The translations under genes were made by a program, and so were the position numbers. Source: a virus (lineage: Duplodnaviria > Caudoviricetes). Taken from it: a DNA stretch of 64,000 bases. The notes under the pieces were generated by a model, which did not search any database, was not told the origin of the DNA, and saw only the letters and a program-made list of their open reading frames with translations. Shown here one piece after another: positions 1-64,000 of the stretch; within the stretch, counting starts at the first letter, position 1; the number at the start of each line of letters is the position of its first letter. The stretch is taken from the IMG/VR virus record IMGVR_UViG_3300021387_000573, positions 32,001 through 96,000 of that record, one strand, 5' to 3'.

Positions 1-1051
1 ATGTGATAGAAGCCGATTCATACCCGTCTGCACTCAAAGTCAGCACGAATGAATTGTTCACCAATTTCTTGTTGTTGGCGGAAATCACAATCGCGTTCTC
101 TGCGTACTCGATGTCCAATAATTCGGACAAGTCGCCGACAATGCTCCACTCGGGTGCTACATCGGACACCACTTTCCCGTCAACATCATAGAACCTTGCG
201 ACGAATGCGACTGGCTCAATGTCGTTATAGATCACTGGCTCCTCGCAAACGATCTCGCAGGAGCGTGAAGTGATGCCGTCATTTTCGGCGACAGGCACAT
301 CGCACAGCCAATAGCCTGCTCCATCGATGACATAGTACCCATCGTCTTTGTGTTGCTCGTCCTGCGTCACCATGATCTGGTGCAGACCACTGTCCTGATA
401 GTCGTACAGAACAGAGTCAACGCGAGTGACGTTGTAAGTAATAACCGGATTCGATGTATCGACCGACACGGAATCGTCAAATGACTTCTCGTAGATCTTG
501 CACCGCCTGTCGATCACAAAGCGCTTGTTCTGCGTAATCATCAGCGACTCGTCGTCGTCTGGCAACGAGATCAGCAACTGGTCGGAGCGGATCGTATAAT
601 CTAAATTCACATGCTCGCCGTTGTTGTATTGCGAGGCTGAGATGACATTCGCCCAGCGTTGTATTGGCTTACCGGCATCATTCAGCCAAGAAAGTTGATA
701 GTTGCAGATAGATAAAATAGCCTTTTCATAAATGCCATTATCATCTACGATACCGACAATCAGCCAGAACCGACCCTTCACCTTAGCGTACATTCCCGCA
801 TGGCAAGAGCCAATCGGCACCAGCAGATGTCGCACGAGAGTTTTCAGTTTGGTGTCAGTCAGCCTATTATTAAAAATTGCCCGAATGGCAGTACATTCGG
901 ACAAGTCATAATTATAAAGCTCTACATCCAGAGCTACATCAGATTCCAGCGCTTCAAGAAAACCTTCTTCGCCAAAGTCGTTCAGCGCTTCGCTTTCAAA
1001 GCCGCTCAACTGCATATGTGGCGGTCGCATCAAATACCAACTTTGTGCCAT
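1..1051 (-). CDS. Virion neck/head-completion protein (partial; runs off the window start)
   Basis: ATG at 1051 with AGGTGAG RBS; frame (MAQSWYLMRPPHMQLSGFESE...) stays open to the window edge, so it is missing from the ORF track; lies downstream of capsid in the head-tail operon. Confidence 0.55.
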   Translation of the reverse strand, partial: MAQSWYLMRPPHMQLSGFESEALNDFGEEGFLEALESDVALDVELYNYDLSECTAIRAIFNNRLTDTKLKTLVRHLLVPIGSCHAGMYAKVKGRFWLIVGIVDDNGIYEKAILSICNYQLSWLNDAGKPIQRWANVISASQYNNGEHVNLDYTIRSDQLLISLPDDDESLMITQNKRFVIDRRCKIYEKSFDDSVSVDTSNPVITYNVTRVDSVLYDYQDSGLHQIMVTQDEQHKDDGYYVIDGAGYWLCDVPVAENDGITSRSCEIVCEEPVIYNDIEPVAFVARFYDVDGKVVSDVAPEWSIVGDLSELLDIEYAENAIVISANNKKLVNNSFVLTLSADGYESASIT

Positions 1052-1059
1052 AACTCACC

Positions 1060-1464
1060 TCAATTGTAGGCGGTAGGCTTCTGATTGGCCGTCATGATGG
1101 TCGCCTTGACAACGTTATAATCGAGCTCGTTCTTCGCAGCGGTCTTTGACCCGTTGTTTCCGTCAATGCTCAGATCTTTGGACACTATCGAAACGCGCTT
1201 ATTCACTTTGGAAACCTCGCGCTCCATATAGTAGACCTTCATCATCTGAGCCAAGGTATCAATCACATACTGGTCAATCACACCATCGAACGTTTCCTCG
1301 CCCACGAGCGAAATGGGCTCTATTTCTACGGAATATTGAGCGACAGCTTTTTTCAGCCAAAGCAATTCAAGTTCGAGCGGGATGATGCTCTTATCTTGGA
1401 ACGAGGCTTCAAAGCTGTCGATTACTTCGTCAGCGCTGGTCGGAGTGACAGTGTTCTCGTCCAT
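1060..1464 (-). CDS. Putative head-tail connector/adaptor protein
   Basis: 134 aa, AGGAGGTG RBS; size and position downstream of capsid. Confidence 0.5.
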   Translation of the reverse strand: MDENTVTPTSADEVIDSFEASFQDKSIIPLELELLWLKKAVAQYSVEIEPISLVGEETFDGVIDQYVIDTLAQMMKVYYMEREVSKVNKRVSIVSKDLSIDGNNGSKTAAKNELDYNVVKATIMTANQKPTAYN

Positions 1465-1482
1465 AAGAACACCTCCTATCTT

Positions 1483-1971
1483 TTACAGGCGATAACCCGT
1501 ATGTTCTTCTGCAAATCGGATCTTGCGATAATCGTTGATGCCAAGACGTTTGATTGCATCCAGCACAGCCAGTTGTTCAGAGCTAATCTGGAAAGCATTC
1601 TTAAACGCTGCTTCAAATTCGCTCTGATTCTGAATGCCGAAAACTTCCTGCACCAGTTCGTCGCTAAAACAGAGTTGCTTCTGCGTGCCGTCTTCGCTCT
1701 CGAAACCGCACTCTACGCGGGTGGGAGCATCGTCAATCAGAAGCGTAGCGTGGCTGCCTTTGCCATCCGTGCCAGTAAACAGTTTGTTTCCGTTATTGCA
1801 CTGCGAGATAATCTCATTGCGTGGCAGACGAAAAGTGCCTTTCGGTGAAAATGTCACGTCGGCGTCAATATCGGTGCGGTGAAATCCGGTGTTCCACTCA
1901 GCAATACTGCGCACCGTTACCTTCTTGTCAAGATCCAATTCTTTCTCTCTTGCAGTTCTTGTTCCTGCCAT
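1483..1971 (-). CDS. Hypothetical virion-associated protein
   Basis: 162 aa ORF in the head operon; no motif recognised. Confidence 0.45.
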   Translation of the reverse strand: MAGTRTAREKELDLDKKVTVRSIAEWNTGFHRTDIDADVTFSPKGTFRLPRNEIISQCNNGNKLFTGTDGKGSHATLLIDDAPTRVECGFESEDGTQKQLCFSDELVQEVFGIQNQSEFEAAFKNAFQISSEQLAVLDAIKRLGINDYRKIRFAEEHTGYRL

Positions 1972-2004
1972 TTCTTAACCCTCTTTCAACTAAGTCAAAT
2001 GATA

Positions 2005-2193
2005 TTAATTAAACTTGTGCTTCATTTCGTTGTAGGATGCAATAATCCTGTCAAGACGCTCCGACTTCTGGAAGACCCAGTAGCGTTTGCCAGTGTTGCT
2101 GTTGATCCGTGAGTCAAAGCACTTCTCAGAAAAGGCGCTCAAATAATGGAAAAGCCTGAAAGAATAACAATAAAAGTTTGAACTATTTTCCAT
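2005..2193 (-). CDS. Small DUF5659-like protein
   Basis: FYCYS..L..YL and YWVF....LD..I pattern; paralog of 8588-8833. Confidence 0.5.
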   Translation of the reverse strand: MENSSNFYCYSFRLFHYLSAFSEKCFDSRINSNTGKRYWVFQKSERLDRIIASYNEMKHKFN

Positions 2194-2206
2194 TATGAAA
2201 CCTCTA

Positions 2207-3154
2207 TTATTTTTGCAATTTCGTCGATAAGATATCTTCTATGCGATTGAAATCCCAGTACCAAATCTCAAGGAGGTCGATGCCATTTTCGGAAACATAT
2301 TCCTTCTTGCGTCTATCGTGCTCTTGTAGTGTTTGGTACTTCTCTTCGCTCTGATAACCAACCGATCCATCATGAAACTCTCCCTGATATTCAATCAGTA
2401 GATTCTCAGACGGAAGAAAGAAGTCAAAGCGTAGCGGACGACCACCAAAACCATTTAGCCCGTCGAATCTTTTCTGCGGGTCATAGTCGATATTGTGCTC
2501 TTTCAGGTAGTTGCGGATCTTCGCCTCCCCACGAGACAGATAGCAATCTGGACATGCACTTGCCTTCCTCTTATCTATCAATTGGTGAGCCCTTGTTTCC
2601 CAAACTCTACCACAGATCTTACACTTGCATGTGATAGGCAACTCATCTTTTTGATACTTTGATATCACATCAAATGTGTCCCAGTTGAGATTATACTTTC
2701 TTATTTCGCCCATGAATTGTTCGTGCGACTTGATTCTCAAATTCTGCACATATCGCATAGCGCATGGTTTGCAAGCATTCCCAGCCATAAGTGCATCAGG
2801 ACATGCATCCCAAACATGCCCGCATTTGGCACATTTGACTTTTACTTTTGTTTTCATATCGTGATATTGCTCAAGAAAAATAACCTTGTTTGCAACATCT
2901 CCGATTTCAAAAACAAATTGCTCATGCGTCTTGCGAGCGCAACTTGTAACATATTCCTGCGCGCACAATTTGCATCCATGCACAGATTTAAGCACTGCCC
3001 CTGGCGTTACATCGAAAACATAATCATGTAAAGAACACTTCATTGAGATTGGTTTCTTTGCAGTTTGGTACTTCCCAATCACCTCAAGATGCGGATGTAA
3101 ACTCTTTACTTCATCGACGAATTCTTCTTGTGTTTTTCGTTTGCTCAAAGCCAA
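2207..3154 (-). CDS. Zn-ribbon repeat + PD-(D/E)xK (Vsr/DUF559-like) endonuclease, probable homing endonuclease
   Basis: KT/SHEQF-CxxC repeats; C-terminal SRGE...FDFFL...LLIEYQGEFH. Confidence 0.7.
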   Translation of the reverse strand: MALSKRKTQEEFVDEVKSLHPHLEVIGKYQTAKKPISMKCSLHDYVFDVTPGAVLKSVHGCKLCAQEYVTSCARKTHEQFVFEIGDVANKVIFLEQYHDMKTKVKVKCAKCGHVWDACPDALMAGNACKPCAMRYVQNLRIKSHEQFMGEIRKYNLNWDTFDVISKYQKDELPITCKCKICGRVWETRAHQLIDKRKASACPDCYLSRGEAKIRNYLKEHNIDYDPQKRFDGLNGFGGRPLRFDFFLPSENLLIEYQGEFHDGSVGYQSEEKYQTLQEHDRRKKEYVSENGIDLLEIWYWDFNRIEDILSTKLQK

Positions 3155-3168
3155 TCCTCCTTCTTAGT

Positions 3169-3196
3169 AAAAGCCCCACCGGAAATCCGGTGGGGC
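3169..3196 (-). terminator. Rho-independent terminator after major capsid gene
   Basis: GCCCCACCGG/CCGGTGGGGC hairpin followed by a T-run on the minus strand. Confidence 0.75.
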
Positions 3197-3250
3197 ATAA
3201 TCTAAGAGGTGGCAGGTGGCTATCCTGCAAATCCTCTAAAAAGGAGAAAA

Positions 3251-4342
3251 TTAGCCGAGGTTGGTGTCTTTGAGCAGGCCAATTTCAAACTCGTGGCCTT
3301 TGGCAACATCACAGCCAACTTCCAAATCGAAGCGGCTCAAAATTCTACCAGTCTTCACATCGTTGCCGCTGAAGGTGGTCAGGCCGCCACGGGTGTAAGT
3401 GGCAATGGGAGACTTACCGCCGGTGGGCAGCACGAAGGCCAGACCCTGGGGCAGCATGGTGGCGAAGTTGTCGCCAGCCGCATTCTTGGAGGTGAAGTCA
3501 TAGGGATTATCCATCTCAGCAAGCACGGAGCCGTTGTACATGCCCAGCAGGCCATTCTGCTGCAGCTCGTTCATGGCCTTCTCGGAAATACCGAGGATGG
3601 TATTGGAGTTGATGGAGCCAACATAGCCAGCCCAAGGAGTGAACTGGGAAATCATAGCATAGTCGCCGATAACGGTAGGACGGCCAATGCGGCGCACCTT
3701 GCCAAGCACGTCGTCAACGCCCTGCTTGGTCAGGCCGGCACCCTGGAAAGCGTACTTCACGCCGGTGGCATTGTAGATCGCGTTGTAAACCTTATCAATA
3801 ATGGCAGCCTTGGCGCGGTTCATGATGTCAACGCGCACCTGCGCCATGCCCTCGTTCTCCTTGGACATATCGCCAAGAGCAACACGGCGGTAATCAACCT
3901 GATAGCCACCGGAAACAGTCCAGGTAGCGACAGGATAGGTCTCTTTGACGAGAGAGGGGAACACAACGTCGCCGTTCGCGGCCTGCTCGCGGGACTTCTC
4001 GCCAACATGCTTCCAGACCTCGCGCTCGATGCTCTCATCCCAGCCAACATTCTGGTAAGAACCAAAGATACCGAGGAGCTTGATCTCTTCCATCAGCAGA
4101 GGCTCAACGACCAGGCGGCGGATGGAGTTCAGTTCGGAAATAGCGGAGTAGTCGCCGTTCGTGGCACGCTCGCCAAGAGCCTTGATATAAGTGACAGCCT
4201 TGTCAGCCTTGGCACCAAAGCGATCCAGAGACTCGCCATTGGCCATCGCGGCAAAGACCTCTACAACAGGGGAGTGAGCATTGAGCTGGCTGTTGACAAC
4301 GATGTCCTTGCGCTCGTTATTCATCTCAAAAGTAGTTTTCAT
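3251..4342 (-). CDS. Major capsid protein
   Basis: 363 aa, strong codon bias, follows portal-protease-decoration genes and precedes a terminator; SPbeta YonB-like position. Confidence 0.8.
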   Translation of the reverse strand: MKTTFEMNNERKDIVVNSQLNAHSPVVEVFAAMANGESLDRFGAKADKAVTYIKALGERATNGDYSAISELNSIRRLVVEPLLMEEIKLLGIFGSYQNVGWDESIEREVWKHVGEKSREQAANGDVVFPSLVKETYPVATWTVSGGYQVDYRRVALGDMSKENEGMAQVRVDIMNRAKAAIIDKVYNAIYNATGVKYAFQGAGLTKQGVDDVLGKVRRIGRPTVIGDYAMISQFTPWAGYVGSINSNTILGISEKAMNELQQNGLLGMYNGSVLAEMDNPYDFTSKNAAGDNFATMLPQGLAFVLPTGGKSPIATYTRGGLTTFSGNDVKTGRILSRFDLEVGCDVAKGHEFEIGLLKDTNLG

Positions 4343-4378
4343 CTATGTAGAACCTTCCTTTCAAAGCATTTACGCTGA

Positions 4379-4774
4379 TTACTCAACAGCGCCGATCTTC
4401 ACGATCACAGCGTCGCCGGTGAGCTGGGTCTTGGCAACGGCTGTGAAGGAAACGGTAGGAGTGCCAACCAGATAATCGGACTTAAAAGTCACGGCATCGC
4501 CAGCCTTCAGACCGGCATAAGCGTTGGTGATGTGCTTGGCATCCACAACCAGCTCCTGGCCGATGTTCGCGCTCAGGTTGAAGCCGTTCAGAAACTCGCC
4601 GGCGGGGATCACAACGTCATCCTTGTAAGCGTCGTCGCCGTTGATGGTGTTCCAGATCATGTAGGTTTCGCCATCAGCAACAAAGATGGAGCCGTTCTTA
4701 ACAGCGGCATTGTGAGTCAGCACGGGGTTATTCTTGGCGATCTCGATCTCGCCAACAGTGCGGAATTTAACCAT
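4379..4774 (-). CDS. Capsid decoration/minor structural protein
   Basis: 131 aa, beta-rich, between scaffold and capsid. Confidence 0.55.
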   Translation of the reverse strand: MVKFRTVGEIEIAKNNPVLTHNAAVKNGSIFVADGETYMIWNTINGDDAYKDDVVIPAGEFLNGFNLSANIGQELVVDAKHITNAYAGLKAGDAVTFKSDYLVGTPTVSFTAVAKTQLTGDAVIVKIGAVE

Positions 4775-4802
4775 TTGTATTTACCTTCCTTTTCTTAAAG
4801 CA

Positions 4803-5999
4803 TTAAAAAATGCTGGTGTCTTCGTCATCCTTGGATTCCTCAACGGCACCAAAGATGTCATCGACATCAGCGTTCGCGGAGTTCTGCTCCACAACAACAG
4901 CCTCGGCTTCGGCAGCCTTGGCATTCTTACCGATCTGCTCGTAGATCTTGCTCACAACAGCATTGATCTCAACGCTCATCGGATCTTCCTCAAAAGCCTT
5001 CATCTCTTCAGCAACGCAAGCCTTCTCCTCGTCGGTGAACTTGGACAGCGCTTCGTTCATCTCACCAACACGCTCACGAGCCTGAGCCTCGCCAAGCTGC
5101 TTGCGCAGGGCCTCTGCTTCAGCATACAGACGAGACATCTCCTCATCCTTCTGACGCATTTCTTCGTGAACCTGATCGAGCGCCTCCTGAATCTTCTGGG
5201 CGCTGGCAGTCGCTTCATTCTTCTCGGCGATAGCGGTATCGCGGGCTTCATTCGCCTCGGCGACCTTTGTCTCGCACTCAGCCTTAATCTGCTCAATAGT
5301 AGACTTCTGGCTATTCAGTTCAGAGACGGTCTGCTCCACCAGAGACTTAATTTCCTCAGCAGTCATCTGATTGCTTTCCTCCTTATTCTCGTTGATTTCC
5401 AATAAAACTGCGGACGGGTCAGCTTCCTTAATAGACAGGATCGCATACCCGCTGTACTGATAGAATTGTGGTGTTCGTGACTCTTCGTGATATCCATTCT
5501 CGTAGATGATCGCGTCATGTTCAGAATCCTTGATGATTTCTACGCTGCCATGGATAGTTTCGCCGCTTTCAAAATCTGCCTCCAATTTTTCCACGTAGGC
5601 CGGATAGCACATCGCATCCACAACACCATAACCGACAAGGCATCTGCGAACATCGCCTTCGCCAAACTCAACATCCTCGATCTCGGCCTTTTTGAAATGA
5701 CCGATTACAGTCGCGTCTTCAAAATGAGGAAGCATGTCAGCGCCAATATCAGTCGCGCCGTGCCCCCAAGTTTCAATACGGTCGTCGTCCAAAAATTCCA
5801 CACGGATGCTTTTGTCTGCGACAGAATCCTTGTTTGCCTCAACCCACTTCTCTCGCCATGCCAAACCGTTCAGGTTTGTCTGACTGCCAGTGCCATCTGA
5901 GGAGAATGTGTCTTCTGGATAGATTTCATGGAGAACAATTCGGATATCTCGCATGCCGTCTTTCGCTTTCTTGTTTGAAAGTTCAAATCGTTTTATCAT
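4803..5999 (-). CDS. Prohead protease/scaffold protein
   Basis: N-terminal protease-like domain (GHG, GSVEI) plus acidic coiled-coil C-terminus; between portal and capsid. Confidence 0.7.
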   Translation of the reverse strand: MIKRFELSNKKAKDGMRDIRIVLHEIYPEDTFSSDGTGSQTNLNGLAWREKWVEANKDSVADKSIRVEFLDDDRIETWGHGATDIGADMLPHFEDATVIGHFKKAEIEDVEFGEGDVRRCLVGYGVVDAMCYPAYVEKLEADFESGETIHGSVEIIKDSEHDAIIYENGYHEESRTPQFYQYSGYAILSIKEADPSAVLLEINENKEESNQMTAEEIKSLVEQTVSELNSQKSTIEQIKAECETKVAEANEARDTAIAEKNEATASAQKIQEALDQVHEEMRQKDEEMSRLYAEAEALRKQLGEAQARERVGEMNEALSKFTDEEKACVAEEMKAFEEDPMSVEINAVVSKIYEQIGKNAKAAEAEAVVVEQNSANADVDDIFGAVEESKDDEDTSIF

Positions 6000-6032
6000 T
6001 CACACCACCTTTCTGATCGAAGTTTTATATAT

Positions 6033-6066
6033 AAAAAGAGACCGGCTCATTCGAACCGATCTCTTA
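6033..6066 (-). terminator. Imperfect hairpin terminator after portal
   Basis: AAGAGATCGG...CCGGTCTCTT followed by T-run on the minus strand. Confidence 0.45.
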
Positions 6067-6083
6067 TTAACGGATTGCACTCT

Positions 6084-7697
6084 TTAGTTGTCAGAAGGAG
6101 AGGGGAGTGCGTTGCCGTCATTAGCCCTCGACCTTGCCGTGTTGTCTGTGGGATTGTCCGTTTCCGGACGCCCACCTTTATCGTCCGCAGATTGCGTATA
6201 GCTCGTCCTGTGTACGGGCCAGCGGTTCTCCCAGTCGTTCTCTAATTCAAAATCAAGCATAGCTTCGAAAATGTCAGGAGAAATTCCGCAAGATGCCGCC
6301 CAGAATGCAAGACTACCTTTTCCTTGCAGGTACAATTCCTTAGCAAACCCAACCATCTCTTTTTTGTTTACATGGGTGAGCGGAAGATAGCGGACTTCCA
6401 CACGATTCTTTCTATCGCGGATCACATTGCTTGTGATGACCTTATTGAGCTCCTCGGTGATCTGGTCAATCCACTGGAATACCTCAGATGCAACAAGCTG
6501 GAGGTTGAGAGATTGAGAGGCGTATGCACCACTGCCAACACCATTTAACAGCGCAGATGCTAAACCGAGGTCAAGCGCCACATTATCATTGATGTTGTTC
6601 TCGTTCTTTTCATCAAAGATATCCGTATTCTGCGTGTCAAGCGAATCGATCTTTGTCCCCGCTGCAACAGAGAAGAAATTAGTACCGCCACGAGAGTTCT
6701 TTGTAAATATCGCTTCCTTGATCGTGTCATGCTGCGCTTTCTGCTGCTTCTGTGTCAGGGCGCTCACGCCCTTGGTAGCGGACTCGGGGAATGTCTCGAA
6801 GATCACACGGTTATTCAGATCATCCAGAATCCCACGCTTTGTATCCGTGAAATAATCCTTATAGAGAATATCGCGAATTGCAGCAAGCACCAGAGGACGA
6901 CCATAGCGTTCCTCACGCTTAGAGCGGATTTTCAGCACGAGAGTTTTGCTGTTGTCAAGGACAACCCAATTCTTTGCGTCTTTTTTGCCAGTATGTTTCG
7001 CGTTCCACGCATCCCGGATTTCCTTTGGCCACTTGCGGACTGCCTGATCTGCGTTCTCCAAGCGATGATCGAAATAATCCAAGTTAAAAGCAATCACATA
7101 AGAGTTGTTCTTAAACCCTACAATCTTTGTGTAATCAGCGGGAAGCGCATGACAGTAGGCATTTAGGCCGATGTCATTGATCTCCACGATACTGTCAACA
7201 TCGAAGTCCGACATCGTTTTCTGCTTGGAAAGCGGACGCTCTGCGGTCTCAAAGTAGTAGTACGCTGCACCCTCGACCATACCTTTCCAAAGCATATCCC
7301 TGATAATCTCTTTATGCCGAATCGTGCGCAGAGTGGATTCCATCAGTTCTTTGTTCCGTTTTCGTTTCTCTTTGCTCTTGCCATATGGCACAATCACACT
7401 GTCCAGCGTTGGCAGAGCACACATATAGTCAACCGTGTTCGTATACGAACCGTTTGTACCATAGAGCATAAGAGAAATTTCACGCAGAATCTGGTTGTTA
7501 CCCATTGGGTCTTTGACAAGAGCAATCAGGTCTTCTGGCTTGTACACATCCAGAATATTCATACCGAAGTAGAATGAACTGTATGTATAGGCGTCACCGT
7601 AAGAGTTGAACTCATTTACTGGAGCAACGTTCTGCTTCTGTTTGCTTTGTCTGTTTCTTGGGGGACGATTGTTCCCATTGTTATTTGTTTCGGGCAT
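6084..7697 (-). CDS. Portal protein
   Basis: About 537 aa downstream of terminase; RYGRP motif; C-terminal GGRP tail typical of portals. Confidence 0.8.
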   Translation of the reverse strand: MPETNNNGNNRPPRNRQSKQKQNVAPVNEFNSYGDAYTYSSFYFGMNILDVYKPEDLIALVKDPMGNNQILREISLMLYGTNGSYTNTVDYMCALPTLDSVIVPYGKSKEKRKRNKELMESTLRTIRHKEIIRDMLWKGMVEGAAYYYFETAERPLSKQKTMSDFDVDSIVEINDIGLNAYCHALPADYTKIVGFKNNSYVIAFNLDYFDHRLENADQAVRKWPKEIRDAWNAKHTGKKDAKNWVVLDNSKTLVLKIRSKREERYGRPLVLAAIRDILYKDYFTDTKRGILDDLNNRVIFETFPESATKGVSALTQKQQKAQHDTIKEAIFTKNSRGGTNFFSVAAGTKIDSLDTQNTDIFDEKNENNINDNVALDLGLASALLNGVGSGAYASQSLNLQLVASEVFQWIDQITEELNKVITSNVIRDRKNRVEVRYLPLTHVNKKEMVGFAKELYLQGKGSLAFWAASCGISPDIFEAMLDFELENDWENRWPVHRTSYTQSADDKGGRPETDNPTDNTARSRANDGNALPSPSDN

Positions 7698-8622
7698 AAT
7701 CACCCTCCCTTCTTATCGCTTTATCGAGTATTTGTGAGATATTATCGAAATCCCAATACCATATTTCCAGCAATCCGATGTTATTTTCCTCGGCAAATTC
7801 ACGCTTACGTCTATCGTGCTCTTCCTGCCGTTCCAAAGCTTCTCCTGTTTTATAACCGCCAAGAGTAGTCCCATCATGAAATGCGCCCTGATATTCAATT
7901 AATAAATTGTAATCAAGAAGAAAGAAATCAAACGATAATTTGCCGCCATTCAATCCATATAAACCATCGTAAGATTTCTGATATTGATACCTGATACCAT
8001 TAGCATCAAGGTATTTCCGCACTTCTCTTTCCCCATGAGACTCCTGACAAAAAGGGCACCCTGTACCACGCAAGAGGCCATCTGGCCTTGCTGTCCATGT
8101 ATTTCCACAATGAGCACATTTGCATTTAACAGGCAATCTTGATCTCTTATATTGCGATATAATCTCTATATATGGATTTATCTTTTTTAATTCGGTCACA
8201 AATTGCTCGTGCGGTTTTCCCTTCCTATACAATTCCCCCGCACACATTGGGCATCGCCTACCGTTTAATAGCATCTGAGGATACTGTTCCCATTCATGCC
8301 CGTCAATTTTGCAGCGGCACCTAACCTTAGTTGCAAAATTGTAATAATCTGACAATAATTCAACATCTGGATTGGCTTTTGAAAGTTCATCAATAAATCG
8401 ACCACTTGTCCATGCAAGTTTGTTATGAGCACTTTTTCTTGCGCACATTGGGCATCCGTGCCCAGTCAATAACGAATTTGGTTTTACACTCCATATATGC
8501 CCACATACTTCGCATTCACACATGATTTTCGTCGATACATTCACATAACGATCTAAAACATGAATTGTCTGGTTTTTAAGCTCCAAATCAGCGACAAACT
8601 GCTCGTGCGTTTTCCGTTCCAT
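7681..8622 (-). CDS. Zn-ribbon repeat + PD-(D/E)xK endonuclease, probable homing endonuclease
   Basis: KTHEQF/CxxC repeats; SHGE...FDFFL...LLIEYQGAFH; paralog of 2207-3154; ATG 8622 after GGAGG. Confidence 0.7.
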   Translation of the reverse strand: MERKTHEQFVADLELKNQTIHVLDRYVNVSTKIMCECEVCGHIWSVKPNSLLTGHGCPMCARKSAHNKLAWTSGRFIDELSKANPDVELLSDYYNFATKVRCRCKIDGHEWEQYPQMLLNGRRCPMCAGELYRKGKPHEQFVTELKKINPYIEIISQYKRSRLPVKCKCAHCGNTWTARPDGLLRGTGCPFCQESHGEREVRKYLDANGIRYQYQKSYDGLYGLNGGKLSFDFFLLDYNLLIEYQGAFHDGTTLGGYKTGEALERQEEHDRRKREFAEENNIGLLEIWYWDFDNISQILDKAIRREGDYARNK

Positions 8623-8833
8623 TATTACCTCCATAGTTTTCCACATAAAAAGAACTGCCAGTTTTTCTGGCAGCCCATTGATTAAGCAATCTATCTAGTT
8701 TTTCATCTCGCACAAAAACCCAGAAATCAGCAAGAGAATTAGGATTCTTCGCAGCAATCTTGTACCTCAGACCATTATCTATTAAATATTTTTTTAAATT
8801 TGCAGAATAGCAACAATAAAGACTTACTTCCAT
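8588..8833 (-). CDS. Small DUF5659-like protein
   Basis: YCCYS.NL..YL and FWVF..DEKLD pattern. Confidence 0.5.
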   Translation of the reverse strand: MEVSLYCCYSANLKKYLIDNGLRYKIAAKNPNSLADFWVFVRDEKLDRLLNQWAARKTGSSFYVENYGGNNGTENARAVCR

Positions 8834-8839
8834 ATATCC

Positions 8840-10675
8840 TCAATTTACAAACACTGAAAACTCATATTCTTCTGATTGAGACAATAAATCTCGCTCCAGT
8901 AACGACGCAACGAAGCTTGCGTAGCTAACGGAACTATAGCGATCTTTGCGATTGGCTCCAACCTCGCCAACAACAATTGCGCCTGTCTGAGGTTTTTTCT
9001 CATAGACAAGTCCTGCCGTCTCGCTAATAAACTCTTGTGTCTCAAGAAACGGCCTCTCATAAAAAAACTGTGTGTCTGCATCCGGAGCCGATGCATACTC
9101 TTTGATGTTAGGCAAGTAGTTCTCAATGGCTGACTCAAGATTTGATAAAAAGTCAATGCGTTCCTCAACAAGTATTCTGCGAAAGTCGATTGCAATGTCG
9201 CTGTTAAGTTTCTGAGAGGCGTTAATTGCATAAACGCATTCATTTGCACCCTCGACTGTAATTCGACTTGCAATACCATCATCGTTCATGCATCGCAATG
9301 GCTGATATTCAACATCTCGTTCATCATCATACATAGGTCGCGCCATAATATCGTATAAAACCAGGCCGCCGTTGCGCGTATCAAGTACAAGATAATCAGC
9401 ACCAAAATCTTCAAACAACTGCCGTATCCGAATTGCCTGACGAAGTGTGTCGCCGCCCTGCATCGATTCCATATAAGGAACGCTTCGGCGATAACCATTG
9501 CTTACTTCAATGTCGTCACTGCCTTCTCGTTGATACCTTGTGCTTTCCGGGATCAATCGCATACAGGAAAAAATTGAGTTATCGTTTCTTTTGTTCTCAA
9601 CAAACGCGAGGTCAACAGCTAAAAGACGAACCTCTTGCGGTAATTTTGAAATATCGTATGGATTCTTTTTACCAGAACGATAGTCTTCTGTTCTCCTTGG
9701 ATAGAACGGCTTCTTCATACGTTGGTTTTGCTGAAGCATCCCGTATGTGAAGTACGCAGACGTGTTTTCTTTAACCCTGAGATTGAGAAATTCTGTCTCC
9801 CAAGTTATAACGTCTTGTTTCTTCTTTTCTCTCTGAAAGTATCGCATTGTCTTGATCCTGTGACGAATCGAGATTGCTTCATCGAAAGCAAGAAGGCAAG
9901 AGTCTTTCCCTTTCAACATCTCGTCACATGCTTGGTCCACTGTTGACCAGAGCCATGACGTTCCGTTATCAATCCAAGACGAGCTAATATAAATATCTAA
10001 TGGCTCTTCCTGTAATTCGGGTACGTTTGCGTAGAATTCATCTTTCATGTAAGGGACTGGACGCACAATCTGATAAGGAGAAAGGACACTATCTTCATCC
10101 TCTTTCTTAATCTGTCGGAACTCTTCTCGCACAAGAACTGTAGAACGGTATCCGCGTCCACCATCGCCAGGTGCTACAACTGTAATTGTGCTCCCGTTTT
10201 TAAAATAAACAATAACCTCATTCTGGTTATCTTTTACTTTTCGAATCTCTTTCCGAAGAGGCGCAGACATCTTCATGAGTTCTTTTTCTATCTTTTCAGA
10301 AACCAAAAGCTTCGCTTGTTTTTTGGTTCCTGATGCTATAACCACCATTGAATTAGGATACAAAATACAGTAAATACATGCACCAAGGGCAACAATAAAT
10401 GATTTTGCATCTGCACGACTTGCAATGATGACAAAAAAAGAATTGAGCCCCATCAAATACAAGATAATAATCTGGTAAAGATATAGCTTAATCCCAAGGT
10501 AATCCATCGCAAAACGATGAAAGTTACGCCGAAAGAAAGTTGTCCACAGAATAAAATGATCTACATTTTTTTCGTCTCCAAGAAAGGAGTCTGGAGGGAA
10601 ATGCTTAAATAATTCAGCTTGTCGATCATCCGCATTTCGATTCCGATAGTGTTTACGAGGCGCAGATTCACTCAT
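8840..10675 (-). CDS. terL: Terminase large subunit
   Basis: Walker A-like ASRADAKS, GRGYRS, Walker B-like VREEFR, YISSS coupling motif, nuclease AVDLA and KDRYSS; directly upstream of portal. Confidence 0.85.
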   Translation of the reverse strand: MSESAPRKHYRNRNADDRQAELFKHFPPDSFLGDEKNVDHFILWTTFFRRNFHRFAMDYLGIKLYLYQIIILYLMGLNSFFVIIASRADAKSFIVALGACIYCILYPNSMVVIASGTKKQAKLLVSEKIEKELMKMSAPLRKEIRKVKDNQNEVIVYFKNGSTITVVAPGDGGRGYRSTVLVREEFRQIKKEDEDSVLSPYQIVRPVPYMKDEFYANVPELQEEPLDIYISSSWIDNGTSWLWSTVDQACDEMLKGKDSCLLAFDEAISIRHRIKTMRYFQREKKKQDVITWETEFLNLRVKENTSAYFTYGMLQQNQRMKKPFYPRRTEDYRSGKKNPYDISKLPQEVRLLAVDLAFVENKRNDNSIFSCMRLIPESTRYQREGSDDIEVSNGYRRSVPYMESMQGGDTLRQAIRIRQLFEDFGADYLVLDTRNGGLVLYDIMARPMYDDERDVEYQPLRCMNDDGIASRITVEGANECVYAINASQKLNSDIAIDFRRILVEERIDFLSNLESAIENYLPNIKEYASAPDADTQFFYERPFLETQEFISETAGLVYEKKPQTGAIVVGEVGANRKDRYSSVSYASFVASLLERDLLSQSEEYEFSVFVN

Positions 10676-11600
10676 CGTCGTCACCACCATCATCTTCATC
10701 CTTGACGTAGAACTCTTCATCTTTATCCCTTGTTCCAAGGAGAATATTTTTAAGCGGGCGTACAAGCATACGTGAGAAATAATCACCTATATCATCAAAA
10801 TCACGATAGAGTTCTTTCCCTTTGTAATATTCGGCAGGAGTATATTGTTCAATGGTTTCAGCAGTAACGCCATACACAAAGTCCTCTGCAACAGCACCAT
10901 CGCCAACAGATTTCAAATTGCCAGCCTTATATGTTTTCGTATACAGATCCGTCATCTTCTGAAAATCATCAAGCCGGCCTTCTCTTGACGCCTTCAACTG
11001 ATGCATCTTAATCCGGCAACAGTCCATGATGTAATTTTCCTGATTGCCGTCTGCACGCGGGTTTGCCGCCTTCAGCAGAGTATAGTGCCGATTCATCTCA
11101 TCGTAGTCTTCCTTTGCAAACCCGGCACCCCACTTCTTGATGTCGGCAGGATCAATAGAGGATTCTTTTTCTTTTTCGGCTTCTTCTGCAGCAAGAATCT
11201 TATCTCTGAGATTTCTTGCCTTTTTGTCGTACAACACACCAGCAATAGTCGTTCCTTCATCCAGCGAATTATCGAACGTTTTCTTCCGATACTGCGTCCT
11301 GTTCAGACCTCGCAGATACTTACCGATAAACGCATCATCGTCCTCAACTTGATCAAACAATTCGTCATTGTAGTAAATATCAAACGCCATGCATGCACGC
11401 TTCATTGCTTCTCGCTGGCTACCATACTTCATCGTGTATGTATCAATTATTTTGGCAAAGCAACTCTTACAAACAGGCATATACCCCGTATCGGAATATA
11501 GATCACTGAAGCATTTATAAAAATCTTTAGAAAGATCTAATATCTCTCGGCAACGGCAGCAAGTATACTTCCCATCACCTTCGAGTAGAGATTCTGGCAT
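10668..11600 (-). CDS. Putative terminase small subunit-like protein with N-terminal Zn finger
   Basis: CCRC...CKSC; overlaps terL start. Confidence 0.5.
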   Translation of the reverse strand: MPESLLEGDGKYTCCRCREILDLSKDFYKCFSDLYSDTGYMPVCKSCFAKIIDTYTMKYGSQREAMKRACMAFDIYYNDELFDQVEDDDAFIGKYLRGLNRTQYRKKTFDNSLDEGTTIAGVLYDKKARNLRDKILAAEEAEKEKESSIDPADIKKWGAGFAKEDYDEMNRHYTLLKAANPRADGNQENYIMDCCRIKMHQLKASREGRLDDFQKMTDLYTKTYKAGNLKSVGDGAVAEDFVYGVTAETIEQYTPAEYYKGKELYRDFDDIGDYFSRMLVRPLKNILLGTRDKDEEFYVKDEDDGGDDDE

Positions 11601-11756
11601 CTTGCCACCTCCAATCTCAACTATTACAAATAGTTATCGACTAAATGAAAGTCTCCCCATTTTGCACATCGCGTATTTCTGCGGAGAGGTGTGGGGAGTT
11701 CTATTAAACAGAAGGCGCAGCGGTTGCACTTCATTGAGAGGTTGCCGCGACTGTCG

Positions 11757-12296
11757 TTATTCAAGGAAAGAACTAAGGAACTTGCCGAGGGTGGTAGTTC
11801 CGTTATAATGAGAGCCATTCATATTGATCTCAAAGTGGATAACGGCATCATCATTGTCTTCGCAGTGCTCGCAATCGCACGCACACAGTTCACAATCACC
11901 GCAATCAAAATCTTCATCGCCTTCAAAAACGGCTTCATATACAGGCGCGTGTTTCGCCTCATTTTTCAAAGCAATCTTGCTATTCACGCCAGAACCGAGG
12001 ATAAGGCAGTCGTGCTCAAAACTAAGGTATCTATCTTTATCCTTCTGATACGCCTGCTCTACAAAAAGAGTAAGATCGTCAGACAAAGTAATATAATACT
12101 CTTTGTTATAGCCTTCCCACTCCTCTGGATGAATCTCGATGCCATAAGCATCAACTTCGTCATACTTAAGGAGCTCTCTCATCAGTTCTTTTGCTTCATC
12201 ATAAAAAAGAGCGGCGATAGCGCTATGTCCACCAACGGCCTCGGTAAACATGAACTCGGCCAGTTCTTTCATCGTTCCAAAATAAACTCGTTTCAT
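11757..12296 (-). CDS. Hypothetical acidic protein with Cys-rich C-terminus
   Basis: 179 aa, CGDCELCACDCEHC. Confidence 0.55.
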   Translation of the reverse strand: MKRVYFGTMKELAEFMFTEAVGGHSAIAALFYDEAKELMRELLKYDEVDAYGIEIHPEEWEGYNKEYYITLSDDLTLFVEQAYQKDKDRYLSFEHDCLILGSGVNSKIALKNEAKHAPVYEAVFEGDEDFDCGDCELCACDCEHCEDNDDAVIHFEINMNGSHYNGTTTLGKFLSSFLE

Positions 12297-12299
12297 TCT

Positions 12300-12578
12300 C
12301 TACCTCTCGTTAATCGCATTTTTCAGCGTCTTGCTAATCTTGCACCGAACAGATTTATGTGCGGGGTACATCTCCACTTCACCAGTTTTTGGATTCCTAC
12401 GGCGCTGAGGATTGTTTTCAACAACCTCGAATACCATAAAATCCTTAAAAAGTACACGATCTCCACTGATTAGCGCGTTTTTAACTTCATCAAAGAATGA
12501 ATCGATAACGAACGCGCATGTATCATAATTGCATTTCTTTTTCTTGGAGATCTTTTTAATTACGTCTCCTCTAGTCAT
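12300..12578 (-). CDS. hup: HU/IHF family DNA-binding protein
   Basis: 92 aa; F..FEV...RRRNPKTGE arm motif. Confidence 0.85.
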   Translation of the reverse strand: MTRGDVIKKISKKKKCNYDTCAFVIDSFFDEVKNALISGDRVLFKDFMVFEVVENNPQRRRNPKTGEVEMYPAHKSVRCKISKTLKNAINER

Positions 12579-12609
12579 TTCTTACCTCGATTTCAACTAT
12601 AATTTCCAA

Positions 12610-13818
12610 TTAATCCAGAGCGACCGGATAGCAGGCTTTGACACCGTTTTCGTTCACGACACACACCATCTGAGCTGGCTTTCCGCTGATTCTTTTGGAC
12701 ACCGTAAAGTCATCACCCGTGCCGCAAAAACTGCCACTGCGAATGATCTTTACATCGGCAATATCGTCATAAGAACAATGATGCATATGACCATAGAAGA
12801 TAGCATGAGGCTTGACACCGAGCATCATCACAAGTTTTGAAACACCTGCTTCGCTGTAGGTATCATAGTCACCATGCACGGCGAAATACATTTTCTGACG
12901 CACAACAAATGAGGCAATCGTACTATCAATATTGCTGTCATCCAGAAATACAACATTTTTCAGATGTGACAATTTCGCCTTCATGTACCATGGAATAAGA
13001 TCGTCAAGACGTTCGCTTCGTAGAACAAGATCCTTTTGCCCAATGCGTGAGTGGTTCCCAGCAACGCTATTCACATATACAGCACAAAAACTCTTGCTCA
13101 ATTCATAGACAAAAGCAGCAATTAACTCGGCACACTTCTGCACCTGTTCAATCACATTCTCGCGGTTTTCAAGTTGAGTAGTCCAATGAATATTGCCGCT
13201 TACGCAATCACCACCGAGAATCAGATATGCGCTCTCTGCCTGATGTACTCGCTGAATTTCAAGAATCTCACTAAGATAATTGCTAAGACGCTCTCTGGCA
13301 ATATCGGAATCGTAGCGCCCGAAATGATTATTGAAAGTTGTCCCCAAATGAAAATCAGACAACGAAATAATCAAATCGTTGCCTGACTGGTAAACATTAT
13401 TATGAACTTCTGGGAGAGTCGTTCTGCCATTCTCTCGGATCTGCTCTTCCAACCGAGTAAGATTTTCTTCTGCTCGCGCAGACTCACGGGAGAGTTTGTT
13501 CAACGCCTTACGTTCATCAAAAAGTTTCTGTTTCTCTTTACGAACTTCGTCTTTAGCGGCAAGCAGCTCCTTGACATAAGAATCGTCATCGTATTTCTTG
13601 AATACGCCGGCCTCATGAAACTTCTTGGCGTTAGTATATGCTTTGCGGTATGCAGACTCTTTTCGATATTCCGTCTCATCATCTCGGAACTCTTTGTTCA
13701 TCAAGTCTGCAATTTCCGACCAGTCCATATCCAGAGCGCCGGAGTCCTTTGCTTGTCCAAGTCTCCAGAGGAACTGCTCCTCATTTTCGTTCTCTTTTCT
13801 CGTAATAACCAAACTCAA
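12610..13818 (-). CDS. Calcineurin-like metallophosphoesterase with N-terminal coiled coil (YonJ-like position)
   Basis: SDFHLG, GGD, GNH, HGD, GHMH motifs. Confidence 0.8.
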   Translation of the reverse strand: MSLVITRKENENEEQFLWRLGQAKDSGALDMDWSEIADLMNKEFRDDETEYRKESAYRKAYTNAKKFHEAGVFKKYDDDSYVKELLAAKDEVRKEKQKLFDERKALNKLSRESARAEENLTRLEEQIRENGRTTLPEVHNNVYQSGNDLIISLSDFHLGTTFNNHFGRYDSDIARERLSNYLSEILEIQRVHQAESAYLILGGDCVSGNIHWTTQLENRENVIEQVQKCAELIAAFVYELSKSFCAVYVNSVAGNHSRIGQKDLVLRSERLDDLIPWYMKAKLSHLKNVVFLDDSNIDSTIASFVVRQKMYFAVHGDYDTYSEAGVSKLVMMLGVKPHAIFYGHMHHCSYDDIADVKIIRSGSFCGTGDDFTVSKRISGKPAQMVCVVNENGVKACYPVALD

Positions 13819-13834
13819 TCTCCTATTTCAACTA

Positions 13835-14461
13835 TCAGATTATCTCGTCAATATCGCAATCTTCACCAACAATGTAATCAACGACACCAAGCTCCTTGGC
13901 TTGCTTCGGAAGAAAATACCACTCACAACGATATTTTTCCTTGTAAAGCTCTTCGCTGATCTTGGTGCGAGAAATGATGAACTCTCTCGTCATCTGCTCC
14001 ATTTCACCGGCTTCGAAGTCGATACGATCCTTTGCCTTCGACATATTGTCAAAAGCACCGGTATAGCCTTCGTGCATCAGATACTCGCAGTGAGGGAATG
14101 TATATCTCTTGTGGCCTGAAATAGCAATCAGGAACCCCATAGACGAGCACTCAGCAAGATTGACTGTATAAACGGGTGTTTTACTATTGACAATCGCATC
14201 TACAAGGCTATAACCGCAAATCACGCTTCCGCCAGGAGAATTGATATACAAAAGGATTGGTTTGCGCTCTTCTACAGGAACACCCTTGTCAAGCCTGTTG
14301 TAGCGCAGAATGTGATACACCAACTGGTCAATTACTTCTTCATCAACTTCGCCGTTCAGATAAAGATGGCGATTCTCTTCAATATCTTCAATATCAAATT
14401 TATCTGCATAACAATAGTTGTAAGTCTTCGTAATATCTTCTCGAATGATCTCTTCTCCCAT
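13835..14461 (-). CDS. clpP: ClpP-family protease subunit
   Basis: LYINSPGGSV, CSSMG (catalytic Ser), LMHE (catalytic His), A.ELGVVD.I. Confidence 0.85.
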   Translation of the reverse strand: MGEEIIREDITKTYNYCYADKFDIEDIEENRHLYLNGEVDEEVIDQLVYHILRYNRLDKGVPVEERKPILLYINSPGGSVICGYSLVDAIVNSKTPVYTVNLAECSSMGFLIAISGHKRYTFPHCEYLMHEGYTGAFDNMSKAKDRIDFEAGEMEQMTREFIISRTKISEELYKEKYRCEWYFLPKQAKELGVVDYIVGEDCDIDEII

Positions 14462-14469
14462 GTTTCCTC

Positions 14470-15912
14470 CTACAGATGGACGACCATGCCCCTGAAAGCA
14501 CAGAGCACACGGTAAGTTTTATCGTTCTTGGAAATGGCTTCTTTTAGTTTGTCGGCTAAACACTTTTTCCCTTCTGGTTCTCCATGAACCAAAATCAGTT
14601 TTCCACAATTGAGGGAACTACCATATTTCACAAGGTCTTCGTGTCCTGCGTGGCTGCTAAAAGAAGAGAGCGTGATACAATCAGCAAGATTGGCAACACG
14701 CTCTTTGTTAATACTTATAAACTTGTGATCTCTATAATTTTTAATCCGATAAGACAGGTAGGATGGATTGTCTCCTGTATAACCAGAGAAAATTACCATA
14801 CTGTTTCTGTCTGCTATATATTTTTTCAAGTAATTTACAACACGACCATTGGTACAGAAGCCAGACGCAGACAGAATGACCTTCGGACGGTTATCCGCTA
14901 AACACGCCTGCGAATCTGCTTTCTCGGAAATGAATTGTACGTTCTCCCAGCGTTTCACAGTATCCCATAATTCAAGATCTTGACCTTCCAAAATATGGTA
15001 ATATAATTCGCTGATCTCGCAACTCAGTTTGGAGTCCACGATGATCGGAACTGTGAAGCTTTGATCCTCGCCGTAAATCTCATACAGCGTTGTCAACATC
15101 TCCTGTGTCCTGCTAAAACTAAAGCAGGGGAGTACCACACTGCCGCCGCGCACAAGCGTCGTATCGATGGCTGATTTCAAATGCTTTACATCCTGTTCCC
15201 TTGTCTTCGTCGAAAATCGCTTTGAGTTTCCGTATGTTGCCTCCAACAGCACAAGATCGTTGTAGCCATCTGGTACTTCCGTATCTGTAACATAGTGGTT
15301 CTTCGTGCTGAGAGCACCAATGTCCGATGTGTATAGAATTTTCTTTTTCTTCCCACCTGTTGTCAGGATCAGTTGTAGTTGTGCCGCACCAACGCAATGA
15401 GCGTTGTGGAGCCACTGAAAACTAACAACATCGTCGAGTTTGTATACGCGGTTATATTCGTCGTGTTCGTAAATCAAATCTAGTGTCTCATAAACATCTT
15501 TCTCTTCGTAAATAGGGGAGTAATCCCGTTTATATCGTTTTGAAAGCACTCTTGCCTCATCATTTAAGATGTAACAGGAGTTAAGAAGAAGCGGTTTCAT
15601 CACGGCAGCGGTCTTATCAGTTGCAATGATTTTCCCGTGGAATCCCTCTTTTACCAAACGCGGCAGCAGGCCCGTGTGATCGATGTGTGCATGGCAAGCA
15701 AACACATAGTCAATCTCAGACGGTTTGAACCGAAATTTCTCCGCATTAATTTTATAGCTGTCCAGGTAACTATTGCTCGATGACTGATGTAGCCCGCACT
15801 CAAGAAGGATTTGGCGACCGCCGAACTTGATAAGATACTGGGAACCAGTTACATCCTCGGATGCTTTCCCAGTGAAAAAGATACCATCGCCTTTCAGCTT
15901 CTTGATGCTCAT
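14470..15912 (-). CDS. MBL-fold beta-CASP ribonuclease
   Basis: VTGS, HAHIDH, AHCVGA, YTSDIG, EATYG, SSHAG, LVHGE motifs. Confidence 0.85.
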   Translation of the reverse strand: MSIKKLKGDGIFFTGKASEDVTGSQYLIKFGGRQILLECGLHQSSSNSYLDSYKINAEKFRFKPSEIDYVFACHAHIDHTGLLPRLVKEGFHGKIIATDKTAAVMKPLLLNSCYILNDEARVLSKRYKRDYSPIYEEKDVYETLDLIYEHDEYNRVYKLDDVVSFQWLHNAHCVGAAQLQLILTTGGKKKKILYTSDIGALSTKNHYVTDTEVPDGYNDLVLLEATYGNSKRFSTKTREQDVKHLKSAIDTTLVRGGSVVLPCFSFSRTQEMLTTLYEIYGEDQSFTVPIIVDSKLSCEISELYYHILEGQDLELWDTVKRWENVQFISEKADSQACLADNRPKVILSASGFCTNGRVVNYLKKYIADRNSMVIFSGYTGDNPSYLSYRIKNYRDHKFISINKERVANLADCITLSSFSSHAGHEDLVKYGSSLNCGKLILVHGEPEGKKCLADKLKEAISKNDKTYRVLCAFRGMVVHL

Positions 15913-15927
15913 AGGCGCGCTCCCTTC

Positions 15928-16101
15928 TTACTTGTTTAGTTTCTTTGCAAGTGCAGCATATTTATCGCCAATATACCTCTTGTTTGTCGTGCGGTAATAA
16001 CTTGCGAGGTTGCCATTACGGTCAACATAGCCGCGATATGTGTTGCGAATGATGCCTTTCTTGATCAGAAGTTCCATTTCTTCCTTGGTGATTTCCTTAA
16101 T
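15928..16101 (-). CDS. Small basic hypothetical protein (57 aa, probable ATT start)
   Basis: AAGGATGTG RBS then ATT AAG GAA ATC...; reads IKEITKEEMELLIKKGIIRNTYRGYV... Confidence 0.45.
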   Translation of the reverse strand: MKEITKEEMELLIKKGIIRNTYRGYVDRNGNLASYYRTTNKRYIGDKYAALAKKLNK

Positions 16102-16170
16102 TGTGAATACACATCCTTAAATAAATTTGCCGCCACTTAGAGCCGGTAGCTTGCTCAGTATTCAATTGTG

Positions 16171-16247
16171 TGGTTGCGGAGGTTGGACTTGAACCAACGA
16201 CCTTCAGCTTATGAGGCTGACGAGCTTCCAACTGCTACTACTCCGCA
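16171..16247 (-). tRNA. tRNA with CAU anticodon (Met-type)
   Basis: Cloverleaf TGCGGAG...TCAGC-CT-CAT-AA-GCTGA...GGTTCAAGTCC...CTCCGCA-A-CCA. Confidence 0.85.
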
Positions 16248-16486
16248 GAATATAAAAAAGACCCGACGTGGTACGCATCGTTGAGAGGCGTGTCGGGTTC
16301 TATGTTATAATTAGAGCACGTCCGGCACAGCACAAGCCATGCCGGTAGCTCCAGAGAAGAGAAAGATAGAGAAATGAGAACAGGTATATTTTATACTATA
16401 TACCATAATACTAAAAATTTTTGAAGGACTTGAAACCCGCATAAACACTTGTTTTTTTTGATGTTTTTAACTTTTAATTGCTGCGT

Positions 16487-17356
16487 CTACCTTTGGGACT
16501 TCCATTCTCGTTTGCGCTTTTTGTCATGTTCTTTTTGACAGTCTTGGCACCTACAGGTCTTTGTATTCTTCGCGCTGACGCGGACATCTCTTCCACAATC
16601 CACGCAAGTAATAATTTTGTACTCTTGCGGTACATACCCAGCGCAGTCCTTGCAATACTTCTTCGTGCCAGCTTTGTTCCCACGCATCAAGATCCCACAC
16701 TGTTGGCAAGTAACGATGTTCTCACCTATGTATTGAAGATACAGATACCCAAGATCGCGGAAGTCCGTCACAGCCAAAGCGCAATCTCCGTCGTTGTCGC
16801 AGAAAGTAACGCGTACAGATAGATTATCGTTTTTCTTCGGAAGATCTACGAGATGTCGAATGAAGAAATCGTTAATCATAAAGTCCTGTTTCATTCCACT
16901 CATAGAGACGTGTGCCATCTGGAATACATCTTTTGTTTTATAGACCTTATATCCAACCCAACCGTTGTTCTTTGGATTCCGAATGTTCAAAAGTTTTGCC
17001 AAACACAGAAATGAAAACAGAACCTGCTGATGCTGCTTTGACAGACCGCATCCACTGATTGTGTCGAGCTCATCCTTTGTGATCGGAACAAAGTATTGCT
17101 GAAACAGTTTATACTTCCCGGCAGAGGAGGCCAGTGCCTCGATGACTTCCTCCCACCTCAGAATGCTCTTTTTATACGGAGGATAGTTCTGGCTGATAAA
17201 CTCCGTCAACGCCTTTTGTATCCGAACTTTGCGATAGCCAAGCTCGTGGTAATAATATTTTGCCAAGATTTGTGCGGTCTGCCAAGCGTTATCACCCAAC
17301 GTCTTCTCTCGCAAACACTGTTCCGCATATTCTTTTTCATTCAGTATAATCTTCAT
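16487..17356 (-). CDS. Hypothetical protein with C-terminal Zn ribbons, coupled to the RNA polymerase gene
   Basis: 289 aa, four CxxC pairs; start overlaps the 3' end of the yonO-like gene. Confidence 0.65.
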   Translation of the reverse strand: MKIILNEKEYAEQCLREKTLGDNAWQTAQILAKYYYHELGYRKVRIQKALTEFISQNYPPYKKSILRWEEVIEALASSAGKYKLFQQYFVPITKDELDTISGCGLSKQHQQVLFSFLCLAKLLNIRNPKNNGWVGYKVYKTKDVFQMAHVSMSGMKQDFMINDFFIRHLVDLPKKNDNLSVRVTFCDNDGDCALAVTDFRDLGYLYLQYIGENIVTCQQCGILMRGNKAGTKKYCKDCAGYVPQEYKIITCVDCGRDVRVSAKNTKTCRCQDCQKEHDKKRKREWKSQR

Positions 17357-20114
17357 TGGGCTCCTCCAGGACGCACACAGTTGTCATCGTATATGTTTCG
17401 CCGCCGTATGTAAACGTATCCCCGGTATCAGAATCGCCATGCTTCGGATATGAAATCATGCCACCATTTGAACCGAGCAGGTTTTCAATAATTTGTTCAC
17501 CAGCGACAACCCACGCAAACTGCTTAGACCCCTCTTTGTGATAGCAAAGATCCAGAACAATGTCGCAGAGTTCTTTCTCATTTGGGCATATGATCTCCGC
17601 CTTCATTCTGAAGCGCCTGATGAAATCATCTTTTGTTTGCGGGAGTTCATCCTCGCTCATATAACCATCCGAGCGCATGAATTTCATATACTGCTGTAAT
17701 TCATGTTGGTAGTCGCGATATAGATCAGATATGGCTTGATAATCCTTTTGGCTATACTCGACACCGGACTTCATGATCGTATAATCAAAATCATTTGGCT
17801 TTGGTAATTGACCGTAATTAGGAAATACTTCTTCGATATGCCAGCAGATTCGATTTACAGTGCAAGGATTCATGCCGATCTTTTTATCTGTATCATAGTG
17901 AGACAAAAAGTCTTTGACTCGTTTAACCTTAAACTTTTTTCCTCGGAGTTCTTCGAGTGTGCAAATACCAAGATGGGCAAAATTCCTTCGGCAGCTCTTA
18001 TCATTGCCATTGATATAATCATCAATCTGCTTATTGAGGTTACTGTACACATAACGCATGAAATACGGCTTGTACGGCGCACATATCTCTCGGCAGAGTT
18101 TTTTGTATCCCTCGTCTTCAACACTATCAATATCTCGATATGAGAACCAGCAGGATGGCATCGGCTTGCAAACAATCCCTTTAATCCGATCTATTGTTTC
18201 TTGCTGAAATGCTTGCCCGCACATAACTCTGTACCGCAACGTTTTGTACTCATTAGATTCATGATCTTCAAACCCTGCACACGCTTCAATCATCGCAGTA
18301 ACATGGTTCGTTACGACGCCGATATCGTCATTAAAGGCTTTTTTATTACCTTCTATGATATCTTCTTCTTGCGGCACTTTCTTTTTCGCTTTCTTCTGCA
18401 AACAGAGTAGAGTTCGTGCATTCGGAGTGTTTTTAATGATTGTTCTGGCATTCGTAGTAAACACTGTATCGCCATCAAAATCGCAGCCATTTAGAGCATC
18501 CGCCATGGTATCCCATGCATTAATAAGGCACGCGGTTTTGATATGCTGAAACCAATTCAGCACCTCATCGCTTTTGTTGAGTTTCATCCTCCGAATATTG
18601 TGGATGCTGGTCATCGGAGCACGAAAACAACAGGCTTCATCAGCCTCTTTGTCAATCCAATATCTATGATAAATCTCTCCTGCATGAAGGAGCCCTGTTA
18701 CAGGAAGCCCGAACATACTTTGGCACAATGCATACAGATCTCCGCCAAGCATGGCAAAATTGGCATTAAGGCGAATAGAACCCTTCTTCGCAGAATCAAT
18801 CCGCTTCTTTATCATAGAGTGGATATTGCGACGAACATATGGGTCGTTGATCATGGCCGGTTCTACCATCAGCGCTTTAACATAATCGGCGGTCGCATGA
18901 ACAGCCTCTCTGTCATCCATACCTTGCCCGCATAAAAATGCCAAACTCTTGCGGTAGTCACCACCAAGAACATCGTTGATTTCCTGAACGGTTGATTCGC
19001 ATAATTCGTCAATCTCTTCATCCGTCATATTAATATCCTGAAGGAACTGATAGTTACTATCTCGAACGTTTTCCAGTTTCTCCGGAGTATCCTTCGTCGC
19101 AGAGAACAGATAGTGGTTTTCCGCGCAGTTCTTCGCGTAGTCTTCCCAACTGTCGTAGGAATCATAAAGCTTGAGCATAGACTCGGTGAGAATCATATCT
19201 GCTTCACGAACATCTCGCACGTCTCCCCAGACATCTTTGATGAAGTATGTTCCGGCGACCTTCTCTGCAAACTCAACAAAGTCAAAGGTATAAAGCATTC
19301 CCTTCGTCCACGCATTTCTGCAATTGAATCCGGAGAGTGTATGCTCCGCGTCTCCGTTCAGAAATCCGTTGACACGTCGAGAGTAAGCAGGAGAGATCAT
19401 GCCATTGCCGTCAGAGGCATCGTGCTCGATCTCGTAACCGTCTTCATATGTAAGTTCTGGCTCGCCATCCGTATCCGTATTAATTAGGATGACATCATCC
19501 TTGAACTTAGTCATACAGTCATGGACAACGATAACGCCATTCGGCTGCGGAATCGGAGTAGAACCAGAGCAGGTAAGGGCACAGTATGCTTCAAACTTTG
19601 CGGGGACGAGCTCCTTCTCCATGTTGCGCCCGTTATCAATACGTTTTCTCAACTCCGGCCAGAGAACGTCATTCACATATACGATGGTGCTTGTTTTAAC
19701 ACCGCCATTTGTTCCGAGTAAACGATGATAACGAACGCCATTGATCTTGAATCCTTGATTGGCGCGGTCGTAATCTTTGTTGCTATCCATAACAACGCAG
19801 ACGTAATCAGGCTGGAACTGCAATCTGTACAGGGCATTGTACAGACTGCGAATCCGAACCTTCGTCTCCGTGCTCTTCGGACGCTTTTTCTCGTTCTTGA
19901 TACTGCGCTGGATCTGCTTTACCTTGGCGTCATAGTCTTCTACACCATTGAGCTCATCGATCCACCGGAGCATCTGGCTGTCATTCAGAGCAACGATCAG
20001 GTCTGGGTAATCGCGCAGCGCGGTTTCCAGCGGAAGATCCAAATCCCAGTTCGCTCGCTTGAGCTGCTTGGTATGAATTTTATAAATAAGTTTCTGTGCT
20101 GCCTTTTGTTTCAT
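17337..20114 (-). CDS. yonO: YonO-like single-subunit DNA-dependent RNA polymerase (two-barrel, RdRP-related)
   Basis: 925 aa with SDGNGMIS, KGML, FRAP and catalytic NGCDFDGD; sits upstream of HU and late genes as in SPbeta. Confidence 0.85.
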   Translation of the reverse strand: MKQKAAQKLIYKIHTKQLKRANWDLDLPLETALRDYPDLIVALNDSQMLRWIDELNGVEDYDAKVKQIQRSIKNEKKRPKSTETKVRIRSLYNALYRLQFQPDYVCVVMDSNKDYDRANQGFKINGVRYHRLLGTNGGVKTSTIVYVNDVLWPELRKRIDNGRNMEKELVPAKFEAYCALTCSGSTPIPQPNGVIVVHDCMTKFKDDVILINTDTDGEPELTYEDGYEIEHDASDGNGMISPAYSRRVNGFLNGDAEHTLSGFNCRNAWTKGMLYTFDFVEFAEKVAGTYFIKDVWGDVRDVREADMILTESMLKLYDSYDSWEDYAKNCAENHYLFSATKDTPEKLENVRDSNYQFLQDINMTDEEIDELCESTVQEINDVLGGDYRKSLAFLCGQGMDDREAVHATADYVKALMVEPAMINDPYVRRNIHSMIKKRIDSAKKGSIRLNANFAMLGGDLYALCQSMFGLPVTGLLHAGEIYHRYWIDKEADEACCFRAPMTSIHNIRRMKLNKSDEVLNWFQHIKTACLINAWDTMADALNGCDFDGDTVFTTNARTIIKNTPNARTLLCLQKKAKKKVPQEEDIIEGNKKAFNDDIGVVTNHVTAMIEACAGFEDHESNEYKTLRYRVMCGQAFQQETIDRIKGIVCKPMPSCWFSYRDIDSVEDEGYKKLCREICAPYKPYFMRYVYSNLNKQIDDYINGNDKSCRRNFAHLGICTLEELRGKKFKVKRVKDFLSHYDTDKKIGMNPCTVNRICWHIEEVFPNYGQLPKPNDFDYTIMKSGVEYSQKDYQAISDLYRDYQHELQQYMKFMRSDGYMSEDELPQTKDDFIRRFRMKAEIICPNEKELCDIVLDLCYHKEGSKQFAWVVAGEQIIENLLGSNGGMISYPKHGDSDTGDTFTYGGETYTMTTVCVLEEPNEDYTE

Positions 20115-20253
20115 GCATCACCCTTCTTGAAAAAGTAGGTCTATTTTTAAACCTGCCATAAAAATCTCACATATTTTATGGGGAGGAATTTTCGCATGCC
20201 TGTTTCCGTGGGTATCCGGATGTCTGAGAACAGATTAAATTTCTTCCCATAAT

Positions 20254-21220
20254 TTATTGAGTATTTTTAGCACGTCCTAATTCGAGTCTCTGACAGAGCG
20301 CTTCTCTCTGTTCATCTGTCAGCTCCCGTTTACGAAACGGATTCTTGCCGAAACGAAATGGATAGAGCGGGCAGGTAGACGCCGGACAGAGTTTGACTTC
20401 TGTGGTCTGGTCACAACAGCAATCCAAGCATTTAGCTCTGATTGCTTTTAATGGAGAAGTGATTTGTTTATTGTCCATGTTTTTCCTCACTAAATATGTT
20501 CCTTAGATAATCATCCCATCGACTAAGCGCCTCTTGGGCACGATCAATCGCCTCAATGCGCTGAGAAAGCACATCAAACATTGGGTTTTTCTTCGATAGT
20601 CCAGCCATAGCGCCGGTCAAATCAATTGCCATGATCTCTAAAACATGAATTGCTTCTTTATTTGACATCGTGCACCTCTTCTGCGTTTGCAATAAGATTA
20701 TTCCACCATCGGTCGTCTTCCTTCTTTTGTGCGCGGGCACCGTCAAGATATGCAGCCAAGTAGGCCATGTCCGAGTTGTCACACTCAGAACCGAGATTAA
20801 ACTGGCGATCTGCTTCTGCCAGACTTTGCTCTGCAGATTCTATTACGCTTCTTTTAGTTTTATTTGACTGCATTTAACCACCTTAAAACAAAGCTCGTCT
20901 GGGAGCCATTCAGTTTGTAATTCGTCATGTTCAAATCGCAATAAGTCAATGATATGTTCTATCTTAAAGCAGAAGTCTTCTCTGCCGGAACGAATCGTGC
21001 GCAAAACTCCGTTAATAAACTGCGTATAACGGAACCATTCTGATTCGCCGGTATATGTATATGGTGTGTTCTCGAATGAGTATCGATGAGAAGGGAAGCG
21101 GTCATCGATGCTTGGCTGGGTTATATCTCGCAGATGGCCGAACAATGGTTGCCACTGATCGTCCGTCATCTGAGGAAGGATCTTATTGATCTCCTTACAT
21201 TGCTTGGATGAAAGTTTCAC
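20254..21220 (-). other. Cluster of four small hypothetical ORFs upstream of the RNAP gene
   Basis: Overlapping ORFs 20843-21220, 20658-20873, about 20468-20668 and 20254-20490 (last has CLDCC...CP...CPLYPFR). Confidence 0.55.
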
Positions 21221-21368
21221 GCGGCCATAAATCCTCTCTTTCTGTTCTTATCAAGTTTGTTTCATATATTTGCATTAGTCAACAGTTACTATGACGGGCA
21301 ACCGCCAAGGGGCATCTCTGCAGCTACCAGGACGAATCACCGATGGGCATATCGGTATCGTCGATGGT

Positions 21369-21400
21369 ATTGTACTCCTTTATTATGCATTTGTCAACAG
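21369..21400 (-). promoter_or_regulatory. Sigma-A promoter within the conserved CTGTTGACAAATG box, driving the RNAP operon
   Basis: TTGACA-17 nt-TACAAT on the minus strand; a second box copy at 21269-21285. Confidence 0.7.
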
Positions 21401-21688
21401 TTTAATCTGGCTGTATCTCGAAAAGTTTTGTGGCAGTCGCCAGGACGAAGATGAACCGGGGATCATTTTGCTGTGCCGATGATAAACTGGAGAGCTCCGG
21501 CTGCAAGATCGATAAGATAGGAATGGCTCCCACAGAAGGAAAGGGGAGAGGCAGCCGATCCGAAACTGTTATGGCAGCATACCAGGACAGCCGCCTCGAC
21601 CAGACTTTTCTTTCTTTTTCTTTTATAGATTTTCTTTCTTCTTTCTTTTATATATTATTATATAAATATAGTATTAAGTAGGTAAGGC

Positions 21689-21851
21689 AATAAACTCTTA
21701 CAGTAATAAAATACAGTAATAAACTATTACTGTAAGAAGTAATAAACTCATACAGTAAGATACTTATTACTTAAACACAGTATTAGTTTATTCACTTATT
21801 ATATTAATACTATATGACATTATTATATACGTTCATAAACTAATACTGTGT
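21689..21851. repeat. AT-rich iteron-like direct repeats plus a 17-bp inverted repeat
   Basis: AATAAACT(C/A)(T/A)TAC(A/T)GTAA at 21689, 21718, 21741; ACACAGTATTAGTTTAT (21775-21791) / ATAAACTAATACTGTGT (21835-21851). Confidence 0.75.
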
Positions 21852-23073
21852 CGCGAACCTATTGATTTTAACCTCTGTCAACTGATCAAAATTTGTAAAT
21901 AACACGCCGGTTAAACTCAATAGCTTACGCGATGAACAACAATCAGAGAAATATTTTTCTCACAGTATGAAACTCAATTTTCAAAGCTGTCAGAACTTTT
22001 TGCGCAAAGTGCTGTGAGTGGTTGCGATTGTACAATTTGCACAAAAATGCAGAAAGCAACCATGAACTGGGCACTTTCTGCGCGTATGAGTATCTGACGG
22101 TTATTGTTTCACTAGATCATGAATTGTCCAAAAGCTTAAAATCAATCCAATTTCATATAGAAACTCTCTTGTCGTGGGAAGTTGTCTACCTGTGTCAGAT
22201 TACTGATCGGATCTTCAACTTCCCATTTTTTGTTGTCTTGTAGAGTTTTCGATTTGATTTTCGATAAAGTATCTTGTTTTGGGAAGTTATGAAAATCTGG
22301 CAGTATGAAATGGGTGAGAAGACAGGACGGAGAAAAACAAAAAAAAGTGGGGGAAGATAGGGGTAAAAAAATGTGAGTGAAGGAGAACACATGCCGTCCT
22401 GGCTTCGGCTGCTGGAGTGGCCGGTGATGTAAACCCACCCCCGGTTAGATAGCTCTAACTGCTCTTGCCGTGGGCGATCCGTGGCAAGTCAAGAAAAGCG
22501 CAAAATCTTGACTTTAGCTAAGTAAAGTAAATTGATCGCAATTTAATTGTGCAAGTTGCATAAAACAGCTTTTTTATTCAAAAAGTTGAAATATTCAAAA
22601 TTTTTAACTTTTAGCACTATATCGAGGTGCGATATATCGAGGCTCGATATATGATCCTTTGTTTTTGGCATGATATCATTTTGATATCACTTTAATATCA
22701 ATCCATTTTCCCCACTTGTCAAGTATTTTTCCTTTACAATCCGCTCTAATTCCCCACTTGCTTTATAGGAATTATATCCCATGCGCATATAATCCCCACT
22801 GAATCAATAGGAAATCAGATCCTCCAGCTAATGTATTAAGCGCTTAATACAATAATACACTTCCTGGTTTTCTCTTTCCCTCCTATTCGACATGATACAC
22901 AAGCGCGGGAAAACATATCTACATCGGACATATATAGCGGGCTGCGTGTCAGCCTTGCGCGGGAAAAGCTCTTGACGGTTATTTCCAGATTGTTTCTTGT
23001 GCTTGCCTATACTATATAATTGCAAAATTCAAGCGCGGCAAAAAAAACCGCGCTTTTCTATTTCTATAGTGTA

Positions 23074-23331
23074 TTAGTCCGAAAGAGAATCAAGCAGAGT
23101 TTTCCCGCTTTCGTTGTCGTGGCTGTCAACAGTTTTTTCTAAGCTTTCTATTTTTTCATTTACTGCACTTTTTATAAAAGTATTTAGCGGCATTCCGGCG
23201 ATTTCAGCGGCTTTTTTCCACTTTTCCGCTATTTCTATGGGTAAATCAAGCGGAATCCGTTTATATTTTTCTTTGGCAAATTTCAATTTATAATCAACAT
23301 TTTTCGCTCTTTTTTTGTTCTCAGAATCCAT
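23074..23331 (-). CDS. Ribbon-helix-helix (Arc-like) DNA-binding protein
   Basis: YKRIPLDL...WKKAAEIAGMPLNTFIKSAVNEKI. Confidence 0.65.
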   Translation of the reverse strand: MDSENKKRAKNVDYKLKFAKEKYKRIPLDLPIEIAEKWKKAAEIAGMPLNTFIKSAVNEKIESLEKTVDSHDNESGKTLLDSLSD

Positions 23332-23393
23332 ATAAATCAGCCCTTTTCATAACTTTTAATGGTTAAATTGTACGATCCTGGCAAATTTGCACA

Positions 23394-23452
23394 ATCTCGT
23401 ACGTGATATTTTGTGCATTTTACCACTTGCGTTTATATCTCGTACGTGATAT
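23394..23452. promoter_or_regulatory. Tandem operator ATCTCGTACGTGATAT (2 copies) in a divergent promoter region
   Basis: Exact 16-bp near-palindromic copies at 23394-23409 and 23437-23452. Confidence 0.7.
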
Positions 23453-23740
23453 CTTATAGCCACAACAGGGAACGCGCAGCCGGCGACGATACGAGCGGGC
23501 CGAAACTTGTGGGGATAGAATAGGCTATAAATACCGCGGCGCAGAAAGGGCGCGTATAATGCGGTTATATTGGGGCGTCAACTCTTTAACTATGCGCGGG
23601 AAAATTTGCAGTATTGCAGACGCGCAAGGCAAAGTTAACGGACGTATAACGCAAAAACATTTTAGCATTGACTGCCCGCGCCGTCAAGATACGGCGCGGA
23701 AAATGAATGCTAAAAAATTTCAATCTGGAGGTTGAACACA

Positions 23741-24061
23741 ATGAAAAAGTATACTCTTTCAATTGGCTTGAGAGACGGCAAAATTCCCGGCCACCCGCAA
23801 ATTATCCCGTCATTTATCGCAAAATCCATTATAGCAGATACCATGATTTCCCGTTTCGGCGGCGCGACGATCCTCCCCGCGCTCGGCGTTTACACGCACG
23901 ACAACGGGCGCAAAGTCCGCGAAAATACCATTGTTGTCTACATCTACGACGCAGAAGAAAGCGCCGTCAAATCCGCTTGCGAATATCTCGCGCGGCGCTT
24001 GCGTCAAGAGTCTATCGCCTACGAATGCGCAGAAGTGACAAGCGAATTTATTCGGCCATAA
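23741..24061 (+). CDS. Putative SAM lyase (T3 SAMase/DUF3574-like fold)
   Basis: GGAT...GVY...RENT.VV...LA..L.QESIA resembles the GxY...E.T...Q[DE]xV pattern of phage SAM lyases; first gene of the early arm. Confidence 0.5.
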   Translation: MKKYTLSIGLRDGKIPGHPQIIPSFIAKSIIADTMISRFGGATILPALGVYTHDNGRKVRENTIVVYIYDAEESAVKSACEYLARRLRQESIAYECAEVTSEFIRP

Positions 24062-25491
24062 CTGTTGACAAATGCAAAAAGGAGGTTTATACCATGAAAA
24101 AATTTGAATTGCCTTGCTATGATAGCCGAAAATCTTTTTACGGAAAAGCCGTTGTTCTGGAGGAAAACGGGGAAAAGACGCTCTACAGCTACGGCACACG
24201 GGTGTGCAAGCTGGACAAGTCCGGCCACTTCCGGCGGCTCTGGGGCGGCTATTCTGCCACAACTATGCGCCACGTTAACAGCTTTCTCATGCACTACGAT
24301 CAGGAGGGAGGCGGGAAGAACTGGTGGACTGCGCAGCCCGTGGCTTAAATCGGGCAAAATTCCGGAAAACCGGCGCGGACTTTTTGACGGACTTTTCCCC
24401 GCGAAACAACGGAAAATCCGATCCCATTCAACAAAATTTTAGAAAATCCAGGAGGGAAAAACTATGGAAAATTATCTTTGTCTATTCAGTAGCGAATACT
24501 TTACCGCCGGAAAAATCTATACCATGGTGGACTATTTGCCGGAAAATATCGGCGTACTTGTCTACGATAACCAGGGCTATCCGCACGGCCTGAGCTATGA
24601 CTTTCTTTGCAAGAATTTTCGGAAAATTTGAGGGAGGAAAATATCATGGAAAGAATCACAAAATCGGAATTTATCCGCACAATCACGGAAAATTTGACCA
24701 CGTTTGTCGGCAATGCGCGGAACATCACGGAGGACACACTGGAGGCAAAGCTGGACAGCTTGCAATTCTATGACGATGAAATTTTGGAAAAACGCACGGC
24801 CACGGCTCGCGCCACGTTCGTGGAATTTTCGGGCGGCAGTAGGCTCTATCTGAATCAGGCCGGAAAATATGAGTTTTTCCGCAATATCGGCCCCGCATGG
24901 GGCAGCCCACTCGGGAATACCGGCGCGGAATTTGTCGCCGTGAAATATACGGAAACTTTGAGCGACGGCGAAGACTGGACGCGTTGGACAGTTTATCTCG
25001 TGCATAGGTAAAGGAGGAAAATATGGAATTTCGCAATTATAAAGTCGCGTATCACTTTGAGCGGGATGGAAAATACATACGTAAAGTGGAAGAAATCATG
25101 GCTACAAGCGCCCAGGACGCCGCCGACACGATCCGGGAGGAATGCACCGATCTGAGCTATCCGCGCGTCGATCGTGTATGGGTGGAAACTTTGACCGCAT
25201 GGGAAGAAAGGGAGTTTGAATAATGCTGGAAAATTTGACGCGCAGCGGCTTTTGTTTCTTGCGCCAGGAAGACGAAAACCGCGCTATTTATGAAAACAAG
25301 TTTACCGGCCTTTGGCTTGTGGTAGATTTGGAAAACGATACATACAAAGTTGTGGAGGACTGAAATATGGAAAAACTGCTGGAAAAAATCAGAAAATTTC
25401 TCAACTCGGACTTCATGCGATCCTTTGCCAACGGTGTAAACGCGGCGCACATAGCTATGTGGACACTCTAACATAACAACAATATAACTTG

Positions 25492-25520
25492 TTGACAAAT
25501 GCAAATACATATGCTATCTT
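25492..25520 (+). promoter_or_regulatory. Sigma-A promoter within the TGTTGACAAATGC box
   Basis: TTGACA-17-TATCTT with upstream TG. Confidence 0.55.
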
Positions 25521-27577
25521 AATAAGGGAATCAGAAAATAAGATAGAACAAGCTGGAAAATTTGGAAAATATGGAGCGCCGGAGCGCGGAAAAATTGAAT
25601 TTGACGAAGAGCCGGACAGTTTCCGGCGCTCTATTGAAAAGGAGAAATAAAAATGGAAAATTCTGTTCATATCAACATCAACGGCCACGATATCAGTTTT
25701 TACAATCGCAGCGAGAGCACCCGGAACGGCTTCCGGCATGTGTCCAGCATGTTTCTTGACCATGAGCATGTGGGGCGCGGAATTTGTAACTATCTCAACA
25801 GGACATGGGAATGGTACAGCTTTCAGTCTTCCATGATCCGCGCCGTGGAAAATCGGATGGACGAGCGCCAGGACCGGCTGGAGAGCATCTACCGCCGCAA
25901 CAACGGCATCAAGCGCATGACGGCAGCGAAGCGCGGAGAATTTGAGAAAATTCTGGATGATGACAGCACCATGCAGCTCTACCGGGACACGATCAAGAAT
26001 CTGAAGGAGGTATATCACCGTTGAAAACCTACAGACTGGAATGGGAAATGCCGGACGGAGCATCCGGGCTGGAAACTTATGCGGACGATCTGGACGCGCT
26101 GAACGATCTGGAAGATTTGATCGAAGACGGCGCGGAATGGGCGCAGCTCATGGAGTCCGAAACATACGGCGGCATGGTCGTGGATGAAACAATCATCAAG
26201 GAATATCGGAGGGAATAATGGAAAAATTCAAGACGATCTCCGAGCTTGAAATCCTCAATTATGCGTGGCTGGAAGTCCTGAAGAAATACCAATACGCAGA
26301 AGAGCGAGCCAAACGCCTGTGGGCTCTTGGAAAATCCGCGCCCATTGCGGAGGCTCGCATGGAAAAACTGAAAGCCCAGGAACAGGAGCTTCACGACGCG
26401 ATCCTTGAGCTGGAAAAAACGATGAAATGTTAATTTGATAAGGAGGAAATACAATGCACGAAGTTACTTATATCAATTCCGTAGGCGTTGAAGTTGTGGA
26501 AACTTTTGAAACAGAAGAGGAAGCAACGGAATTTACAAGACACCTTGACGAGCGTATTAAACGTGGAACGTGCAAAGGTTACTGCTATCACAAGCCGGGA
26601 ATTAACAATCTGCGAGAGCTGGACGAGCATTGGGCTTGATGGATGAAATAACTATTTCATAAGGAGAAAAACATGAATTTCGTTGAATACTGGATTGCAA
26701 GAGTGAATCAGGCATATGACAAACTTGATTGTTCAAAACTGGACGAGAAGACACGGGACAGTTTGGTTTATGCCGCTTCAAATCTTGTTAGCGAGTTGGA
26801 AAAAGCGGCCAATTTGGCCGGATAAAGGAGGAAAACATGAAAGTCAAATATGCGTATCTGGACAGGCGAAACACTTACGAGCTGGAGGCACCGGCCAAAA
26901 TCAAGGATAGCTGGGGAACTCCGTGGGAAGTGGCGAGCTTCCATGTGGAAGATTTCACCGGAAAATCTGTGCGTATCAGATACTACGGGACAAACAAGGT
27001 GGCTCTGTTTCGAGCCTTGAAAAGACTGACCTACGGCGAGGATGGAAATCTTTACTGCCAAGTTGCAAACAAAGTTTTTCTCATTGGAACATGGGAAATC
27101 AAAGAACTTTGAAAGGTCTTGATATCATCTATAGCGAGGACGATAGCGGCTACTATGCACAAGACTTCAACGATCCGAAGCAGCCAGCCAGCCAGGTATT
27201 CCAGTCTGTGGAAGATCTGAAGGAAGCAATCGACAGCGGAAAAATCAAGCTGAAATAAAACAATCTTTTGATTAGGAGGATTTGGAAAATATGAAAATCA
27301 CAAGAGGCTTTAACGGCCAGACGATTGAGATCGAGCTGACCGAGAACGAACTTTACCAGGCGTATATCGAACAGGAGCATATCTTTGATAGAAACGATGT
27401 AGAAAACTACTTCGATGACTATGAAGACTCTGATTTTGAGACAGAGTACGGATGCAGCCGCGCAGAGGCCATGGAAAAACTGGACGAAATCGCCTATGAA
27501 ATGCGCAGAAACATCGATAAGTACGATATGAACTGGTATGACGCCCGTGAAGCGGCTATTGCGGAAAAACTGTAATT

Positions 27578-27641
27578 GATCGTCAGAGCGATCTAAAACA
27601 GTCCATTAAGCTCTGAGCGTGGGGCTTATGCCCCGGTTGGA
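27578..27641 (+). ncRNA. Pistol self-cleaving ribozyme
   Basis: P1 GATCG/CGATC; loop TCAGAG pairs with CTCTGA (pseudoknot); TAAAACA linker; P2 TCCA/TGGA; TTAAG; GCG; P3 TGGGGC/GCCCCG; GU cleavage site at 27636/27637. Confidence 0.85.
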
Positions 27642-28865
27642 AAAATACATAATATGGGGAGGAAAAGTCATGTATACCAATGTCAAAGTCAAGCTATCCA
27701 AGAAGGACTTCGATACGATCAAGGAAATTTCCGAGCGGGAATCGTCTTTCGATTGGGATATCCCGAGCGGCTACATCATGTTCGGAAAATATGGCATGAC
27801 CGTCTGCCGTCTGTGCCGGAAAATCTGGTACACAAAGTACGTATCCGAGTGGAAAAGTAAATCTTACAAGGACATTATGGAAGAACTGGACGAACAGGAA
27901 TGGAGGGAAATCGCATGACCGTGGTATTCAATGACATTCGGCGTGAAACTTACGAGCGTTTGGAAAATGTGTGGTGGATGGAAGAATACTGGGCAAAAAC
28001 TTCTTCTGGCCACATGTCGTGGTTTTGGCTTTGCCACATGGAAGACGGAACAAACCGTTCATTTCAGAAGAAACACTATTCGATCCATCGGATCGACGGA
28101 TAAGGAGGACATGTCATGATTAAAGACGAAATCTTCTGCTATATCAGAGACAATTTCAATCTGGATGATATGGCGGCGTCTACGCTTGTTTGGAATATCG
28201 TTTCGCTTCTTGTTGATGAAGTGCAGAACAAGGATGATCGTATTTCGTTTGCGGAAGATTTGCTCGATGGGCTTGGCCTTAATGACAAAGAGTTAGCGCA
28301 GCTCTTTGGATGAAATGATTATTTGATTGGAGTGGAAAAGATGATTACTCTTGCTGAAGCATTCAAGCTCTGCGATATCAATGAAGAAAATGTGTATCTC
28401 CGTCATGTGGAGGAATCCAATTCTGTCTGGAGCAGCGGACATTACTTCCGGTCGAAGAAAATCCGCGACAAGATGGACATGCGGAAAATCCGAGTGGTCA
28501 AGATCGAACCGGCTTTTGAACACTTCGGGCCTGATTTCATCGGCTGGCGCTTTATTGTCGCCGGTATCACGCCGGAAGAATTGACGAGAATCGAATACAA
28601 ATAAGGAGGATATGAACATGGAGCTTTTCGTCGTGACTGATAACATCGTGCAGAACTTGTTCACGGAGCCAAGATACTACACAGAGGCGATTGACGCGAC
28701 ATATATCGTCGGTATCTACTCCACGAGAGAACAGGCTGTGAAGGAAGTCGAGCGTCTGGAAAAACTGAGAGACGATTCCGGCGATCCCGATATGTTCGAC
28801 CGGCACTACTACTGTGTCCAGACCTTCAACCTGGATGAGAACTATTCGATCAAATAAAATGCAGA

Positions 28866-28940
28866 TTTCATAATGCAGAGCACACCGGAAAATCCGGTGT
28901 AATGCAGCCGAAGACCGTTGCAAGCCGGTTGTACTGGAAA
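28866..28940 (+). ncRNA. Twister self-cleaving ribozyme (circularly permuted, P5-type)
   Basis: P2 TGCA/TGCA; GA-GCA pairs with L4 TGC (T1); P1 CACCGG/CCGGTG; U^AA at 28900/28901; T2 GC/GC; P4 ACCG/CGGT with loop TTGCAAGC. Confidence 0.8.
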
Positions 28941-31900
28941 ATATGAATGGAGGTTTACATATGAGCAATCGAATCCCGAGAAACGCCACCCGTTTGGAAG
29001 TTACCTGGCTGGTCGGCTCCAATGCTTGTCCGGCAGGAACCACAACAGAGGTTTGGAAAGACAGCTTTGGCTGGCATGAACAAATCGGCGGAAAATACTA
29101 CAGCGTTTTCCCTGCGCATCTGCGCAATGAAAACGTCTGCAAATTCAAGGTGATCGCATGATGGAAAATACGATGAACATTGAACCTGCGTCCATACTGA
29201 GCTTGGAACAGTACATAAATGTACTCCACGATCGCATAGAGAGCGATCCGTATATGGAAAGCGCGTACACCGTAGAGGACAGACACAAACTGTCTGGCAT
29301 CCGCGAGGCGCTGGGGCTGCTTGGCATCCACCTTGTCGAAAACGAGTATGGATACATCGAATGTGTGAGGGTGTTCTGATGGAAAAAATGGACAATATCA
29401 TCACTACTTACGCGCCGGAAACGGACATGACTTTCATCCTGGAGGATGACGAGTATCACACTAAGGTGATCGGTTGGTACTATGGCGAGCCGAACGTATG
29501 GGCAACAAAGCTCTTCGCCGGAAAACTTGAAGCCACATACAGTAAACCAAAGAGGTGGAAAACATGAAATATCCCGTCGAATGCAACAACTGGTATCTTT
29601 TGGACGTGGACTCCATGGAATATTACAGAGTGACGCCGGAAGGCCATGAATTCATCGACATGACATGGCTTGACGGAGACGAGGAAGACACATACGCCGT
29701 CTGCACTAATCTGGAAGAGACGGAAGACTTCTATCAAGCTGAGTATGACTTTCAGGATCTTCACCACACAGATAGCTATTGTATCTCCGGCATCGTAACT
29801 AAATCAGAATCGGAAAGAATTATTCTGGATTATATCCAGACACATTAAGGTTTCTCTGAGGGTTGAGCCTATCAGCCCTATCCCATGCAGATAAAACATG
29901 ACTTGGAAATTTTGAAGGAGGATTTACAAATGCGTATTCACGAGGATAACAGTTATATCAACAACAAACTGATTGCCGGTGGGCTGATGCGGAAAATTCC
30001 GCACTCCATCCGTCTGGACGTGGGTTACACCGAAGAGCAGAAAGCCGCGAATAGAGCCTATGCCGAGAAGGTTGGGCTGAACAGCCAAGAATGGAAGGAT
30101 TCTTGCGAGGCAGCTCGTCAGCGTCAGGCAGAGGAAAATCTGAAGATCGTGGAGTATCTCTCGGAGCATCTTACTGTCGGCGCGTTTCGCATGGAAAACT
30201 TGGACGATTGCGACCTCTGGTTCTGGTGCAATGACCTGTACAATACTTGCCACGATGGAAGATCCGGCAGAGATTACAGTTACATCACCCTGTCTTTTGT
30301 CCGTGACGATGCCGATCTGAACCGGAAAAATTGCAGACGCGCTATGGAACTTCTCGCTGTCTATCCTTGTGATCTCATGCAGGCCACGATCCAGTGGAGC
30401 CAGGAGGAACGCAAGGAAAACACGACTCGCGTTGCGGAGAAAATCTTCCAGACTTATGCTGGTAGGTTTGTCAAGCTCGGAAACACCGAAGGTAAGATCG
30501 AGAAGTGGGATAACGGTTATATCTTCAAGAAGAAGTATTCCAAGAAGTATGCCTATCGCCTGACACCGCTGGAAATTTGCAGAAGTTTCTACTGCCAGGA
30601 TGAAGTTGCCGCAGCGCTCGCGGCCATGTGATTGGAGGATTTGAATGACAGTCAAAGAGTTTCTTTCCCTGTGGGCGGATAATCCGAGCATCAAAATCAT
30701 GCAAATGCCGATCAAAAAGATTGACAAAAGCAGCGACCCTGTTCATAGACAGACAGCTCTCGTTTCGGAACTTTTGAAATCCAATCAGAACTATCTGGAT
30801 TTTGAGATTGCTTACTTCCTGATGGATGACGATCTGCTAATCGTCGTCTGCAAAGCAAACGAAGAGCAGGCAAGAAAAACGGTCGATGCCTATCTTGAAG
30901 GCAGATGATTGGAGGATTTGAATGGGACAGCATAAATATAATCCGACAGCCATCGCCGCAAAGAACGGGGAGCTTCCGCCGAAGCCGCCGAAAATGAGCA
31001 AGCGAGAGCGCGAGGCGGCCCTGTACGCAGCCATGGAAAAAGCTATGCACGAGAAGGGTTTGCTGACGCCGGACGATCTGCTGAAAGTCGGAAACATTGA
31101 GAAGTATTATTAAATTGAATTGGAGAATCTGAAATGGATAGAGAAATTGTGGAAGAAATCATCTTCGGCATGGTCGATATCATCAACGAAAACTATCGGC
31201 TCAAGAGAGAGCTGAAAGAAGCCAAGGAGTATGAGCGGAAGTATAACGATCTGCTTGACCAGAGCGTGAAGAATGCCGCAGCCGGACAGAAAGCTATGTT
31301 TGAAGCGATCCTTGCCGGTACATTTGCATCTGGAAAATCGGACTGATTTGGAGGATTTGATATGGATTCTTGGATTGATGCATTCGTGAAGTCTTACGAG
31401 GAAGAACAGCAGAGGCATATTAAAGAGGTTGATCCTGCCGTAGAGCTTGGCGCTTGGAAAAAACCATATGGAAAGATCTGTGAGTTTGAGGGCTCCAGAC
31501 AGGTTGCCGTCATTTATTACGGAACATGTCCTCATTGCGGTGAAGAATCCGCAGTCAGTTTCAGGTTTGGAACATATGCCGATCCGGAGTACCCACCGTT
31601 CTGCCCGGAGTGCGGCCAGCAGGTGAAGACGATCATGCCGAAGCGATAAGGAGAATTCGACATGGCAGCAGCGTACATCAAAGTGTTTTGCAATGGCGAA
31701 CCTGTTCGGACATTTGGCGGAAATAAAAAGGAAGTCAGGATAATGTGGGAAGCGTATGAAAACATGACTGTAGAAGAATTTGTCACGAAACATCCAAGAT
31801 TTGCCGGAAAGTGCAAACACAGAAAACATATCGTTGTGATGTTCAAAAAGAAATGAAATATGACTTTTATCGGAGGTGGAAAAATTGATTGCTGCAAGAC

Positions 31901-33018
31901 CTAAAATCGCCCGTTATGGCGTGGAAATTCTGGTTGACGAGACACGCTATCAGAATAGCGTTTTGTTTTACGACACCGAAGCCGAGCGGGATGCTGTCGC
32001 AGAAAGTTTGAAGAACATCGTGCCGATTCGCAAGTGGGCAACAACGATCCCAAAAGCAAACTGTGTTCCCGGCTGGCTCGTTGTGGAAAATTCGATCAAC
32101 TTTATTCAGTGAAAGGAGAACATATTGGTACGAGAGATTAAAACCATTCGTGACGCAGCGCAGGAATGGGTGCGCGAGATGAACGCTTATCCCTATGACA
32201 TGATCGCCAAGCTTATGGCCAACGATCCGGACGAATGGCGTGAGGTAACGAAGCCGTCTGTCGGAGATCGCGTGTGTGTCTATAACAAAGGCGAGGGCGA
32301 AGTCACAGGCGTAGAAAATTTGGATGACGAGCCGGTGTATACCGTCGAGCTCGATAACGGCAATCTTGCCGCCTGCAGTGAGGATGATTTCGAGCTGCTG
32401 TTCGATGACATTCTTCCAATGTGGGGAACGCTCTGGAGCTTCGGAGATTCCTGTGATGACTGGTGGCTGGAGGAAGACAACGGCATCGAGCTTATGTCCC
32501 GCTGCGGCTTCCGTGTGTTCCAGTCGGATGATTTCGGCTACTTCTTCGGCATCGACGGCGCCGGCTACGACTTCTATGAGGCGCACTGGATTCCGCTGTA
32601 CAAAGCTCGCGGCCTTAAATGGCACTCCGTAGAAGATACCAATTGATTCGTTGTAAATCCAACATACAAATTACAACAAGGAGGAAATGATCTTGGAAAT
32701 TTCCATGTGGAACATCGAAGATATGACCGGCTATCAGCCGAAGACCACCTTCTGGATGGACTTCAGCATTGCCGATAAGTTCGGCAAGGGTGCCGTCATG
32801 GACACCTATCAGAGAGCATTTGACAACTGGAAGGATGATCCCATCTATCTCACTGAGCTTGTCATGGTGCTCAACTGGAAGCTCTGGGAGCACCACGATG
32901 CCGGGAATGCTGTCCTTGCAGAAACCTACGACAAACTCTGGAGCGAAGCGGACGAGTATGCCATGGACAATCTGACAGGAGAAGATCTCAGCTACTTCCT
33001 GAACACAACAGACTGACC

Positions 33019-33041
33019 GTAGGGGCGGATATCATCCGCCC
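33019..33041 (+). repeat. Solitary REP-like palindrome with GTAG foot
   Basis: GTAG-GGGCGGAT-ATC-ATCCGCCC immediately after a stop codon. Confidence 0.5.
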
Positions 33042-36000
33042 GCATACATAAAAAATTAAGAAAGGGGATTGCCTTGGAAACCTTTACATTCGATGCTTAT
33101 ATGGCCTATGGAGACACGGAGAAAACCACCTTCGAGATCAATATTGATCCGCGAGATAAGGACCTTGCAACACGCTTGCGCAATGACATTGTAAAGAAGG
33201 TTGGAGCGGAGCCCGTATTCTGTAATGATCTGACCGGAGAACTTTGGATGTTCGACATGAAATTGGGCGACGGCCTGTGGCTTGAAAACATTCATCCAAG
33301 CAACGATCTGAAAACAGTTCGCGCTGGGCTGTATAACGCGGAACATTATCGCCCTGCTGATTGGAACACCATTCCAACCGTACCGATTGACGAATAGGAG
33401 GGAACAATGTACATACACCTGAAAGACGGAACTGGTCGTCTGATCGATAACGATAACGCCGAGCGCGAGCTGCGCGACATGCTGGAGGAATACTGCGGCA
33501 GGGAAGCGCTGGACTGCCTGGATTACGTCCTGGATCTCAAGACCGACGAGATCGAAGAAGAATTGAGGAAAGAATATGAGGAATTCGGAGACGATGAGCA
33601 AGATTGATACAGAGTTTTCTGGTCTGGTTTATAGATATAGACTTGATAAGGAACTGCTTGGAAAACATCCTGAGAATAAGGAACTTTTAGAAAGAAGAAT
33701 CAGCAGACATAAGGATGATATCATTAATCTTGTTACTTCAGATGAGTTTTTGAAGAACTATAGTCAGAGAATGGGAAAATAAAAGGAGGATTTCATTATG
33801 AATGGGATCGATGCGAATGTTGCTTTTATTCCGGTTAGATGTATTTCAACCAGAGATTCAAAGCCGGATCAGATCGAGGTTGGCAGAGCATATATAATCG
33901 ACAGGCTTTCTATCTGGCTTGACGCAGACGGAGATGCCTACGGCGTCGTGTATGATGCAGCGCGGAATAGAGTAGGGCAGATGCTTCTGTCCCATTTCAC
34001 GAGCGTATAAGGAGGTTATATCTATGGATAGTTTCGTTTTAAAGGCATTGAAAGCTTTAAAATGGCATGATGATCGGCCAGGATTTGATGGAGTGGTCAG
34101 GCATTCTACCGGAGTTGACGATGTTTCCGTTTGCGGTACAAGAATCTATATCCGATATGATGTAACGGCCAATACTTGCATTGAAAGCGGAATGGACGAT
34201 GGGACATTTAGCGTTTTCGTTCAATTCCCGAACAATAATTTTATCAAGGAAACGGTCGGCTCTTTTGAATCAGGGAAGAAAAGATGCGAAGAACTCAGAA
34301 AAGAGTTCTGGAACAAGTGGTATAAAGAGATTGAAAGGATGTTCGCATAATGAACAGAAAAGATATTAGAATTTGCTCTTGTGGCAGAATCCACTTCATT
34401 GATTCCGGGATCATTGACGAGGCGCTTGAACAGAACAAGAATACGCTTGTCATTTGCGGCGGCTGCGGCAGAACCTATGTGATCGGTGCAGACATTGAAC
34501 CGGATTGGTACGAGCCGGATAAGATGTGCTACAACATGTATACGAGCACATTGTTCCACAATGGGAGCGAAGACCCTTATATCTTTGATCAGAAGTTCTT
34601 TGAGACAGTAGAAGGGAAATTCAAAGGCTTTCACAAGGTTATCATCGATCCTGGCAAGAGAGTCATGATGGACACCGGATACTATGCGACTGCCTATGAC
34701 AACGGCAGCGGTATGTTCTATGACATGCAGTATCCTGATTTCTGGAAGATCAAAAAGACGGACGAGCTGGAGGATGTTCTGCTTTTCATTAACAAGTTCC
34801 AGCGAGATATGAAATCCGTCAACATGAACTGGCTCCTGCGTTCTCTCACGGACGAAGAGGCGGAACAGCTCTCACACTACGGCGTAAAGGGCCTGAACTG
34901 GAAGGGAACAAAGTGGGAGACCGAATATAACAGTCGATAAGGAGGCTTCTATGGCAAGTAAGAGAAACGCCAGGTTCCTGGATGCTCAGAATTTTATCTA
35001 TGAACTGCGCCAGAAATGGTATCAAACCGAAGAACAGATGGAACGACACAATGCAGAAAACGGTAAAGATACAACGTATTATATTCTTCTTGGCCGTTGT
35101 GACGCTTTGATGCAGGCGGTAGATATGGCAGAAGAATTCGCAGCCGGCCAGTACGCTGTAAAGTACGAATAAACAGTAGTAAAGGAGAAATCTATTATGG
35201 ATTTTATGGATGCTCTGGTTGATGGTTTTGTAGAAGTTCAGAATCAGCTTGAACCAGACTATGGCTATTTGTGCGATATTCGCGGCAATCCGACAAAGCG
35301 CCACCCGATGTCATATCCATATAGTTACGATGCTTATGTAATTTGGGCTAAAGAGTACAAAGAAAATGATGATGCGGTTTACTCAGACAGGCTCTATCAA
35401 TGGGATTCAGAAAAGTATGATCGTTGTTGTATGGAAGTGTGGAACGACAGAAGGCAAGTGTTTAATAGAAGCAATCCCAAGGATATTCAAAAGTTTCTTT
35501 CGTTGTACTTTGGGGAAACGGTAAAACTGACTGGAATTGAAAAGGGATGCAACGTTTCAACTGGATGCCCATATTGGGTATTCTATTATCGAGCCGAATA
35601 AAAAGAGGGCAATTCTATGTCGATTCATTGCGATGATATTGATTGCTGTGACTTTTGCACAGATCTTTCTTGCGATGTCAATCCAAAAATGTTTGCGGCG
35701 ATGTATGCTATATATAAGTCAAGCGAAGATGATGGCAATGATAGTACAGAATAAAATTGTCACTTCATCACGAAAATAAATAGAAATATCGTGCCTTTTA
35801 ACACGTTTTTCTATGGATAAAGTGCAAAATTTTACACATTATCCGCGTTTATCAATAGAGGATTAGAACTGGCAATCATTGTTCATTGAATTATGTAAAC
35901 TTTGGTGATAATCTTTTGACGTGAACAAAGAAGATCTGATAACTGCATAATTCAATGAAAGGGGACTGCAAAATGAAAGAACTGTATACATTCAAGCGGA

Positions 36001-36498
36001 GCAAGAACGGTGAAATCAGTATCAATCCAGGTGGAAGCTATAAGGATGCCTGTGATGCAGGAAGTCTGCGGAAAGCGGTGTTGTTTGCTGTCCTGTGGGC
36101 ACTTGGCAGCAGAGCCGGGCAGCTCGACACGGCGGACAAATCTGAATTCCTGGACGATCTGTTGTTTCCGGATGGAGACGCACCGGTAGATTACAGCTTC
36201 GGACGATCCGTACATAACGAGGAGGCGACTGTTGTAGTAGATGAAGGATGTGATCTGGAGGCGGAGGCCAAAGATGTGTTCAGTTTCATGGACGCATACC
36301 GCAGCAGAATCCTTGTAAATTTTGAGTTCCTTGCCAGTCTGGTCGAGTGTGAAATGAGCGCAGGGGTGTTTCTCCGGAAGAAGGACGAAGTGGAGGGCTG
36401 TGTTGGCCGATACGAGAAGTTCTATAACATTAGATAGAAGAGCAGGCGGGGACTTATCTCTCCGCCTGAAAAATCTTGAAAAATATTTACATAACTTG

Positions 36499-36551
36499 TT
36501 GACAAATGCAAAATGTTCTGATAGAATACAAGAGGGTCGAACGAAAGACCC
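36499..36551 (+). promoter_or_regulatory. Sigma-A promoter in the conserved box plus a leader hairpin
   Basis: TTGACA-17-TAGAAT, then GGGTC-GAACGAAA-GACCC. Confidence 0.7.
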
Positions 36552-36622
36552 GTTAAAATAGCAAGCAAAACGCAGTCAAAAGAAACTAAATACACAAAAT
36601 ACGGATTGTATCGGGAGGAATT

Positions 36623-36829
36623 ATGGAAAGAGGATATGCTTACGGGATGCGCCTGCGTGGATTCAGCCCCGGTGCTCAGCCGATGGGGACTTTTCTGGAT
36701 CGCATGGAGGACACGACAGGGAAGTATCACGATATTCTGATCTACTCCGTCCCTCTGAAAGAGGAGGCGGTCAGACAATACGACCTGGATTACCTTGGCC
36801 GCGCCGTGACCGAGTGGATCATTCAGTAA
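36623..36829 (+). CDS. DarA C-terminal domain-like small protein
   Basis: YGMRLRGFSPGAQP...GKYHDILIY..PL.EE.V.QYDL pattern. Confidence 0.45.
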   Translation: MERGYAYGMRLRGFSPGAQPMGTFLDRMEDTTGKYHDILIYSVPLKEEAVRQYDLDYLGRAVTEWIIQ

Positions 36830-39800
36830 GGAGATCAGAATGGGAACCATATGCAGAAAACTGAATATAGAATGGACATGCCATAATTGCAGATACCGAA
36901 AGCGAGGATCACAGCAGGCACCTTGCCGGTGGAGCATAGGCTGCCTGCACAGCAACGGCTGGTGTTATGAGTTCAAACCAAGGCTGTCCCTGCTGTTTGC
37001 CGAGCTATTTCACGCGAAAAGATAAAACACGAATTTGATATTGGATAGGAGATAGATGAGAATGACTAATTGTAATAACAATTTTGGAATCCAATATTTA
37101 AGCAATCAAGAATTGGCCAAGAAGTTAGAGAATCATGCCAAGTATTACTGGGATTATTGGGATTTGGAGGGGTTGCACTTGGTCAAAGAAGATACTGCCC
37201 AGCTTTTATATGAAGCATCCAAAAGATTAAAACAAGTCCAATGAAACGCGAGATTTATAAGAGGTGTGCATGAAAAAGCACTGGGTTATCGACGCTGAAA
37301 TCAACATGTGCGCGAACAAACATCTGATGATCTATGTGGATGCCAAAACAAAACGGCTCGCCTTGATGAAGGCAGAGAAGCAACTCGATGAAAAGAAGAA
37401 GACTGGAGAGCTTTTCTTCTACATGATTGAGTCATGCACGCAGTTAGAAGGAGATAAATAGGGTAGATGCATATCAGACTTGAATTAGATCCTGCGCCGG
37501 TGCGGCATATCGCGGTGCAATGCCCGTCCTGTAAACGCTGGTTTCGTGGTCAGGAGATATCCGACAACTGGATTCAGTTTGAACACGAGATCAATTTTAC
37601 AAAGTTTGATTGCCCGGTTTGCGGTCATTCGTTCGGCGCTTTCGAGTACGGTGATGAAATCATCATCGACACAGACTATAAAGACATCTACGAAGGGTGT
37701 CTGCAAAAGAAAGAAACATGGGAGTAAAGGAGAGAACATGGAACTTAAAGATTTGTGTGGGCAGCATGTTTTGCAGGGTGTTGATTATGGCATTAAATAT
37801 ACGCGAGACGCCTGGTACGGTGGTACGGAAGAGGTAACGGGAATTCTTTTCCGAATGGATGGTGTTTCGTACCTCGCCATTGAAGACCCCGACGATGGTT
37901 ACAGAAGCCGGTGCGAAGAGCTCGTAGTCGTCAAGGAAATTCCGAAGACCAGACTTCCGGATGTACCTGTGGTTTGCAGCATGATGAAAGATGACCACTT
38001 TGAAAGAAATGATGTACTCGTTGTGAGAGACTCGCAGACCGGGGAAGTCGTCTTAGAGGTCGGAACAATGAACTGGGATGACTGGTATCCTTATTGCCAT
38101 TTTGAATATCATCCCGAGAATCTTGCGTGTAACCAAGGCAGATAGGAAATAAAAGATAAGTTTTATTCAAAACAAAGTGCCCATACCATGGGCGTTTCGA
38201 AGAGGTGAAAAATGGGGTTTTACGTCAGCGGCGTTGACGCGCCGAAGAATTGCAAAGAATGCGGGCATGATCTTGCCACCATTGCAAATTGTGTTTATAC
38301 CAAGCGCTTGGTTCTTCCGGAAGAGCACGATATGTCCAGCGGTAGACATCCCCTGTGCCCGATTTCCCCGGTTGAAACGCCGCATGGGAGGATGGTTGAT
38401 GTGGATGCGACGGACATCTACCGCAGAGAAGAACGTGCGTATGTAGACATCGAGGATTCGCCTTTTAGCGAGTATCTTGAGGGCGTTAAAGATGGCTTGC
38501 ATGAAGCGGCAAAGTGCCTGTCCACGGCCCACACCATCATTCCGGCAGAACGAGGAGGATGAACTATGATCGAAGTCAGTATTCCGGCCAGTTATCGCAG
38601 ATGCCAATGCTGCGGCGACAAGGCTTTTCGTGAGTATACGTTCCGGCTCTCCAACCAAGGCACGCAGATAGCCCTGTGTCATAACTGCATCAATATCCTG
38701 AACGCGCTTACCAATTATCCGCCGTTAGACAGGAGGGAACGCAATGACACAAAAGAATAAACGCCTGTTCGATGCGGCGCGTCTGATCCTGAACGACGGA
38801 TGCCCGCCTGACCCAAAGCAATACATATGCCGCGTCAGCGAATGCTTCGACGAGACGGCTTGCACCCGCTGTTGGGATGAATATCTGCTCCGAATTGTGA
38901 ACGCAAAGGAGGACTGACGTATGGGTGTATATTTCCCGAACATGAAAATGCCAAGATGTTGCTATGAGTGCGACCTGTGTTACGATTGCTTTTACTGCAA
39001 AAGCCTTGAGGTCAGTTTCTATGATCCGCAAGACAGTGCATTTATCCCGGATGGGTTTGACCCGGCAAAGGAAAGGCTTCCAAACTGCACCGCCTTCAAC
39101 CTCCCGGCACACGGAGATGTGATAGACAGACAAAAACTGTATGAGAATTCATGGGATGATGAGTCTTTGGCAGACGCGGTTAGATATGCACCGGCCATCA
39201 TTCCGGCAGAGGAGAGTTATGCGTAAAACAAACTACGATAATTTCCATGAAATGAAACCGTATGAATTGGCTGATTTTCTGGCTCAGTTGATGGATTGCT
39301 GTTTCAACTCCGGGCGTTGTGGCGAATGCGATGAGGAGTGCCCGATGTATGACTGCTGCAATACCTGCGGTGTTGACAACGTGGAAGACTGGTTGATGCA
39401 GGAAGTAAAATGCTGAAAAGATATACTATGAATCTCGATGCAGTTTATGTTCGTAGCTCAGATGGTGAATTTCATCTGCGTGCAAAAGCGAGTCAAGAAA
39501 AGAAATCCGCTACACACTATGACCTGCTTATCCGCAAAACGTCGGATGAGATGGCGGAGTTTCTAGAGAAATTGACAAAAGGATTTATAACGCCGTCTGG
39601 CTGTCCGAAGACTGGCTGCCATAGTGAGAGTTGCAAAACTTGCTGGCTTGACTGGCTTATGCAAAAAGCAGAATGAAATGTGAGGTTTATTCGCATGAAT
39701 GATACGACCCTGGAGCTTATCTATGCGCTAAAACGCCGTAATTATGAAAAAGATACGCTGTTAGATGAAGCAATTGCTTTTCTCGCCTCGTACACATGTA

Positions 39801-40033
39801 CTCCAATCGGATACTATAACGAAGCCGAGATGGGGCGTATTGCACAGATGGTATTCGTGGACTACTTAAAAACCGCACGCAATCCTGCATACGAAGTCCA
39901 AAGATTCTTTGATATTTTTAATCGCAACGGTAATACGACTGCAGCCATTCTTGAATGCTTGCGGAGCACACAGGTTAGAGATGATAACGGATACATCAAT
40001 GGATTCAGAGAAGGAAAATGGTAAAAGAAACAA

Positions 40034-40456
40034 ATGAAGATAACCGTTATGAACCGGCGCGATGCCGTTCGGTACAGTTTCCATCCTCAGCAGGAGAAAA
40101 CATCCGTCATTTCGATCAGCACACCGGGAGAGCAATACCACACAAGCGTTTACACGAGCCCGTATAACGGCATTTCTTCCGTGCTGCGCCTCTGGTTTGA
40201 TGACGTGGAGAGTGGGAAGGACTGCATCAAGAAAGAGGACACCGAGAAGATCAAACAGTTTGTCAAAGCACACAAAGAAGATTCGATCATCGTCCATTGT
40301 GATGCCGGCGTTTCTCGCTCCGCCGGGATCGCTGCAGCTCTGATGAAATACTACAACGGAGACGATACTCCGATCTTTGATAATCCAAGATACTGTCCGA
40401 ACATGCTATGCTATCGGACAATGCTGAACACGATGATGGAAGGAGATAGATCATGA
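40034..40456 (+). CDS. Protein tyrosine/dual-specificity phosphatase family protein
   Basis: HCDAGVSRS (HCx5R) and LWFDD. Confidence 0.85.
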   Translation: MKITVMNRRDAVRYSFHPQQEKTSVISISTPGEQYHTSVYTSPYNGISSVLRLWFDDVESGKDCIKKEDTEKIKQFVKAHKEDSIIVHCDAGVSRSAGIAAALMKYYNGDDTPIFDNPRYCPNMLCYRTMLNTMMEGDRS

Positions 40457-41283
40457 AGAAATACGACGCGCTCGGCGAGCGCATGAAAGGCTATGAGAAC
40501 GTCACGCGCACCCATCTGATGCGCCGCTGTCCAGTCATCATCCGTATCGACGGCAAGGCGTTTCACACCTTCACGAGAGGCTTTCAAAAGCCTTTCGACC
40601 CCATCCTTGTGCAGTCCATGCAGGAGACCATGAAGTATCTCTGCGAGAATATCCAGGGCTGTGTGCTTGGTTATACGCAGTCTGACGAGATTTCTCTGGT
40701 GCTGGTGGACTATCTGCGGCTGAACAGTTGCGCGTGGTTTGATAACAACATCCAGAAGATGGTGAGTGTTGCGGCCAGCATGGCGACTATGGCTTTTAAC
40801 AGATTCTTCTATAGGAGTGTTACTCAGTATAAAGAGAATATTCGAGAATACTTGGATGAAAACGGAATGTTTCGAGAGTATTCAGACGAGAATCCGTCCT
40901 ATTTAGTTATTTATGATAAAGCAATTGAGGGTGGCGCCACCTTCGACGCCCGCGTGTTCAACGTCCCAAAGGAAGAGGTCTGCAACAATATCCTCTGGAG
41001 GCAGAACGACGCCACAAGAAACAGCATTGAAGCTGTTGGACAGGCATATTTCTCTCAGGCGCAGCTCCACGGCAAGTCTTGCAACGAGATTCAGGATATG
41101 CTTATGACAGAGAAGGGTCTGAACTGGAATACGATCCCGGAGCACCTGAAGCGCGGCTCCTGTTGTATCCGTCTGACAGATCAGGAGACCGGCAGAGGTG
41201 AGTGGTTTGTTGATAAGAACCCGCCTATTTTCAAGGGAGACGGTCGGCAGTACATTGACAACCTGGTCTTCGTAGGGGAGTAA
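40453..41283 (+). CDS. thg1: tRNA(His) guanylyltransferase Thg1-like protein
   Basis: RMKGYE, IRIDGKAFHTFT, YTQSDEISL, FDAR, WRQ.DATRNSI. Confidence 0.9.
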   Translation: MKKYDALGERMKGYENVTRTHLMRRCPVIIRIDGKAFHTFTRGFQKPFDPILVQSMQETMKYLCENIQGCVLGYTQSDEISLVLVDYLRLNSCAWFDNNIQKMVSVAASMATMAFNRFFYRSVTQYKENIREYLDENGMFREYSDENPSYLVIYDKAIEGGATFDARVFNVPKEEVCNNILWRQNDATRNSIEAVGQAYFSQAQLHGKSCNEIQDMLMTEKGLNWNTIPEHLKRGSCCIRLTDQETGRGEWFVDKNPPIFKGDGRQYIDNLVFVGE

Positions 41284-41684
41284 GTATGAGAGCAATATTC
41301 TGCATTATATTGGCTTACTACTTGTTTCGTGTGGCCGCAGCCATTGTGCCAGGTTTGAAAACGGATTTTTACCGTGGCTTATTTATGCTTGCGTCTTTTA
41401 TAGCCGTTCTTTGCGGTTCGATTTTGGCTGCTATGGGGAAGTGAAAGAGGTTTATTCATGACAGTAAAAGAATTGATTGAACATTTAAAAAATTTTGATA
41501 TGGATCTTCCCGTTGTTAGTTATGAAGGCGAAGAATTTAGTGTTGTCAGGTTAAACGATGGGAGCAACGATGTTGCTGGCAACAGTTACGATGGTGAACC
41601 ATATGTGATTTTGAAATGAAATGCGAATTTTATCATGAAAAAAGTGCCCATGAATTGGGCGCTTGTAAAAAAGGAGAAGTGAGA

Positions 41685-42242
41685 ATGAAAAAGAGAATTA
41701 TTGCTTTTGTATTATTGTTTATGCTTTTGCTTACCGGTTGCACGGAGTATACCCCTACCGGTTCCGAACAGGACGTGCAGAACACGAAAGAGGCAGCAAA
41801 TACAATTCAGGGAAACCAGGCGACGCCTACAGATCTGAATTACTCTTTGGAGCGTTACAACTTGATCCGTCGTGCCTATTGGGTAAATGGACAGAGAGAA
41901 AAGGCAGACGCTTTACCTTGCGAAATCGAAAAGCCACTTGGCTATATCGTCTTGTTTAGTGGCAACGCTGCGGTCGGGAGTTTTGTCGTTGATGGAAAAG
42001 TTTCAAGTCTGAATAGCTACCTCACGCCGGACAGCGAGTATTTTGAAATTACAACTGGTTGCACGACTACTTATACGAATAAGTGGTTGGCTGATGTTGA
42101 TGGTACATACGGTCAGAATGATAGCGGCATCTTCTTCTTTACACCGGATGGCAAGTACATCGAGTGGTCTGGCGATTATCTGTACTCCGACATTCCGTTC
42201 AAGGTTGAAAATCCTGTCGTCAATTATGAGGTGGTCGGATGA
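41685..42242 (+). CDS. Putative lipoprotein
   Basis: MKKRIIAFVLLFMLLLTGC lipobox. Confidence 0.65.
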   Translation: MKKRIIAFVLLFMLLLTGCTEYTPTGSEQDVQNTKEAANTIQGNQATPTDLNYSLERYNLIRRAYWVNGQREKADALPCEIEKPLGYIVLFSGNAAVGSFVVDGKVSSLNSYLTPDSEYFEITTGCTTTYTNKWLADVDGTYGQNDSGIFFFTPDGKYIEWSGDYLYSDIPFKVENPVVNYEVVG

Positions 42243-42622
42243 ACAAATATAAAAAGATCATCGCTGCCGTCTGCGTCTTGGTCGTGATTGTTCTTCTCTC
42301 GTGGGGATTATCCCCGGTTGGCAGAGCTAATATCAATGAGTGGTTTTTCCACGTCCAAAAAGCAGACGATGTAACGAGCTACAAGACGCGGAAGAATGTT
42401 GAAGATACATGCCGTTCCATGATTGCCAGTTACACAAGCGACATAATGATGTACGAGCAATATAAAGACAGCGAAGATGAAGATAAACAGTCTTGGGCTG
42501 AGATGGCGCGTATTCGGGCAAATAAAACAGCGGTTTCTTACAATGAGTATATCTTGAAAAACTCGTTTGTATGGGATGGCAATATCCCGAGTGATATCAC
42601 ACATGAACTTCCCTATATCTAA
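42239..42622 (+). CDS. Membrane-anchored hypothetical protein
   Basis: N-terminal hydrophobic helix; overlaps the lipoprotein stop. Confidence 0.55.
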   Translation: MNKYKKIIAAVCVLVVIVLLSWGLSPVGRANINEWFFHVQKADDVTSYKTRKNVEDTCRSMIASYTSDIMMYEQYKDSEDEDKQSWAEMARIRANKTAVSYNEYILKNSFVWDGNIPSDITHELPYI

Positions 42623-43343
42623 GCATGGAGGCGGTTGATGAAAACGAATCGAGGCTTTGAACTGCAATACTTCGACGATGATTATGGAGCAAAATGCTCC
42701 ATCCAGGAAAGCAGCGCAGTGGTACCTCATGTATGGCTTGGGGTTCACAATCCTCCGCACAAAGTTATGTGGAGCAGCGCGGGAAAGTACGGGATAGAGA
42801 TAGACGAAAAAGCCGGGTGGTATGACTACCCGATTCCGGAAGAAGTTCTTGTAGAAAGACGGATGCACTTGAACCAGAAGCAGGCGCGAGAGCTTGCGAG
42901 GAAACTTGAATTCTTTTCCGTGTGCGGCTATCTGCCGGAGGAGGAATGATATGTCTTATTGGGACGATTATGACGACGGCTGGGGCGATCCGCCCAAGAA
43001 TCAGCGAATGAGCAGTAAACGCAGCCATCCGTTTGCCATCACATGCCGGAGCTGCGGTTCAAACTCTGTCAAAGTCATTGCCTACGAACACCAGGATCTT
43101 GGAATCGAGTGTTGCCGCTGTGGGGAGTATATCAACTGCGGAATCTATTACACAGACAAAGGAGACTATTCCAAATGCTGAAAAAGTATCTGATTACATT
43201 CTGGAACGTAGATGGAACGGATGCCTACAGCGTCGTCATGGAATCGGAGCCATGCAAACTGAGCGAAACTGTAAACAAATGGGCAGAGAAGAACCGGAAG
43301 AAAATCAAGAATGCAATCGCTTATGAGCAGCGGGAGATTATCA

Positions 43344-43721
43344 ATGGCTGAACTGAGAAGATGTCCTCATTGTAATAAACGAGTCGAATTTGTTGAGCTG
43401 CAAGGCGGTTATGCTATCGTGTGTTCGGATCATAATTGTCTTGGCGGCATGCAGATTCACTACGGACTGAAAGATGATTGCGAGATTTTCAAACAAAAGC
43501 TCATTTCAAACTGGAACCGCAGAACACCGGATGTCATGGCGGTTGCAGCGGCTGTAAACTGCATTGAAGAGTTTCGCGACGAGCTGTATGAAAGCTGCCA
43601 GGAGCCATACGATGAGCATGGCGCGTGCTGTATTGAAACGGCGAACGAAATTCTGAACAGACTGTTGTGCTTTACAAGCCAGGAAGCTGTTGACGCATGG
43701 GAGAAAGAGGCTATTTCATGA
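43344..43721 (+). CDS. Lar (restriction alleviation)-like Zn-finger protein
   Basis: ELRRCPHC...C...C...WNRR signature. Confidence 0.5.
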   Translation: MAELRRCPHCNKRVEFVELQGGYAIVCSDHNCLGGMQIHYGLKDDCEIFKQKLISNWNRRTPDVMAVAAAVNCIEEFRDELYESCQEPYDEHGACCIETANEILNRLLCFTSQEAVDAWEKEAIS

Positions 43722-44134
43722 GAGAAATTCTTTTTAGAGGTAAACGCCTGGATAGCGGCGAGTGGATATACGGCGATCTGGTCAATGCAAATGAAATGCG
43801 CACAGGTGCTCGTCGTGTTGAAATATGGGTTCCGCAGCCGGACGGTGTATGTGATCCATGGAATTTGGAGTATGGGGTTGTCGATCCTGAAACAGTCGGC
43901 CAGTATACTGGCTTGCTTGACAAGAATGGAGTAAAAGTCTTCGATGGCGATATCATCATGATTGACGATTGTATCCGGCTTGAAAGAGTTGTGTTTAAAA
44001 TGGGCTGTTTCTACGGGCAAGAGAAGATCCCTGCTGGCTACAATCTTAAACCTCTGGAAGCGTACTGCTATGCACATGGGCCCGTAATGGAAGTGATAGG
44101 GAACATCTATGATAACCCAGAGTTACTGGCATAG
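43718..44134 (+). CDS. YopX family protein
   Basis: MREILFRGK, GQYTGLLDKNG.KVFDGDI, EVIGNIYDNPELL. Confidence 0.85.
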   Translation: MREILFRGKRLDSGEWIYGDLVNANEMRTGARRVEIWVPQPDGVCDPWNLEYGVVDPETVGQYTGLLDKNGVKVFDGDIIMIDDCIRLERVVFKMGCFYGQEKIPAGYNLKPLEAYCYAHGPVMEVIGNIYDNPELLA

Positions 44135-44961
44135 GAGATTGCATGAACGAAGCATTAGCAAAGGTTTTGGATTTTGTTTCAAGGAACGAAGATTATCATT
44201 ATTCCAGGTTGACATGTGGCGAGAAACAAACAGATGATCTAATGAATACATCTGCTGCTGTTGCCTTCCAGAAAGTAAGGTATTTTATTGAAGACCTTAT
44301 GGACGAATGATAAAACGACTGTTTGATTACCACATATACCACAATATATAGATGTTGAGAAGCGAGTGAACACAATATAATGAAAGAATACATAGAACGA
44401 GAGAAGGCTTTGTCTGCACAAAACAAATCCATGAACCTGAACGAGATGCGAGAGCGTCTGAAACGTATCCCTGCCGCCAATGTGCAGCCGGTGGTCTTCT
44501 GTAAGAACTGCGCCGTTCCGCATAACCAATGGACAGGCTGTCCGAAGCTCGGCGGACTCGTAACAGAGCCGGACTTCTACTGCGCCTTTGGCGAGCCGAA
44601 AGGAGATTTAAAATGATCTACATGGTTGCTAAGCAATATAAAAATGGAGAGCTCAGATTTATGCATTCTGGGCGATCCAGCACACCATTTGCCACCGAGA
44701 ACCTGTCTGCGGCAAAAGCTATGGCTACTCACGCGCAGCGCAGTGCGTGGAAGGATGTTAGTGAAGTCGTGATTTTTGAATGTGACTTCAGAACAATGGA
44801 CATCATGGCGATTGATGTTCGCCCGGTTAAGCACACTCCTGCAGAGCCATGGGAATTGCAGAGTAATAAAACACAGATTTAATCATCGTATTTTCTCCAC
44901 GAATTACACTTTTCGTATAATTACTGGAGCAAATATGACTACTTTTCAATAAGGAGGATGC

Positions 44962-45552
44962 ATGACTCTCACCAAGAAACAGATTGCGGCAATCCAGCGC
45001 GTTATTATTAACTGTGTTTCAGATCCGAGACACAAAGATATGTCAGGAGAAGCACCTGTGTCGGATGGTATTATCATTACAGATGGGCATGTCTTGCTTC
45101 ATGCTCCGGAATCTCTCGGATTCAAACAGCAGAATGAATCGGATTCGAAGAGCGCGGAGCGTATGAACAAGTATTCCCATGCTGCCTTTGATGATTACGG
45201 TGCCGACTTCTACCGCGTCGAGGAGCCGATTCCGAACGGAAAGTCATCCTCTAAACTTCGTGTCATGCTGAAGGAGCATACCTTCATGTCTGATGATGGG
45301 CAGCATGTCGTTGTTTCTTTGTCTTCTCATGATATCAGAGGCGATGAAGTGTGGTCAGTTTTTGACTACGGCAACCTTGTCAACGCATTTGAAGCTGTTG
45401 GCAAAGATGCCATTGCTTACATCGGAAACAGCGCCAACTTACATTGCCCAGAACCGTATCTGATCATAGAGCCGGAATACGACTATGGCAATTTGAGTCA
45501 GGGAATTCACGCAGTTGTCATGCCTTGCCGTACAAGCAGGAGGAAGCCGTGA
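44962..45552 (+). CDS. Hypothetical protein, possibly beta-clamp-like fold
   Basis: ITDGH.L and terminal VVMP motifs only. Confidence 0.3.
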   Translation: MTLTKKQIAAIQRVIINCVSDPRHKDMSGEAPVSDGIIITDGHVLLHAPESLGFKQQNESDSKSAERMNKYSHAAFDDYGADFYRVEEPIPNGKSSSKLRVMLKEHTFMSDDGQHVVVSLSSHDIRGDEVWSVFDYGNLVNAFEAVGKDAIAYIGNSANLHCPEPYLIIEPEYDYGNLSQGIHAVVMPCRTSRRKP

Positions 45553-46534
45553 GAGATACTTATTCCGGCGGATACAAGGCCGCGCTCTTGGATGTATATA
45601 ACTTTCTGGAACGCGGACGACCTATCGAAGAGACATGCAGATCTAAGAAGCAGTATCAAACAATGGTGCGTTCTCTTCTGGAATTGCTTCTCCTGGATAG
45701 CATCGCCAGAGAAGACTTCATGATTTTTGGTGGTGCCTGCTGGGTGAAGCAAGCGCCGGACGGCAAGATCCTTTCTGTCAGCGCGAATAAAACAAAGGAT
45801 TGATCTCGGCTATACATATCAATTATAGGAGGTGCCGCTTATGGCCGAGTTTTGCAAAGACTGTTTTCTTGAGATCAATCCGTTGAAAGAGAATGAAACC
45901 GTCGTCCTCTCCGCGCAAGACGACCTGGATCTCTGCGAGGGTTGCGGGCATTGGAAGCGCGTGGTCGTCAGGATCAGACACAAGAACATCATTGATAGGC
46001 TCAAAGAGAATCATAACAAGAATTGACGCCGTAACAGCGTCATGGTAAAATCAAAACACAACATTAGGAGGAAATGAAAATGCAGAAGTATGGTGTTATT
46101 AAGACAGTAGGCAATGAGACCACCGTTCTCGAAGTGTGTAGCAGCAAGGAAGGCGCTTTTGTTGGCAAACAGCGCTACCGTGACGCCTATAAAGGGCAGG
46201 ATGTGCAGATCGACGCCATCAAGGGCGAGTTCGACGAGAACGGGAAGCTGGTCTACAACAAGTACACACTCCTGTACGAGCTCTGAGCATTGTTAAAAAG
46301 GAGGCGGCTCGGTTATGTGGTTAATATATGTCATTGGTTTCTTTGCGTTGCTCTTCTGGCTGGTGGACGGCATCCTGAATGCCACCGGCTGGACTGATCC
46401 TAAGGAACGCCGAGCCGCCAAGGCTTTTATCTTCACCAGTATGCTGAACGATAAGACGCCGAATGGCAAATAAAAGAGTGGTTTGATCCGCCTCGGCTGA
46501 GGTTGGGGCGGATAAAATTATCTCCACAAAACTG

Positions 46535-46563
46535 TTGACAAATGTAAAATCGTATGGTAGAAT
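46535..46563 (+). promoter_or_regulatory. Sigma-A promoter in the conserved box upstream of the recombinase
   Basis: TTGACA-17-TAGAAT with extended TG. Confidence 0.75.
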
Positions 46564-46595
46564 CTCATTGAAAGTTAGCCAAGGAGGTTTGAACC

Positions 46596-47564
46596 ATGAA
46601 GAGCATGATCGAAGGCAGCAACGTCTTGAAGCCCGATTTCGGCTGGTACAACGAGCCGCAGCAAACTGAGATCGTAGAGATTGCCAGCAATGAGAAGCGT
46701 GAGCATTGCGGCAAAAGAGTGGGGCAGAAGTCTGAAGTGTTCGCTTACGAACCCGCCGATGCCGCAAAAATGATTGCCTATTTCGCCTCGCATCAAAAGT
46801 GGATTCACTATCTCCTGTTTACGATTCAGACGATCTCCGCCCGCCGAATCGGTGATCTGATCGGGTATTGCAGTAAGCAGAGCGGTAAAAAGGAAAGCGA
46901 CGGGCTTCTCTGGTGTGATTTCTTCCATCCAGCGAACGGCAAGTTTCGTAGAGAGATCCGTTCTTTCAAGGAACAGAAGACCGGCAAACTGGCCAGTCCC
47001 ATGATTCCGGAGGCGATGCGTGATGCCATCACGCTCTATTGCGAGAAAACAGGCTGTGATCCATCGGCAAACAACTATCAAAACCCTGTTTTTCTCCAGC
47101 TTTCCGGGACGCACAAGGGTAAGGTTGTTTCCTATGCAGGCGTTCAAAAGGCGCTGAAAGAAGCTGCTGCTGCATGCGAGATCGAGTACAATGTCGGCAC
47201 ACACAGCGCCAGAAAGACATTCGGTGCCGCAACGAAAATGCTCCATCCCGGCGACGCCTCTTGTATCGAGGCGTTGCAAGGCTACTATAACCATAGTTCC
47301 AGTGCTATTACAAACCGATACATTGGTCTGACGAAAAAGAAGACTGACGGTTATGTTGAGGACATGGGAAAATTCTTCAATGAATACATCGTTGGCGGCA
47401 AAGAGATCCCAATGCAGATTGCGTCTCCGGTAATCTCAGTAGATACTGAGGCTCTGTTCCAGTTAATCCAGCAAGCGTTCTACGCAGGGAAGAACAGCGA
47501 TGGTTCAAACGACGCAGCTCTTGTCATCGAATTAACCAAGCAGATCAACAACATCAGGAAGTGA
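46596..47564 (+). CDS. Tyrosine recombinase/integrase
   Basis: Full catalytic set: RRIGD, EQKTGK, HSARKTF, NHSS, TNRYIG. Confidence 0.9.
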   Translation: MKSMIEGSNVLKPDFGWYNEPQQTEIVEIASNEKREHCGKRVGQKSEVFAYEPADAAKMIAYFASHQKWIHYLLFTIQTISARRIGDLIGYCSKQSGKKESDGLLWCDFFHPANGKFRREIRSFKEQKTGKLASPMIPEAMRDAITLYCEKTGCDPSANNYQNPVFLQLSGTHKGKVVSYAGVQKALKEAAAACEIEYNVGTHSARKTFGAATKMLHPGDASCIEALQGYYNHSSSAITNRYIGLTKKKTDGYVEDMGKFFNEYIVGGKEIPMQIASPVISVDTEALFQLIQQAFYAGKNSDGSNDAALVIELTKQINNIRK

Positions 47565-47765
47565 GGGAATATGCAGACGGCAATCATTATAATTCTGGCG
47601 GTTGCTCTGGCGGTTGTGAGTTTTCTTTACTACCGCCAGGGGAAACTCCTCGATAAAATCAGCGCGAAATACATAAGCGACCATCGTTGTTTGCAAAATT
47701 TTGCTAAGGCTTTCCTGACAGAAGAATAAAAATTACAAAACAGTAAAATTTTGTTGCCAAAACTG

Positions 47766-47794
47766 TTGACAAATGTATAATGTTTTGATATAAT
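47766..47794 (+). promoter_or_regulatory. Consensus sigma-A promoter in the conserved box upstream of mazF
   Basis: TTGACA-17-TATAAT. Confidence 0.8.
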
Positions 47795-47827
47795 GTCATC
47801 GAAATCAAAAGAAAGGAAGATGACGTT

Positions 47828-48229
47828 ATGTCGGATCATAGGCAGCAGAGTTATCCTCGTTGTTATGAGATATGGATGTGCGATCTTGGCAGCAATGGCG
47901 TCGGGATACAGAGTGGTTATCGTCCTGTTCTGATCCTGTCAAATGACAGAAATAATCTGTTCTCTCCGACAGTTAACGTCGCTCCTCTGACAACAAAAAT
48001 GAACAAACGTAATCTGCCGGTTCATGTGGAGCTCTGGAACAACAGGGCGTATGGCCTGCTCTCTCCAAGCACGATTCTGATCGAGCAGCTTACAACTGTT
48101 CATGTCAACGCGCTCGACAGAAAGATTGGGCAGATCACGGATGATGAAACGCTGGCCCAAATTTATACCGCAGTCAGTGTCCAGTTCCCGATCATTCAGG
48201 CGTTATCAACTCTTCCTCTTACTTCTTAA
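47828..48229 (+). CDS. mazF: PemK/MazF family endoribonuclease
   Basis: EIWMCDL...QSGYRPVLILSND..N..SPTVNVAPLTT...LPVHV...S.IL.EQL.TV. Confidence 0.85.
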   Translation: MSDHRQQSYPRCYEIWMCDLGSNGVGIQSGYRPVLILSNDRNNLFSPTVNVAPLTTKMNKRNLPVHVELWNNRAYGLLSPSTILIEQLTTVHVNALDRKIGQITDDETLAQIYTAVSVQFPIIQALSTLPLTS

Positions 48230-48243
48230 AGCAGTTATAACTG

Positions 48244-48272
48244 TTGACAAATGTAATAAGATACTATATATT
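48244..48272 (+). promoter_or_regulatory. Promoter in the conserved box upstream of the MrpR-like gene
   Basis: TTGACA-17-TATATT. Confidence 0.6.
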
Positions 48273-48290
48273 GAGGAAGAGGTGATGACT

Positions 48291-49319
48291 ATGGCATCAA
48301 ATACGTTTGATGTGTTTGCGCGATTTTGTGAACAGTCCTTTCCAGATGAAACAAGACGCGGCAGAATCTACAATCTACTTGCAAGAAAAGAGCTCTTGGA
48401 GGAAGAAGCGAAGCTCAATAAAAGCTTCTTTGATTTTTCGGCCAGCGAGATAGAGCATTATCTGAGCAATTTATATAACAACGCATATCGCCGCAGTGAT
48501 AAGATTCGCCCATCCAAATCTTATCTCCGCAATCTGGTTAGTTATTATCGCAGAGCCTTTGCATTCTATCTTGCCGAAACCGGCGGCGGAGAGAACCCAT
48601 TAGAAGACAAGCGTTTTCGCTATCTTGGATTTAAGAGCCAGGATAATGTCACAATTTTTACGAGAGAAACGCTGGAGAACCTTTGCCTTTCTATCGGTGA
48701 TAGATTCGATCCGGGTGACGCAGAGTTTACACAGCTTATTCTCTGGTTGTTTTATTCCGGATGTTTCTCACTGGATGATATCCTTGCTATTCCGCAGGAT
48801 GGAGTTGACTTTGTAAGGAATATCGTCCACCTTCCAGATAGAAATATTCATCCGCAAGAGGAATGCATGGAATTGCTGAGGCGGAACCACGAGATTGAGA
48901 GTTACAAAGCTTATAAATACACCAATCTAATGTTTCCTTATCACGGCAGTTATGTGTGGTTCCCGTATCGTATGACGAAGACGCCGGATGGCTCCGATCC
49001 TTATGACTATGCCTATCGGCAACACCAAGAGCGTACAGAAGGGCGTGTCAGAGACCTGATCAGCAAGCGGCTTACCAAGATCCGTAACGAGATAGGTGTC
49101 TTTATTCGCCCAGATGCACTGTACTATCGCGGTATTTATGATTATATCGTTTCTAAGTGCGGCAAGCAGCATGCTAAGGAAATCATATGGTCAGATACTG
49201 GGCGCAATACCTTTGAAGAATCCGATGAGTTTAAGCAATATCTTCGTGAGTATGGGGCCAGGATAACCGATGATTCAGAGATATACAAAATAAAGCGAAG
49301 TCTTTTTGAATTCCTGTAA
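48291..49319 (+). CDS. MrpR(YopR)-like repressor with degenerate tyrosine-recombinase fold
   Basis: E..LNKSFFDFSASEI, ENPL, IFTRE.L, LILWLFYSG...DI, IRP.ALYY.G; no HxxR catalytic motif. Confidence 0.55.
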   Translation: MASNTFDVFARFCEQSFPDETRRGRIYNLLARKELLEEEAKLNKSFFDFSASEIEHYLSNLYNNAYRRSDKIRPSKSYLRNLVSYYRRAFAFYLAETGGGENPLEDKRFRYLGFKSQDNVTIFTRETLENLCLSIGDRFDPGDAEFTQLILWLFYSGCFSLDDILAIPQDGVDFVRNIVHLPDRNIHPQEECMELLRRNHEIESYKAYKYTNLMFPYHGSYVWFPYRMTKTPDGSDPYDYAYRQHQERTEGRVRDLISKRLTKIRNEIGVFIRPDALYYRGIYDYIVSKCGKQHAKEIIWSDTGRNTFEESDEFKQYLREYGARITDDSEIYKIKRSLFEFL

Positions 49320-49323
49320 TAGC

Positions 49324-49348
49324 CAATGGGAGCATTTTGCTCCCATTG
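49324..49348 (+). terminator. Hairpin terminator after the MrpR-like gene
   Basis: CAATGGGAGCA/TGCTCCCATTG, 11-bp stem. Confidence 0.55.
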
Positions 49349-49388
49349 ATGAAAAAATTAAACGCATTCAAAAGAAACAAAAATCGAG

Positions 49389-50060
49389 GTGAAGGCATTG
49401 TCCCTTTGTTATGTGATTGCGGATTCCAGCGGTCGGTATATCATGAAAAACGCAGCCAATCAGTACGTGCCGGTCTACGATCTTGACTATGCCGAGAAAT
49501 ATGATTCGCCGACAAAGGCAAAGAACGTACTAAATTCCTGTATCAACCGCAATATGCGCAAACTTTTCAGCGTAAAAGAAACTGAGATTGACGAGAAAGA
49601 AACCGTCACTCGGCAGACCAAGACCGAGCAAACACCAGATATATCGGTCAAGATTACATATCGTCCAAAACAGGATCAACTTCGACGGCTGGCGGCACAG
49701 GAGGTAGGAGAGGAAGATCTATCGTTCTCTAAGAGCAATATTCTCAGCGCCATTGGTAATATAGAATCAGTGCGCGAGAGAAAACTTGCGCTCCAAGAGC
49801 AACACAGCGTTATCGAAAAAGAGATTATGGACATCGAACACTACATCGAACTGAGCGATGGTCTGAACGCCTATCAGGGCTGGCTGGCTTACATGACGCT
49901 GCGTAAGCGGCTCAAGATACGCCGGCAGGTAAAAGATGAGATCACGGTGCTTTCAGATGTTGAGGATGTCATGAGCGGTCTGAAGAAAACAATATCTAAG
50001 ATCAACGGTTTGAATGGACGCAGGTATGAACCTCGTGTTCTGACGGAACTTTTCACATAA
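49389..50060 (+). CDS. Hypothetical coiled-coil protein
   Basis: 223 aa; DIEHYIE...RR.VKDE...Y.PRVL. Confidence 0.6.
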   Translation: MKALSLCYVIADSSGRYIMKNAANQYVPVYDLDYAEKYDSPTKAKNVLNSCINRNMRKLFSVKETEIDEKETVTRQTKTEQTPDISVKITYRPKQDQLRRLAAQEVGEEDLSFSKSNILSAIGNIESVRERKLALQEQHSVIEKEIMDIEHYIELSDGLNAYQGWLAYMTLRKRLKIRRQVKDEITVLSDVEDVMSGLKKTISKINGLNGRRYEPRVLTELFT

Positions 50061-50085
50061 CAACACGCATTTGTTGCGTGTTCAT

Positions 50086-50159
50086 GGCCGGTTCGTATAA
50101 CGGTAGTACATCGGACTTTGACTCCGGCAGCGATGGTTCGACCCCATCACCGGCTGCCA
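50086..50159 (+). tRNA. tRNA-Gln(UUG)
   Basis: TCGGA-CT-TTG-AC-TCCGG arm, GGTTCGA, CCA end. Confidence 0.85.
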
Positions 50160-50189
50160 TAAAAAATATAAAATTCTATAATAAAACTG

Positions 50190-50242
50190 TTGACAAATGC
50201 AAAACGCTTTGCTATAATACAAGAGGGTCAAACGAGAGACCC
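50190..50242 (+). promoter_or_regulatory. Consensus promoter in the conserved box plus leader hairpin, upstream of the tRNA array
   Basis: TTGACA-17-TATAAT, then GGGTC-AAACGAGA-GACCC. Confidence 0.8.
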
Positions 50243-50449
50243 CATAAACAGAGAATCAAATACATTGAAAAGCAACTAAAACCTTGCTGAGTCTAATCTA
50301 CATATTGTCACTATATACCGTCTCCTTCATAGTTCTCCTTCCGAAATTTAGACTCAACTAAAACGCAGCAGACGCCTGCTGTAATCCCAGAGTTGCCCAT
50401 AGGTTGGTGGCACCAGGTCTCTGGGACATAGATTAAAAGGAGAGTCGAT

Positions 50450-50635
50450 ATGACTTACAAGTTCAAATGCCCGTCATGTGGGAAGCAAACAGAGATCCAG
50501 ATGCGAATGAGCGAATATCGATCTGACGGCCATATATGTGAGTGCGGTGCGGAGCTGGTGAGAGATGTGTCAGATATGTGTACCGCCTACTCGCTGAATT
50601 GCACCGGCTTCTACTCGGATCATCCGTCGAGGTGA
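50450..50635 (+). CDS. FmdB-like zinc ribbon protein
   Basis: MTYKFKCPSCG...CECG..L.R...GFY. Confidence 0.65.
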   Translation: MTYKFKCPSCGKQTEIQMRMSEYRSDGHICECGAELVRDVSDMCTAYSLNCTGFYSDHPSR

Positions 50636-50873
50636 GCCATGATAGATTCTGTAGCAAGTTTTCTTGAACGGTACGAATGGGGTTATCCATTCGATCAGAA
50701 CGATGATACCGTTGACCGCGTTGCCATGAAGCGGGAACTTGATCGGCACATGGTGATTGTTGAGAACCAGAGGTTTTATGAGCCAATCTCGGTTAAAACG
50801 CCGCCGAAAAAGAAAGAGTCAAAACGGCACTTTCTTGGCTGTTAATCAAATCGAGGTTTTATCCTCGATATAT

Positions 50874-50949
50874 GCCTCATTAGCTCAGTCGGAAGAGCGG
50901 CGGCTTTGTAATCCGCAGGTCTGGAGTTCGAATCTCCAATGGGGCTCCA
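50874..50949 (+). tRNA. tRNA-Thr(UGU)
   Basis: TAGCTCAGTCGGAAGAGC D-arm, TT-TGT-AA loop, GTTCGAATC, CCA. Confidence 0.85.
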
Positions 50950-51265
50950 CGGCCTTCATGTGCTGCCATCTATCGGTAGCGATACATGCGAAATGATACA
51001 TACGTCGAGCGGGCCTTATAGGCGGGGCGTTAATCACAGGGGAAGGACACACGCCATGCCCTGTCGCTCAAAATGTCCTTCAAAAAGATGCCATCCTGTC
51101 TGTGCAGAGACAGGTGAGGGGCTGCACTCCCCAAAAGGTTCAAGGGCTATCCTTAAGTGCCTCGGACACCTCGCCCGTTGAGGAGGGAAGTGCTGGTAAG
51201 TGCGGGTAAACACCAGACGCCAGAACATAAGGGCATATGGAATGGCAACAATCCCGATTTTATAT

Positions 51266-51352
51266 GGGTCGGTATACCGTATGTGGAAGCGGTGCGGGCT
51301 GTAAACCCGTTGGCTAACGCCTCAGTTGGTTCGACTCCAACGCGGCCCACCA
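51266..51352 (+). tRNA. tRNA-Tyr(GUA)
   Basis: CT-GTA-AA loop, long variable arm, GGTTCGACTCC, CCA. Confidence 0.85.
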
Positions 51353-51450
51353 TCAATCGACCATAAGTGCTTCTCCCGCGCTTTCGGTTGGTCGTCAGGA
51401 GTAAGGTGTGCAATCCTGAGAAAATCGTTTGTGTACACCAGGGAGAACAC

Positions 51451-51526
51451 GCGCCTGTAGCTCAGTTGGTAGAGCACCGCCCTTTTAAGGCGGGTGTCCG
51501 GAGTTCGAACCTCCGCAGGCGCACCA
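51451..51526 (+). tRNA. tRNA-Lys(UUU)
   Basis: CCGCC-CT-TTT-AA-GGCGG arm, canonical D and T arms, CCA. Confidence 0.9.
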
Positions 51527-51531
51527 TATTG

Positions 51532-51608
51532 GGGCCGTTAGCTCAGTCGGTTAGAGCAGTTGACTCATAATCATCAGGTCCTGGGTTCAAGTCCCAGGCG
51601 GCCCACCA
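51532..51608 (+). tRNA. tRNA-Ile2(CAU) (or elongator Met)
   Basis: GGGCCGT acceptor, CT-CAT-AA loop, Ile2-like overall, CCA. Confidence 0.8.
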
Positions 51609-51963
51609 CTCCAATGGGGTTGTGTCCCGGAGGAGAAACAGATTAGTCATTCGAGAAACCGTCAGTGGAGCCGATCTTACGAGGAGGTCTGCGTAGAAGC
51701 TGCGGAGGCGCGATCCCGATCTCTGTAACATTCTCCACCATGGCAGAGACGGTTCAGCGAAAACAATGCTTTCGCGATAGTGTGGATAACGAGAGCTGCC
51801 GGTTCGTTTCAACGGCTTTTGGAATCGGCAAACGCTTGGTTTATGCGGCGGTGCGCAACGCGATAAACCCGTATTCAGCAGAGCGAGTAGATCCTGCTGG
51901 CTGGCTGCGTGAGCCAGGTAGAGCTTGCCGCCGGAGTGAGTGAAAGAAACGCATCCGGCATCT

Positions 51964-52048
51964 GCCCTCGTGGTGGAACTGGTATACACATACGGCTTAA
52001 GTCCGTATGCCGCAAGGATTGAGGGTTCGACTCCCTCCGGGGGCACCA
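51964..52048 (+). tRNA. tRNA-Leu(UAA)
   Basis: GTGGAACTGGTATACAC D-arm, CT-TAA-GT loop, variable arm, CCA. Confidence 0.85.
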
Positions 52049-52236
52049 GAAGGCCGGTTCGATTCCGGATCAATGATAGAGGGCATGGTTGCGACGGGGT
52101 TCTCCGGGCAGGATCGGAGATGATGTGTGCCGAGTCAGATGGCGTCTCTCGGCTAACCTTCGGGCTTGACCCGACAGTAGGACAAGATCCATCGTCATGG
52201 TAAGGACGATGTAAAACGGCCAGAGATTCCTAATAT

Positions 52237-52312
52237 CCAGGGCGAAGTGTAATGGTTTTGCACTCCACATTTGGGATGTGGAAGAGCGGTTCGATTCCGA
52301 CGCCTTGGGCCA
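52237..52312 (+). tRNA. tRNA-Pro(UGG), divergent T-stem
   Basis: CCACA-TT-TGG-GA-TGTGG arm, GGTTCGATTCC, CCA. Confidence 0.7.
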
Positions 52313-52315
52313 TAC

Positions 52316-52406
52316 GGCGGCTTGGCAGAGCGGCAATGCACCCGACTTGAAATCGGAGGTCTGGCCTAGTAAGTCAGCAAAGGTTCGATCCCTTTAGCCG
52401 CCGCCA
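52316..52406 (+). tRNA. tRNA-Ser(UGA)
   Basis: CCCGA-CT-TGA-AA-TCGGA arm, long variable arm, G73, CCA. Confidence 0.85.
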
Positions 52407-52528
52407 TATCAAATAACATTTTTATCTGGGAGGCGATATAATTACACACGTTGCATGTTTTATTTTAGGATCACTATTTGGATTGTCCATTATGTGTCTG
52501 TTGAAAACGTCATCACGAGAAAGCAGGC

Positions 52529-52855
52529 ATGAAGAAAAAGCGTTGCGGGAGGCCAAAGATAGAAATGAATTCTGATGAATCTATGCGTGCTATAGACGCC
52601 GTAATAAAAGACCTTATATTACATATTCAGGAGCTCGAAGCCGAAAATGCCTCCCTTCGCGATAAGGTTTATCGGCAATCACATAAGTTGACTGCATTGG
52701 CAAACCGCGCACAGGAGTTGGATGTGAAGAATATTTATTTGTGTCATAAGATAGAGGTTGCAATTCAATATATCAAGGGTGCCTGTTACGATGATGGGAT
52801 GCGAAATAGAACGGTTAGGCGATTGTGGAAAGCGCTTGATATTCTTGGAGGTTAA
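52529..52855 (+). CDS. Hypothetical coiled-coil protein
   Basis: ORF after the tRNA array; start uncertain. Confidence 0.45.
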   Translation: MKKKRCGRPKIEMNSDESMRAIDAVIKDLILHIQELEAENASLRDKVYRQSHKLTALANRAQELDVKNIYLCHKIEVAIQYIKGACYDDGMRNRTVRRLWKALDILGG

Positions 52856-53511
52856 GAAGAGAATTGGCGATAGCCTTTAGCCATAGACGGCCTGTAAACA
52901 CATTTCATGAGAAGAATCTTTTTCATAGAATCGTGGTAATGGTATTTTTCTTTTTCGCCATTTAGATATCTTTTGTATTCTGAAAATCTGTATTCTGCGG
53001 CTTGCCTTGATAGACCATAAACGCGTTCAATATCTTCTATCGTATGAATTTTAAAAAGAGAGAAGGTTGGGAACGGTGACAATAAGGATGCCGCAAAAAA
53101 GTCTGCTTCTTCTTCCAATTCGTGTCTATCGAAATAAGAAGATAGACGCTTTTCATTGGACGCATCACATATCTCATCGAAGTGCCCGCAAATAACATGT
53201 CCAAATTCATGGGCAAACGTCCATCTAATTCTATTGTAACTTGACGTAAACCTGGACGACTGATTTGCGAGGATTAAATATCTATCTCTTGATGAATCGT
53301 ATTGTGTGCATCCGGTGTAACTTTTGCAGGCAGCAATTACATCATGAAGAGATGTGCTACTGATTTGCGCAAGGTCATAATAAGACATCGCTCGGCAATT
53401 CGGATAAAGCGATATGGCCATTTTAGGGTCCAATGGAAATTGGATGCGATCTAAATTGCAGAAAATAGTTAAGATAGCATAATCTACTCGATCAAAAATA
53501 AAGTCTCGCAA
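52852..53511 (-). CDS. immA: ImmA/IrrE family metallopeptidase (antirepressor protease)
   Basis: RWTFAHEFGH (HExxH), EEEADFFAASLL. Confidence 0.85.
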   Translation of the reverse strand: MRDFIFDRVDYAILTIFCNLDRIQFPLDPKMAISLYPNCRAMSYYDLAQISSTSLHDVIAACKSYTGCTQYDSSRDRYLILANQSSRFTSSYNRIRWTFAHEFGHVICGHFDEICDASNEKRLSSYFDRHELEEEADFFAASLLSPFPTFSLFKIHTIEDIERVYGLSRQAAEYRFSEYKRYLNGEKEKYHYHDSMKKILLMKCVYRPSMAKGYRQFSS

Positions 53512-53856
53512 TTAGGAATCATCTCCAAATGCATATTTAAAACCAGCTTTAATGATATTCATTGCCTGCTCCCAGTCTTTCTCAGGCATGTTTTGCTTGG
53601 CTCGCTGGAGAGCAATGATACTCTCGTCTCCCAAGACTTCTTTAGCACCAGCCTCGATATCAGAGCTTCCGAGAAGAAAATCGACAGACACGCCGAGATA
53701 TTCGGCAACCTTTCTAATCATGCTGGAACGCGGATCAGACACCTTCCATTTATAAATTACGTTCGCACCAAATCCGAGTTCTGATTCAAGTTTTGAAACA
53801 GTAATCCCATTCTTTTCACAGAGCGTTTTGATTCTTTCGAATGTGATATTAGACAT
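53512..53856 (-). CDS. XRE-family HTH repressor (ImmR-like)
   Basis: IKTLCEKNGITVSKLESELGF...KVAEYLGVSVDFLLG; adjacent to ImmA. Confidence 0.85.
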   Translation of the reverse strand: MSNITFERIKTLCEKNGITVSKLESELGFGANVIYKWKVSDPRSSMIRKVAEYLGVSVDFLLGSSDIEAGAKEVLGDESIIALQRAKQNMPEKDWEQAMNIIKAGFKYAFGDDS

Positions 53857-54064
53857 TTAGAATCCCTCCAATAAGAAAATAAGATAGAAAATAGCTTGAC
53901 AACTATCTGATAGTCTGGTATTATTCTCTTGCGGTCAGAAAATTAGATAGAACTCAATTACAATATAGTGAATAATTTCCACCATGTCAAGATAAATTTA
54001 TAGTTTTCTGACAATATTCTATCCAATTTTCGTAGTTAATATATAAGTTTTACATAGGAGAAGT

Positions 54065-55036
54065 ATGATGACACGAGATGTGATTCTTGGCAGCAAGAAA
54101 CTTAAGGAGCAGTTTGTAAGAGATAATAACCTTCCGATCACCGTCACAGATGGCGTCCACTTCCTCCAGCGCCTGAACCTACTCGACCGGATCTTCCATT
54201 GCAAAGAGGCATTCAAAACCTTTTGTGTTGATTTGCGGAAGTACGACAGTGAGGAGCAGTATTTTATAGAGCGAGGATATTCGCTCGATGCCTGTGTTCT
54301 CCGTCTCAGTGGAGGGACTCATCTCTCTGCGATCCAAAAGTTTCTCAAGGCAGACTTCTCCGAGTTGCTCGGTGAAGCGGAACTGCTTCCTTGTGGGACG
54401 CAAGAGAACTTTTACACGTGCAATAGTTGCGGACACACATACGCCAGAATCAGATTCAAGCACGGCGCATTTTCGGCCATCAATTATTTTGACAGGAGCA
54501 TTTTTCAGGCAGACTCACCGGAAGCATTCCTGCGAACATACGATAAACACCTTACTACAAGCAAAGAGTTTCACGATGCAATTCTTGCTGCGTTCGGCGA
54601 AGCACGAATTTCGCAGCTCGTGACGGTGTATCTATCGCTTGTGGCGCATCATCTCTCTGGTTTCTTCGGGTGCAAGCCTGAGCCATATATCCAGGATGGA
54701 CTGCTATATGAATTGCCTGACGATGTACTGTTTTCTGATGCGGATATAACAAACTATAAAAAGCAAATTGATTCTGCACTGACGGCTCTCCCTGATGGTA
54801 TTGGTGAATGCTTCGAGTGCGAAATCTTTCGGCTTGAAGCGTTGGAATCATACGGATTCATGGAGGAGTACCACGATGAAACTCCTGTGCCGGTCAGATT
54901 CATAGGAGTAGATCCAAACTACTACCATTTGCTTGCTACATATTATTTCAGGCAGCCATTGCTTTACGATTACCTCGTAATCAACTATGACGGACACCTT
55001 GCGAAACTGATTGAGCCGATCAAGAGTCCGTTCTGA
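54065..55036 (+). CDS. Hypothetical protein
   Basis: 323 aa with AGGAG RBS; no motif recognised. Confidence 0.6.
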   Translation: MMTRDVILGSKKLKEQFVRDNNLPITVTDGVHFLQRLNLLDRIFHCKEAFKTFCVDLRKYDSEEQYFIERGYSLDACVLRLSGGTHLSAIQKFLKADFSELLGEAELLPCGTQENFYTCNSCGHTYARIRFKHGAFSAINYFDRSIFQADSPEAFLRTYDKHLTTSKEFHDAILAAFGEARISQLVTVYLSLVAHHLSGFFGCKPEPYIQDGLLYELPDDVLFSDADITNYKKQIDSALTALPDGIGECFECEIFRLEALESYGFMEEYHDETPVPVRFIGVDPNYYHLLATYYFRQPLLYDYLVINYDGHLAKLIEPIKSPF

Positions 55037-55186
55037 AGATAAGAGCACCAAGCGTGCTCTTTCTTCCAGCGATTTAAACGCATTGAAAAGAAAGTAAAAT
55101 AAAAAGCTAATTTTATTACCAAAAACGGTACTCAAAAGTGCCCATGAATAGGGGACTTACCAAATATTTACATAGGAGAGATTTTC

Positions 55187-55864
55187 ATAAAACACGTCGG
55201 AGATATCACAAAACTGAGCGGATATGCTCTTGAGCCGGTCGATGTCATCACCGGAGGCTCTCCATGCCAGAATCTCAGCGTAGCAGCCATGAAACGCGAC
55301 GGACTTGCCGGAGACCAGTCATGGCTCTTCAAAGAACAGATCCGAGTGACAAAAGAAATGAGGGATAGCGATAAACAACGCGGCAGAACAGGAAAGGACA
55401 TTCGCCCAAGATTCATGGTCTGGGAAAACGTATATGGAGCACTCTCAAGCCCCGGAAAAGAAAACAAAGGCAAGGACTTCCAAAGTGTCCTCACAGAAAT
55501 CGTCCGCATCGCGCAGCCGAAAGCCCCTCTTGTGCCTATGCCTGAAGACGGAGCATGGCCAAGCGCCGGACTCCTCTACGATGAGCTGGGAACCTGGAGC
55601 CTTGCTTGGCGAGTACATGATGCGCAGTTTTGGGGAAAGTCCATCGTTGACAACCGTGGAAATCTGGTCGAAGCGGGCACACCCCAACGTCGTCGTAGAC
55701 TCGCGCTTGTCGCAGATTTTGGAGGACTCAGTGCCGGAGAAATACTCTTTGAGTCCGACCGCCTGTCTTGGCATTCTGAAGAGGGCGGAGAAGCGCGGCA
55801 AGGAGCTCCCACCGATCCTGAAGGAAGCTTTGATTCAGCAGACGGGGGGGGTATTAGGTCTTGA
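55187..55864 (+). CDS. C5 DNA methyltransferase fragment 1 (motifs III-VIII), probable ATA start
   Basis: GDITKL, GGSPCQ, WENV, PQRRRR; AGGAGAG RBS before ATA; in-frame stop at 55145 upstream. Confidence 0.8.
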   Translation: MKHVGDITKLSGYALEPVDVITGGSPCQNLSVAAMKRDGLAGDQSWLFKEQIRVTKEMRDSDKQRGRTGKDIRPRFMVWENVYGALSSPGKENKGKDFQSVLTEIVRIAQPKAPLVPMPEDGAWPSAGLLYDELGTWSLAWRVHDAQFWGKSIVDNRGNLVEAGTPQRRRRLALVADFGGLSAGEILFESDRLSWHSEEGGEARQGAPTDPEGSFDSADGGGIRS

Positions 55865-56096
55865 TTGTTTCGACCAGTGCCTCACAGGCACCGTGTCGAA
55901 AACGCTTACCTCTTCTGCAACCGATTCCGATCATGTCCCCTGTGTCCTGCAGCAGATCGTCTTTGAAAACCACTCACAGGATAGCCGCTACCGCTACATG
56001 GGCGATGTGAACGAAACGGTGAGCGCCAAGTACGGAACCGGCGGCAATAACCAGCCTCTGGTCCTTACCATTGTAAAGGAGTGTGGTGCCTATTGA
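55434..56096 (+). CDS. Overlapping-frame MTase subunit (M.EcoHK31I beta-like) with TRD-like segment
   Basis: GEY....GESP...SRLSQILE..VPEKYSLSP.AC.GILKRAEKRGKELP; start uncertain. Confidence 0.6.
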   Translation: MEHSQAPEKKTKARTSKVSSQKSSASRSRKPLLCLCLKTEHGQAPDSSTMSWEPGALLGEYMMRSFGESPSLTTVEIWSKRAHPNVVVDSRLSQILEDSVPEKYSLSPTACLGILKRAEKRGKELPPILKEALIQQTGGVLGLDCFDQCLTGTVSKTLTSSATDSDHVPCVLQQIVFENHSQDSRYRYMGDVNETVSAKYGTGGNNQPLVLTIVKECGAY

Positions 56097-56629
56097 TTGC
56101 ATATAGCGTCGGCAATGGGCAGCTCAATCAAATCAGCATGTCCGAGCAGTGCAATACCTTGGATACCATGCACGACAAACAGGCCGTTTTGGTATCACCT
56201 GATGGGGATGGTACTGAAATAACAGAGAATGAGAATCGCAAGTATCTGATCCGCCGTGTTACTCCGCTCGAATGTGAGCGTCTGCAAAAATATCCGGATC
56301 ACTGGACGGATATTGCGCCATGGACAGACAACAAAGGAAAGAAACACAAGGACGCCGACAGTCCTCGCTATGTGGCGCTCGGCAATAGTCTTGCGCTCCC
56401 GTTCTGGGACTGGCTGACCGGCAGGATCTCAGCTCAATACGAGAAACCACCAACCCTTGGCAGCTTGTTTGATGGCATCGGCGGCTTTGATCTGGTTTGG
56501 GCCAGACATAACGGGAAAGAATCTGTCCGATTTTCTTCTGAGATCAGCGAGTTCTGTGTAGCCGTTTTGAAGAAACACTTCGGCGACGAAGAAGCCGGCC
56601 TCGAAGGCGATATTGACCAATACATATAA
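56093..56629 (+). CDS. C5 DNA methyltransferase fragment (motifs IX-X-I-II)
   Basis: RRVTPLECERLQ, RYVALGNS, LGSLFDGIGG, SSEI...V..KHF. Confidence 0.8.
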   Translation: MIAYSVGNGQLNQISMSEQCNTLDTMHDKQAVLVSPDGDGTEITENENRKYLIRRVTPLECERLQKYPDHWTDIAPWTDNKGKKHKDADSPRYVALGNSLALPFWDWLTGRISAQYEKPPTLGSLFDGIGGFDLVWARHNGKESVRFSSEISEFCVAVLKKHFGDEEAGLEGDIDQYI

Positions 56630-56829
56630 CCAATCCATAGGAGGAAATCATATGAAGTGCCGTCGCTGCAATCTCCAGATGGGGCATTATCTGGGGTGCG
56701 AACCGAACAAAAAACCATATGAGTTCTGGCGCTGTCCGAAGTGCTGGGCAGAATCCAAGCACTTCATTTTCCACTTTGAGGAAGAAGAACAAAAGAGAAA
56801 TGAGAATCAGAAAAGGAGTGTGACCGCAA

Positions 56830-58011
56830 ATTCTTGTAAACGGAGAAAGAGCGCTGGCCTACGTCGTCAGCATCGATGAAATCAAACCTATTGATGGCTA
56901 TGACCGCGTGGAATACGCCCGCACCAATGGCTGGTGGGTCATCATCGGCAAGGCAGACGGCCTGAAGGTCGGCGACAAGTGTGTCTACTTTGAGATCGAC
57001 AGCAAGGTTCCTGCTTCCGACAAGCGCTTCGAGTTCCTTGAGAAGCGCAACTATAAGATCAAGACCCAGCGCATGTGCAAGGTGATCTCTCAGGGCCTGC
57101 TGATGCCTCTGTCCGCTTTCCCGGAGCTGGGCGATGCCGAGATTGGAACCGACGTTACAAAGAAACTCGGTGTTACATACGCGGTCGCAGACGATAACGA
57201 CCGCAAGCGCAATTTCGGCGATCCTAATGCCAAATATAAATCCATGGCGGCTCGCCACCAGAAGCTGTTCCAGACCAAGCCTGTCCGCTGGTTCATGCGC
57301 CGCAAGTGGGGCAGAAAGTTCATGTTCCTGCTCTTTGGCAGGAAGAAGGATAATCCCAAGGGTTTCCCGGATTTCATCAAGAAGACCGACGAGGAACGAG
57401 TCGAGAATCAGCCGTGGCGCATTGGGGACGGCAAGACCTATCTTGCCACCGAGAAGCTGGATGGTACGAGCTGCACTTATGCACTCCGGCGTTTGCCGAA
57501 GAAGGCGTTCCGGAAGCAGGAGTATGAGTTCTATGTCTGCTCCCGCAACGTCCGCCAGAAGGATGAGAATCAGGCGTGTTATCACGACCACAATATCTAC
57601 TGGGATCTGGCCTTCAAGTACAACATCGAAGATTGTCTGCGCAGTATCCTGTGCGCGTTTCCTGATTTGGAATGGGCCTGCATCCAGGGTGAAGGCGTCG
57701 GCTCTGTGCAGGGCAACCCCCTGAAGCTTTCTGCCGACGACCTGTATGTTTTCAACTTCGTCACGTCGAAGGAAGGCCGCTGGGATTCGCGGCGCGGCAA
57801 GGAGCTGATGGGAATGTACGGCTTGAAGTGGGTGCCGATCCTCGGAGAAGTCACTATGCCGGAATCAATGGAGGAGCTCAAGCTCCTTGCAGACGGTAAG
57901 TCTGTCGTCAATCCTGCCGTAGCTCGTGAAGGTATCGTCTATCGCTCTCTCGACGGACAGGATTCCTTCAAGAACGTGTCCCGTCAGTACCTGCTGAAAC
58001 ACGGAGGTTAA
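56830..58011 (+). CDS. ATP-dependent RNA ligase (Rnl2/DRB0094-like), probable ATT start
   Basis: VYFEIDS, SQGLL, KTDEERVEN, motif I EKLDGTS, QGEG.G, REGIV, SFK; frame extends to ATT at 56830 after AAGGAG. Confidence 0.85.
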   Translation: MLVNGERALAYVVSIDEIKPIDGYDRVEYARTNGWWVIIGKADGLKVGDKCVYFEIDSKVPASDKRFEFLEKRNYKIKTQRMCKVISQGLLMPLSAFPELGDAEIGTDVTKKLGVTYAVADDNDRKRNFGDPNAKYKSMAARHQKLFQTKPVRWFMRRKWGRKFMFLLFGRKKDNPKGFPDFIKKTDEERVENQPWRIGDGKTYLATEKLDGTSCTYALRRLPKKAFRKQEYEFYVCSRNVRQKDENQACYHDHNIYWDLAFKYNIEDCLRSILCAFPDLEWACIQGEGVGSVQGNPLKLSADDLYVFNFVTSKEGRWDSRRGKELMGMYGLKWVPILGEVTMPESMEELKLLADGKSVVNPAVAREGIVYRSLDGQDSFKNVSRQYLLKHGG

Positions 58012-59022
58012 ATGAACAAGCCTATTTTCTGGATGATGGTTGGCTTGCCGGGGAGCGGCAAGTCCACCATCGCCAAGATCATCCAGCGCAGCGTACCGAA
58101 CACCGTGATCCATTCCTCGGACGAGCTTCGCGGTGAACTCTTCGGCAACGTCAACGACCAAAGCAAGAACGACCAGCTTTTCACAGAGCTGCACCGGCGA
58201 ATCAAAGCGGATCTCGTTGCCAACAGAAACGTGATCTACGACGCCACCAACCTCAACAAGAAACGGCGGGCATCCTTTCTTGCTGAGTTGAAGCACATCG
58301 ATTGTTTCAAGCAGTGTGTTCTCGTTCTCGCACCTCTGGATATCTGTCATGTCCGCAATGACAACCGTTTTGAACGCCAAGTTCCGGGCCCCGTCATCAA
58401 TCGTATGTACATGAACTTCCAGCCGCCGTTTTACTCCGAGGGATTTGACGCGATCTCGATCGAGTATAGCTACAAGATCGAAGACACCTTCCGCAAGTAC
58501 GATCTTGAAAAGATGTTCAAGCCAAACTCGTGGTTTATGAATTTTGATCAGGAGAACAAGCATCATCGTCTTACGCTGGGCGCTCATTGCGATGCCGCAG
58601 CTTCTTATATCTCGGGCATTATTACCGAAAGAGAGAGAAACGGAGCAGACGACGAAGAACTTAACCGGCTCGCTACTCTTGTTGACGCAGCGTGGATTCA
58701 TGATGTTGGCAAACTCAACACCAAGACGCGGGTGAACGCCAAAGGCGAAGACGATGGTCAGTGTCATTACTACCAGCACCATTGCGCCGGCGCTTATGAC
58801 TGCTTCTTTTATCTGCGAAACTGTGAGAAATCCTGTGAGTTGGATTCTCCTGAGAACGAGGCCAGAAATCTTTACATATCAAACCTGATCTATTGGCACA
58901 TGATGCCGTACACGGCTTGGAAGCAGTCTGAGAAAGCCAGAGAGCGCGATAAGCGGCTTATGACCGAGCAGATGTATGAAGACGTGCTCCTGCTCCATGA
59001 AGCAGACATCGCAGCACACTAA
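58012..59022 (+). CDS. Polynucleotide kinase (P-loop) fused to HD phosphoesterase
   Basis: MVGLPGSGKST, SSDELR, IYDATN; HH..TL..H, IHDVGK, YYQH, WHM, HEAD. Confidence 0.8.
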   Translation: MNKPIFWMMVGLPGSGKSTIAKIIQRSVPNTVIHSSDELRGELFGNVNDQSKNDQLFTELHRRIKADLVANRNVIYDATNLNKKRRASFLAELKHIDCFKQCVLVLAPLDICHVRNDNRFERQVPGPVINRMYMNFQPPFYSEGFDAISIEYSYKIEDTFRKYDLEKMFKPNSWFMNFDQENKHHRLTLGAHCDAAASYISGIITERERNGADDEELNRLATLVDAAWIHDVGKLNTKTRVNAKGEDDGQCHYYQHHCAGAYDCFFYLRNCEKSCELDSPENEARNLYISNLIYWHMMPYTAWKQSEKARERDKRLMTEQMYEDVLLLHEADIAAH

Positions 59023-59033
59023 GGAGAAATGAT

Positions 59034-59249
59034 ATGAATAACAAACATACAAGCAGTACAAGTAGTAGCGGCATGGGATTCCTTTCGGTTTTGGGGCTTA
59101 TCTTTATCGTCCTGAAGCTACTCCATGTAATTGACTGGCCGTGGGTGTGGGTGCTTGCGCCAATCTGGGGTGGCTTCCTTCTTGGCATTGTAATCCTCGC
59201 TGTGTATCTGATTATCTACATTGCCATTAAAAAGAAAACAAAGAGATAA
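59034..59249 (+). CDS. Small two-TM membrane protein
   Basis: LIFIVLKL..VIDWPWVWVLAPIW. Confidence 0.7.
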   Translation: MNNKHTSSTSSSGMGFLSVLGLIFIVLKLLHVIDWPWVWVLAPIWGGFLLGIVILAVYLIIYIAIKKKTKR

Positions 59250-60413
59250 AACGTAGATTATATGAGGAGAAATAAGTTGTTCAGCACAAAATACCGCATC
59301 GAGAGCGTTGAGGAATTGACGATAAGCAATCCGATGCACGAACAGATCCGAGGTAAAATTTGTTATCCTGCTTATTTCGCAGTTGGCGAGCGCGGCATGA
59401 TGCTTGTGGACATGGAGGATGCACCGTCGTTTTTGAGTATCCATAGCATCTTCACAACAAAAGTACAAAAAGTGACGAACACGAGAGACGGCGGATTTGC
59501 TGTTACGACAAAGAACTCTATCTACGTCTTTCTCCCGGTAATGGAGGAGTAAATGTCAGATTACAGACACGAAAAAGTTCTCCGCGTTCCGTACCAGAAG
59601 TATGGCCTCGGAGTCGATACAGATAGCTTGGACTTCTGCATGGATTTCGAGGACGAGCATCCGACGCTGTTCGGCGGCACACACAACTTCCAGTTTGCAC
59701 CGACCGACGAGCCATTTCTGGATTACCTTCTCCTCCGGAAGTATGACTGCTCCGGTGAGTTTGGCAAAACCCGATCCCTGTATCCGAGCGAGAAGGAGAA
59801 GTATCTGCCGATCTTCCAGCAGCTCATCCCGGAGATCGACATGGACGATGTAAGGCTGGTCGAGTATTGCTGGTACGACGGCACAGAAGCGCCGGATTAC
59901 TACGATGAGAGTACATACCACGATGTTTTTTATGACGAGGTGTAAATGAAAGAATTTGAATTGAAGTTTTCAGAACGCGGTGACGGATATGAAGTCACCG
60001 GCCAGGAGGTCTGGTCGGACAATCCAGATGAAAAGGTTTCGTTCAGCGTTTATAACCTGTGCGAATGCCCGGAGGATGCGATCATCGGACGCGATCTGTT
60101 TGACGCCACTGATTTCATCCGAGCCGTCGAGCTTGGATTCCGGATCGCCAAACGCGGATATGACAATATCATCGTGACCGAAGTTCCCTGGGAGGATTGA
60201 AACATGAAACTGAAAGAAGCGCTGGAACTGGCCGATGAGTGCGGCCTGTCCACGGTGGGTGAAGCGATCCTGAACGTCGAGCTCCACGCGCCGAGCCTGT
60301 TCCCTTATGAAAAGATGCACGATGAACTGAATGAACTCTGCCAGGAAGCCGCTGCTTATGACGATAATCAGTTGATTTCCGGACTTTTGAGCAAATAAAC
60401 GGTTAATTTCATT

Positions 60414-60860
60414 ATGGCATGTTACAGAAAAGGCGGCTGTGGCCCATATGAAATGTTAAGCTGCAGCGCGTGTCCTGCGAGTAAACCTGCTTACGCAGAG
60501 AAGAAATTTGCAAATGAAAAGGCGCAAGATCTTTATGACAAACTGGCAGCTTATCATGTGCGAGTAGATAGAATTAAGGAGAACAGAGAATTGGGCAGTC
60601 AAGAATTTTTAGATCGTTGCAGAGTATGTGTAGCGAATTACTTCAATGAGAAGGCGGATGCCACCGATAAGAATGGTGGGATCGACCCGGCAAATGACGT
60701 GTTCGTCGTTTGGTATTGCAAGACGCTCCAGAACCACAAAGCGCTTCTGAGCACGACAGTGCCTGACGGCATGTACTATGAGTTCACCTACAATGGCGAT
60801 AAGAAAGAGTGCTACATGGACGCATACAAGAAGTGGGAGAACCAGATCGCCTGGGCGTGA
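60414..60860 (+). CDS. DUF6275-like phage protein with Cys-rich N-terminal extension
   Basis: VFVVWYCKTLQNHKALLST...DGMYYEFTYNGDK.E.Y.DAYKKWEN. Confidence 0.65.
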   Translation: MACYRKGGCGPYEMLSCSACPASKPAYAEKKFANEKAQDLYDKLAAYHVRVDRIKENRELGSQEFLDRCRVCVANYFNEKADATDKNGGIDPANDVFVVWYCKTLQNHKALLSTTVPDGMYYEFTYNGDKKECYMDAYKKWENQIAWA

Positions 60861-61222
60861 GGATAAAGGATGTTCGAGATGTGCTACATCAACCGGCCAA
60901 AGCTTGTTGAAATAGCGCGGCTGTGTTTTCAAAACGACTATTATCACGCCGGCATCTATGTTCCAAACGAACGAATAGTCAAAAATATCGTTGATGATCT
61001 GCTGCAGATAACGTATCTTCCTAACTTCAGACGGCTCAGGAGAAACACAAAAACCAACTACGACTTTTTGTTTAACAACGGCAGCTCGATTACCGTTGCC
61101 GTTCCAAGCGATGGCTGCCGTGGGCATAGGATGCATTCGCTTGTGGCAGATCCAGACATCGATAGTTACACGTTAGATACTTTGGTTCGTCCATATGAGA
61201 TCGAATACATAAAGTAAACAGT

Positions 61223-61437
61223 TTATGCGGTGGCGGAATAGACATCCAGAGACCATGACTCCGAGGATGGTAAAGTTCACTGCCTGCGGTATGCGCGTAA
61301 GCACGAACGTGGTGTGATGCAAACGGTACTGTGGACACGGCAATAGTAGACGCTTACAACGTAAGGCCGATGCTTCCGTCTGATAAACGGGTCTGAACGA
61401 CTGAGGCTATGTCGGGTGCAAATCCCGACCCGCATAA
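61223..61437 (+). ncRNA. tRNA-like structured RNA with a large D-loop insertion and no recognisable anticodon
   Basis: TTATGCGG/CCGCATAA closing stem; Leu-type TGGCGGAATAG...GTAGACGC; T-arm GTCGGG-TGCAAAT-CCCGAC. Confidence 0.6.
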
Positions 61438-61484
61438 CTATTAAAGCTTGCGCCGTATGCAATAGGACAGGAGTTTCTACATAA

Positions 61485-62165
61485 TTGAACATCGGAAAGA
61501 AAAGCAAAATTTTGCTAATTGTATTATTCTCTGCCGCCGTATTAACGCGATTGCTAACGGGAGGGAGTAGTACATTGCCGGATAAGAATGCAAGCAATGC
61601 CAGCCCGCCAGAGGAACAGATTACTCCAAACTTAGCAGATAAAAATATCGTTGAGGCAACCGACACGCCTGCAACGGAGAACCTATCGCTTAAAAAGAAC
61701 ATCGTGATTTTAAAAATGCTTGATGAAACCGGACGCCAGGGCACAAAAGGAAGACTGGTTTTTGATAATACTGACTTCAGTGTAGCTATTTTTGAAAGCG
61801 ATCAGTATGAGGGGCCAGATGCTCAGGTGATCGTCAACGCAACAGATAGTGCTGTGTGGTTTATGTGGTTTGGAAGTCAATCGCCAATCATAGCTGATCA
61901 TTGCAATCAGGGATTCGATATCATCAAAGAGTGTGAACCTGGTGATATCTGTTACATAATTGACGGAGATAACTATCAAAAATATGTGTGTGTCGGCGTT
62001 GATCCGGACGGAATCAACGAAAGAGACAACATGTACCTTTCGTCTGGATACAACTTTATGCGAGACAATGATCCCGGTTTTTTGTACATGTACACATGCA
62101 GCAAAGAAGGAGACTCATATCACATCACGGTTGCTATCTGGACGCCGGTAGAAGAAGACGAATAA
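61485..62165 (+). CDS. Membrane-anchored sortase-fold protein
   Basis: N-terminal TM helix; IIADH...GF..I...PGD; LYMYTC (TLxTC-like). Confidence 0.55.
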   Translation: MNIGKKSKILLIVLFSAAVLTRLLTGGSSTLPDKNASNASPPEEQITPNLADKNIVEATDTPATENLSLKKNIVILKMLDETGRQGTKGRLVFDNTDFSVAIFESDQYEGPDAQVIVNATDSAVWFMWFGSQSPIIADHCNQGFDIIKECEPGDICYIIDGDNYQKYVCVGVDPDGINERDNMYLSSGYNFMRDNDPGFLYMYTCSKEGDSYHITVAIWTPVEEDE

Positions 62166-64000
62166 AAGAGGGTTGTTATCATGAGAATTGAACTTATCTC
62201 GGGCCGTGAAGGTTGCTGCATTGCGGTGAATGACACCAGGATCGCAGGGCCAAAGCCTTGGGGTGGTGGCAGAGTGTTGCATTCTTGGGAGGTAGGGCCT
62301 TACGGTATATGCGATCTTGCCGAAATCTGCAACAAAGAGATCGAAGAGATGCGTAAGAAAGAGGAGAAGAGTTATGGCGAAGAATTTGTCGCCAATCACT
62401 ACTTCGTTTGAGCTGCAATGAAAACACTCAGAGTGCTTTTGACTCGCCATCTTGCGAGCAACTGCAACAATTTCAGCCATGTGGAATCGAAAGTCATCGA
62501 GATCCCATTGCTGCCGTATCTCGGTTACATGCTCGAAAATGAAAGCGGTTGGACGGTTCAAGAGGCGAAAGTGATAGATAACAACTACCAAACTGTTGGT
62601 ACTAATTGTGTGAATAAAAACGGAGTTTGATTATGCAATTTTGTAAAGTGTGGAAGGACATTTCAGAATCACTTAGAAAAGGCGATATCAGGAGAGAGAA
62701 CCAGCTTGCCGCAGCGGATGCGATTGATTATCTGATTCAGTTGCACAAAGAGGATACGCAAGAGGTAGTCAGACTGACAAATCTTTGCCATGAAATGGAG
62801 AATAGAATGATTCTCAAGTATAACGTCGGCGATGAGATCAGCTTCAATATCAAAGGGCGCATAAAGCGCATCGACATTGAAAATGGGATCTGCTATACGG
62901 TCATCGTCAATGACGGGAACGGAAGAGAAACTTATCTCTACCTCGATGACGATCTTATGCCCCGAAAGGATTGAAATGAAGATCACAATTGAAACGGATT
63001 CCATTTGTGATAAGCGCCGCAATCTCGTTGATGCGATTGTGGGCGTGGCAATTGGTATGAGATATTGCCCCGGCGTGTTTGGATGGAAAACGAATCCAAA
63101 TCTGTCTCAGAACAATTGCAGTTCTGATGACTGTATTAGGTGCTGGAGCTACGCCAAAGCGAAAGCGCTGGCAGATCAGGAATGAAACGGAGCTTTGATT
63201 ATGACGATTGAACAGGAACTTGCAGCTTTGCAAGCATTTCTCGGTCCCTGGCAGCAAACCAGAGAAGAAAAGCATAAATATTCAGAAGATTGTTTTTTCT
63301 TCGAGGAAGATCAGGACATGAACGCAACGCTCCCTTATTGTGCTTATCAGCATGATGTGTATCCTCGCGGCTGTTGCAAAACATGTAAACAGTATGTGAG
63401 TAAGCAGCAAGCACGAGACTTGGTTCTTGCGTATGTCAGCAGGAAAGGAAGAACAGCCGATTAACGATTTCAGATTCGATTTCGACCTGTTCCTTCAGAT
63501 CGCAAAAGAATACGGCGCTGAGATCTGCGAATGTGAATCAGGAGAAGGCGGCATCTTCGTCCAAGGGAAGCGTGTAACAGGCAAGGACATTTTTGCCATG
63601 AAAGATTGTTATGGACCAGAGTTATGTGAGCGCTGCATCTGGAAACGAAACGGAGGCTGTTCCGAATGGAATGGCATAAAGGAGACTCCTGAATACTATG
63701 GGTGAACAGGCAACACAATGCGAACTGTACGCAATCCCGGAAAACGGTGGACAGCCTGTAAAGATAAACGGCATTGCCACTCTTTCCGAGATCCAGTTTG
63801 GAGACAACTCGTATGAAAACGAACAGTTCATATGGTGCGATATGATGTCGGAGGCAAGCTTCTCGATCGAAATGACAAATGATTCATCCAGAATCCTAAA
63901 CAGATTTGCCAGGAGAGTGCGTCGCTATTTGAGACGGCACGAGCAGCAGGCGAAAAGAAAGAAAAAGAAAGGAAACCACAGATGATTATTACGTTGCTTA

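Follow-up and report, generated by a model that had tools for sequence, protein, structure and literature searches.

A two-armed 18-bp DNA site between early genes of an SPbeta-like gut phage, possibly a recombination joint

A recurring palindrome at gene junctions

What would place the same short palindrome, with a different centre each time, between so many small genes of one phage? The stretch of DNA analysed (hereafter the window) is 64,000 nucleotides long and spans positions 32001-96000 of a 124,755-bp contig. The motif, ATNAAA-N6-TTTNAT, has 6-bp inverted arms (ATNAAA/TTTNAT, ideal form ATAAAA/TTTTAT) around a 6-bp spacer whose sequence varies among joints. The original prediction listed 18 exact and seven one-mismatch copies and put the chance rate at well under one per 40 kb. 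A motif scan recovered all of them (18/18 and 7/7), and the 20 exact matches in the window compare with a mean of 0.28 and a largest count of 3 in 100 dinucleotide shuffles; two exact copies, at 712 and 22560, lie beyond the range first described. The whole contig holds 30 exact copies, and the spacing is strict, every alternative from 0 to 14 giving only 0-3 copies. Further one-mismatch matches, at 42522, 48417 and 53536 and across the late region, are intragenic and in line with the roughly six expected by chance.

Sites in the window (joint sites, exact unless marked):
26422-26439, spacer TGTTAA; upstream stop within the spacer
26643-26660, spacer TAACTA, followed by an RBS
27255-27272, spacer CAATCT; positions 2-4 are the stop
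28310-28327, spacer TGATTA; positions 2-4 are the stop
28854-28871, spacer TGCAGA; Twister-P5 ribozyme immediately 3'
31853-31870, spacer TATGAC
33779-33796, spacer GGAGGA, also serving as RBS
35751-35768, one mismatch, spacer TTGTCA
37022-37039, spacer CACGAA
37241-37258, one mismatch, spacer CGCGAG
38149-38166, spacer GATAAG
39673-39690, one mismatch, spacer TGTGAG
41616-41633, spacer TGCGAA
44310-44327, spacer CGACTG
44866-44883, spacer CACAGA
45787-45804, one mismatch, spacer CAAAGG
46470-46487, spacer GAGTGG; recombinase promoter 65 bp downstream
50845-50862, spacer TCGAGG; left border of the tRNA block
52408-52425, spacer TAACAT; right border of the tRNA block
55099-55116, spacer AGCTAA
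59246-59263, one mismatch, spacer CGTAGA
60395-60412, one mismatch, spacer GGTTAA
62162-62179, one mismatch, spacer GAGGGT
62614-62631, spacer ACGGAG (RBS-like); 2 nt, then ATG
63182-63199, spacer CGGAGC; 2 nt, then ATG
22560-22577, exact copy in the divergent intergenic region separating late and early gene blocks
712, exact copy within a minus-strand late gene, probably chance

In the plus-strand early region, where junctions make up only 18% of positions, 27 of the 28 exact copies lie at gene junctions. Copies occupy 34 of 143 junctions and 32 of the 64 gaps of at least 15 nt, and in at least 13 of them the upstream stop codon coincides with motif positions 2-4 (A-TAA-AA or A-TGA-AA). The motif is almost missing from the late (structural) region, as had been suspected, and the two sites said to surround most of the tRNA genes (50845 and 52408) do enclose seven of the eight that are clustered.

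The palindrome could fold into a hairpin of only about -1 kcal/mol, and positions N3 and N16 do not covary (12 of 30 pairable, the chance level). Together with the strict N6 spacing and the copy statistics, this points to a duplex-DNA site of a symmetric binder. An 18-bp two-armed DNA site does lie between the small early genes of this gut phage, which is SPbeta-like; it is neither a promoter nor a terminator, and very probably not an RNA hairpin. An element of the polycistronic early mRNAs, whether a hairpin between cistrons or a recognition site for a protein or RNase, serving processing or translation coupling, would suit a position after one stop codon and ahead of the following RBS, and the Pistol and twister ribozymes found at two equivalent junctions indicate that intercistronic cleavage is used in this phage. 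However, the stem is weak, its positions 3 and 16 pair no better than chance, recognition of a single strand makes no use of reverse-complement symmetry, relatives carry copies in both transcription orientations, and the spacer islands described below would be left unexplained. I therefore regard an mRNA element as very improbable.

The site is a trait of the SPbeta-like (YonO-encoding) lineage. It is also present in distant YonO-encoding relatives, as well as in SPbeta with 34 copies and phi3T with 30, against 2 in each control, and a scan of SPO1, SPP1 and phi105 for the motif found 0 copies. TAAAA-N6-TTTTA ranks first among dyads in genome G001, with 19 copies for 1.1 expected, and likewise in 50 kb of SPbeta, with 16 for 0.9 expected.

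Gene replacement around the sites

On the point by which the original prediction asked to be judged, whether breakpoints in relatives coincide with the motif, the outcome is in its favour: in relatives, SPbeta versus phi3T included, gains, losses and replacements do break at site edges. Across the 20 kb compared with the near relative L045, the spacer is identical to that of the collinear window site at 10 of 12 L045 sites. Four of these comparisons yield identity islands of exactly 18 bp between unrelated flanks (33779, 37022, 44310 and 59246, matching L045 positions 1459, 2796, 4325 and 18617, respectively), and at four more sites the right flank alone is common to both. AAA-spacer-TTT stays constant, and the N3 or N16 letter varies with the replaced neighbour. 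After 37022, for example, the window has a 62-aa gene and L045 a Tad4-family gene. Homology with L045 starts at the left edge of site 35751, 6 nt upstream of site 37241, and at 44865 for site 44866; it ends at the right edge of site 50845, where the L045 spacer is TCTCGA instead of TCGAGG. L045 also carries 447 nt extra immediately left of site 45787, and at 55099 its spacer reads AACTAA against AGCTAA in the window.

Two near-identical relatives differ by simple indels. L047 lacks the gene upstream of 38149, the junction being the left edge of the site, and L046 has an extra gene immediately left of 46470; in both, one end of the indel is at a site and the opposite end shows microhomology. 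It is the downstream block that carries the spacer and right arm in eight cases, the upstream block in none, and when only the upstream block is common the spacer differs (50845 and SPbeta 87599). Site order and spacers are collinear among relatives, and no cargo was seen to have moved to another address.

Contigs from four other gut metagenomes, one study each, break at the same edges: at 33779 (3 runs), 35749/35750 (2), 41613 (2) and 50862 (2), and further at 44308, 44865 and 37040. The contigs of the three runs at 33779 rejoin precisely there, those of two runs begin their homology at the left edge of site 35751, runs X5 and X6 both rejoin at 41613, X6 does so again at 44308, and an X9 contig begins at 44865. 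A contig of run X8 keeps the spacer of site 38149 between different neighbours.

SPbeta and phi3T share five islands, three of them consecutive with differing cargo between. In connection with this comparison, 12 of 32 junction breakpoints fall at dyad junctions against 5 expected (P=0.002). Relative to a null of junctions alone, the enrichment is modest, about two-fold; in the window it is gone when only gaps of at least 15 nt are counted (P=0.5). The junctions are very short, which forces gene-sparing breakpoints close to a site. About half or more of all breakpoints lie at site-free junctions or in gene interiors. In one indel of about 800 bp between SPbeta and phi3T, a site's left arm has been fused to the spacer and right arm of the following site, and these two sites have unlike spacers.

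Joint, operator or integron-like array

The reading I prefer, at a little under even odds (about 0.45), is that the palindromes are conserved, locus-addressed recombination joints between gene units, with tyrosine-recombinase core-site geometry. That geometry, proposed from the outset, is borne out by the arms, the 6-bp spacer and the enrichment of N6 alone. Most likely, a lineage-specific tyrosine recombinase would bind the arms and exchange strands across the spacer, which would have to match as it does in lox or FRT; that a protein binds, which enzyme it is and that spacers must match are my inferences. Crossovers between related genomes would take place at the arms' inner edges, so that flanking genes are replaced and the AAA-spacer-TTT core is retained, each spacer being kept at the equivalent joint of related phages. 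Such a rule would block deletion between differently addressed sites within one genome and permit exchange where two phages reside together and offer equivalent joints. The data fit such exchange from genome to genome better than shuffling within one.

The closest analogy is with the heterospecific lox and FRT sites used with Cre and Flp for recombinase-mediated cassette exchange, which also have inverted arms around a short spacer, and in which, as would hold here, spacer identity sets the partners, unlike sites are inert and equivalent sites exchange cargo. Those systems, however, are engineered, with 13-bp arms, 8-bp spacers and a known enzyme, whereas here arm and spacer are 6 bp each, the enzymes are candidates, the matching rule is deduced, and one natural indel joins unlike spacers. 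Dif-type Xer sites have an inner layout of A-tract, 6-bp spacer and T-tract, and the inner A/T-rich arm bases of the palindrome resemble dif. The pdif (XerC/XerD) modules of Acinetobacter plasmids are likewise bounded by dispersed arm-6 bp-arm sites and exchangeable, but pdif is 28 bp long with two unlike 11-bp arms, alternates in orientation and depends on the host Xer system. The present sites have symmetric arms of 6 bp, and the trait tracks the phage lineage, not the host; unrelated B. subtilis phages have none.

Several observations count against a recombination joint. Classical core sites have arms of 11-13 bp and only 6 bp are conserved here; a strict matching rule does not predict spacer linkage to the downstream side alone (8 versus 0); and the indel joining unlike spacers, the one-ended L046 and L047 indels with microhomology, and an enrichment of only about two-fold beside many site-free breakpoints all weigh on the same side, as do the shortness of the junctions and the auxiliary-repressor role reported for SroD/YopP, the SPbeta counterpart of the 322-aa recombinase.

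Could the dyad instead be primarily an operator or roadblock for a lineage-specific regulator, punctuating early transcription as stoperators or KorB operators do? I consider this unlikely, if a serious alternative. Symmetry and strict spacing suit an operator, as does confinement to non-coding gaps of the early region, right before an RBS, in a form that moves with the downstream gene. The binder might be an SroD/YopP-like integrase-fold auxiliary repressor, a YonR-like HTH protein or a YonN-like HU. Breakpoints would then cluster because the dyad is the sole short sequence common to otherwise unrelated junctions, and so a patch of homology, with selection also purging gene-damaging recombinants; the modest enrichment over the junction null and the microhomology at the L047 indel agree with this. 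Integrase-fold repressors of SPbeta-like phages are known to act on repeated elements at many genome positions (PMC10516654; bioRxiv 10.1101/2025.11.27.690993), a precedent that favours an operator. Yet a regulator blind to the spacer leaves unexplained the four 18-bp islands within 20 kb that have both neighbours replaced, and likewise the three consecutive SPbeta/phi3T islands, since such islands need repeated crossovers exactly at both edges. Nor does the HTH gene (53857-54064) have a copy in its divergent promoter region. Cluster A mycobacteriophages (L5 gp71) have some 24-36 stoperators, short sites in short intergenic gaps along the arms of temperate phages. These too are often at stop or start codons across transcribed arms, but they are 13 bp, asymmetric, orientation-dependent and bound by the immunity repressor, and so differ between heteroimmune phages.

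The original prediction favoured an integron-like accessory array of mobile one-to-few-gene cassettes, possibly served by the recombinase encoded at 46596; spelled out, each site would belong to a cassette that leaves as a circle and is reinserted at other sites, in the same or another genome, whatever the spacer. As in integrons with attC/attI and IntI, many recombinase-type sites border small accessory genes, a tyrosine recombinase gene is nearby and cargo varies between conserved sites; the geometry fits, the recombinase appears intact, and the indel of about 800 bp is of the expected form. I nevertheless judge such an array improbable. Spacers keep company with the downstream block (8 versus 0), simple indels between near-identical relatives are one-ended, collinear relatives gave no instance of cargo at another address, and free site-by-site deletion would risk the loss of the conserved repressor block that the sites flank. 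Moreover, attC sites are imperfect palindromes of 57-141 bp that fold as single strands and lie at the 3' end of the cassette, whereas the present site is 18 bp without a long imperfect hairpin, moves with the downstream gene and keeps a fixed order, with no cassette relocation seen. What stands of the cassette claim is that sites bound units of one to few genes; mobile one-gene cassettes, each with its own site, do not.

Candidate proteins and related repeats

Two genes in the window bear on these readings:
46596-47564, plus strand, tyrosine recombinase of 322 aa, candidate enzyme or binder
48285-49319, plus strand, integrase-fold protein of 344 aa

The recombinase had been called intact, and R84, K174, H203, R206, H233 and Y242, read as catalytic, are indeed invariant among five orthologues. 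It co-occurs with the motif in relatives, and the lineage as a whole has conserved tyrosine recombinases whose catalytic residues are intact; this 322-aa protein and a YomM-like late-operon protein are the candidate enzymes for a recombination joint. Its position is that of yopP/sroD in SPbeta, whose product SroD/YopP was reportedly termed an auxiliary repressor by Brady et al. in 2023.

The 344-aa protein is likely the master repressor. Among solved folds it comes closest to those of the phi3T repressor SroF and of SPbeta YopR/MrpR, and it is kept beside the motif-bearing region in all relatives. Both facts would suit a palindrome that served as its operator, equivalent to SPBRE, and the two halves of the SPBRE core ATACA-N7-TGTAT are, as in the palindrome, 12 bp apart from centre to centre. 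SPBRE and Phi3TRE are, like the dyad, AT-rich repeats of SPbeta-like phages that recur at many places in the early region, shortly before an RBS or promoter, and the lineage employs DNA binders of integrase fold. Still, the palindrome is probably not the MrpR/SroF operator, a role to which I would give a very small chance. SPBRE is asymmetric, about 22 bp, embedded in promoters and present in about 10 copies, and the asymmetric box to which SroF binds, as a monomer, is 26 bp long (bioRxiv 10.1101/2025.11.27.690993), whereas the dyad is symmetric and present in 30-37 copies. ChAP-seq of MrpR in SPbeta gave ten peaks, all at SPBRE promoters (PMC10516654), and the 34 SPbeta dyads lie away from them. 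Repressor boxes differ between the heteroimmune phages phi3T and SPbeta, and the dyad is identical. A better SPBRE analogue in the window is TTGACAAATGYAAAA, common to seven promoters and one mismatch from the SPBRE stretch ACAAATACAAAA; the 344-aa protein probably acts on this promoter repeat and not on the palindrome.

Finally, the PeSL (promoter-early stem-loop) elements of T4-type phages and the linkers of the modular theory of phage evolution are also short non-coding repeats that border small early genes, within hyperplastic regions in which genes have been swapped between related phages. PeSLs are about 50-70 bp, combine a promoter with a stable stem-loop and act through homologous recombination, whereas the present site has neither promoter nor stable stem and its centre is locus-specific. 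Separate from the palindrome, the window has a PeSL-like repeat of promoter and stem-loop at 36470-36557 and 50161-50248.

The dyad, its placement and its lineage

The window contains 20 copies of the palindrome ATNAAA-N6-TTTNAT, where shuffles predict 0.28, and the whole contig contains 30 (a single contig of 124,755 bp, 45% G+C and an estimated completeness of 81%, of which the window covers bases 32001-96000). The original prediction had listed exact and one-mismatch copies, and all of its coordinates proved correct when the sequence was scanned again. Arm spacing is strict, with 30 copies in the contig at a spacer of 6 bp (N6) and 0-3 at each other spacing from 0 to 14, and neither everted nor direct arrangements of the arms exceed expectation. 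Two inverted arms around a spacer of 6-8 bp is the layout of tyrosine-recombinase core sites of the lox/FRT/dif type, which the dyad shares. I did not find the specifically recognised arms of about 11-13 bp that such core sites have: apart from a weak A (position 0) and a weak T or C (position 19), the logo carries information in the two 6-bp arms only. The SPbeta copies have additional weak flanks, TRA/TYA.

By a codon-usage gene model, the contig divides into a late block on the minus strand and a block of about 145 small genes on the plus strand. Of the 28 exact copies in the plus block, all but one (27) are at gene junctions, which make up only 18% of positions, and so are about ten one-mismatch copies. 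A copy is present at 34 of 143 junctions; those that are site-free mostly overlap or measure less than 15 nt, and half of the gaps of at least 15 nt (32/64) carry one. The left arm usually includes the upstream stop codon (A-TAA-AA or A-TGA-AA), and the next ribosome-binding site (RBS) is either inside the spacer or no more than a few bases further on, so that the sites separate translationally coupled groups of one to few genes. For G001, a distant relative from IMG/VR, calls of sites inside genes come from an ORF-length caller and are upper bounds.

The capsid-like protein is 34% identical to those of SPbeta-group Bacillus phages, and a 925-aa protein of the late block (17337-20114, minus strand) is a YonO-type single-chain RNA polymerase (cf. 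PMC5467207). Relatives in IMG/VR, whose YonO is 49-68% identical, have in common with the window phage the late genes and a block encoding 322-aa recombinase, MazF-like, 344-aa and 220-aa proteins, and almost none of the small early genes. The dyad recurs among them, with 17 copies in G001 (control 2) and 12 in G004 (control 1). SPbeta contains 34 copies (control 2), 27 of them in the early region beside stop codons, and phi3T contains 30 (control 2). When dyads were counted without bias, TAAAA-N6-TTTTA ranked first in G001 (19 observed, 1.1 expected) and likewise in SPbeta. None of three unrelated B. subtilis phages, SPO1, SPP1 and phi105, has a copy, so the site tracks the phage lineage and not the host; a host-factor site was rejected for this reason. 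The arms are kept across a very wide evolutionary span, YonO of the window phage being only 26% identical to that of SPbeta, and this implies a conserved binder. When 20 kb of the window was compared by megablast with the phage collection, no match was returned, and I was unable to find a published description of the dyad in the literature searched.

Breakpoints and spacers in related genomes

Three close relatives of the window phage came to light: L045, of 19.8 kb and with about 93% identity over the parts shared, L047 (98.9%) and L046. It had been proposed that breakpoints in relatives would fall at the motif, and in each of the three some breakpoints do fall at site edges. Among the blocks shared with L045, four begin where sites 35751, 37241, 44866 and 45787 (named by their start in the window) have their left edge, one ends at the right edge of 50845 and one starts right after 59246. 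L046 has an extra gene inserted directly left of 46470 and L047 is missing the gene upstream of 38149, the far end of each indel having no site, only microhomology around the stop codon. Many breakpoints also lie at site-free junctions, among them 33068, 36822, 37458, 58012 and 59020, and inside genes. Over a null confined to junctions the enrichment of breakpoints is about two-fold, and for the window it is not significant when only large gaps are counted.

Spacers can be retained where their neighbours are not. Ten of 12 L045 sites agree with their collinear window counterparts in the 6-bp spacer (50845 differs), and four of the ten (33779, 37022, 44310 and 59246) are islands, in which identity is limited to 18 bp and both flanks are unrelated. 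The letter at N3 or N16, often part of the neighbour's stop codon, varies with the swapped neighbour while AAA-spacer-TTT stays constant, which places the crossovers within about 3 nt of the spacer edges. Such positions would be compatible with cleavage by a recombinase there, without being specific to it. Cargo differs between matched joints: 37022-37241 holds a 62-aa gene in the window and a Tad4-family gene in L045. At L045:2555-3149 DarA_C-domain and Tad4-family genes form the cargo between joints with window-matching spacers, and their family names suggest anti-defence roles. A Hint-domain gene of L045 replaces a methyltransferase and RNA-ligase stretch of the window.

The comparison of SPbeta with phi3T gave a similar result. 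Their early regions have 41 block edges, 32 of them at junctions, and dyad junctions take 12 of these 32 where 5 are expected (P=0.002; P=0.036 with gaps >=15 nt only). Five islands with identical spacers and unrelated flanks were identified, three of them consecutive (SPbeta 116415, 117535 and 118470) with different genes between. One indel joins sites with unlike spacers. With the L045 comparison included, the spacer and its right arm went along with the block downstream in 8 cases out of 8, and the spacer differs where only the upstream block is shared.

Contigs of four further gut metagenomes, from four different studies, were compared with window positions 33001-53000, breakpoints being read only where the contigs of the four runs cover the window and habitat labels of low-share runs being left out. 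These contigs break or rejoin at 33779 (3 runs), 35749/35750 (2), 41613 (2), 44308, 44865, 37040 and 50862 (2), and one retains the GATAAG site with new neighbours on both sides. Judged from these comparisons, the sites are joints where related genomes exchange genes.

The original prediction went further and took the sites as borders of mobile, integron-like cassettes. The integron attC is an imperfect palindrome of 57-141 bp at the 3' end of a promoterless cassette, whereas the dyad measures 18 bp and goes with the block downstream; and integron cassettes relocate, whereas no relocated cargo was seen among the window, L045 and L047 or between SPbeta and phi3T, site order and spacers being collinear. 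The integron-like version was thus not borne out, and I regard it as improbable.

Recombinase, repressor and other candidate readings

The following proteins bear on what might act at the sites.

46596-47564 (+): 322-aa tyrosine recombinase
48285-49319 (+): 344-aa integrase-fold protein, likely master repressor
G000:C1:24934-25974 (-): YomM-like tyrosine recombinase of the late operon, outside the window
88154-89311 in window coordinates, outside the window: third tyrosine recombinase, likely the true integrase

The YomM-like protein is the best-conserved recombinase of the lineage (58-64% identity among relatives, 26% to SPbeta yomM). Residues of the 322-aa recombinase that were read as catalytic are invariant in five orthologues; no relative was found in viral_contigs, and a metagenome scan returned two loci only. 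No significant hit came up when the 322-aa and 344-aa proteins were compared by BLASTP with YopP, YopQ and YopR of SPbeta, and PDB sequence searches gave no match for the proteins queried. A fold search with the model of the 344-aa protein (pLDDT 80) found phi3T SroF and SPbeta YopR/MrpR, the sole link obtained. Searches of the contig (81% complete by estimate) turned up neither a DndB (SroE/YopQ-like) gene nor a serine recombinase. The block at 46596-50060 comprises the intact tyrosine recombinase, an orphan MazF-like toxin (PemK), the SroF/MrpR-fold protein and the 220-aa protein, is kept in the distant relatives G001-G004, and looks like a variant form of the sro repressor operon of SPbeta, with a MazF of its own.

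The fold of the 344-aa protein brings in the possibility that the dyad is an operator or stoperator of an MrpR/SroF-type repressor. The SPBRE, the promoter-embedded element bound by MrpR, was derived here from SPbeta as ACAAATACAAAWAATATGTATA and reads as a -35/17/-10 promoter; the dyad does not match it. The ten MrpR peaks reported for SPbeta (PMC10516654) lie at genes carrying SPBRE and not at dyads, and SroF is a monomeric binder of an asymmetric 26-bp box (bioRxiv 10.1101/2025.11.27.690993). The repressor box differs between phi3T and SPbeta, which have the dyad in common. Stoperators, moreover, are asymmetric, oriented with transcription and specific to an immunity group, whereas the dyad core is symmetric and identical in these two heteroimmune phages. 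The window has a separate promoter repeat, TTGACAAATGYAAAA: seven strong sigma-A-type promoters (24060, 25490, 36494, 46530, 47761, 48239 and 50185) have AACTGTTGACAAATGYAAAA...TAtAAT in common, and the stretch ACAAATGCAAAA of this family is one mismatch from the stretch ACAAATACAAAA of the SPbeta SPBRE. On sequence, this repeat is a better SPBRE analogue in the window than the dyad, and it is likely the operator of the SroF/MrpR-like 344-aa protein. Given the separate promoter repeat, the SPbeta dyads outside MrpR peaks and the spacer islands, I rejected an MrpR-type operator, which is very improbable. The recombinase, MazF-like and 344-aa genes are each driven by a copy of the promoter family (three of the seven).

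An RNA signal, such as a processing hairpin, would suit the position of the sites between genes but is equally improbable. The hairpin stem amounts to about -1 kcal/mol, and positions 3:16 could pair in 12 of the 30 copies, as many as chance would give. I also rejected a promoter (sigma-A-type promoters are elsewhere, and just 1-3 nt separate the right arm from the RBS or start codon), a terminator (GC hairpins are found elsewhere, with no GC stem at the sites) and a YonO promoter, as the dyads sit in the early region and YonO drives one late operon in SPbeta (PMC5467207). The PeSL of T4-type phages combine an early promoter with a stable stem-loop, whereas the dyads overlap no sigma-A-type promoter or terminator and have only this weak hairpin.

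At this point recombinase-catalysed, spacer-matched exchange at the joints is the best candidate, to which I give a probability of roughly 0.45. In layout the dyad fits the core site of a tyrosine recombinase, and several candidate enzymes of that type are retained in the lineage. If partners were required to share a spacer, unlike sites could coexist stably in one genome, and such a matching rule would retain spacers at equivalent joints. A regulatory site that acts as a homology patch is a rather unlikely but serious rival, since short-homology recombination at a site kept for regulation would give much the same picture. The short arms, the two-fold enrichment, the downstream asymmetry, the unlike-spacer indel and the homology-patch possibility are why confidence is divided among these readings. 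A wider form of spacer-matched exchange is more doubtful: SPbeta-like phages, from Bacillus to the ruminant gut, would possess a natural cassette-exchange system, in which dozens of minimal core sites use 6-bp spacers as locus addresses and a phage tyrosine recombinase swaps accessory genes, anti-defence genes among them, at equivalent joints of co-resident phages that are otherwise non-homologous, while the phage's own genome stays unscrambled.

How mosaic phage genomes come to exchange unrelated genes so neatly at gene borders has long been an open question, one that goes back to the modular theory and linker sequences. Here a defined joint of 18 bp, 30-37 per genome, is shared by a lineage that spans the laboratory phages SPbeta and phi3T (B. 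subtilis 168) and uncultured phages of the gut, and its copies stay the same letter for letter while neighbouring genes on both sides are swapped. As the dyad is present in SPbeta, the exchange question is directly testable. An addressed, site-specific mechanism, if true, would explain the turnover of accessory and anti-defence genes in large temperate phages and provide a natural multi-site cassette-exchange tool. Should the sites prove regulatory, the lysis-lysogeny circuitry of SPbeta would have in them a second genome-wide element, one for which I found no description in the literature searched.

Other elements of the window

At 52852-53856 (-) lies a gene pair that G001 has too: it encodes a 114-aa ImmR-like HTH repressor, with 29% identity to SPbeta YonR, and after it a 219-aa ImmA-like metalloprotease. 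The late block encodes a YonN-like HU-family protein (12300-12578, -) and a beta-CASP/metallo-beta-lactamase RNase (14470-15912, -), and has an abiF RNA motif (Rfam, 48 bits) at 16261-16297 (-) beside a lone tRNA-Met. A PeSL-like 88-nt repeat (36470-36557 and 50161-50248, 76% identical) consists of a family promoter and a GGGTC...GACCC stem-loop.

A second repeat, AAAGTGCCCATGAATTGGGCG, has four copies (22052, 38173, 41640 and 55134), three of them right after an 18-bp site, and reads as an intrinsic terminator for the minus (antisense) strand. The early cargo includes an RNA-repair set of Thg1-like tRNA-His guanylyltransferase, RNA ligase and P-loop kinase (AAA_33/KTI12), at 40453-41283, 56908-58011 and 58012-59022. 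Finally, a Pistol ribozyme (27578-27641, 60 bits) lies in an intercistronic gap of the early region, and a Twister type-P5 ribozyme (28874-28929, 48 bits), also intercistronic, directly follows the joint site 28854.

Follow-up and report, generated by a model that had tools for sequence, protein, structure and literature searches.

Why would a temperate phage encode a MazF-type ribonuclease of its own, directly in front of a gene that resembles the SPbeta repressor gene mrpR? Host MazF in SPbeta and phi3T has recently, it is reported, been shown to be the effector by which arbitrium signalling tips the phage to lysogeny. In the literature that we searched we found no description of a phage-encoded MazF beside MrpR-like genes. 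The stretch of viral DNA analysed here (64,000 nucleotides; 'the window') carries three neighbouring ORFs on its + strand, for a tyrosine recombinase, a MazF RNase and a 342-aa protein, with one near-consensus sigma-70 promoter each; ORFs, Pfam matches and a promoter scan agree here with the initial annotation, which had described three adjacent genes with a box-containing promoter apiece.

We analysed what kind of phage this is. It encodes a YonO-type RNA polymerase (a homologue of SPbeta YonO at 8e-30), and its genome is collinear with that of SPbeta, with homologues of TerL (35% identical), the portal protein, YonJ, YonN, YonO and YopX in the same order, in line with the comparison to the SPbeta group in the initial annotation. 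Judging by sequence, the phage is a large, distant SPbeta-like temperate phage of Ruminococcaceae/Oscillospiraceae. The group is temperate, since a collinear relative is integrated beside comM in Ruminococcus sp. YE282. As anticipated from the letters, arbitrium genes were not seen: when every ORF of the record was compared by BLASTP with SPbeta AimR (YopK), YopM and YopN, no match reached E<=0.01, in a search of low sensitivity on a record that is 81% complete.

The first gene of the module (46596-47564, +; 322 aa; phrog_216) matches the Pfam family Phage_integrase (PF00589) at 32.6 bits (cut-off 27.1). Residues R83/R84 (ARR83-84), K128/K131, H203-x-x-R206, H233 and Y242 are conserved in 29 relatives, and the enzyme looks catalytically intact. 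BLASTP against SPbeta YopP was not significant, and a 'YopP-like' label would be one of position and family only. Elsewhere the record encodes a canonical 395-aa integrase with SAM-like domains (record positions 120124-121311), followed by a tRNA-3′-like stretch (attP; integrase and attP together occupy record positions 120124-121460) and then by the lysis genes. Because of this integrase and attP, the module recombinase is probably not the integrase of the phage; its gene lies mid-genome, not at a prophage end next to attP as would be expected of an integrating enzyme. It is a second recombinase, at the position that YopP/SroD has in SPbeta.

The second gene (47828-48229, +; 133 aa; phrog_1936) encodes a MazF/PemK endoribonuclease, which matches Pfam PemK_toxin (PF02452) at 76.1 bits (cut-off 23.1) and the sequences of the S. 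aureus and B. subtilis MazF structures at 7e-17 (aligned to 4MDX and 4MZM). It shares with B. subtilis MazF (EndoA/NdoA) and S. aureus MazF the PemK/MazF fold, the catalytic Arg/Thr and the GxRPV, SPT and (I/L)EQ motifs, and the phage proteins form a separate subfamily, in which W16, C18 and W70 are invariant. The initial annotation had left it open whether the protein acts as a nuclease or as a decoy. Arg32 and Thr55, the catalytic residues, do not vary across 30 relatives, nor do most RNA-contacting motifs, and because of this invariance the decoy is unlikely. Unlike in the MazEF systems of B. subtilis and S. aureus, the gene is carried by a phage and mazE is absent on both sides. Indeed, no MazE-like fold or family was recognised at mazF, upstream or downstream: the 33 nt between the −10 hexamer and the mazF ATG hold no ORF, as had been claimed, and the downstream gene encodes a recombinase fold instead of the adjacent cognate antitoxin (RHH or AbrB-type) of a type II MazEF.

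The small ORF before the mazF promoter (47571-47729, +; 52 aa) had been put forward as a possible antitoxin. Its N-terminal stretch is hydrophobic (a membrane helix by our reading), it has no Pfam or PHROG match, and it contains the sole UACAUA between the recombinase gene and mazF (47670-47675). This ORF is present only in the window's own subclade and most relatives have other genes or long leaders instead, and we rejected it as a general antitoxin. At its 5′ end the mazF leader can form a hairpin (47795..47824, +), GTCATC ... GATGAC, whose loop contains the Shine-Dalgarno sequence; read together with the relatives, which have GTTATC ... GGTAAC, it shows one compensatory change and one wobble. 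There is no UACAUA in the window's leader. Most relatives have, as their mazF leader, a structured RNA of ~110 nt in which UUACAUA is invariant (an Rfam scan of the relatives' leaders returned nothing relevant), and in most of them the cut site is present in both the leader and the coding sequence of mazF.

The third gene (48291-49319, +; 342 aa) was suspected to be MrpR-like. A longer start at 48102 would overlap mazF and gets no support from the relatives. In the AF2 model (pLDDT 75) the protein adopts a tyrosine-recombinase fold with CB and CAT domains, and its best Foldseek matches are 9rgl_G (4.6e-6) and 9rd5_H (7.5e-6). The VIA comparison gave Z 14.3 for 9rd5_H (SroF-DNA; rmsd 7.7, 269 residues aligned) and 12.2-12.5 for 9rgl, 8bj6, 8bpz and 8a0a (YopR/MrpR), so that the top five rows are SroF/YopR/MrpR throughout; true integrases reached at most 12.0, and the margin of the SroF match over them is only 2 Z units. 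By fold, thus, the protein is MrpR-like, as proposed. It resembles SPbeta MrpR (YopR) and phi3T SroF (8A0A, 8BJ6, 8BPZ, 9RD5, 9RGL) in its CB and CAT domains, in size (~320-345 aa), in the loss of the catalytic set and in a weak, collinear resemblance of sequence that runs through the CB domain into the beginning of the CAT domain. It differs in that identity in the structural alignments is 13-17% and in that PF22822 (MrpR_N_CB) scores 14.5 bits on it, under the cut-off of 27. Weak PF22822 matches recur among relatives (9/11, best 0.0025; 31/83, best 8.3e-5), and hhalign to YopR gave E 0.0033 with a probability of 10%.

Across 83 members of the family, only T5, E39, G157 and G281 are invariant, with K44, Y93, N102 and G291 nearly so, and the CAT domain shows no conservation of Arg, His or Tyr; the position of the usual first catalytic Arg reads G-C/A/V-F/L/Y (alignment read by eye). 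From this alignment the protein is, we conclude, a 'dead recombinase' without the catalytic residues (R, K, H, R, H/W), which cannot recombine since these are lost. A conserved aromatic loop (~202-227) is modelled with low confidence. The family comprises 198 representatives, and its broad alignment is too diverse to serve as a search query. Neither a megablast of the region nor a tblastn search with the protein gave any match among 50,697 phage records, pattern searches of genome contigs and viral contigs gave no close relatives, and a profile run against PDB sequences had no significant match and did not reach MrpR by sequence. The surroundings are those of MrpR/SroF repressors, namely an SPbeta-like phage with YonO and an adjoining tyrosine-recombinase gene, and the protein, as modelled, is a candidate DNA-binding repressor.

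Downstream of this gene, a hairpin can be read from the letters (49323..49348, +), CCAATGGGAGCA-TTTT-GCTCCCATTG, with no distinct T-run; it is missing from the terminator-scan list and may be a weak terminator or else a site of processing. Next comes a gene for a 223-aa protein, D (49389..50060, +), with a small N-terminal beta/alpha domain and then a long coiled-coil hairpin. D has no Pfam match, belongs to a PHROG family without an assigned function and gave uninformative fold matches in the PDB; its matches in BFVD and Atlas are uncharacterised phage proteins only. It holds one UACAUA (49655-49660). The UACAUA of most relatives' D falls in conserved His-Tyr-Ile codons, where the window reads TACATC.

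Promoters were called by a consensus scan and scored by matching letters of 12. An extended −35 box, ACTGTTGACAAATGTA, is found exactly at 46531, 47762 and 48240, and is joined to TTGACA-17-TAGAAT before the recombinase gene (hexamers 46535-46563, +; 11/12), to TTGACA-17-TATAAT before mazF (47762..47794, hexamers 47766-47794, +; 12/12, with TG before the −10) and to TTGACA-17-TATATT before the MrpR-like gene (48240..48272, hexamers 48244-48272, +; 11/12). If 3 mismatches or fewer are allowed, the window has 9 copies of the box (0.54 expected) and the whole 124.8-kb record 11, the YonO operon being among the units that it precedes; other box promoters include those at 50186, 21386 and 24061. 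The box is thus real, but it is a general early-promoter box of the phage and does not mark these three genes. It could simply be a strong-promoter consensus; in relatives the extended −35 contexts differ from it, and a simple pattern match finds a TTGACA-type promoter-like motif in the spacer between mazF and the MrpR-like gene in 19/24. A LexA (Cheo) box, GAAC-N4-GTTC, was found nowhere in the window.

We surveyed the gene order in phage relatives with a MazF at least 48% identical (24 IMG/VR loci). The MrpR-like gene directly follows mazF in all 24, with a gap of 37-84 bp, and also in 3 of 5 loci from genome assemblies, so that the synteny survey called for at the outset came out in favour of the module. 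The recombinase gene lies upstream of mazF in 22 of the 24 IMG/VR loci, and D downstream of the MrpR-like gene in 19. Across relatives the MrpR-like protein is 20-43% identical, compared with 48-67% for MazF.

We then asked how the putative target of the RNase is distributed. UACAUA is the MazF site of B. subtilis, Listeria and S. aureus (10.64898/2026.08.06.743204), and MazF sites are enriched in phi3T and SPbeta transcripts (10.1101/2023.04.27.537455). The phage enzyme likely cuts U^ACAUA as well, a specificity assumed from its ~40% identity to Bacillus and Staphylococcus MazF. The sense strands of the phage genes contain TACATA 49 times, where shuffling of synonymous codons gives an expectation of 22.4 (z 6.4; second among the 4096 hexamers), with no enrichment of TACAT[C/G/T] or of the reverse complement of TACATA. 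Avoidance of the MazF site by the phage can thus be rejected, as UACAU itself stands at 132 observed against 114 expected and UACAUA is enriched. Between 44 and 54 kb the + strand has 7 UACAUA sites, none of them in the recombinase, mazF or MrpR-like genes, and no TATGTA. In the window alone, the lack of sites from the 2.4 kb of these three genes is not significant (~1 expected). Among 28 relatives, however, the MrpR-like genes have 2 sites against 8.3-8.7 expected and the recombinase genes 1 against 3.3, compared with 78 against 51 in neighbouring + strand genes, while control hexamers are flat. The YE282 prophage shows a weak enrichment (47 versus 29) without strand specificity. It is also possible that the bias reflects a host enzyme, since Ruminococcus sp. 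YE282, the host of this relative, encodes canonical MazF genes of its own.

We put at about even the chance that the module is the counterpart, with a phage-borne MazF, of the sro (yopM-R) lysogeny operon of SPbeta and phi3T. Its genes are part of a conserved early-region cassette of four to five genes (recombinase, a clade-specific small protein, MazF, the MrpR/SroF-like protein and a coiled-coil protein of 215-225 aa). The MrpR-like protein would bind DNA as a repressor, and its target may be a 16-20-bp box over the −35 of ~11 early promoters, with those of the YonO polymerase operon and of the module among the candidates. Phage MazF would cut UACAUA, over-represented in other phage messages and missing from those of the recombinase, mazF and repressor-like genes, and so its activity would lower lytic gene expression and spare the lysogeny genes. 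A phage-borne RNase may thus do here what host MazF does under arbitrium in phi3T and SPbeta.

The sro operon (sroA-F = yopMNOPQR) likewise belongs to large YonO-encoding temperate phages and is an early cassette with a tyrosine recombinase (YopP/SroD) and a dead recombinase-fold repressor (YopR/MrpR/SroF); it, too, is linked to a MazF RNase, with messages rich in MazF sites and the repressor cassette spared, and to an element repeated at many early promoters. In SPbeta, MrpR binds ~10 SPBRE copies at promoters, including those of yonP, aimR and yopM (PMC10516654). The differences are that here MazF is phage-encoded, directly 5′ of the repressor-like gene; that homologues of SroA/YopM (the MazE binder), YopN, YopQ/SroE, AimR, AimP and AimX did not turn up with the queries used; that each gene has its own promoter instead of a single operon; that the host is a Clostridia member (Ruminococcus-type) and not Bacillus; that the similarity of the repressor sequences is marginal; and that integration apparently uses a tyrosine integrase, and not the serine recombinase SprA of SPbeta. 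Tentatively, and with somewhat more doubt than belief, we propose a narrower version, in which the antitoxin-less phage MazF, strict for UACAUA, is a built-in post-transcriptional lysogeny switch that cuts most phage messages (~1 site per gene), spares the recombinase and repressor messages, in most lineages limits itself by means of the sites in the mazF leader and coding sequence, and replaces arbitrium and host MazEF in this family of gut Clostridia phages.

One point against a lysogeny module is that cells of the window's subclade would have to tolerate MazF without an antitoxin. [quoted passage not shown] We consider this unlikely. It would account for the strict adjacency of mazF and the MrpR-like gene, and for a partner that evolves much faster than the toxin, in antitoxin fashion. 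Host-type promoters for each gene are as in prophage-expressed morons, and the relatives' leader with its invariant UUACAUA could be an RNA-level brake. Moreover, gut phages commonly have MazF-like genes without neighbouring antitoxins: the PHROG 1936 'MazF-like growth inhibitor' genes in Blautia, Faecalimonas, Enterocloster and other phages are likewise solitary and in early regions, although they are 36-41% identical to the window's MazF and have no MrpR-like gene after them (loci L042-L053). Yet no MazE-like protein was found, the partner is a full DNA-binding recombinase fold like that of a known repressor, the module occupies the position of the SPbeta sro operon, and enrichment of the MazF site in the phage's own messages together with its avoidance in lysogeny genes fits self-regulation better than a defence against foreign phages.

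Another objection is that the real switch could lie 3.5 kb downstream of the module, where an XRE-HTH repressor and a Peptidase_M78 protein (an ImmR/ImmA-like pair; 52852-53856) are encoded. Both recombinase proteins would then work on the DNA itself, in resolving dimers, setting the direction of excision or shaping DNA architecture, and MazF would be an unrelated early gene. The pair has divergent consensus promoters at 53896 and 53990 with a palindrome in the spacer, it recurs in relatives L004 and L013, and the module recombinase keeps its full catalytic set. Nevertheless, we regard this as quite improbable: SPbeta has the XRE-type YonR, YopS and YopO and still MrpR is its master repressor (PMC10516654), recombination by the dead recombinase is impossible, and the invariant mazF adjacency and the distribution of MazF sites would be left unaccounted for. 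There is, finally, only a slim chance that MazF is a host-takeover nuclease of lytic growth, which cuts host mRNAs while phage RNAs are protected or repaired. Such a role would suit the RNA ligase and polynucleotide kinase (56908-59022), the 9 tRNAs of the phage with their cluster at 50086-52406, and the strong early promoter before mazF; with a Gram-positive specificity, however, the phage messages would be expected to be spared, and the coding strands are instead enriched in UACAUA and not depleted of UACAU.

Taken as a counterpart of the sro operon, the module suggests that this phage may have built in a dormancy-control tool which SPbeta-type phages borrow from the host. If true, MazF-type mRNA cleavage would be a general and ancient part of the integrase-fold repressor system and not a peculiarity of Bacillus, and a type II toxin could be domesticated without its antitoxin. 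It would also offer a compact system of three to four genes, with a cultivable lysogen (Ruminococcus sp. YE282), in phages of abundant gut and rumen Firmicutes.

The IMG/VR virus record (124,755 bp; estimated completeness 81%), of which the window is bases 32001-96000, carries on its plus strand a tyrosine recombinase gene, int (46596-47564; 322 aa; Pfam PF00589, 32.6 bits, above the cut-off of 27.1; phrog_216), a MazF/PemK RNase gene (47828-48229; 133 aa; PF02452, 76.1 bits; phrog_1936) and a gene for an MrpR-like protein (48291-49319; 342 aa), which matches no family above threshold and only faintly PF22822, the core-binding domain at the N-terminus of MrpR. A promoter scan placed a near-consensus sigma-70 promoter before each of the three (11-12 of 12 hexamer matches), and the exact extension ACTGTTGACAAATGTA is common to all. 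The initial annotation, which had described three neighbouring genes with their own box-containing promoters and nothing MazE-like between mazF and its promoter, was correct on both counts, the 33 nt from the mazF promoter to the ATG containing no ORF. The box, however, is not special to these promoters: there are nine copies in the window, against an expectation of 0.54, and 11 in the record, standing upstream of nearly all early transcription units, including the phage RNA polymerase operon. The 33-nt mazF leader forms a 5' hairpin (GTCATC...GATGAC) whose loop contains the Shine-Dalgarno sequence; in relatives the hairpin is GTTATC...GGTAAC, with pairing kept.

We modelled the MrpR-like protein with AlphaFold from its family alignment (mean pLDDT 75). 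As can be seen from Foldseek against the PDB, its likeness to MrpR, claimed initially, is borne out by fold: SroF, the phi3T repressor that corresponds to MrpR (YopR of SPbeta), came first (9rgl_G, 4.6e-6; 9rd5_H, 7.5e-6), followed by Tn1549 integrase, XerA and MrpR/YopR. In a second structural comparison, VIA, the top five rows were all SroF, YopR or MrpR (Z 14.3, then 12.2-12.5), and true integrases began at Z 12.0. By sequence, however, the protein falls below the Pfam membership cut-off. The family (198 representatives at 50% clustering in a full HMM search) is highly diverse (20-43% identity), with all lengths at 320-345 aa; 31 of 83 members matched PF22822 weakly and 9 of 83 PF00589, also weakly, and hhalign against YopR was collinear but weak (E 0.0033). 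The catalytic domain has no Arg, His or Tyr that the family conserves, in keeping with a protein that, like MrpR, binds DNA without catalysis (PMC10516654). Judging from the model and the alignments, the protein would work like MrpR/SroF, to which it is probably distantly related. An aromatic stretch at residues ~202-227 (PYHGSYVWFPYR...DPYDYAY), which is strongly conserved and where AlphaFold confidence is very low, is a candidate interaction loop, for which we noted no integrase counterpart.

The window MazF aligns end to end with the B. subtilis, Listeria and S. aureus MazF group. Catalytic Arg32 and Thr55 are invariant among relatives, and the protein is conserved far above the neighbouring MrpR-like protein, which argues against a mere decoy, an option raised in the initial annotation. 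The catalytic residues of the module recombinase are kept in 29 relatives, and this enzyme therefore looks active. Its position is that of SPbeta YopP (SroD), with no detectable similarity past family level.

The order recombinase, small ORF, mazF, MrpR-like gene is held in four metagenomic relatives (MrpR-like identity 40-53%), and also in a further lineage with just 25% identity in the repressor-like protein. The synteny survey proposed earlier was run on 46 IMG/VR loci retrieved by MazF profile. In all 24 loci with MazF identity of at least 48%, the MrpR-like gene directly adjoins mazF, 37-84 bp downstream; the recombinase lies 0.3-3 kb upstream in 22 of the 24, and in 19 a 205-250-aa protein, D (49389-50060 in the window), comes next after the MrpR-like gene. 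A simple pattern match found a promoter-like motif in the short mazF-repressor spacer in 19 of 24 loci. Three of five close matches from genome assemblies have the same arrangement; phage MazF genes at greater distance (36% identity) are without the module.

On the minus strand lie genes for portal, terminase, a YonJ-type exonuclease, an HU-like protein and a 925-aa homologue of YonO, the SPbeta single-subunit RNA polymerase (8e-30). Since the gene order is also that of SPbeta, and the plus strand has a gene of the YopX family, the phage is, judging by gene content, a distant SPbeta-like phage. The polymerase gene (17337-20114, minus; 27% identity to SPbeta YonO) belongs to an operon driven by two copies of the box, with promoters at 21286 and 21401 (minus). 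The phage is also temperate, because a related prophage is integrated in the chromosome of an isolate, Ruminococcus sp. YE282, and it has a canonical integrase and attP arrangement of its own. The YE282 relative (loci L111-L121) has 42-64% protein identity and keeps the gene order; on contig NZ_FMUV01000001.1 (207 kb) bacterial genes (PcrA, ValRS, ClpP, ComM) extend up to ~94 kb, where the prophage lysis genes begin directly past comM, a Mg-chelatase-like gene. In our record, the canonical tyrosine integrase (395 aa, SAM-like domains; record 120124-121311, outside the window) is followed by a stretch resembling a tRNA gene 3' end and then by lysis genes on the opposite strand (CHAP and PG-binding endolysin); this region (whole record, G000:C1:120124-121460) is likely attP. 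The module recombinase is thus a second enzyme. A search of the phage found no serine recombinase; a third recombinase-family ORF (346 aa) lies amid structural genes at record 24933-25973. Directly past D begins a cluster of eight tRNA genes (50086-52406, plus), driven by another box promoter at 50186 and adjoined by an RNA-repair pair, RNA ligase and polynucleotide kinase (56908-59022, plus).

MazF of B. subtilis, Listeria and S. aureus cuts strictly at U^ACAUA (10.64898/2026.08.06.743204), the Gram-positive MazF site. On the sense strands of the 188 called phage genes, TACATA occurred 49 times where synonymous-codon shuffles predict 22.4 (z 6.4), ranking second of 4096 hexamers, many genes having exactly one copy; TACATC, TACATG, TACATT and the reverse complement were not enriched in this test. 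This excess peaked downstream of the module, in the plus-strand genes there (21 sites, 5.3 expected). Around the module, the plus strand of 44-54 kb has seven TACATA (44389, 45813, 47670, 49655, 50299, 50997, 52620) and no TATGTA. All seven fall outside int, mazF and the MrpR-like gene; site 47670 is in the 52-aa ORF that separates int from mazF, and 49655 in D.

Across 28 non-identical relatives, where many sites are inherited rather than independent, UACAUA was found twice in MrpR-like genes (8.3-8.7 expected), once in int (3.3 expected) and 78 times in neighbouring plus-strand genes (51 expected); control hexamers were flat. Relatives nearly always have one site in the int-mazF spacer and one in D, the latter mostly falling on conserved His-Tyr-Ile codons (TAC ATA). 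In the window D this site is lost (TACATC), and another has arisen 190 nt upstream. In the larger clade the mazF coding sequence bears its own site (Asn-Thr-Tyr), and an invariant UUACAUA stands 19-36 nt before the mazF start, inside a ~110-nt leader; in the window's subclade the leader is short and without UUACAUA. The long leader, which most related phages have (loci L011, L016-L022, L024-L031 and L036 of relatives; ~150 nt upstream of mazF) has a 5' hairpin, long-range pairing (GGGCTGGA ... TCCAGCC) and UUACAUA directly before the Shine-Dalgarno sequence; it has no Rfam match and may be a self-cleavage or riboregulatory element. In the YE282 prophage the TACATA excess is weak and not strand-specific. 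As two canonical MazF genes are encoded by the YE282 host itself, the bias could stem from a host enzyme. TACATG is absent from the sense strand of this prophage (14.9 expected), suggesting that a CATG-type restriction site is strongly avoided.

In phi3T and SPbeta, lysogeny is promoted by host MazF, which the phage proteins AimX and YosL block (PMC10769878), and transcripts are rich in MazF sites (10.1101/2023.04.27.537455). MrpR binds ~ten SPBRE copies at promoters across the SPbeta prophage, among them that of yonP, ahead of yonO, and those of aimR and the MrpR operon itself (PMC10516654). Feature by feature, our module repeats this logic: it has genes for a recombinase and for a repressor-like dead recombinase, its promoter box recurs, and the cassette is free of sites in which the phage messages are rich. 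Unlike in phi3T/SPbeta, the RNase is phage-encoded. BLASTP with SPbeta queries, a search of low sensitivity, found no AimR, YopM or YopN homologues, in line with the initial view that no arbitrium genes are visible.

Beyond the observed gene identities, fold, conserved arrangement, temperate SPbeta-like backbone and hexamer distribution, we propose that the MrpR-like protein would repress from the box and the phage MazF would cut UACAUA, lowering lytic expression and thereby favouring or stabilising lysogeny; we hold this joint reading to be evenly poised. Other explanations are not fully exclusive. That the module is a toxin-antitoxin or defence moron whose antitoxin went unrecognised appears unlikely. 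It is a little less likely still that the module does something else and the real switch is the neighbouring pair at 52852-53856 (minus), an XRE-type HTH protein of 114 aa with a Peptidase_M78/ImmA-like protein of 219 aa. This pair, a classical ImmR/ImmA-type switch found also in relatives L004 and L013, is transcribed away from a 323-aa gene, with divergent consensus promoters between them at 53896 (plus) and 53990 (minus) and the palindrome ACTATCTGATAGT in one promoter spacer. A host-takeover nuclease is the least probable, being disfavoured because the phage messages are themselves rich in sites. The module components and the SPbeta circuit are known already; a phage-borne, antitoxin-less MazF wired to an integrase-fold repressor, of which we found no example in the literature searched, would be a new variant.
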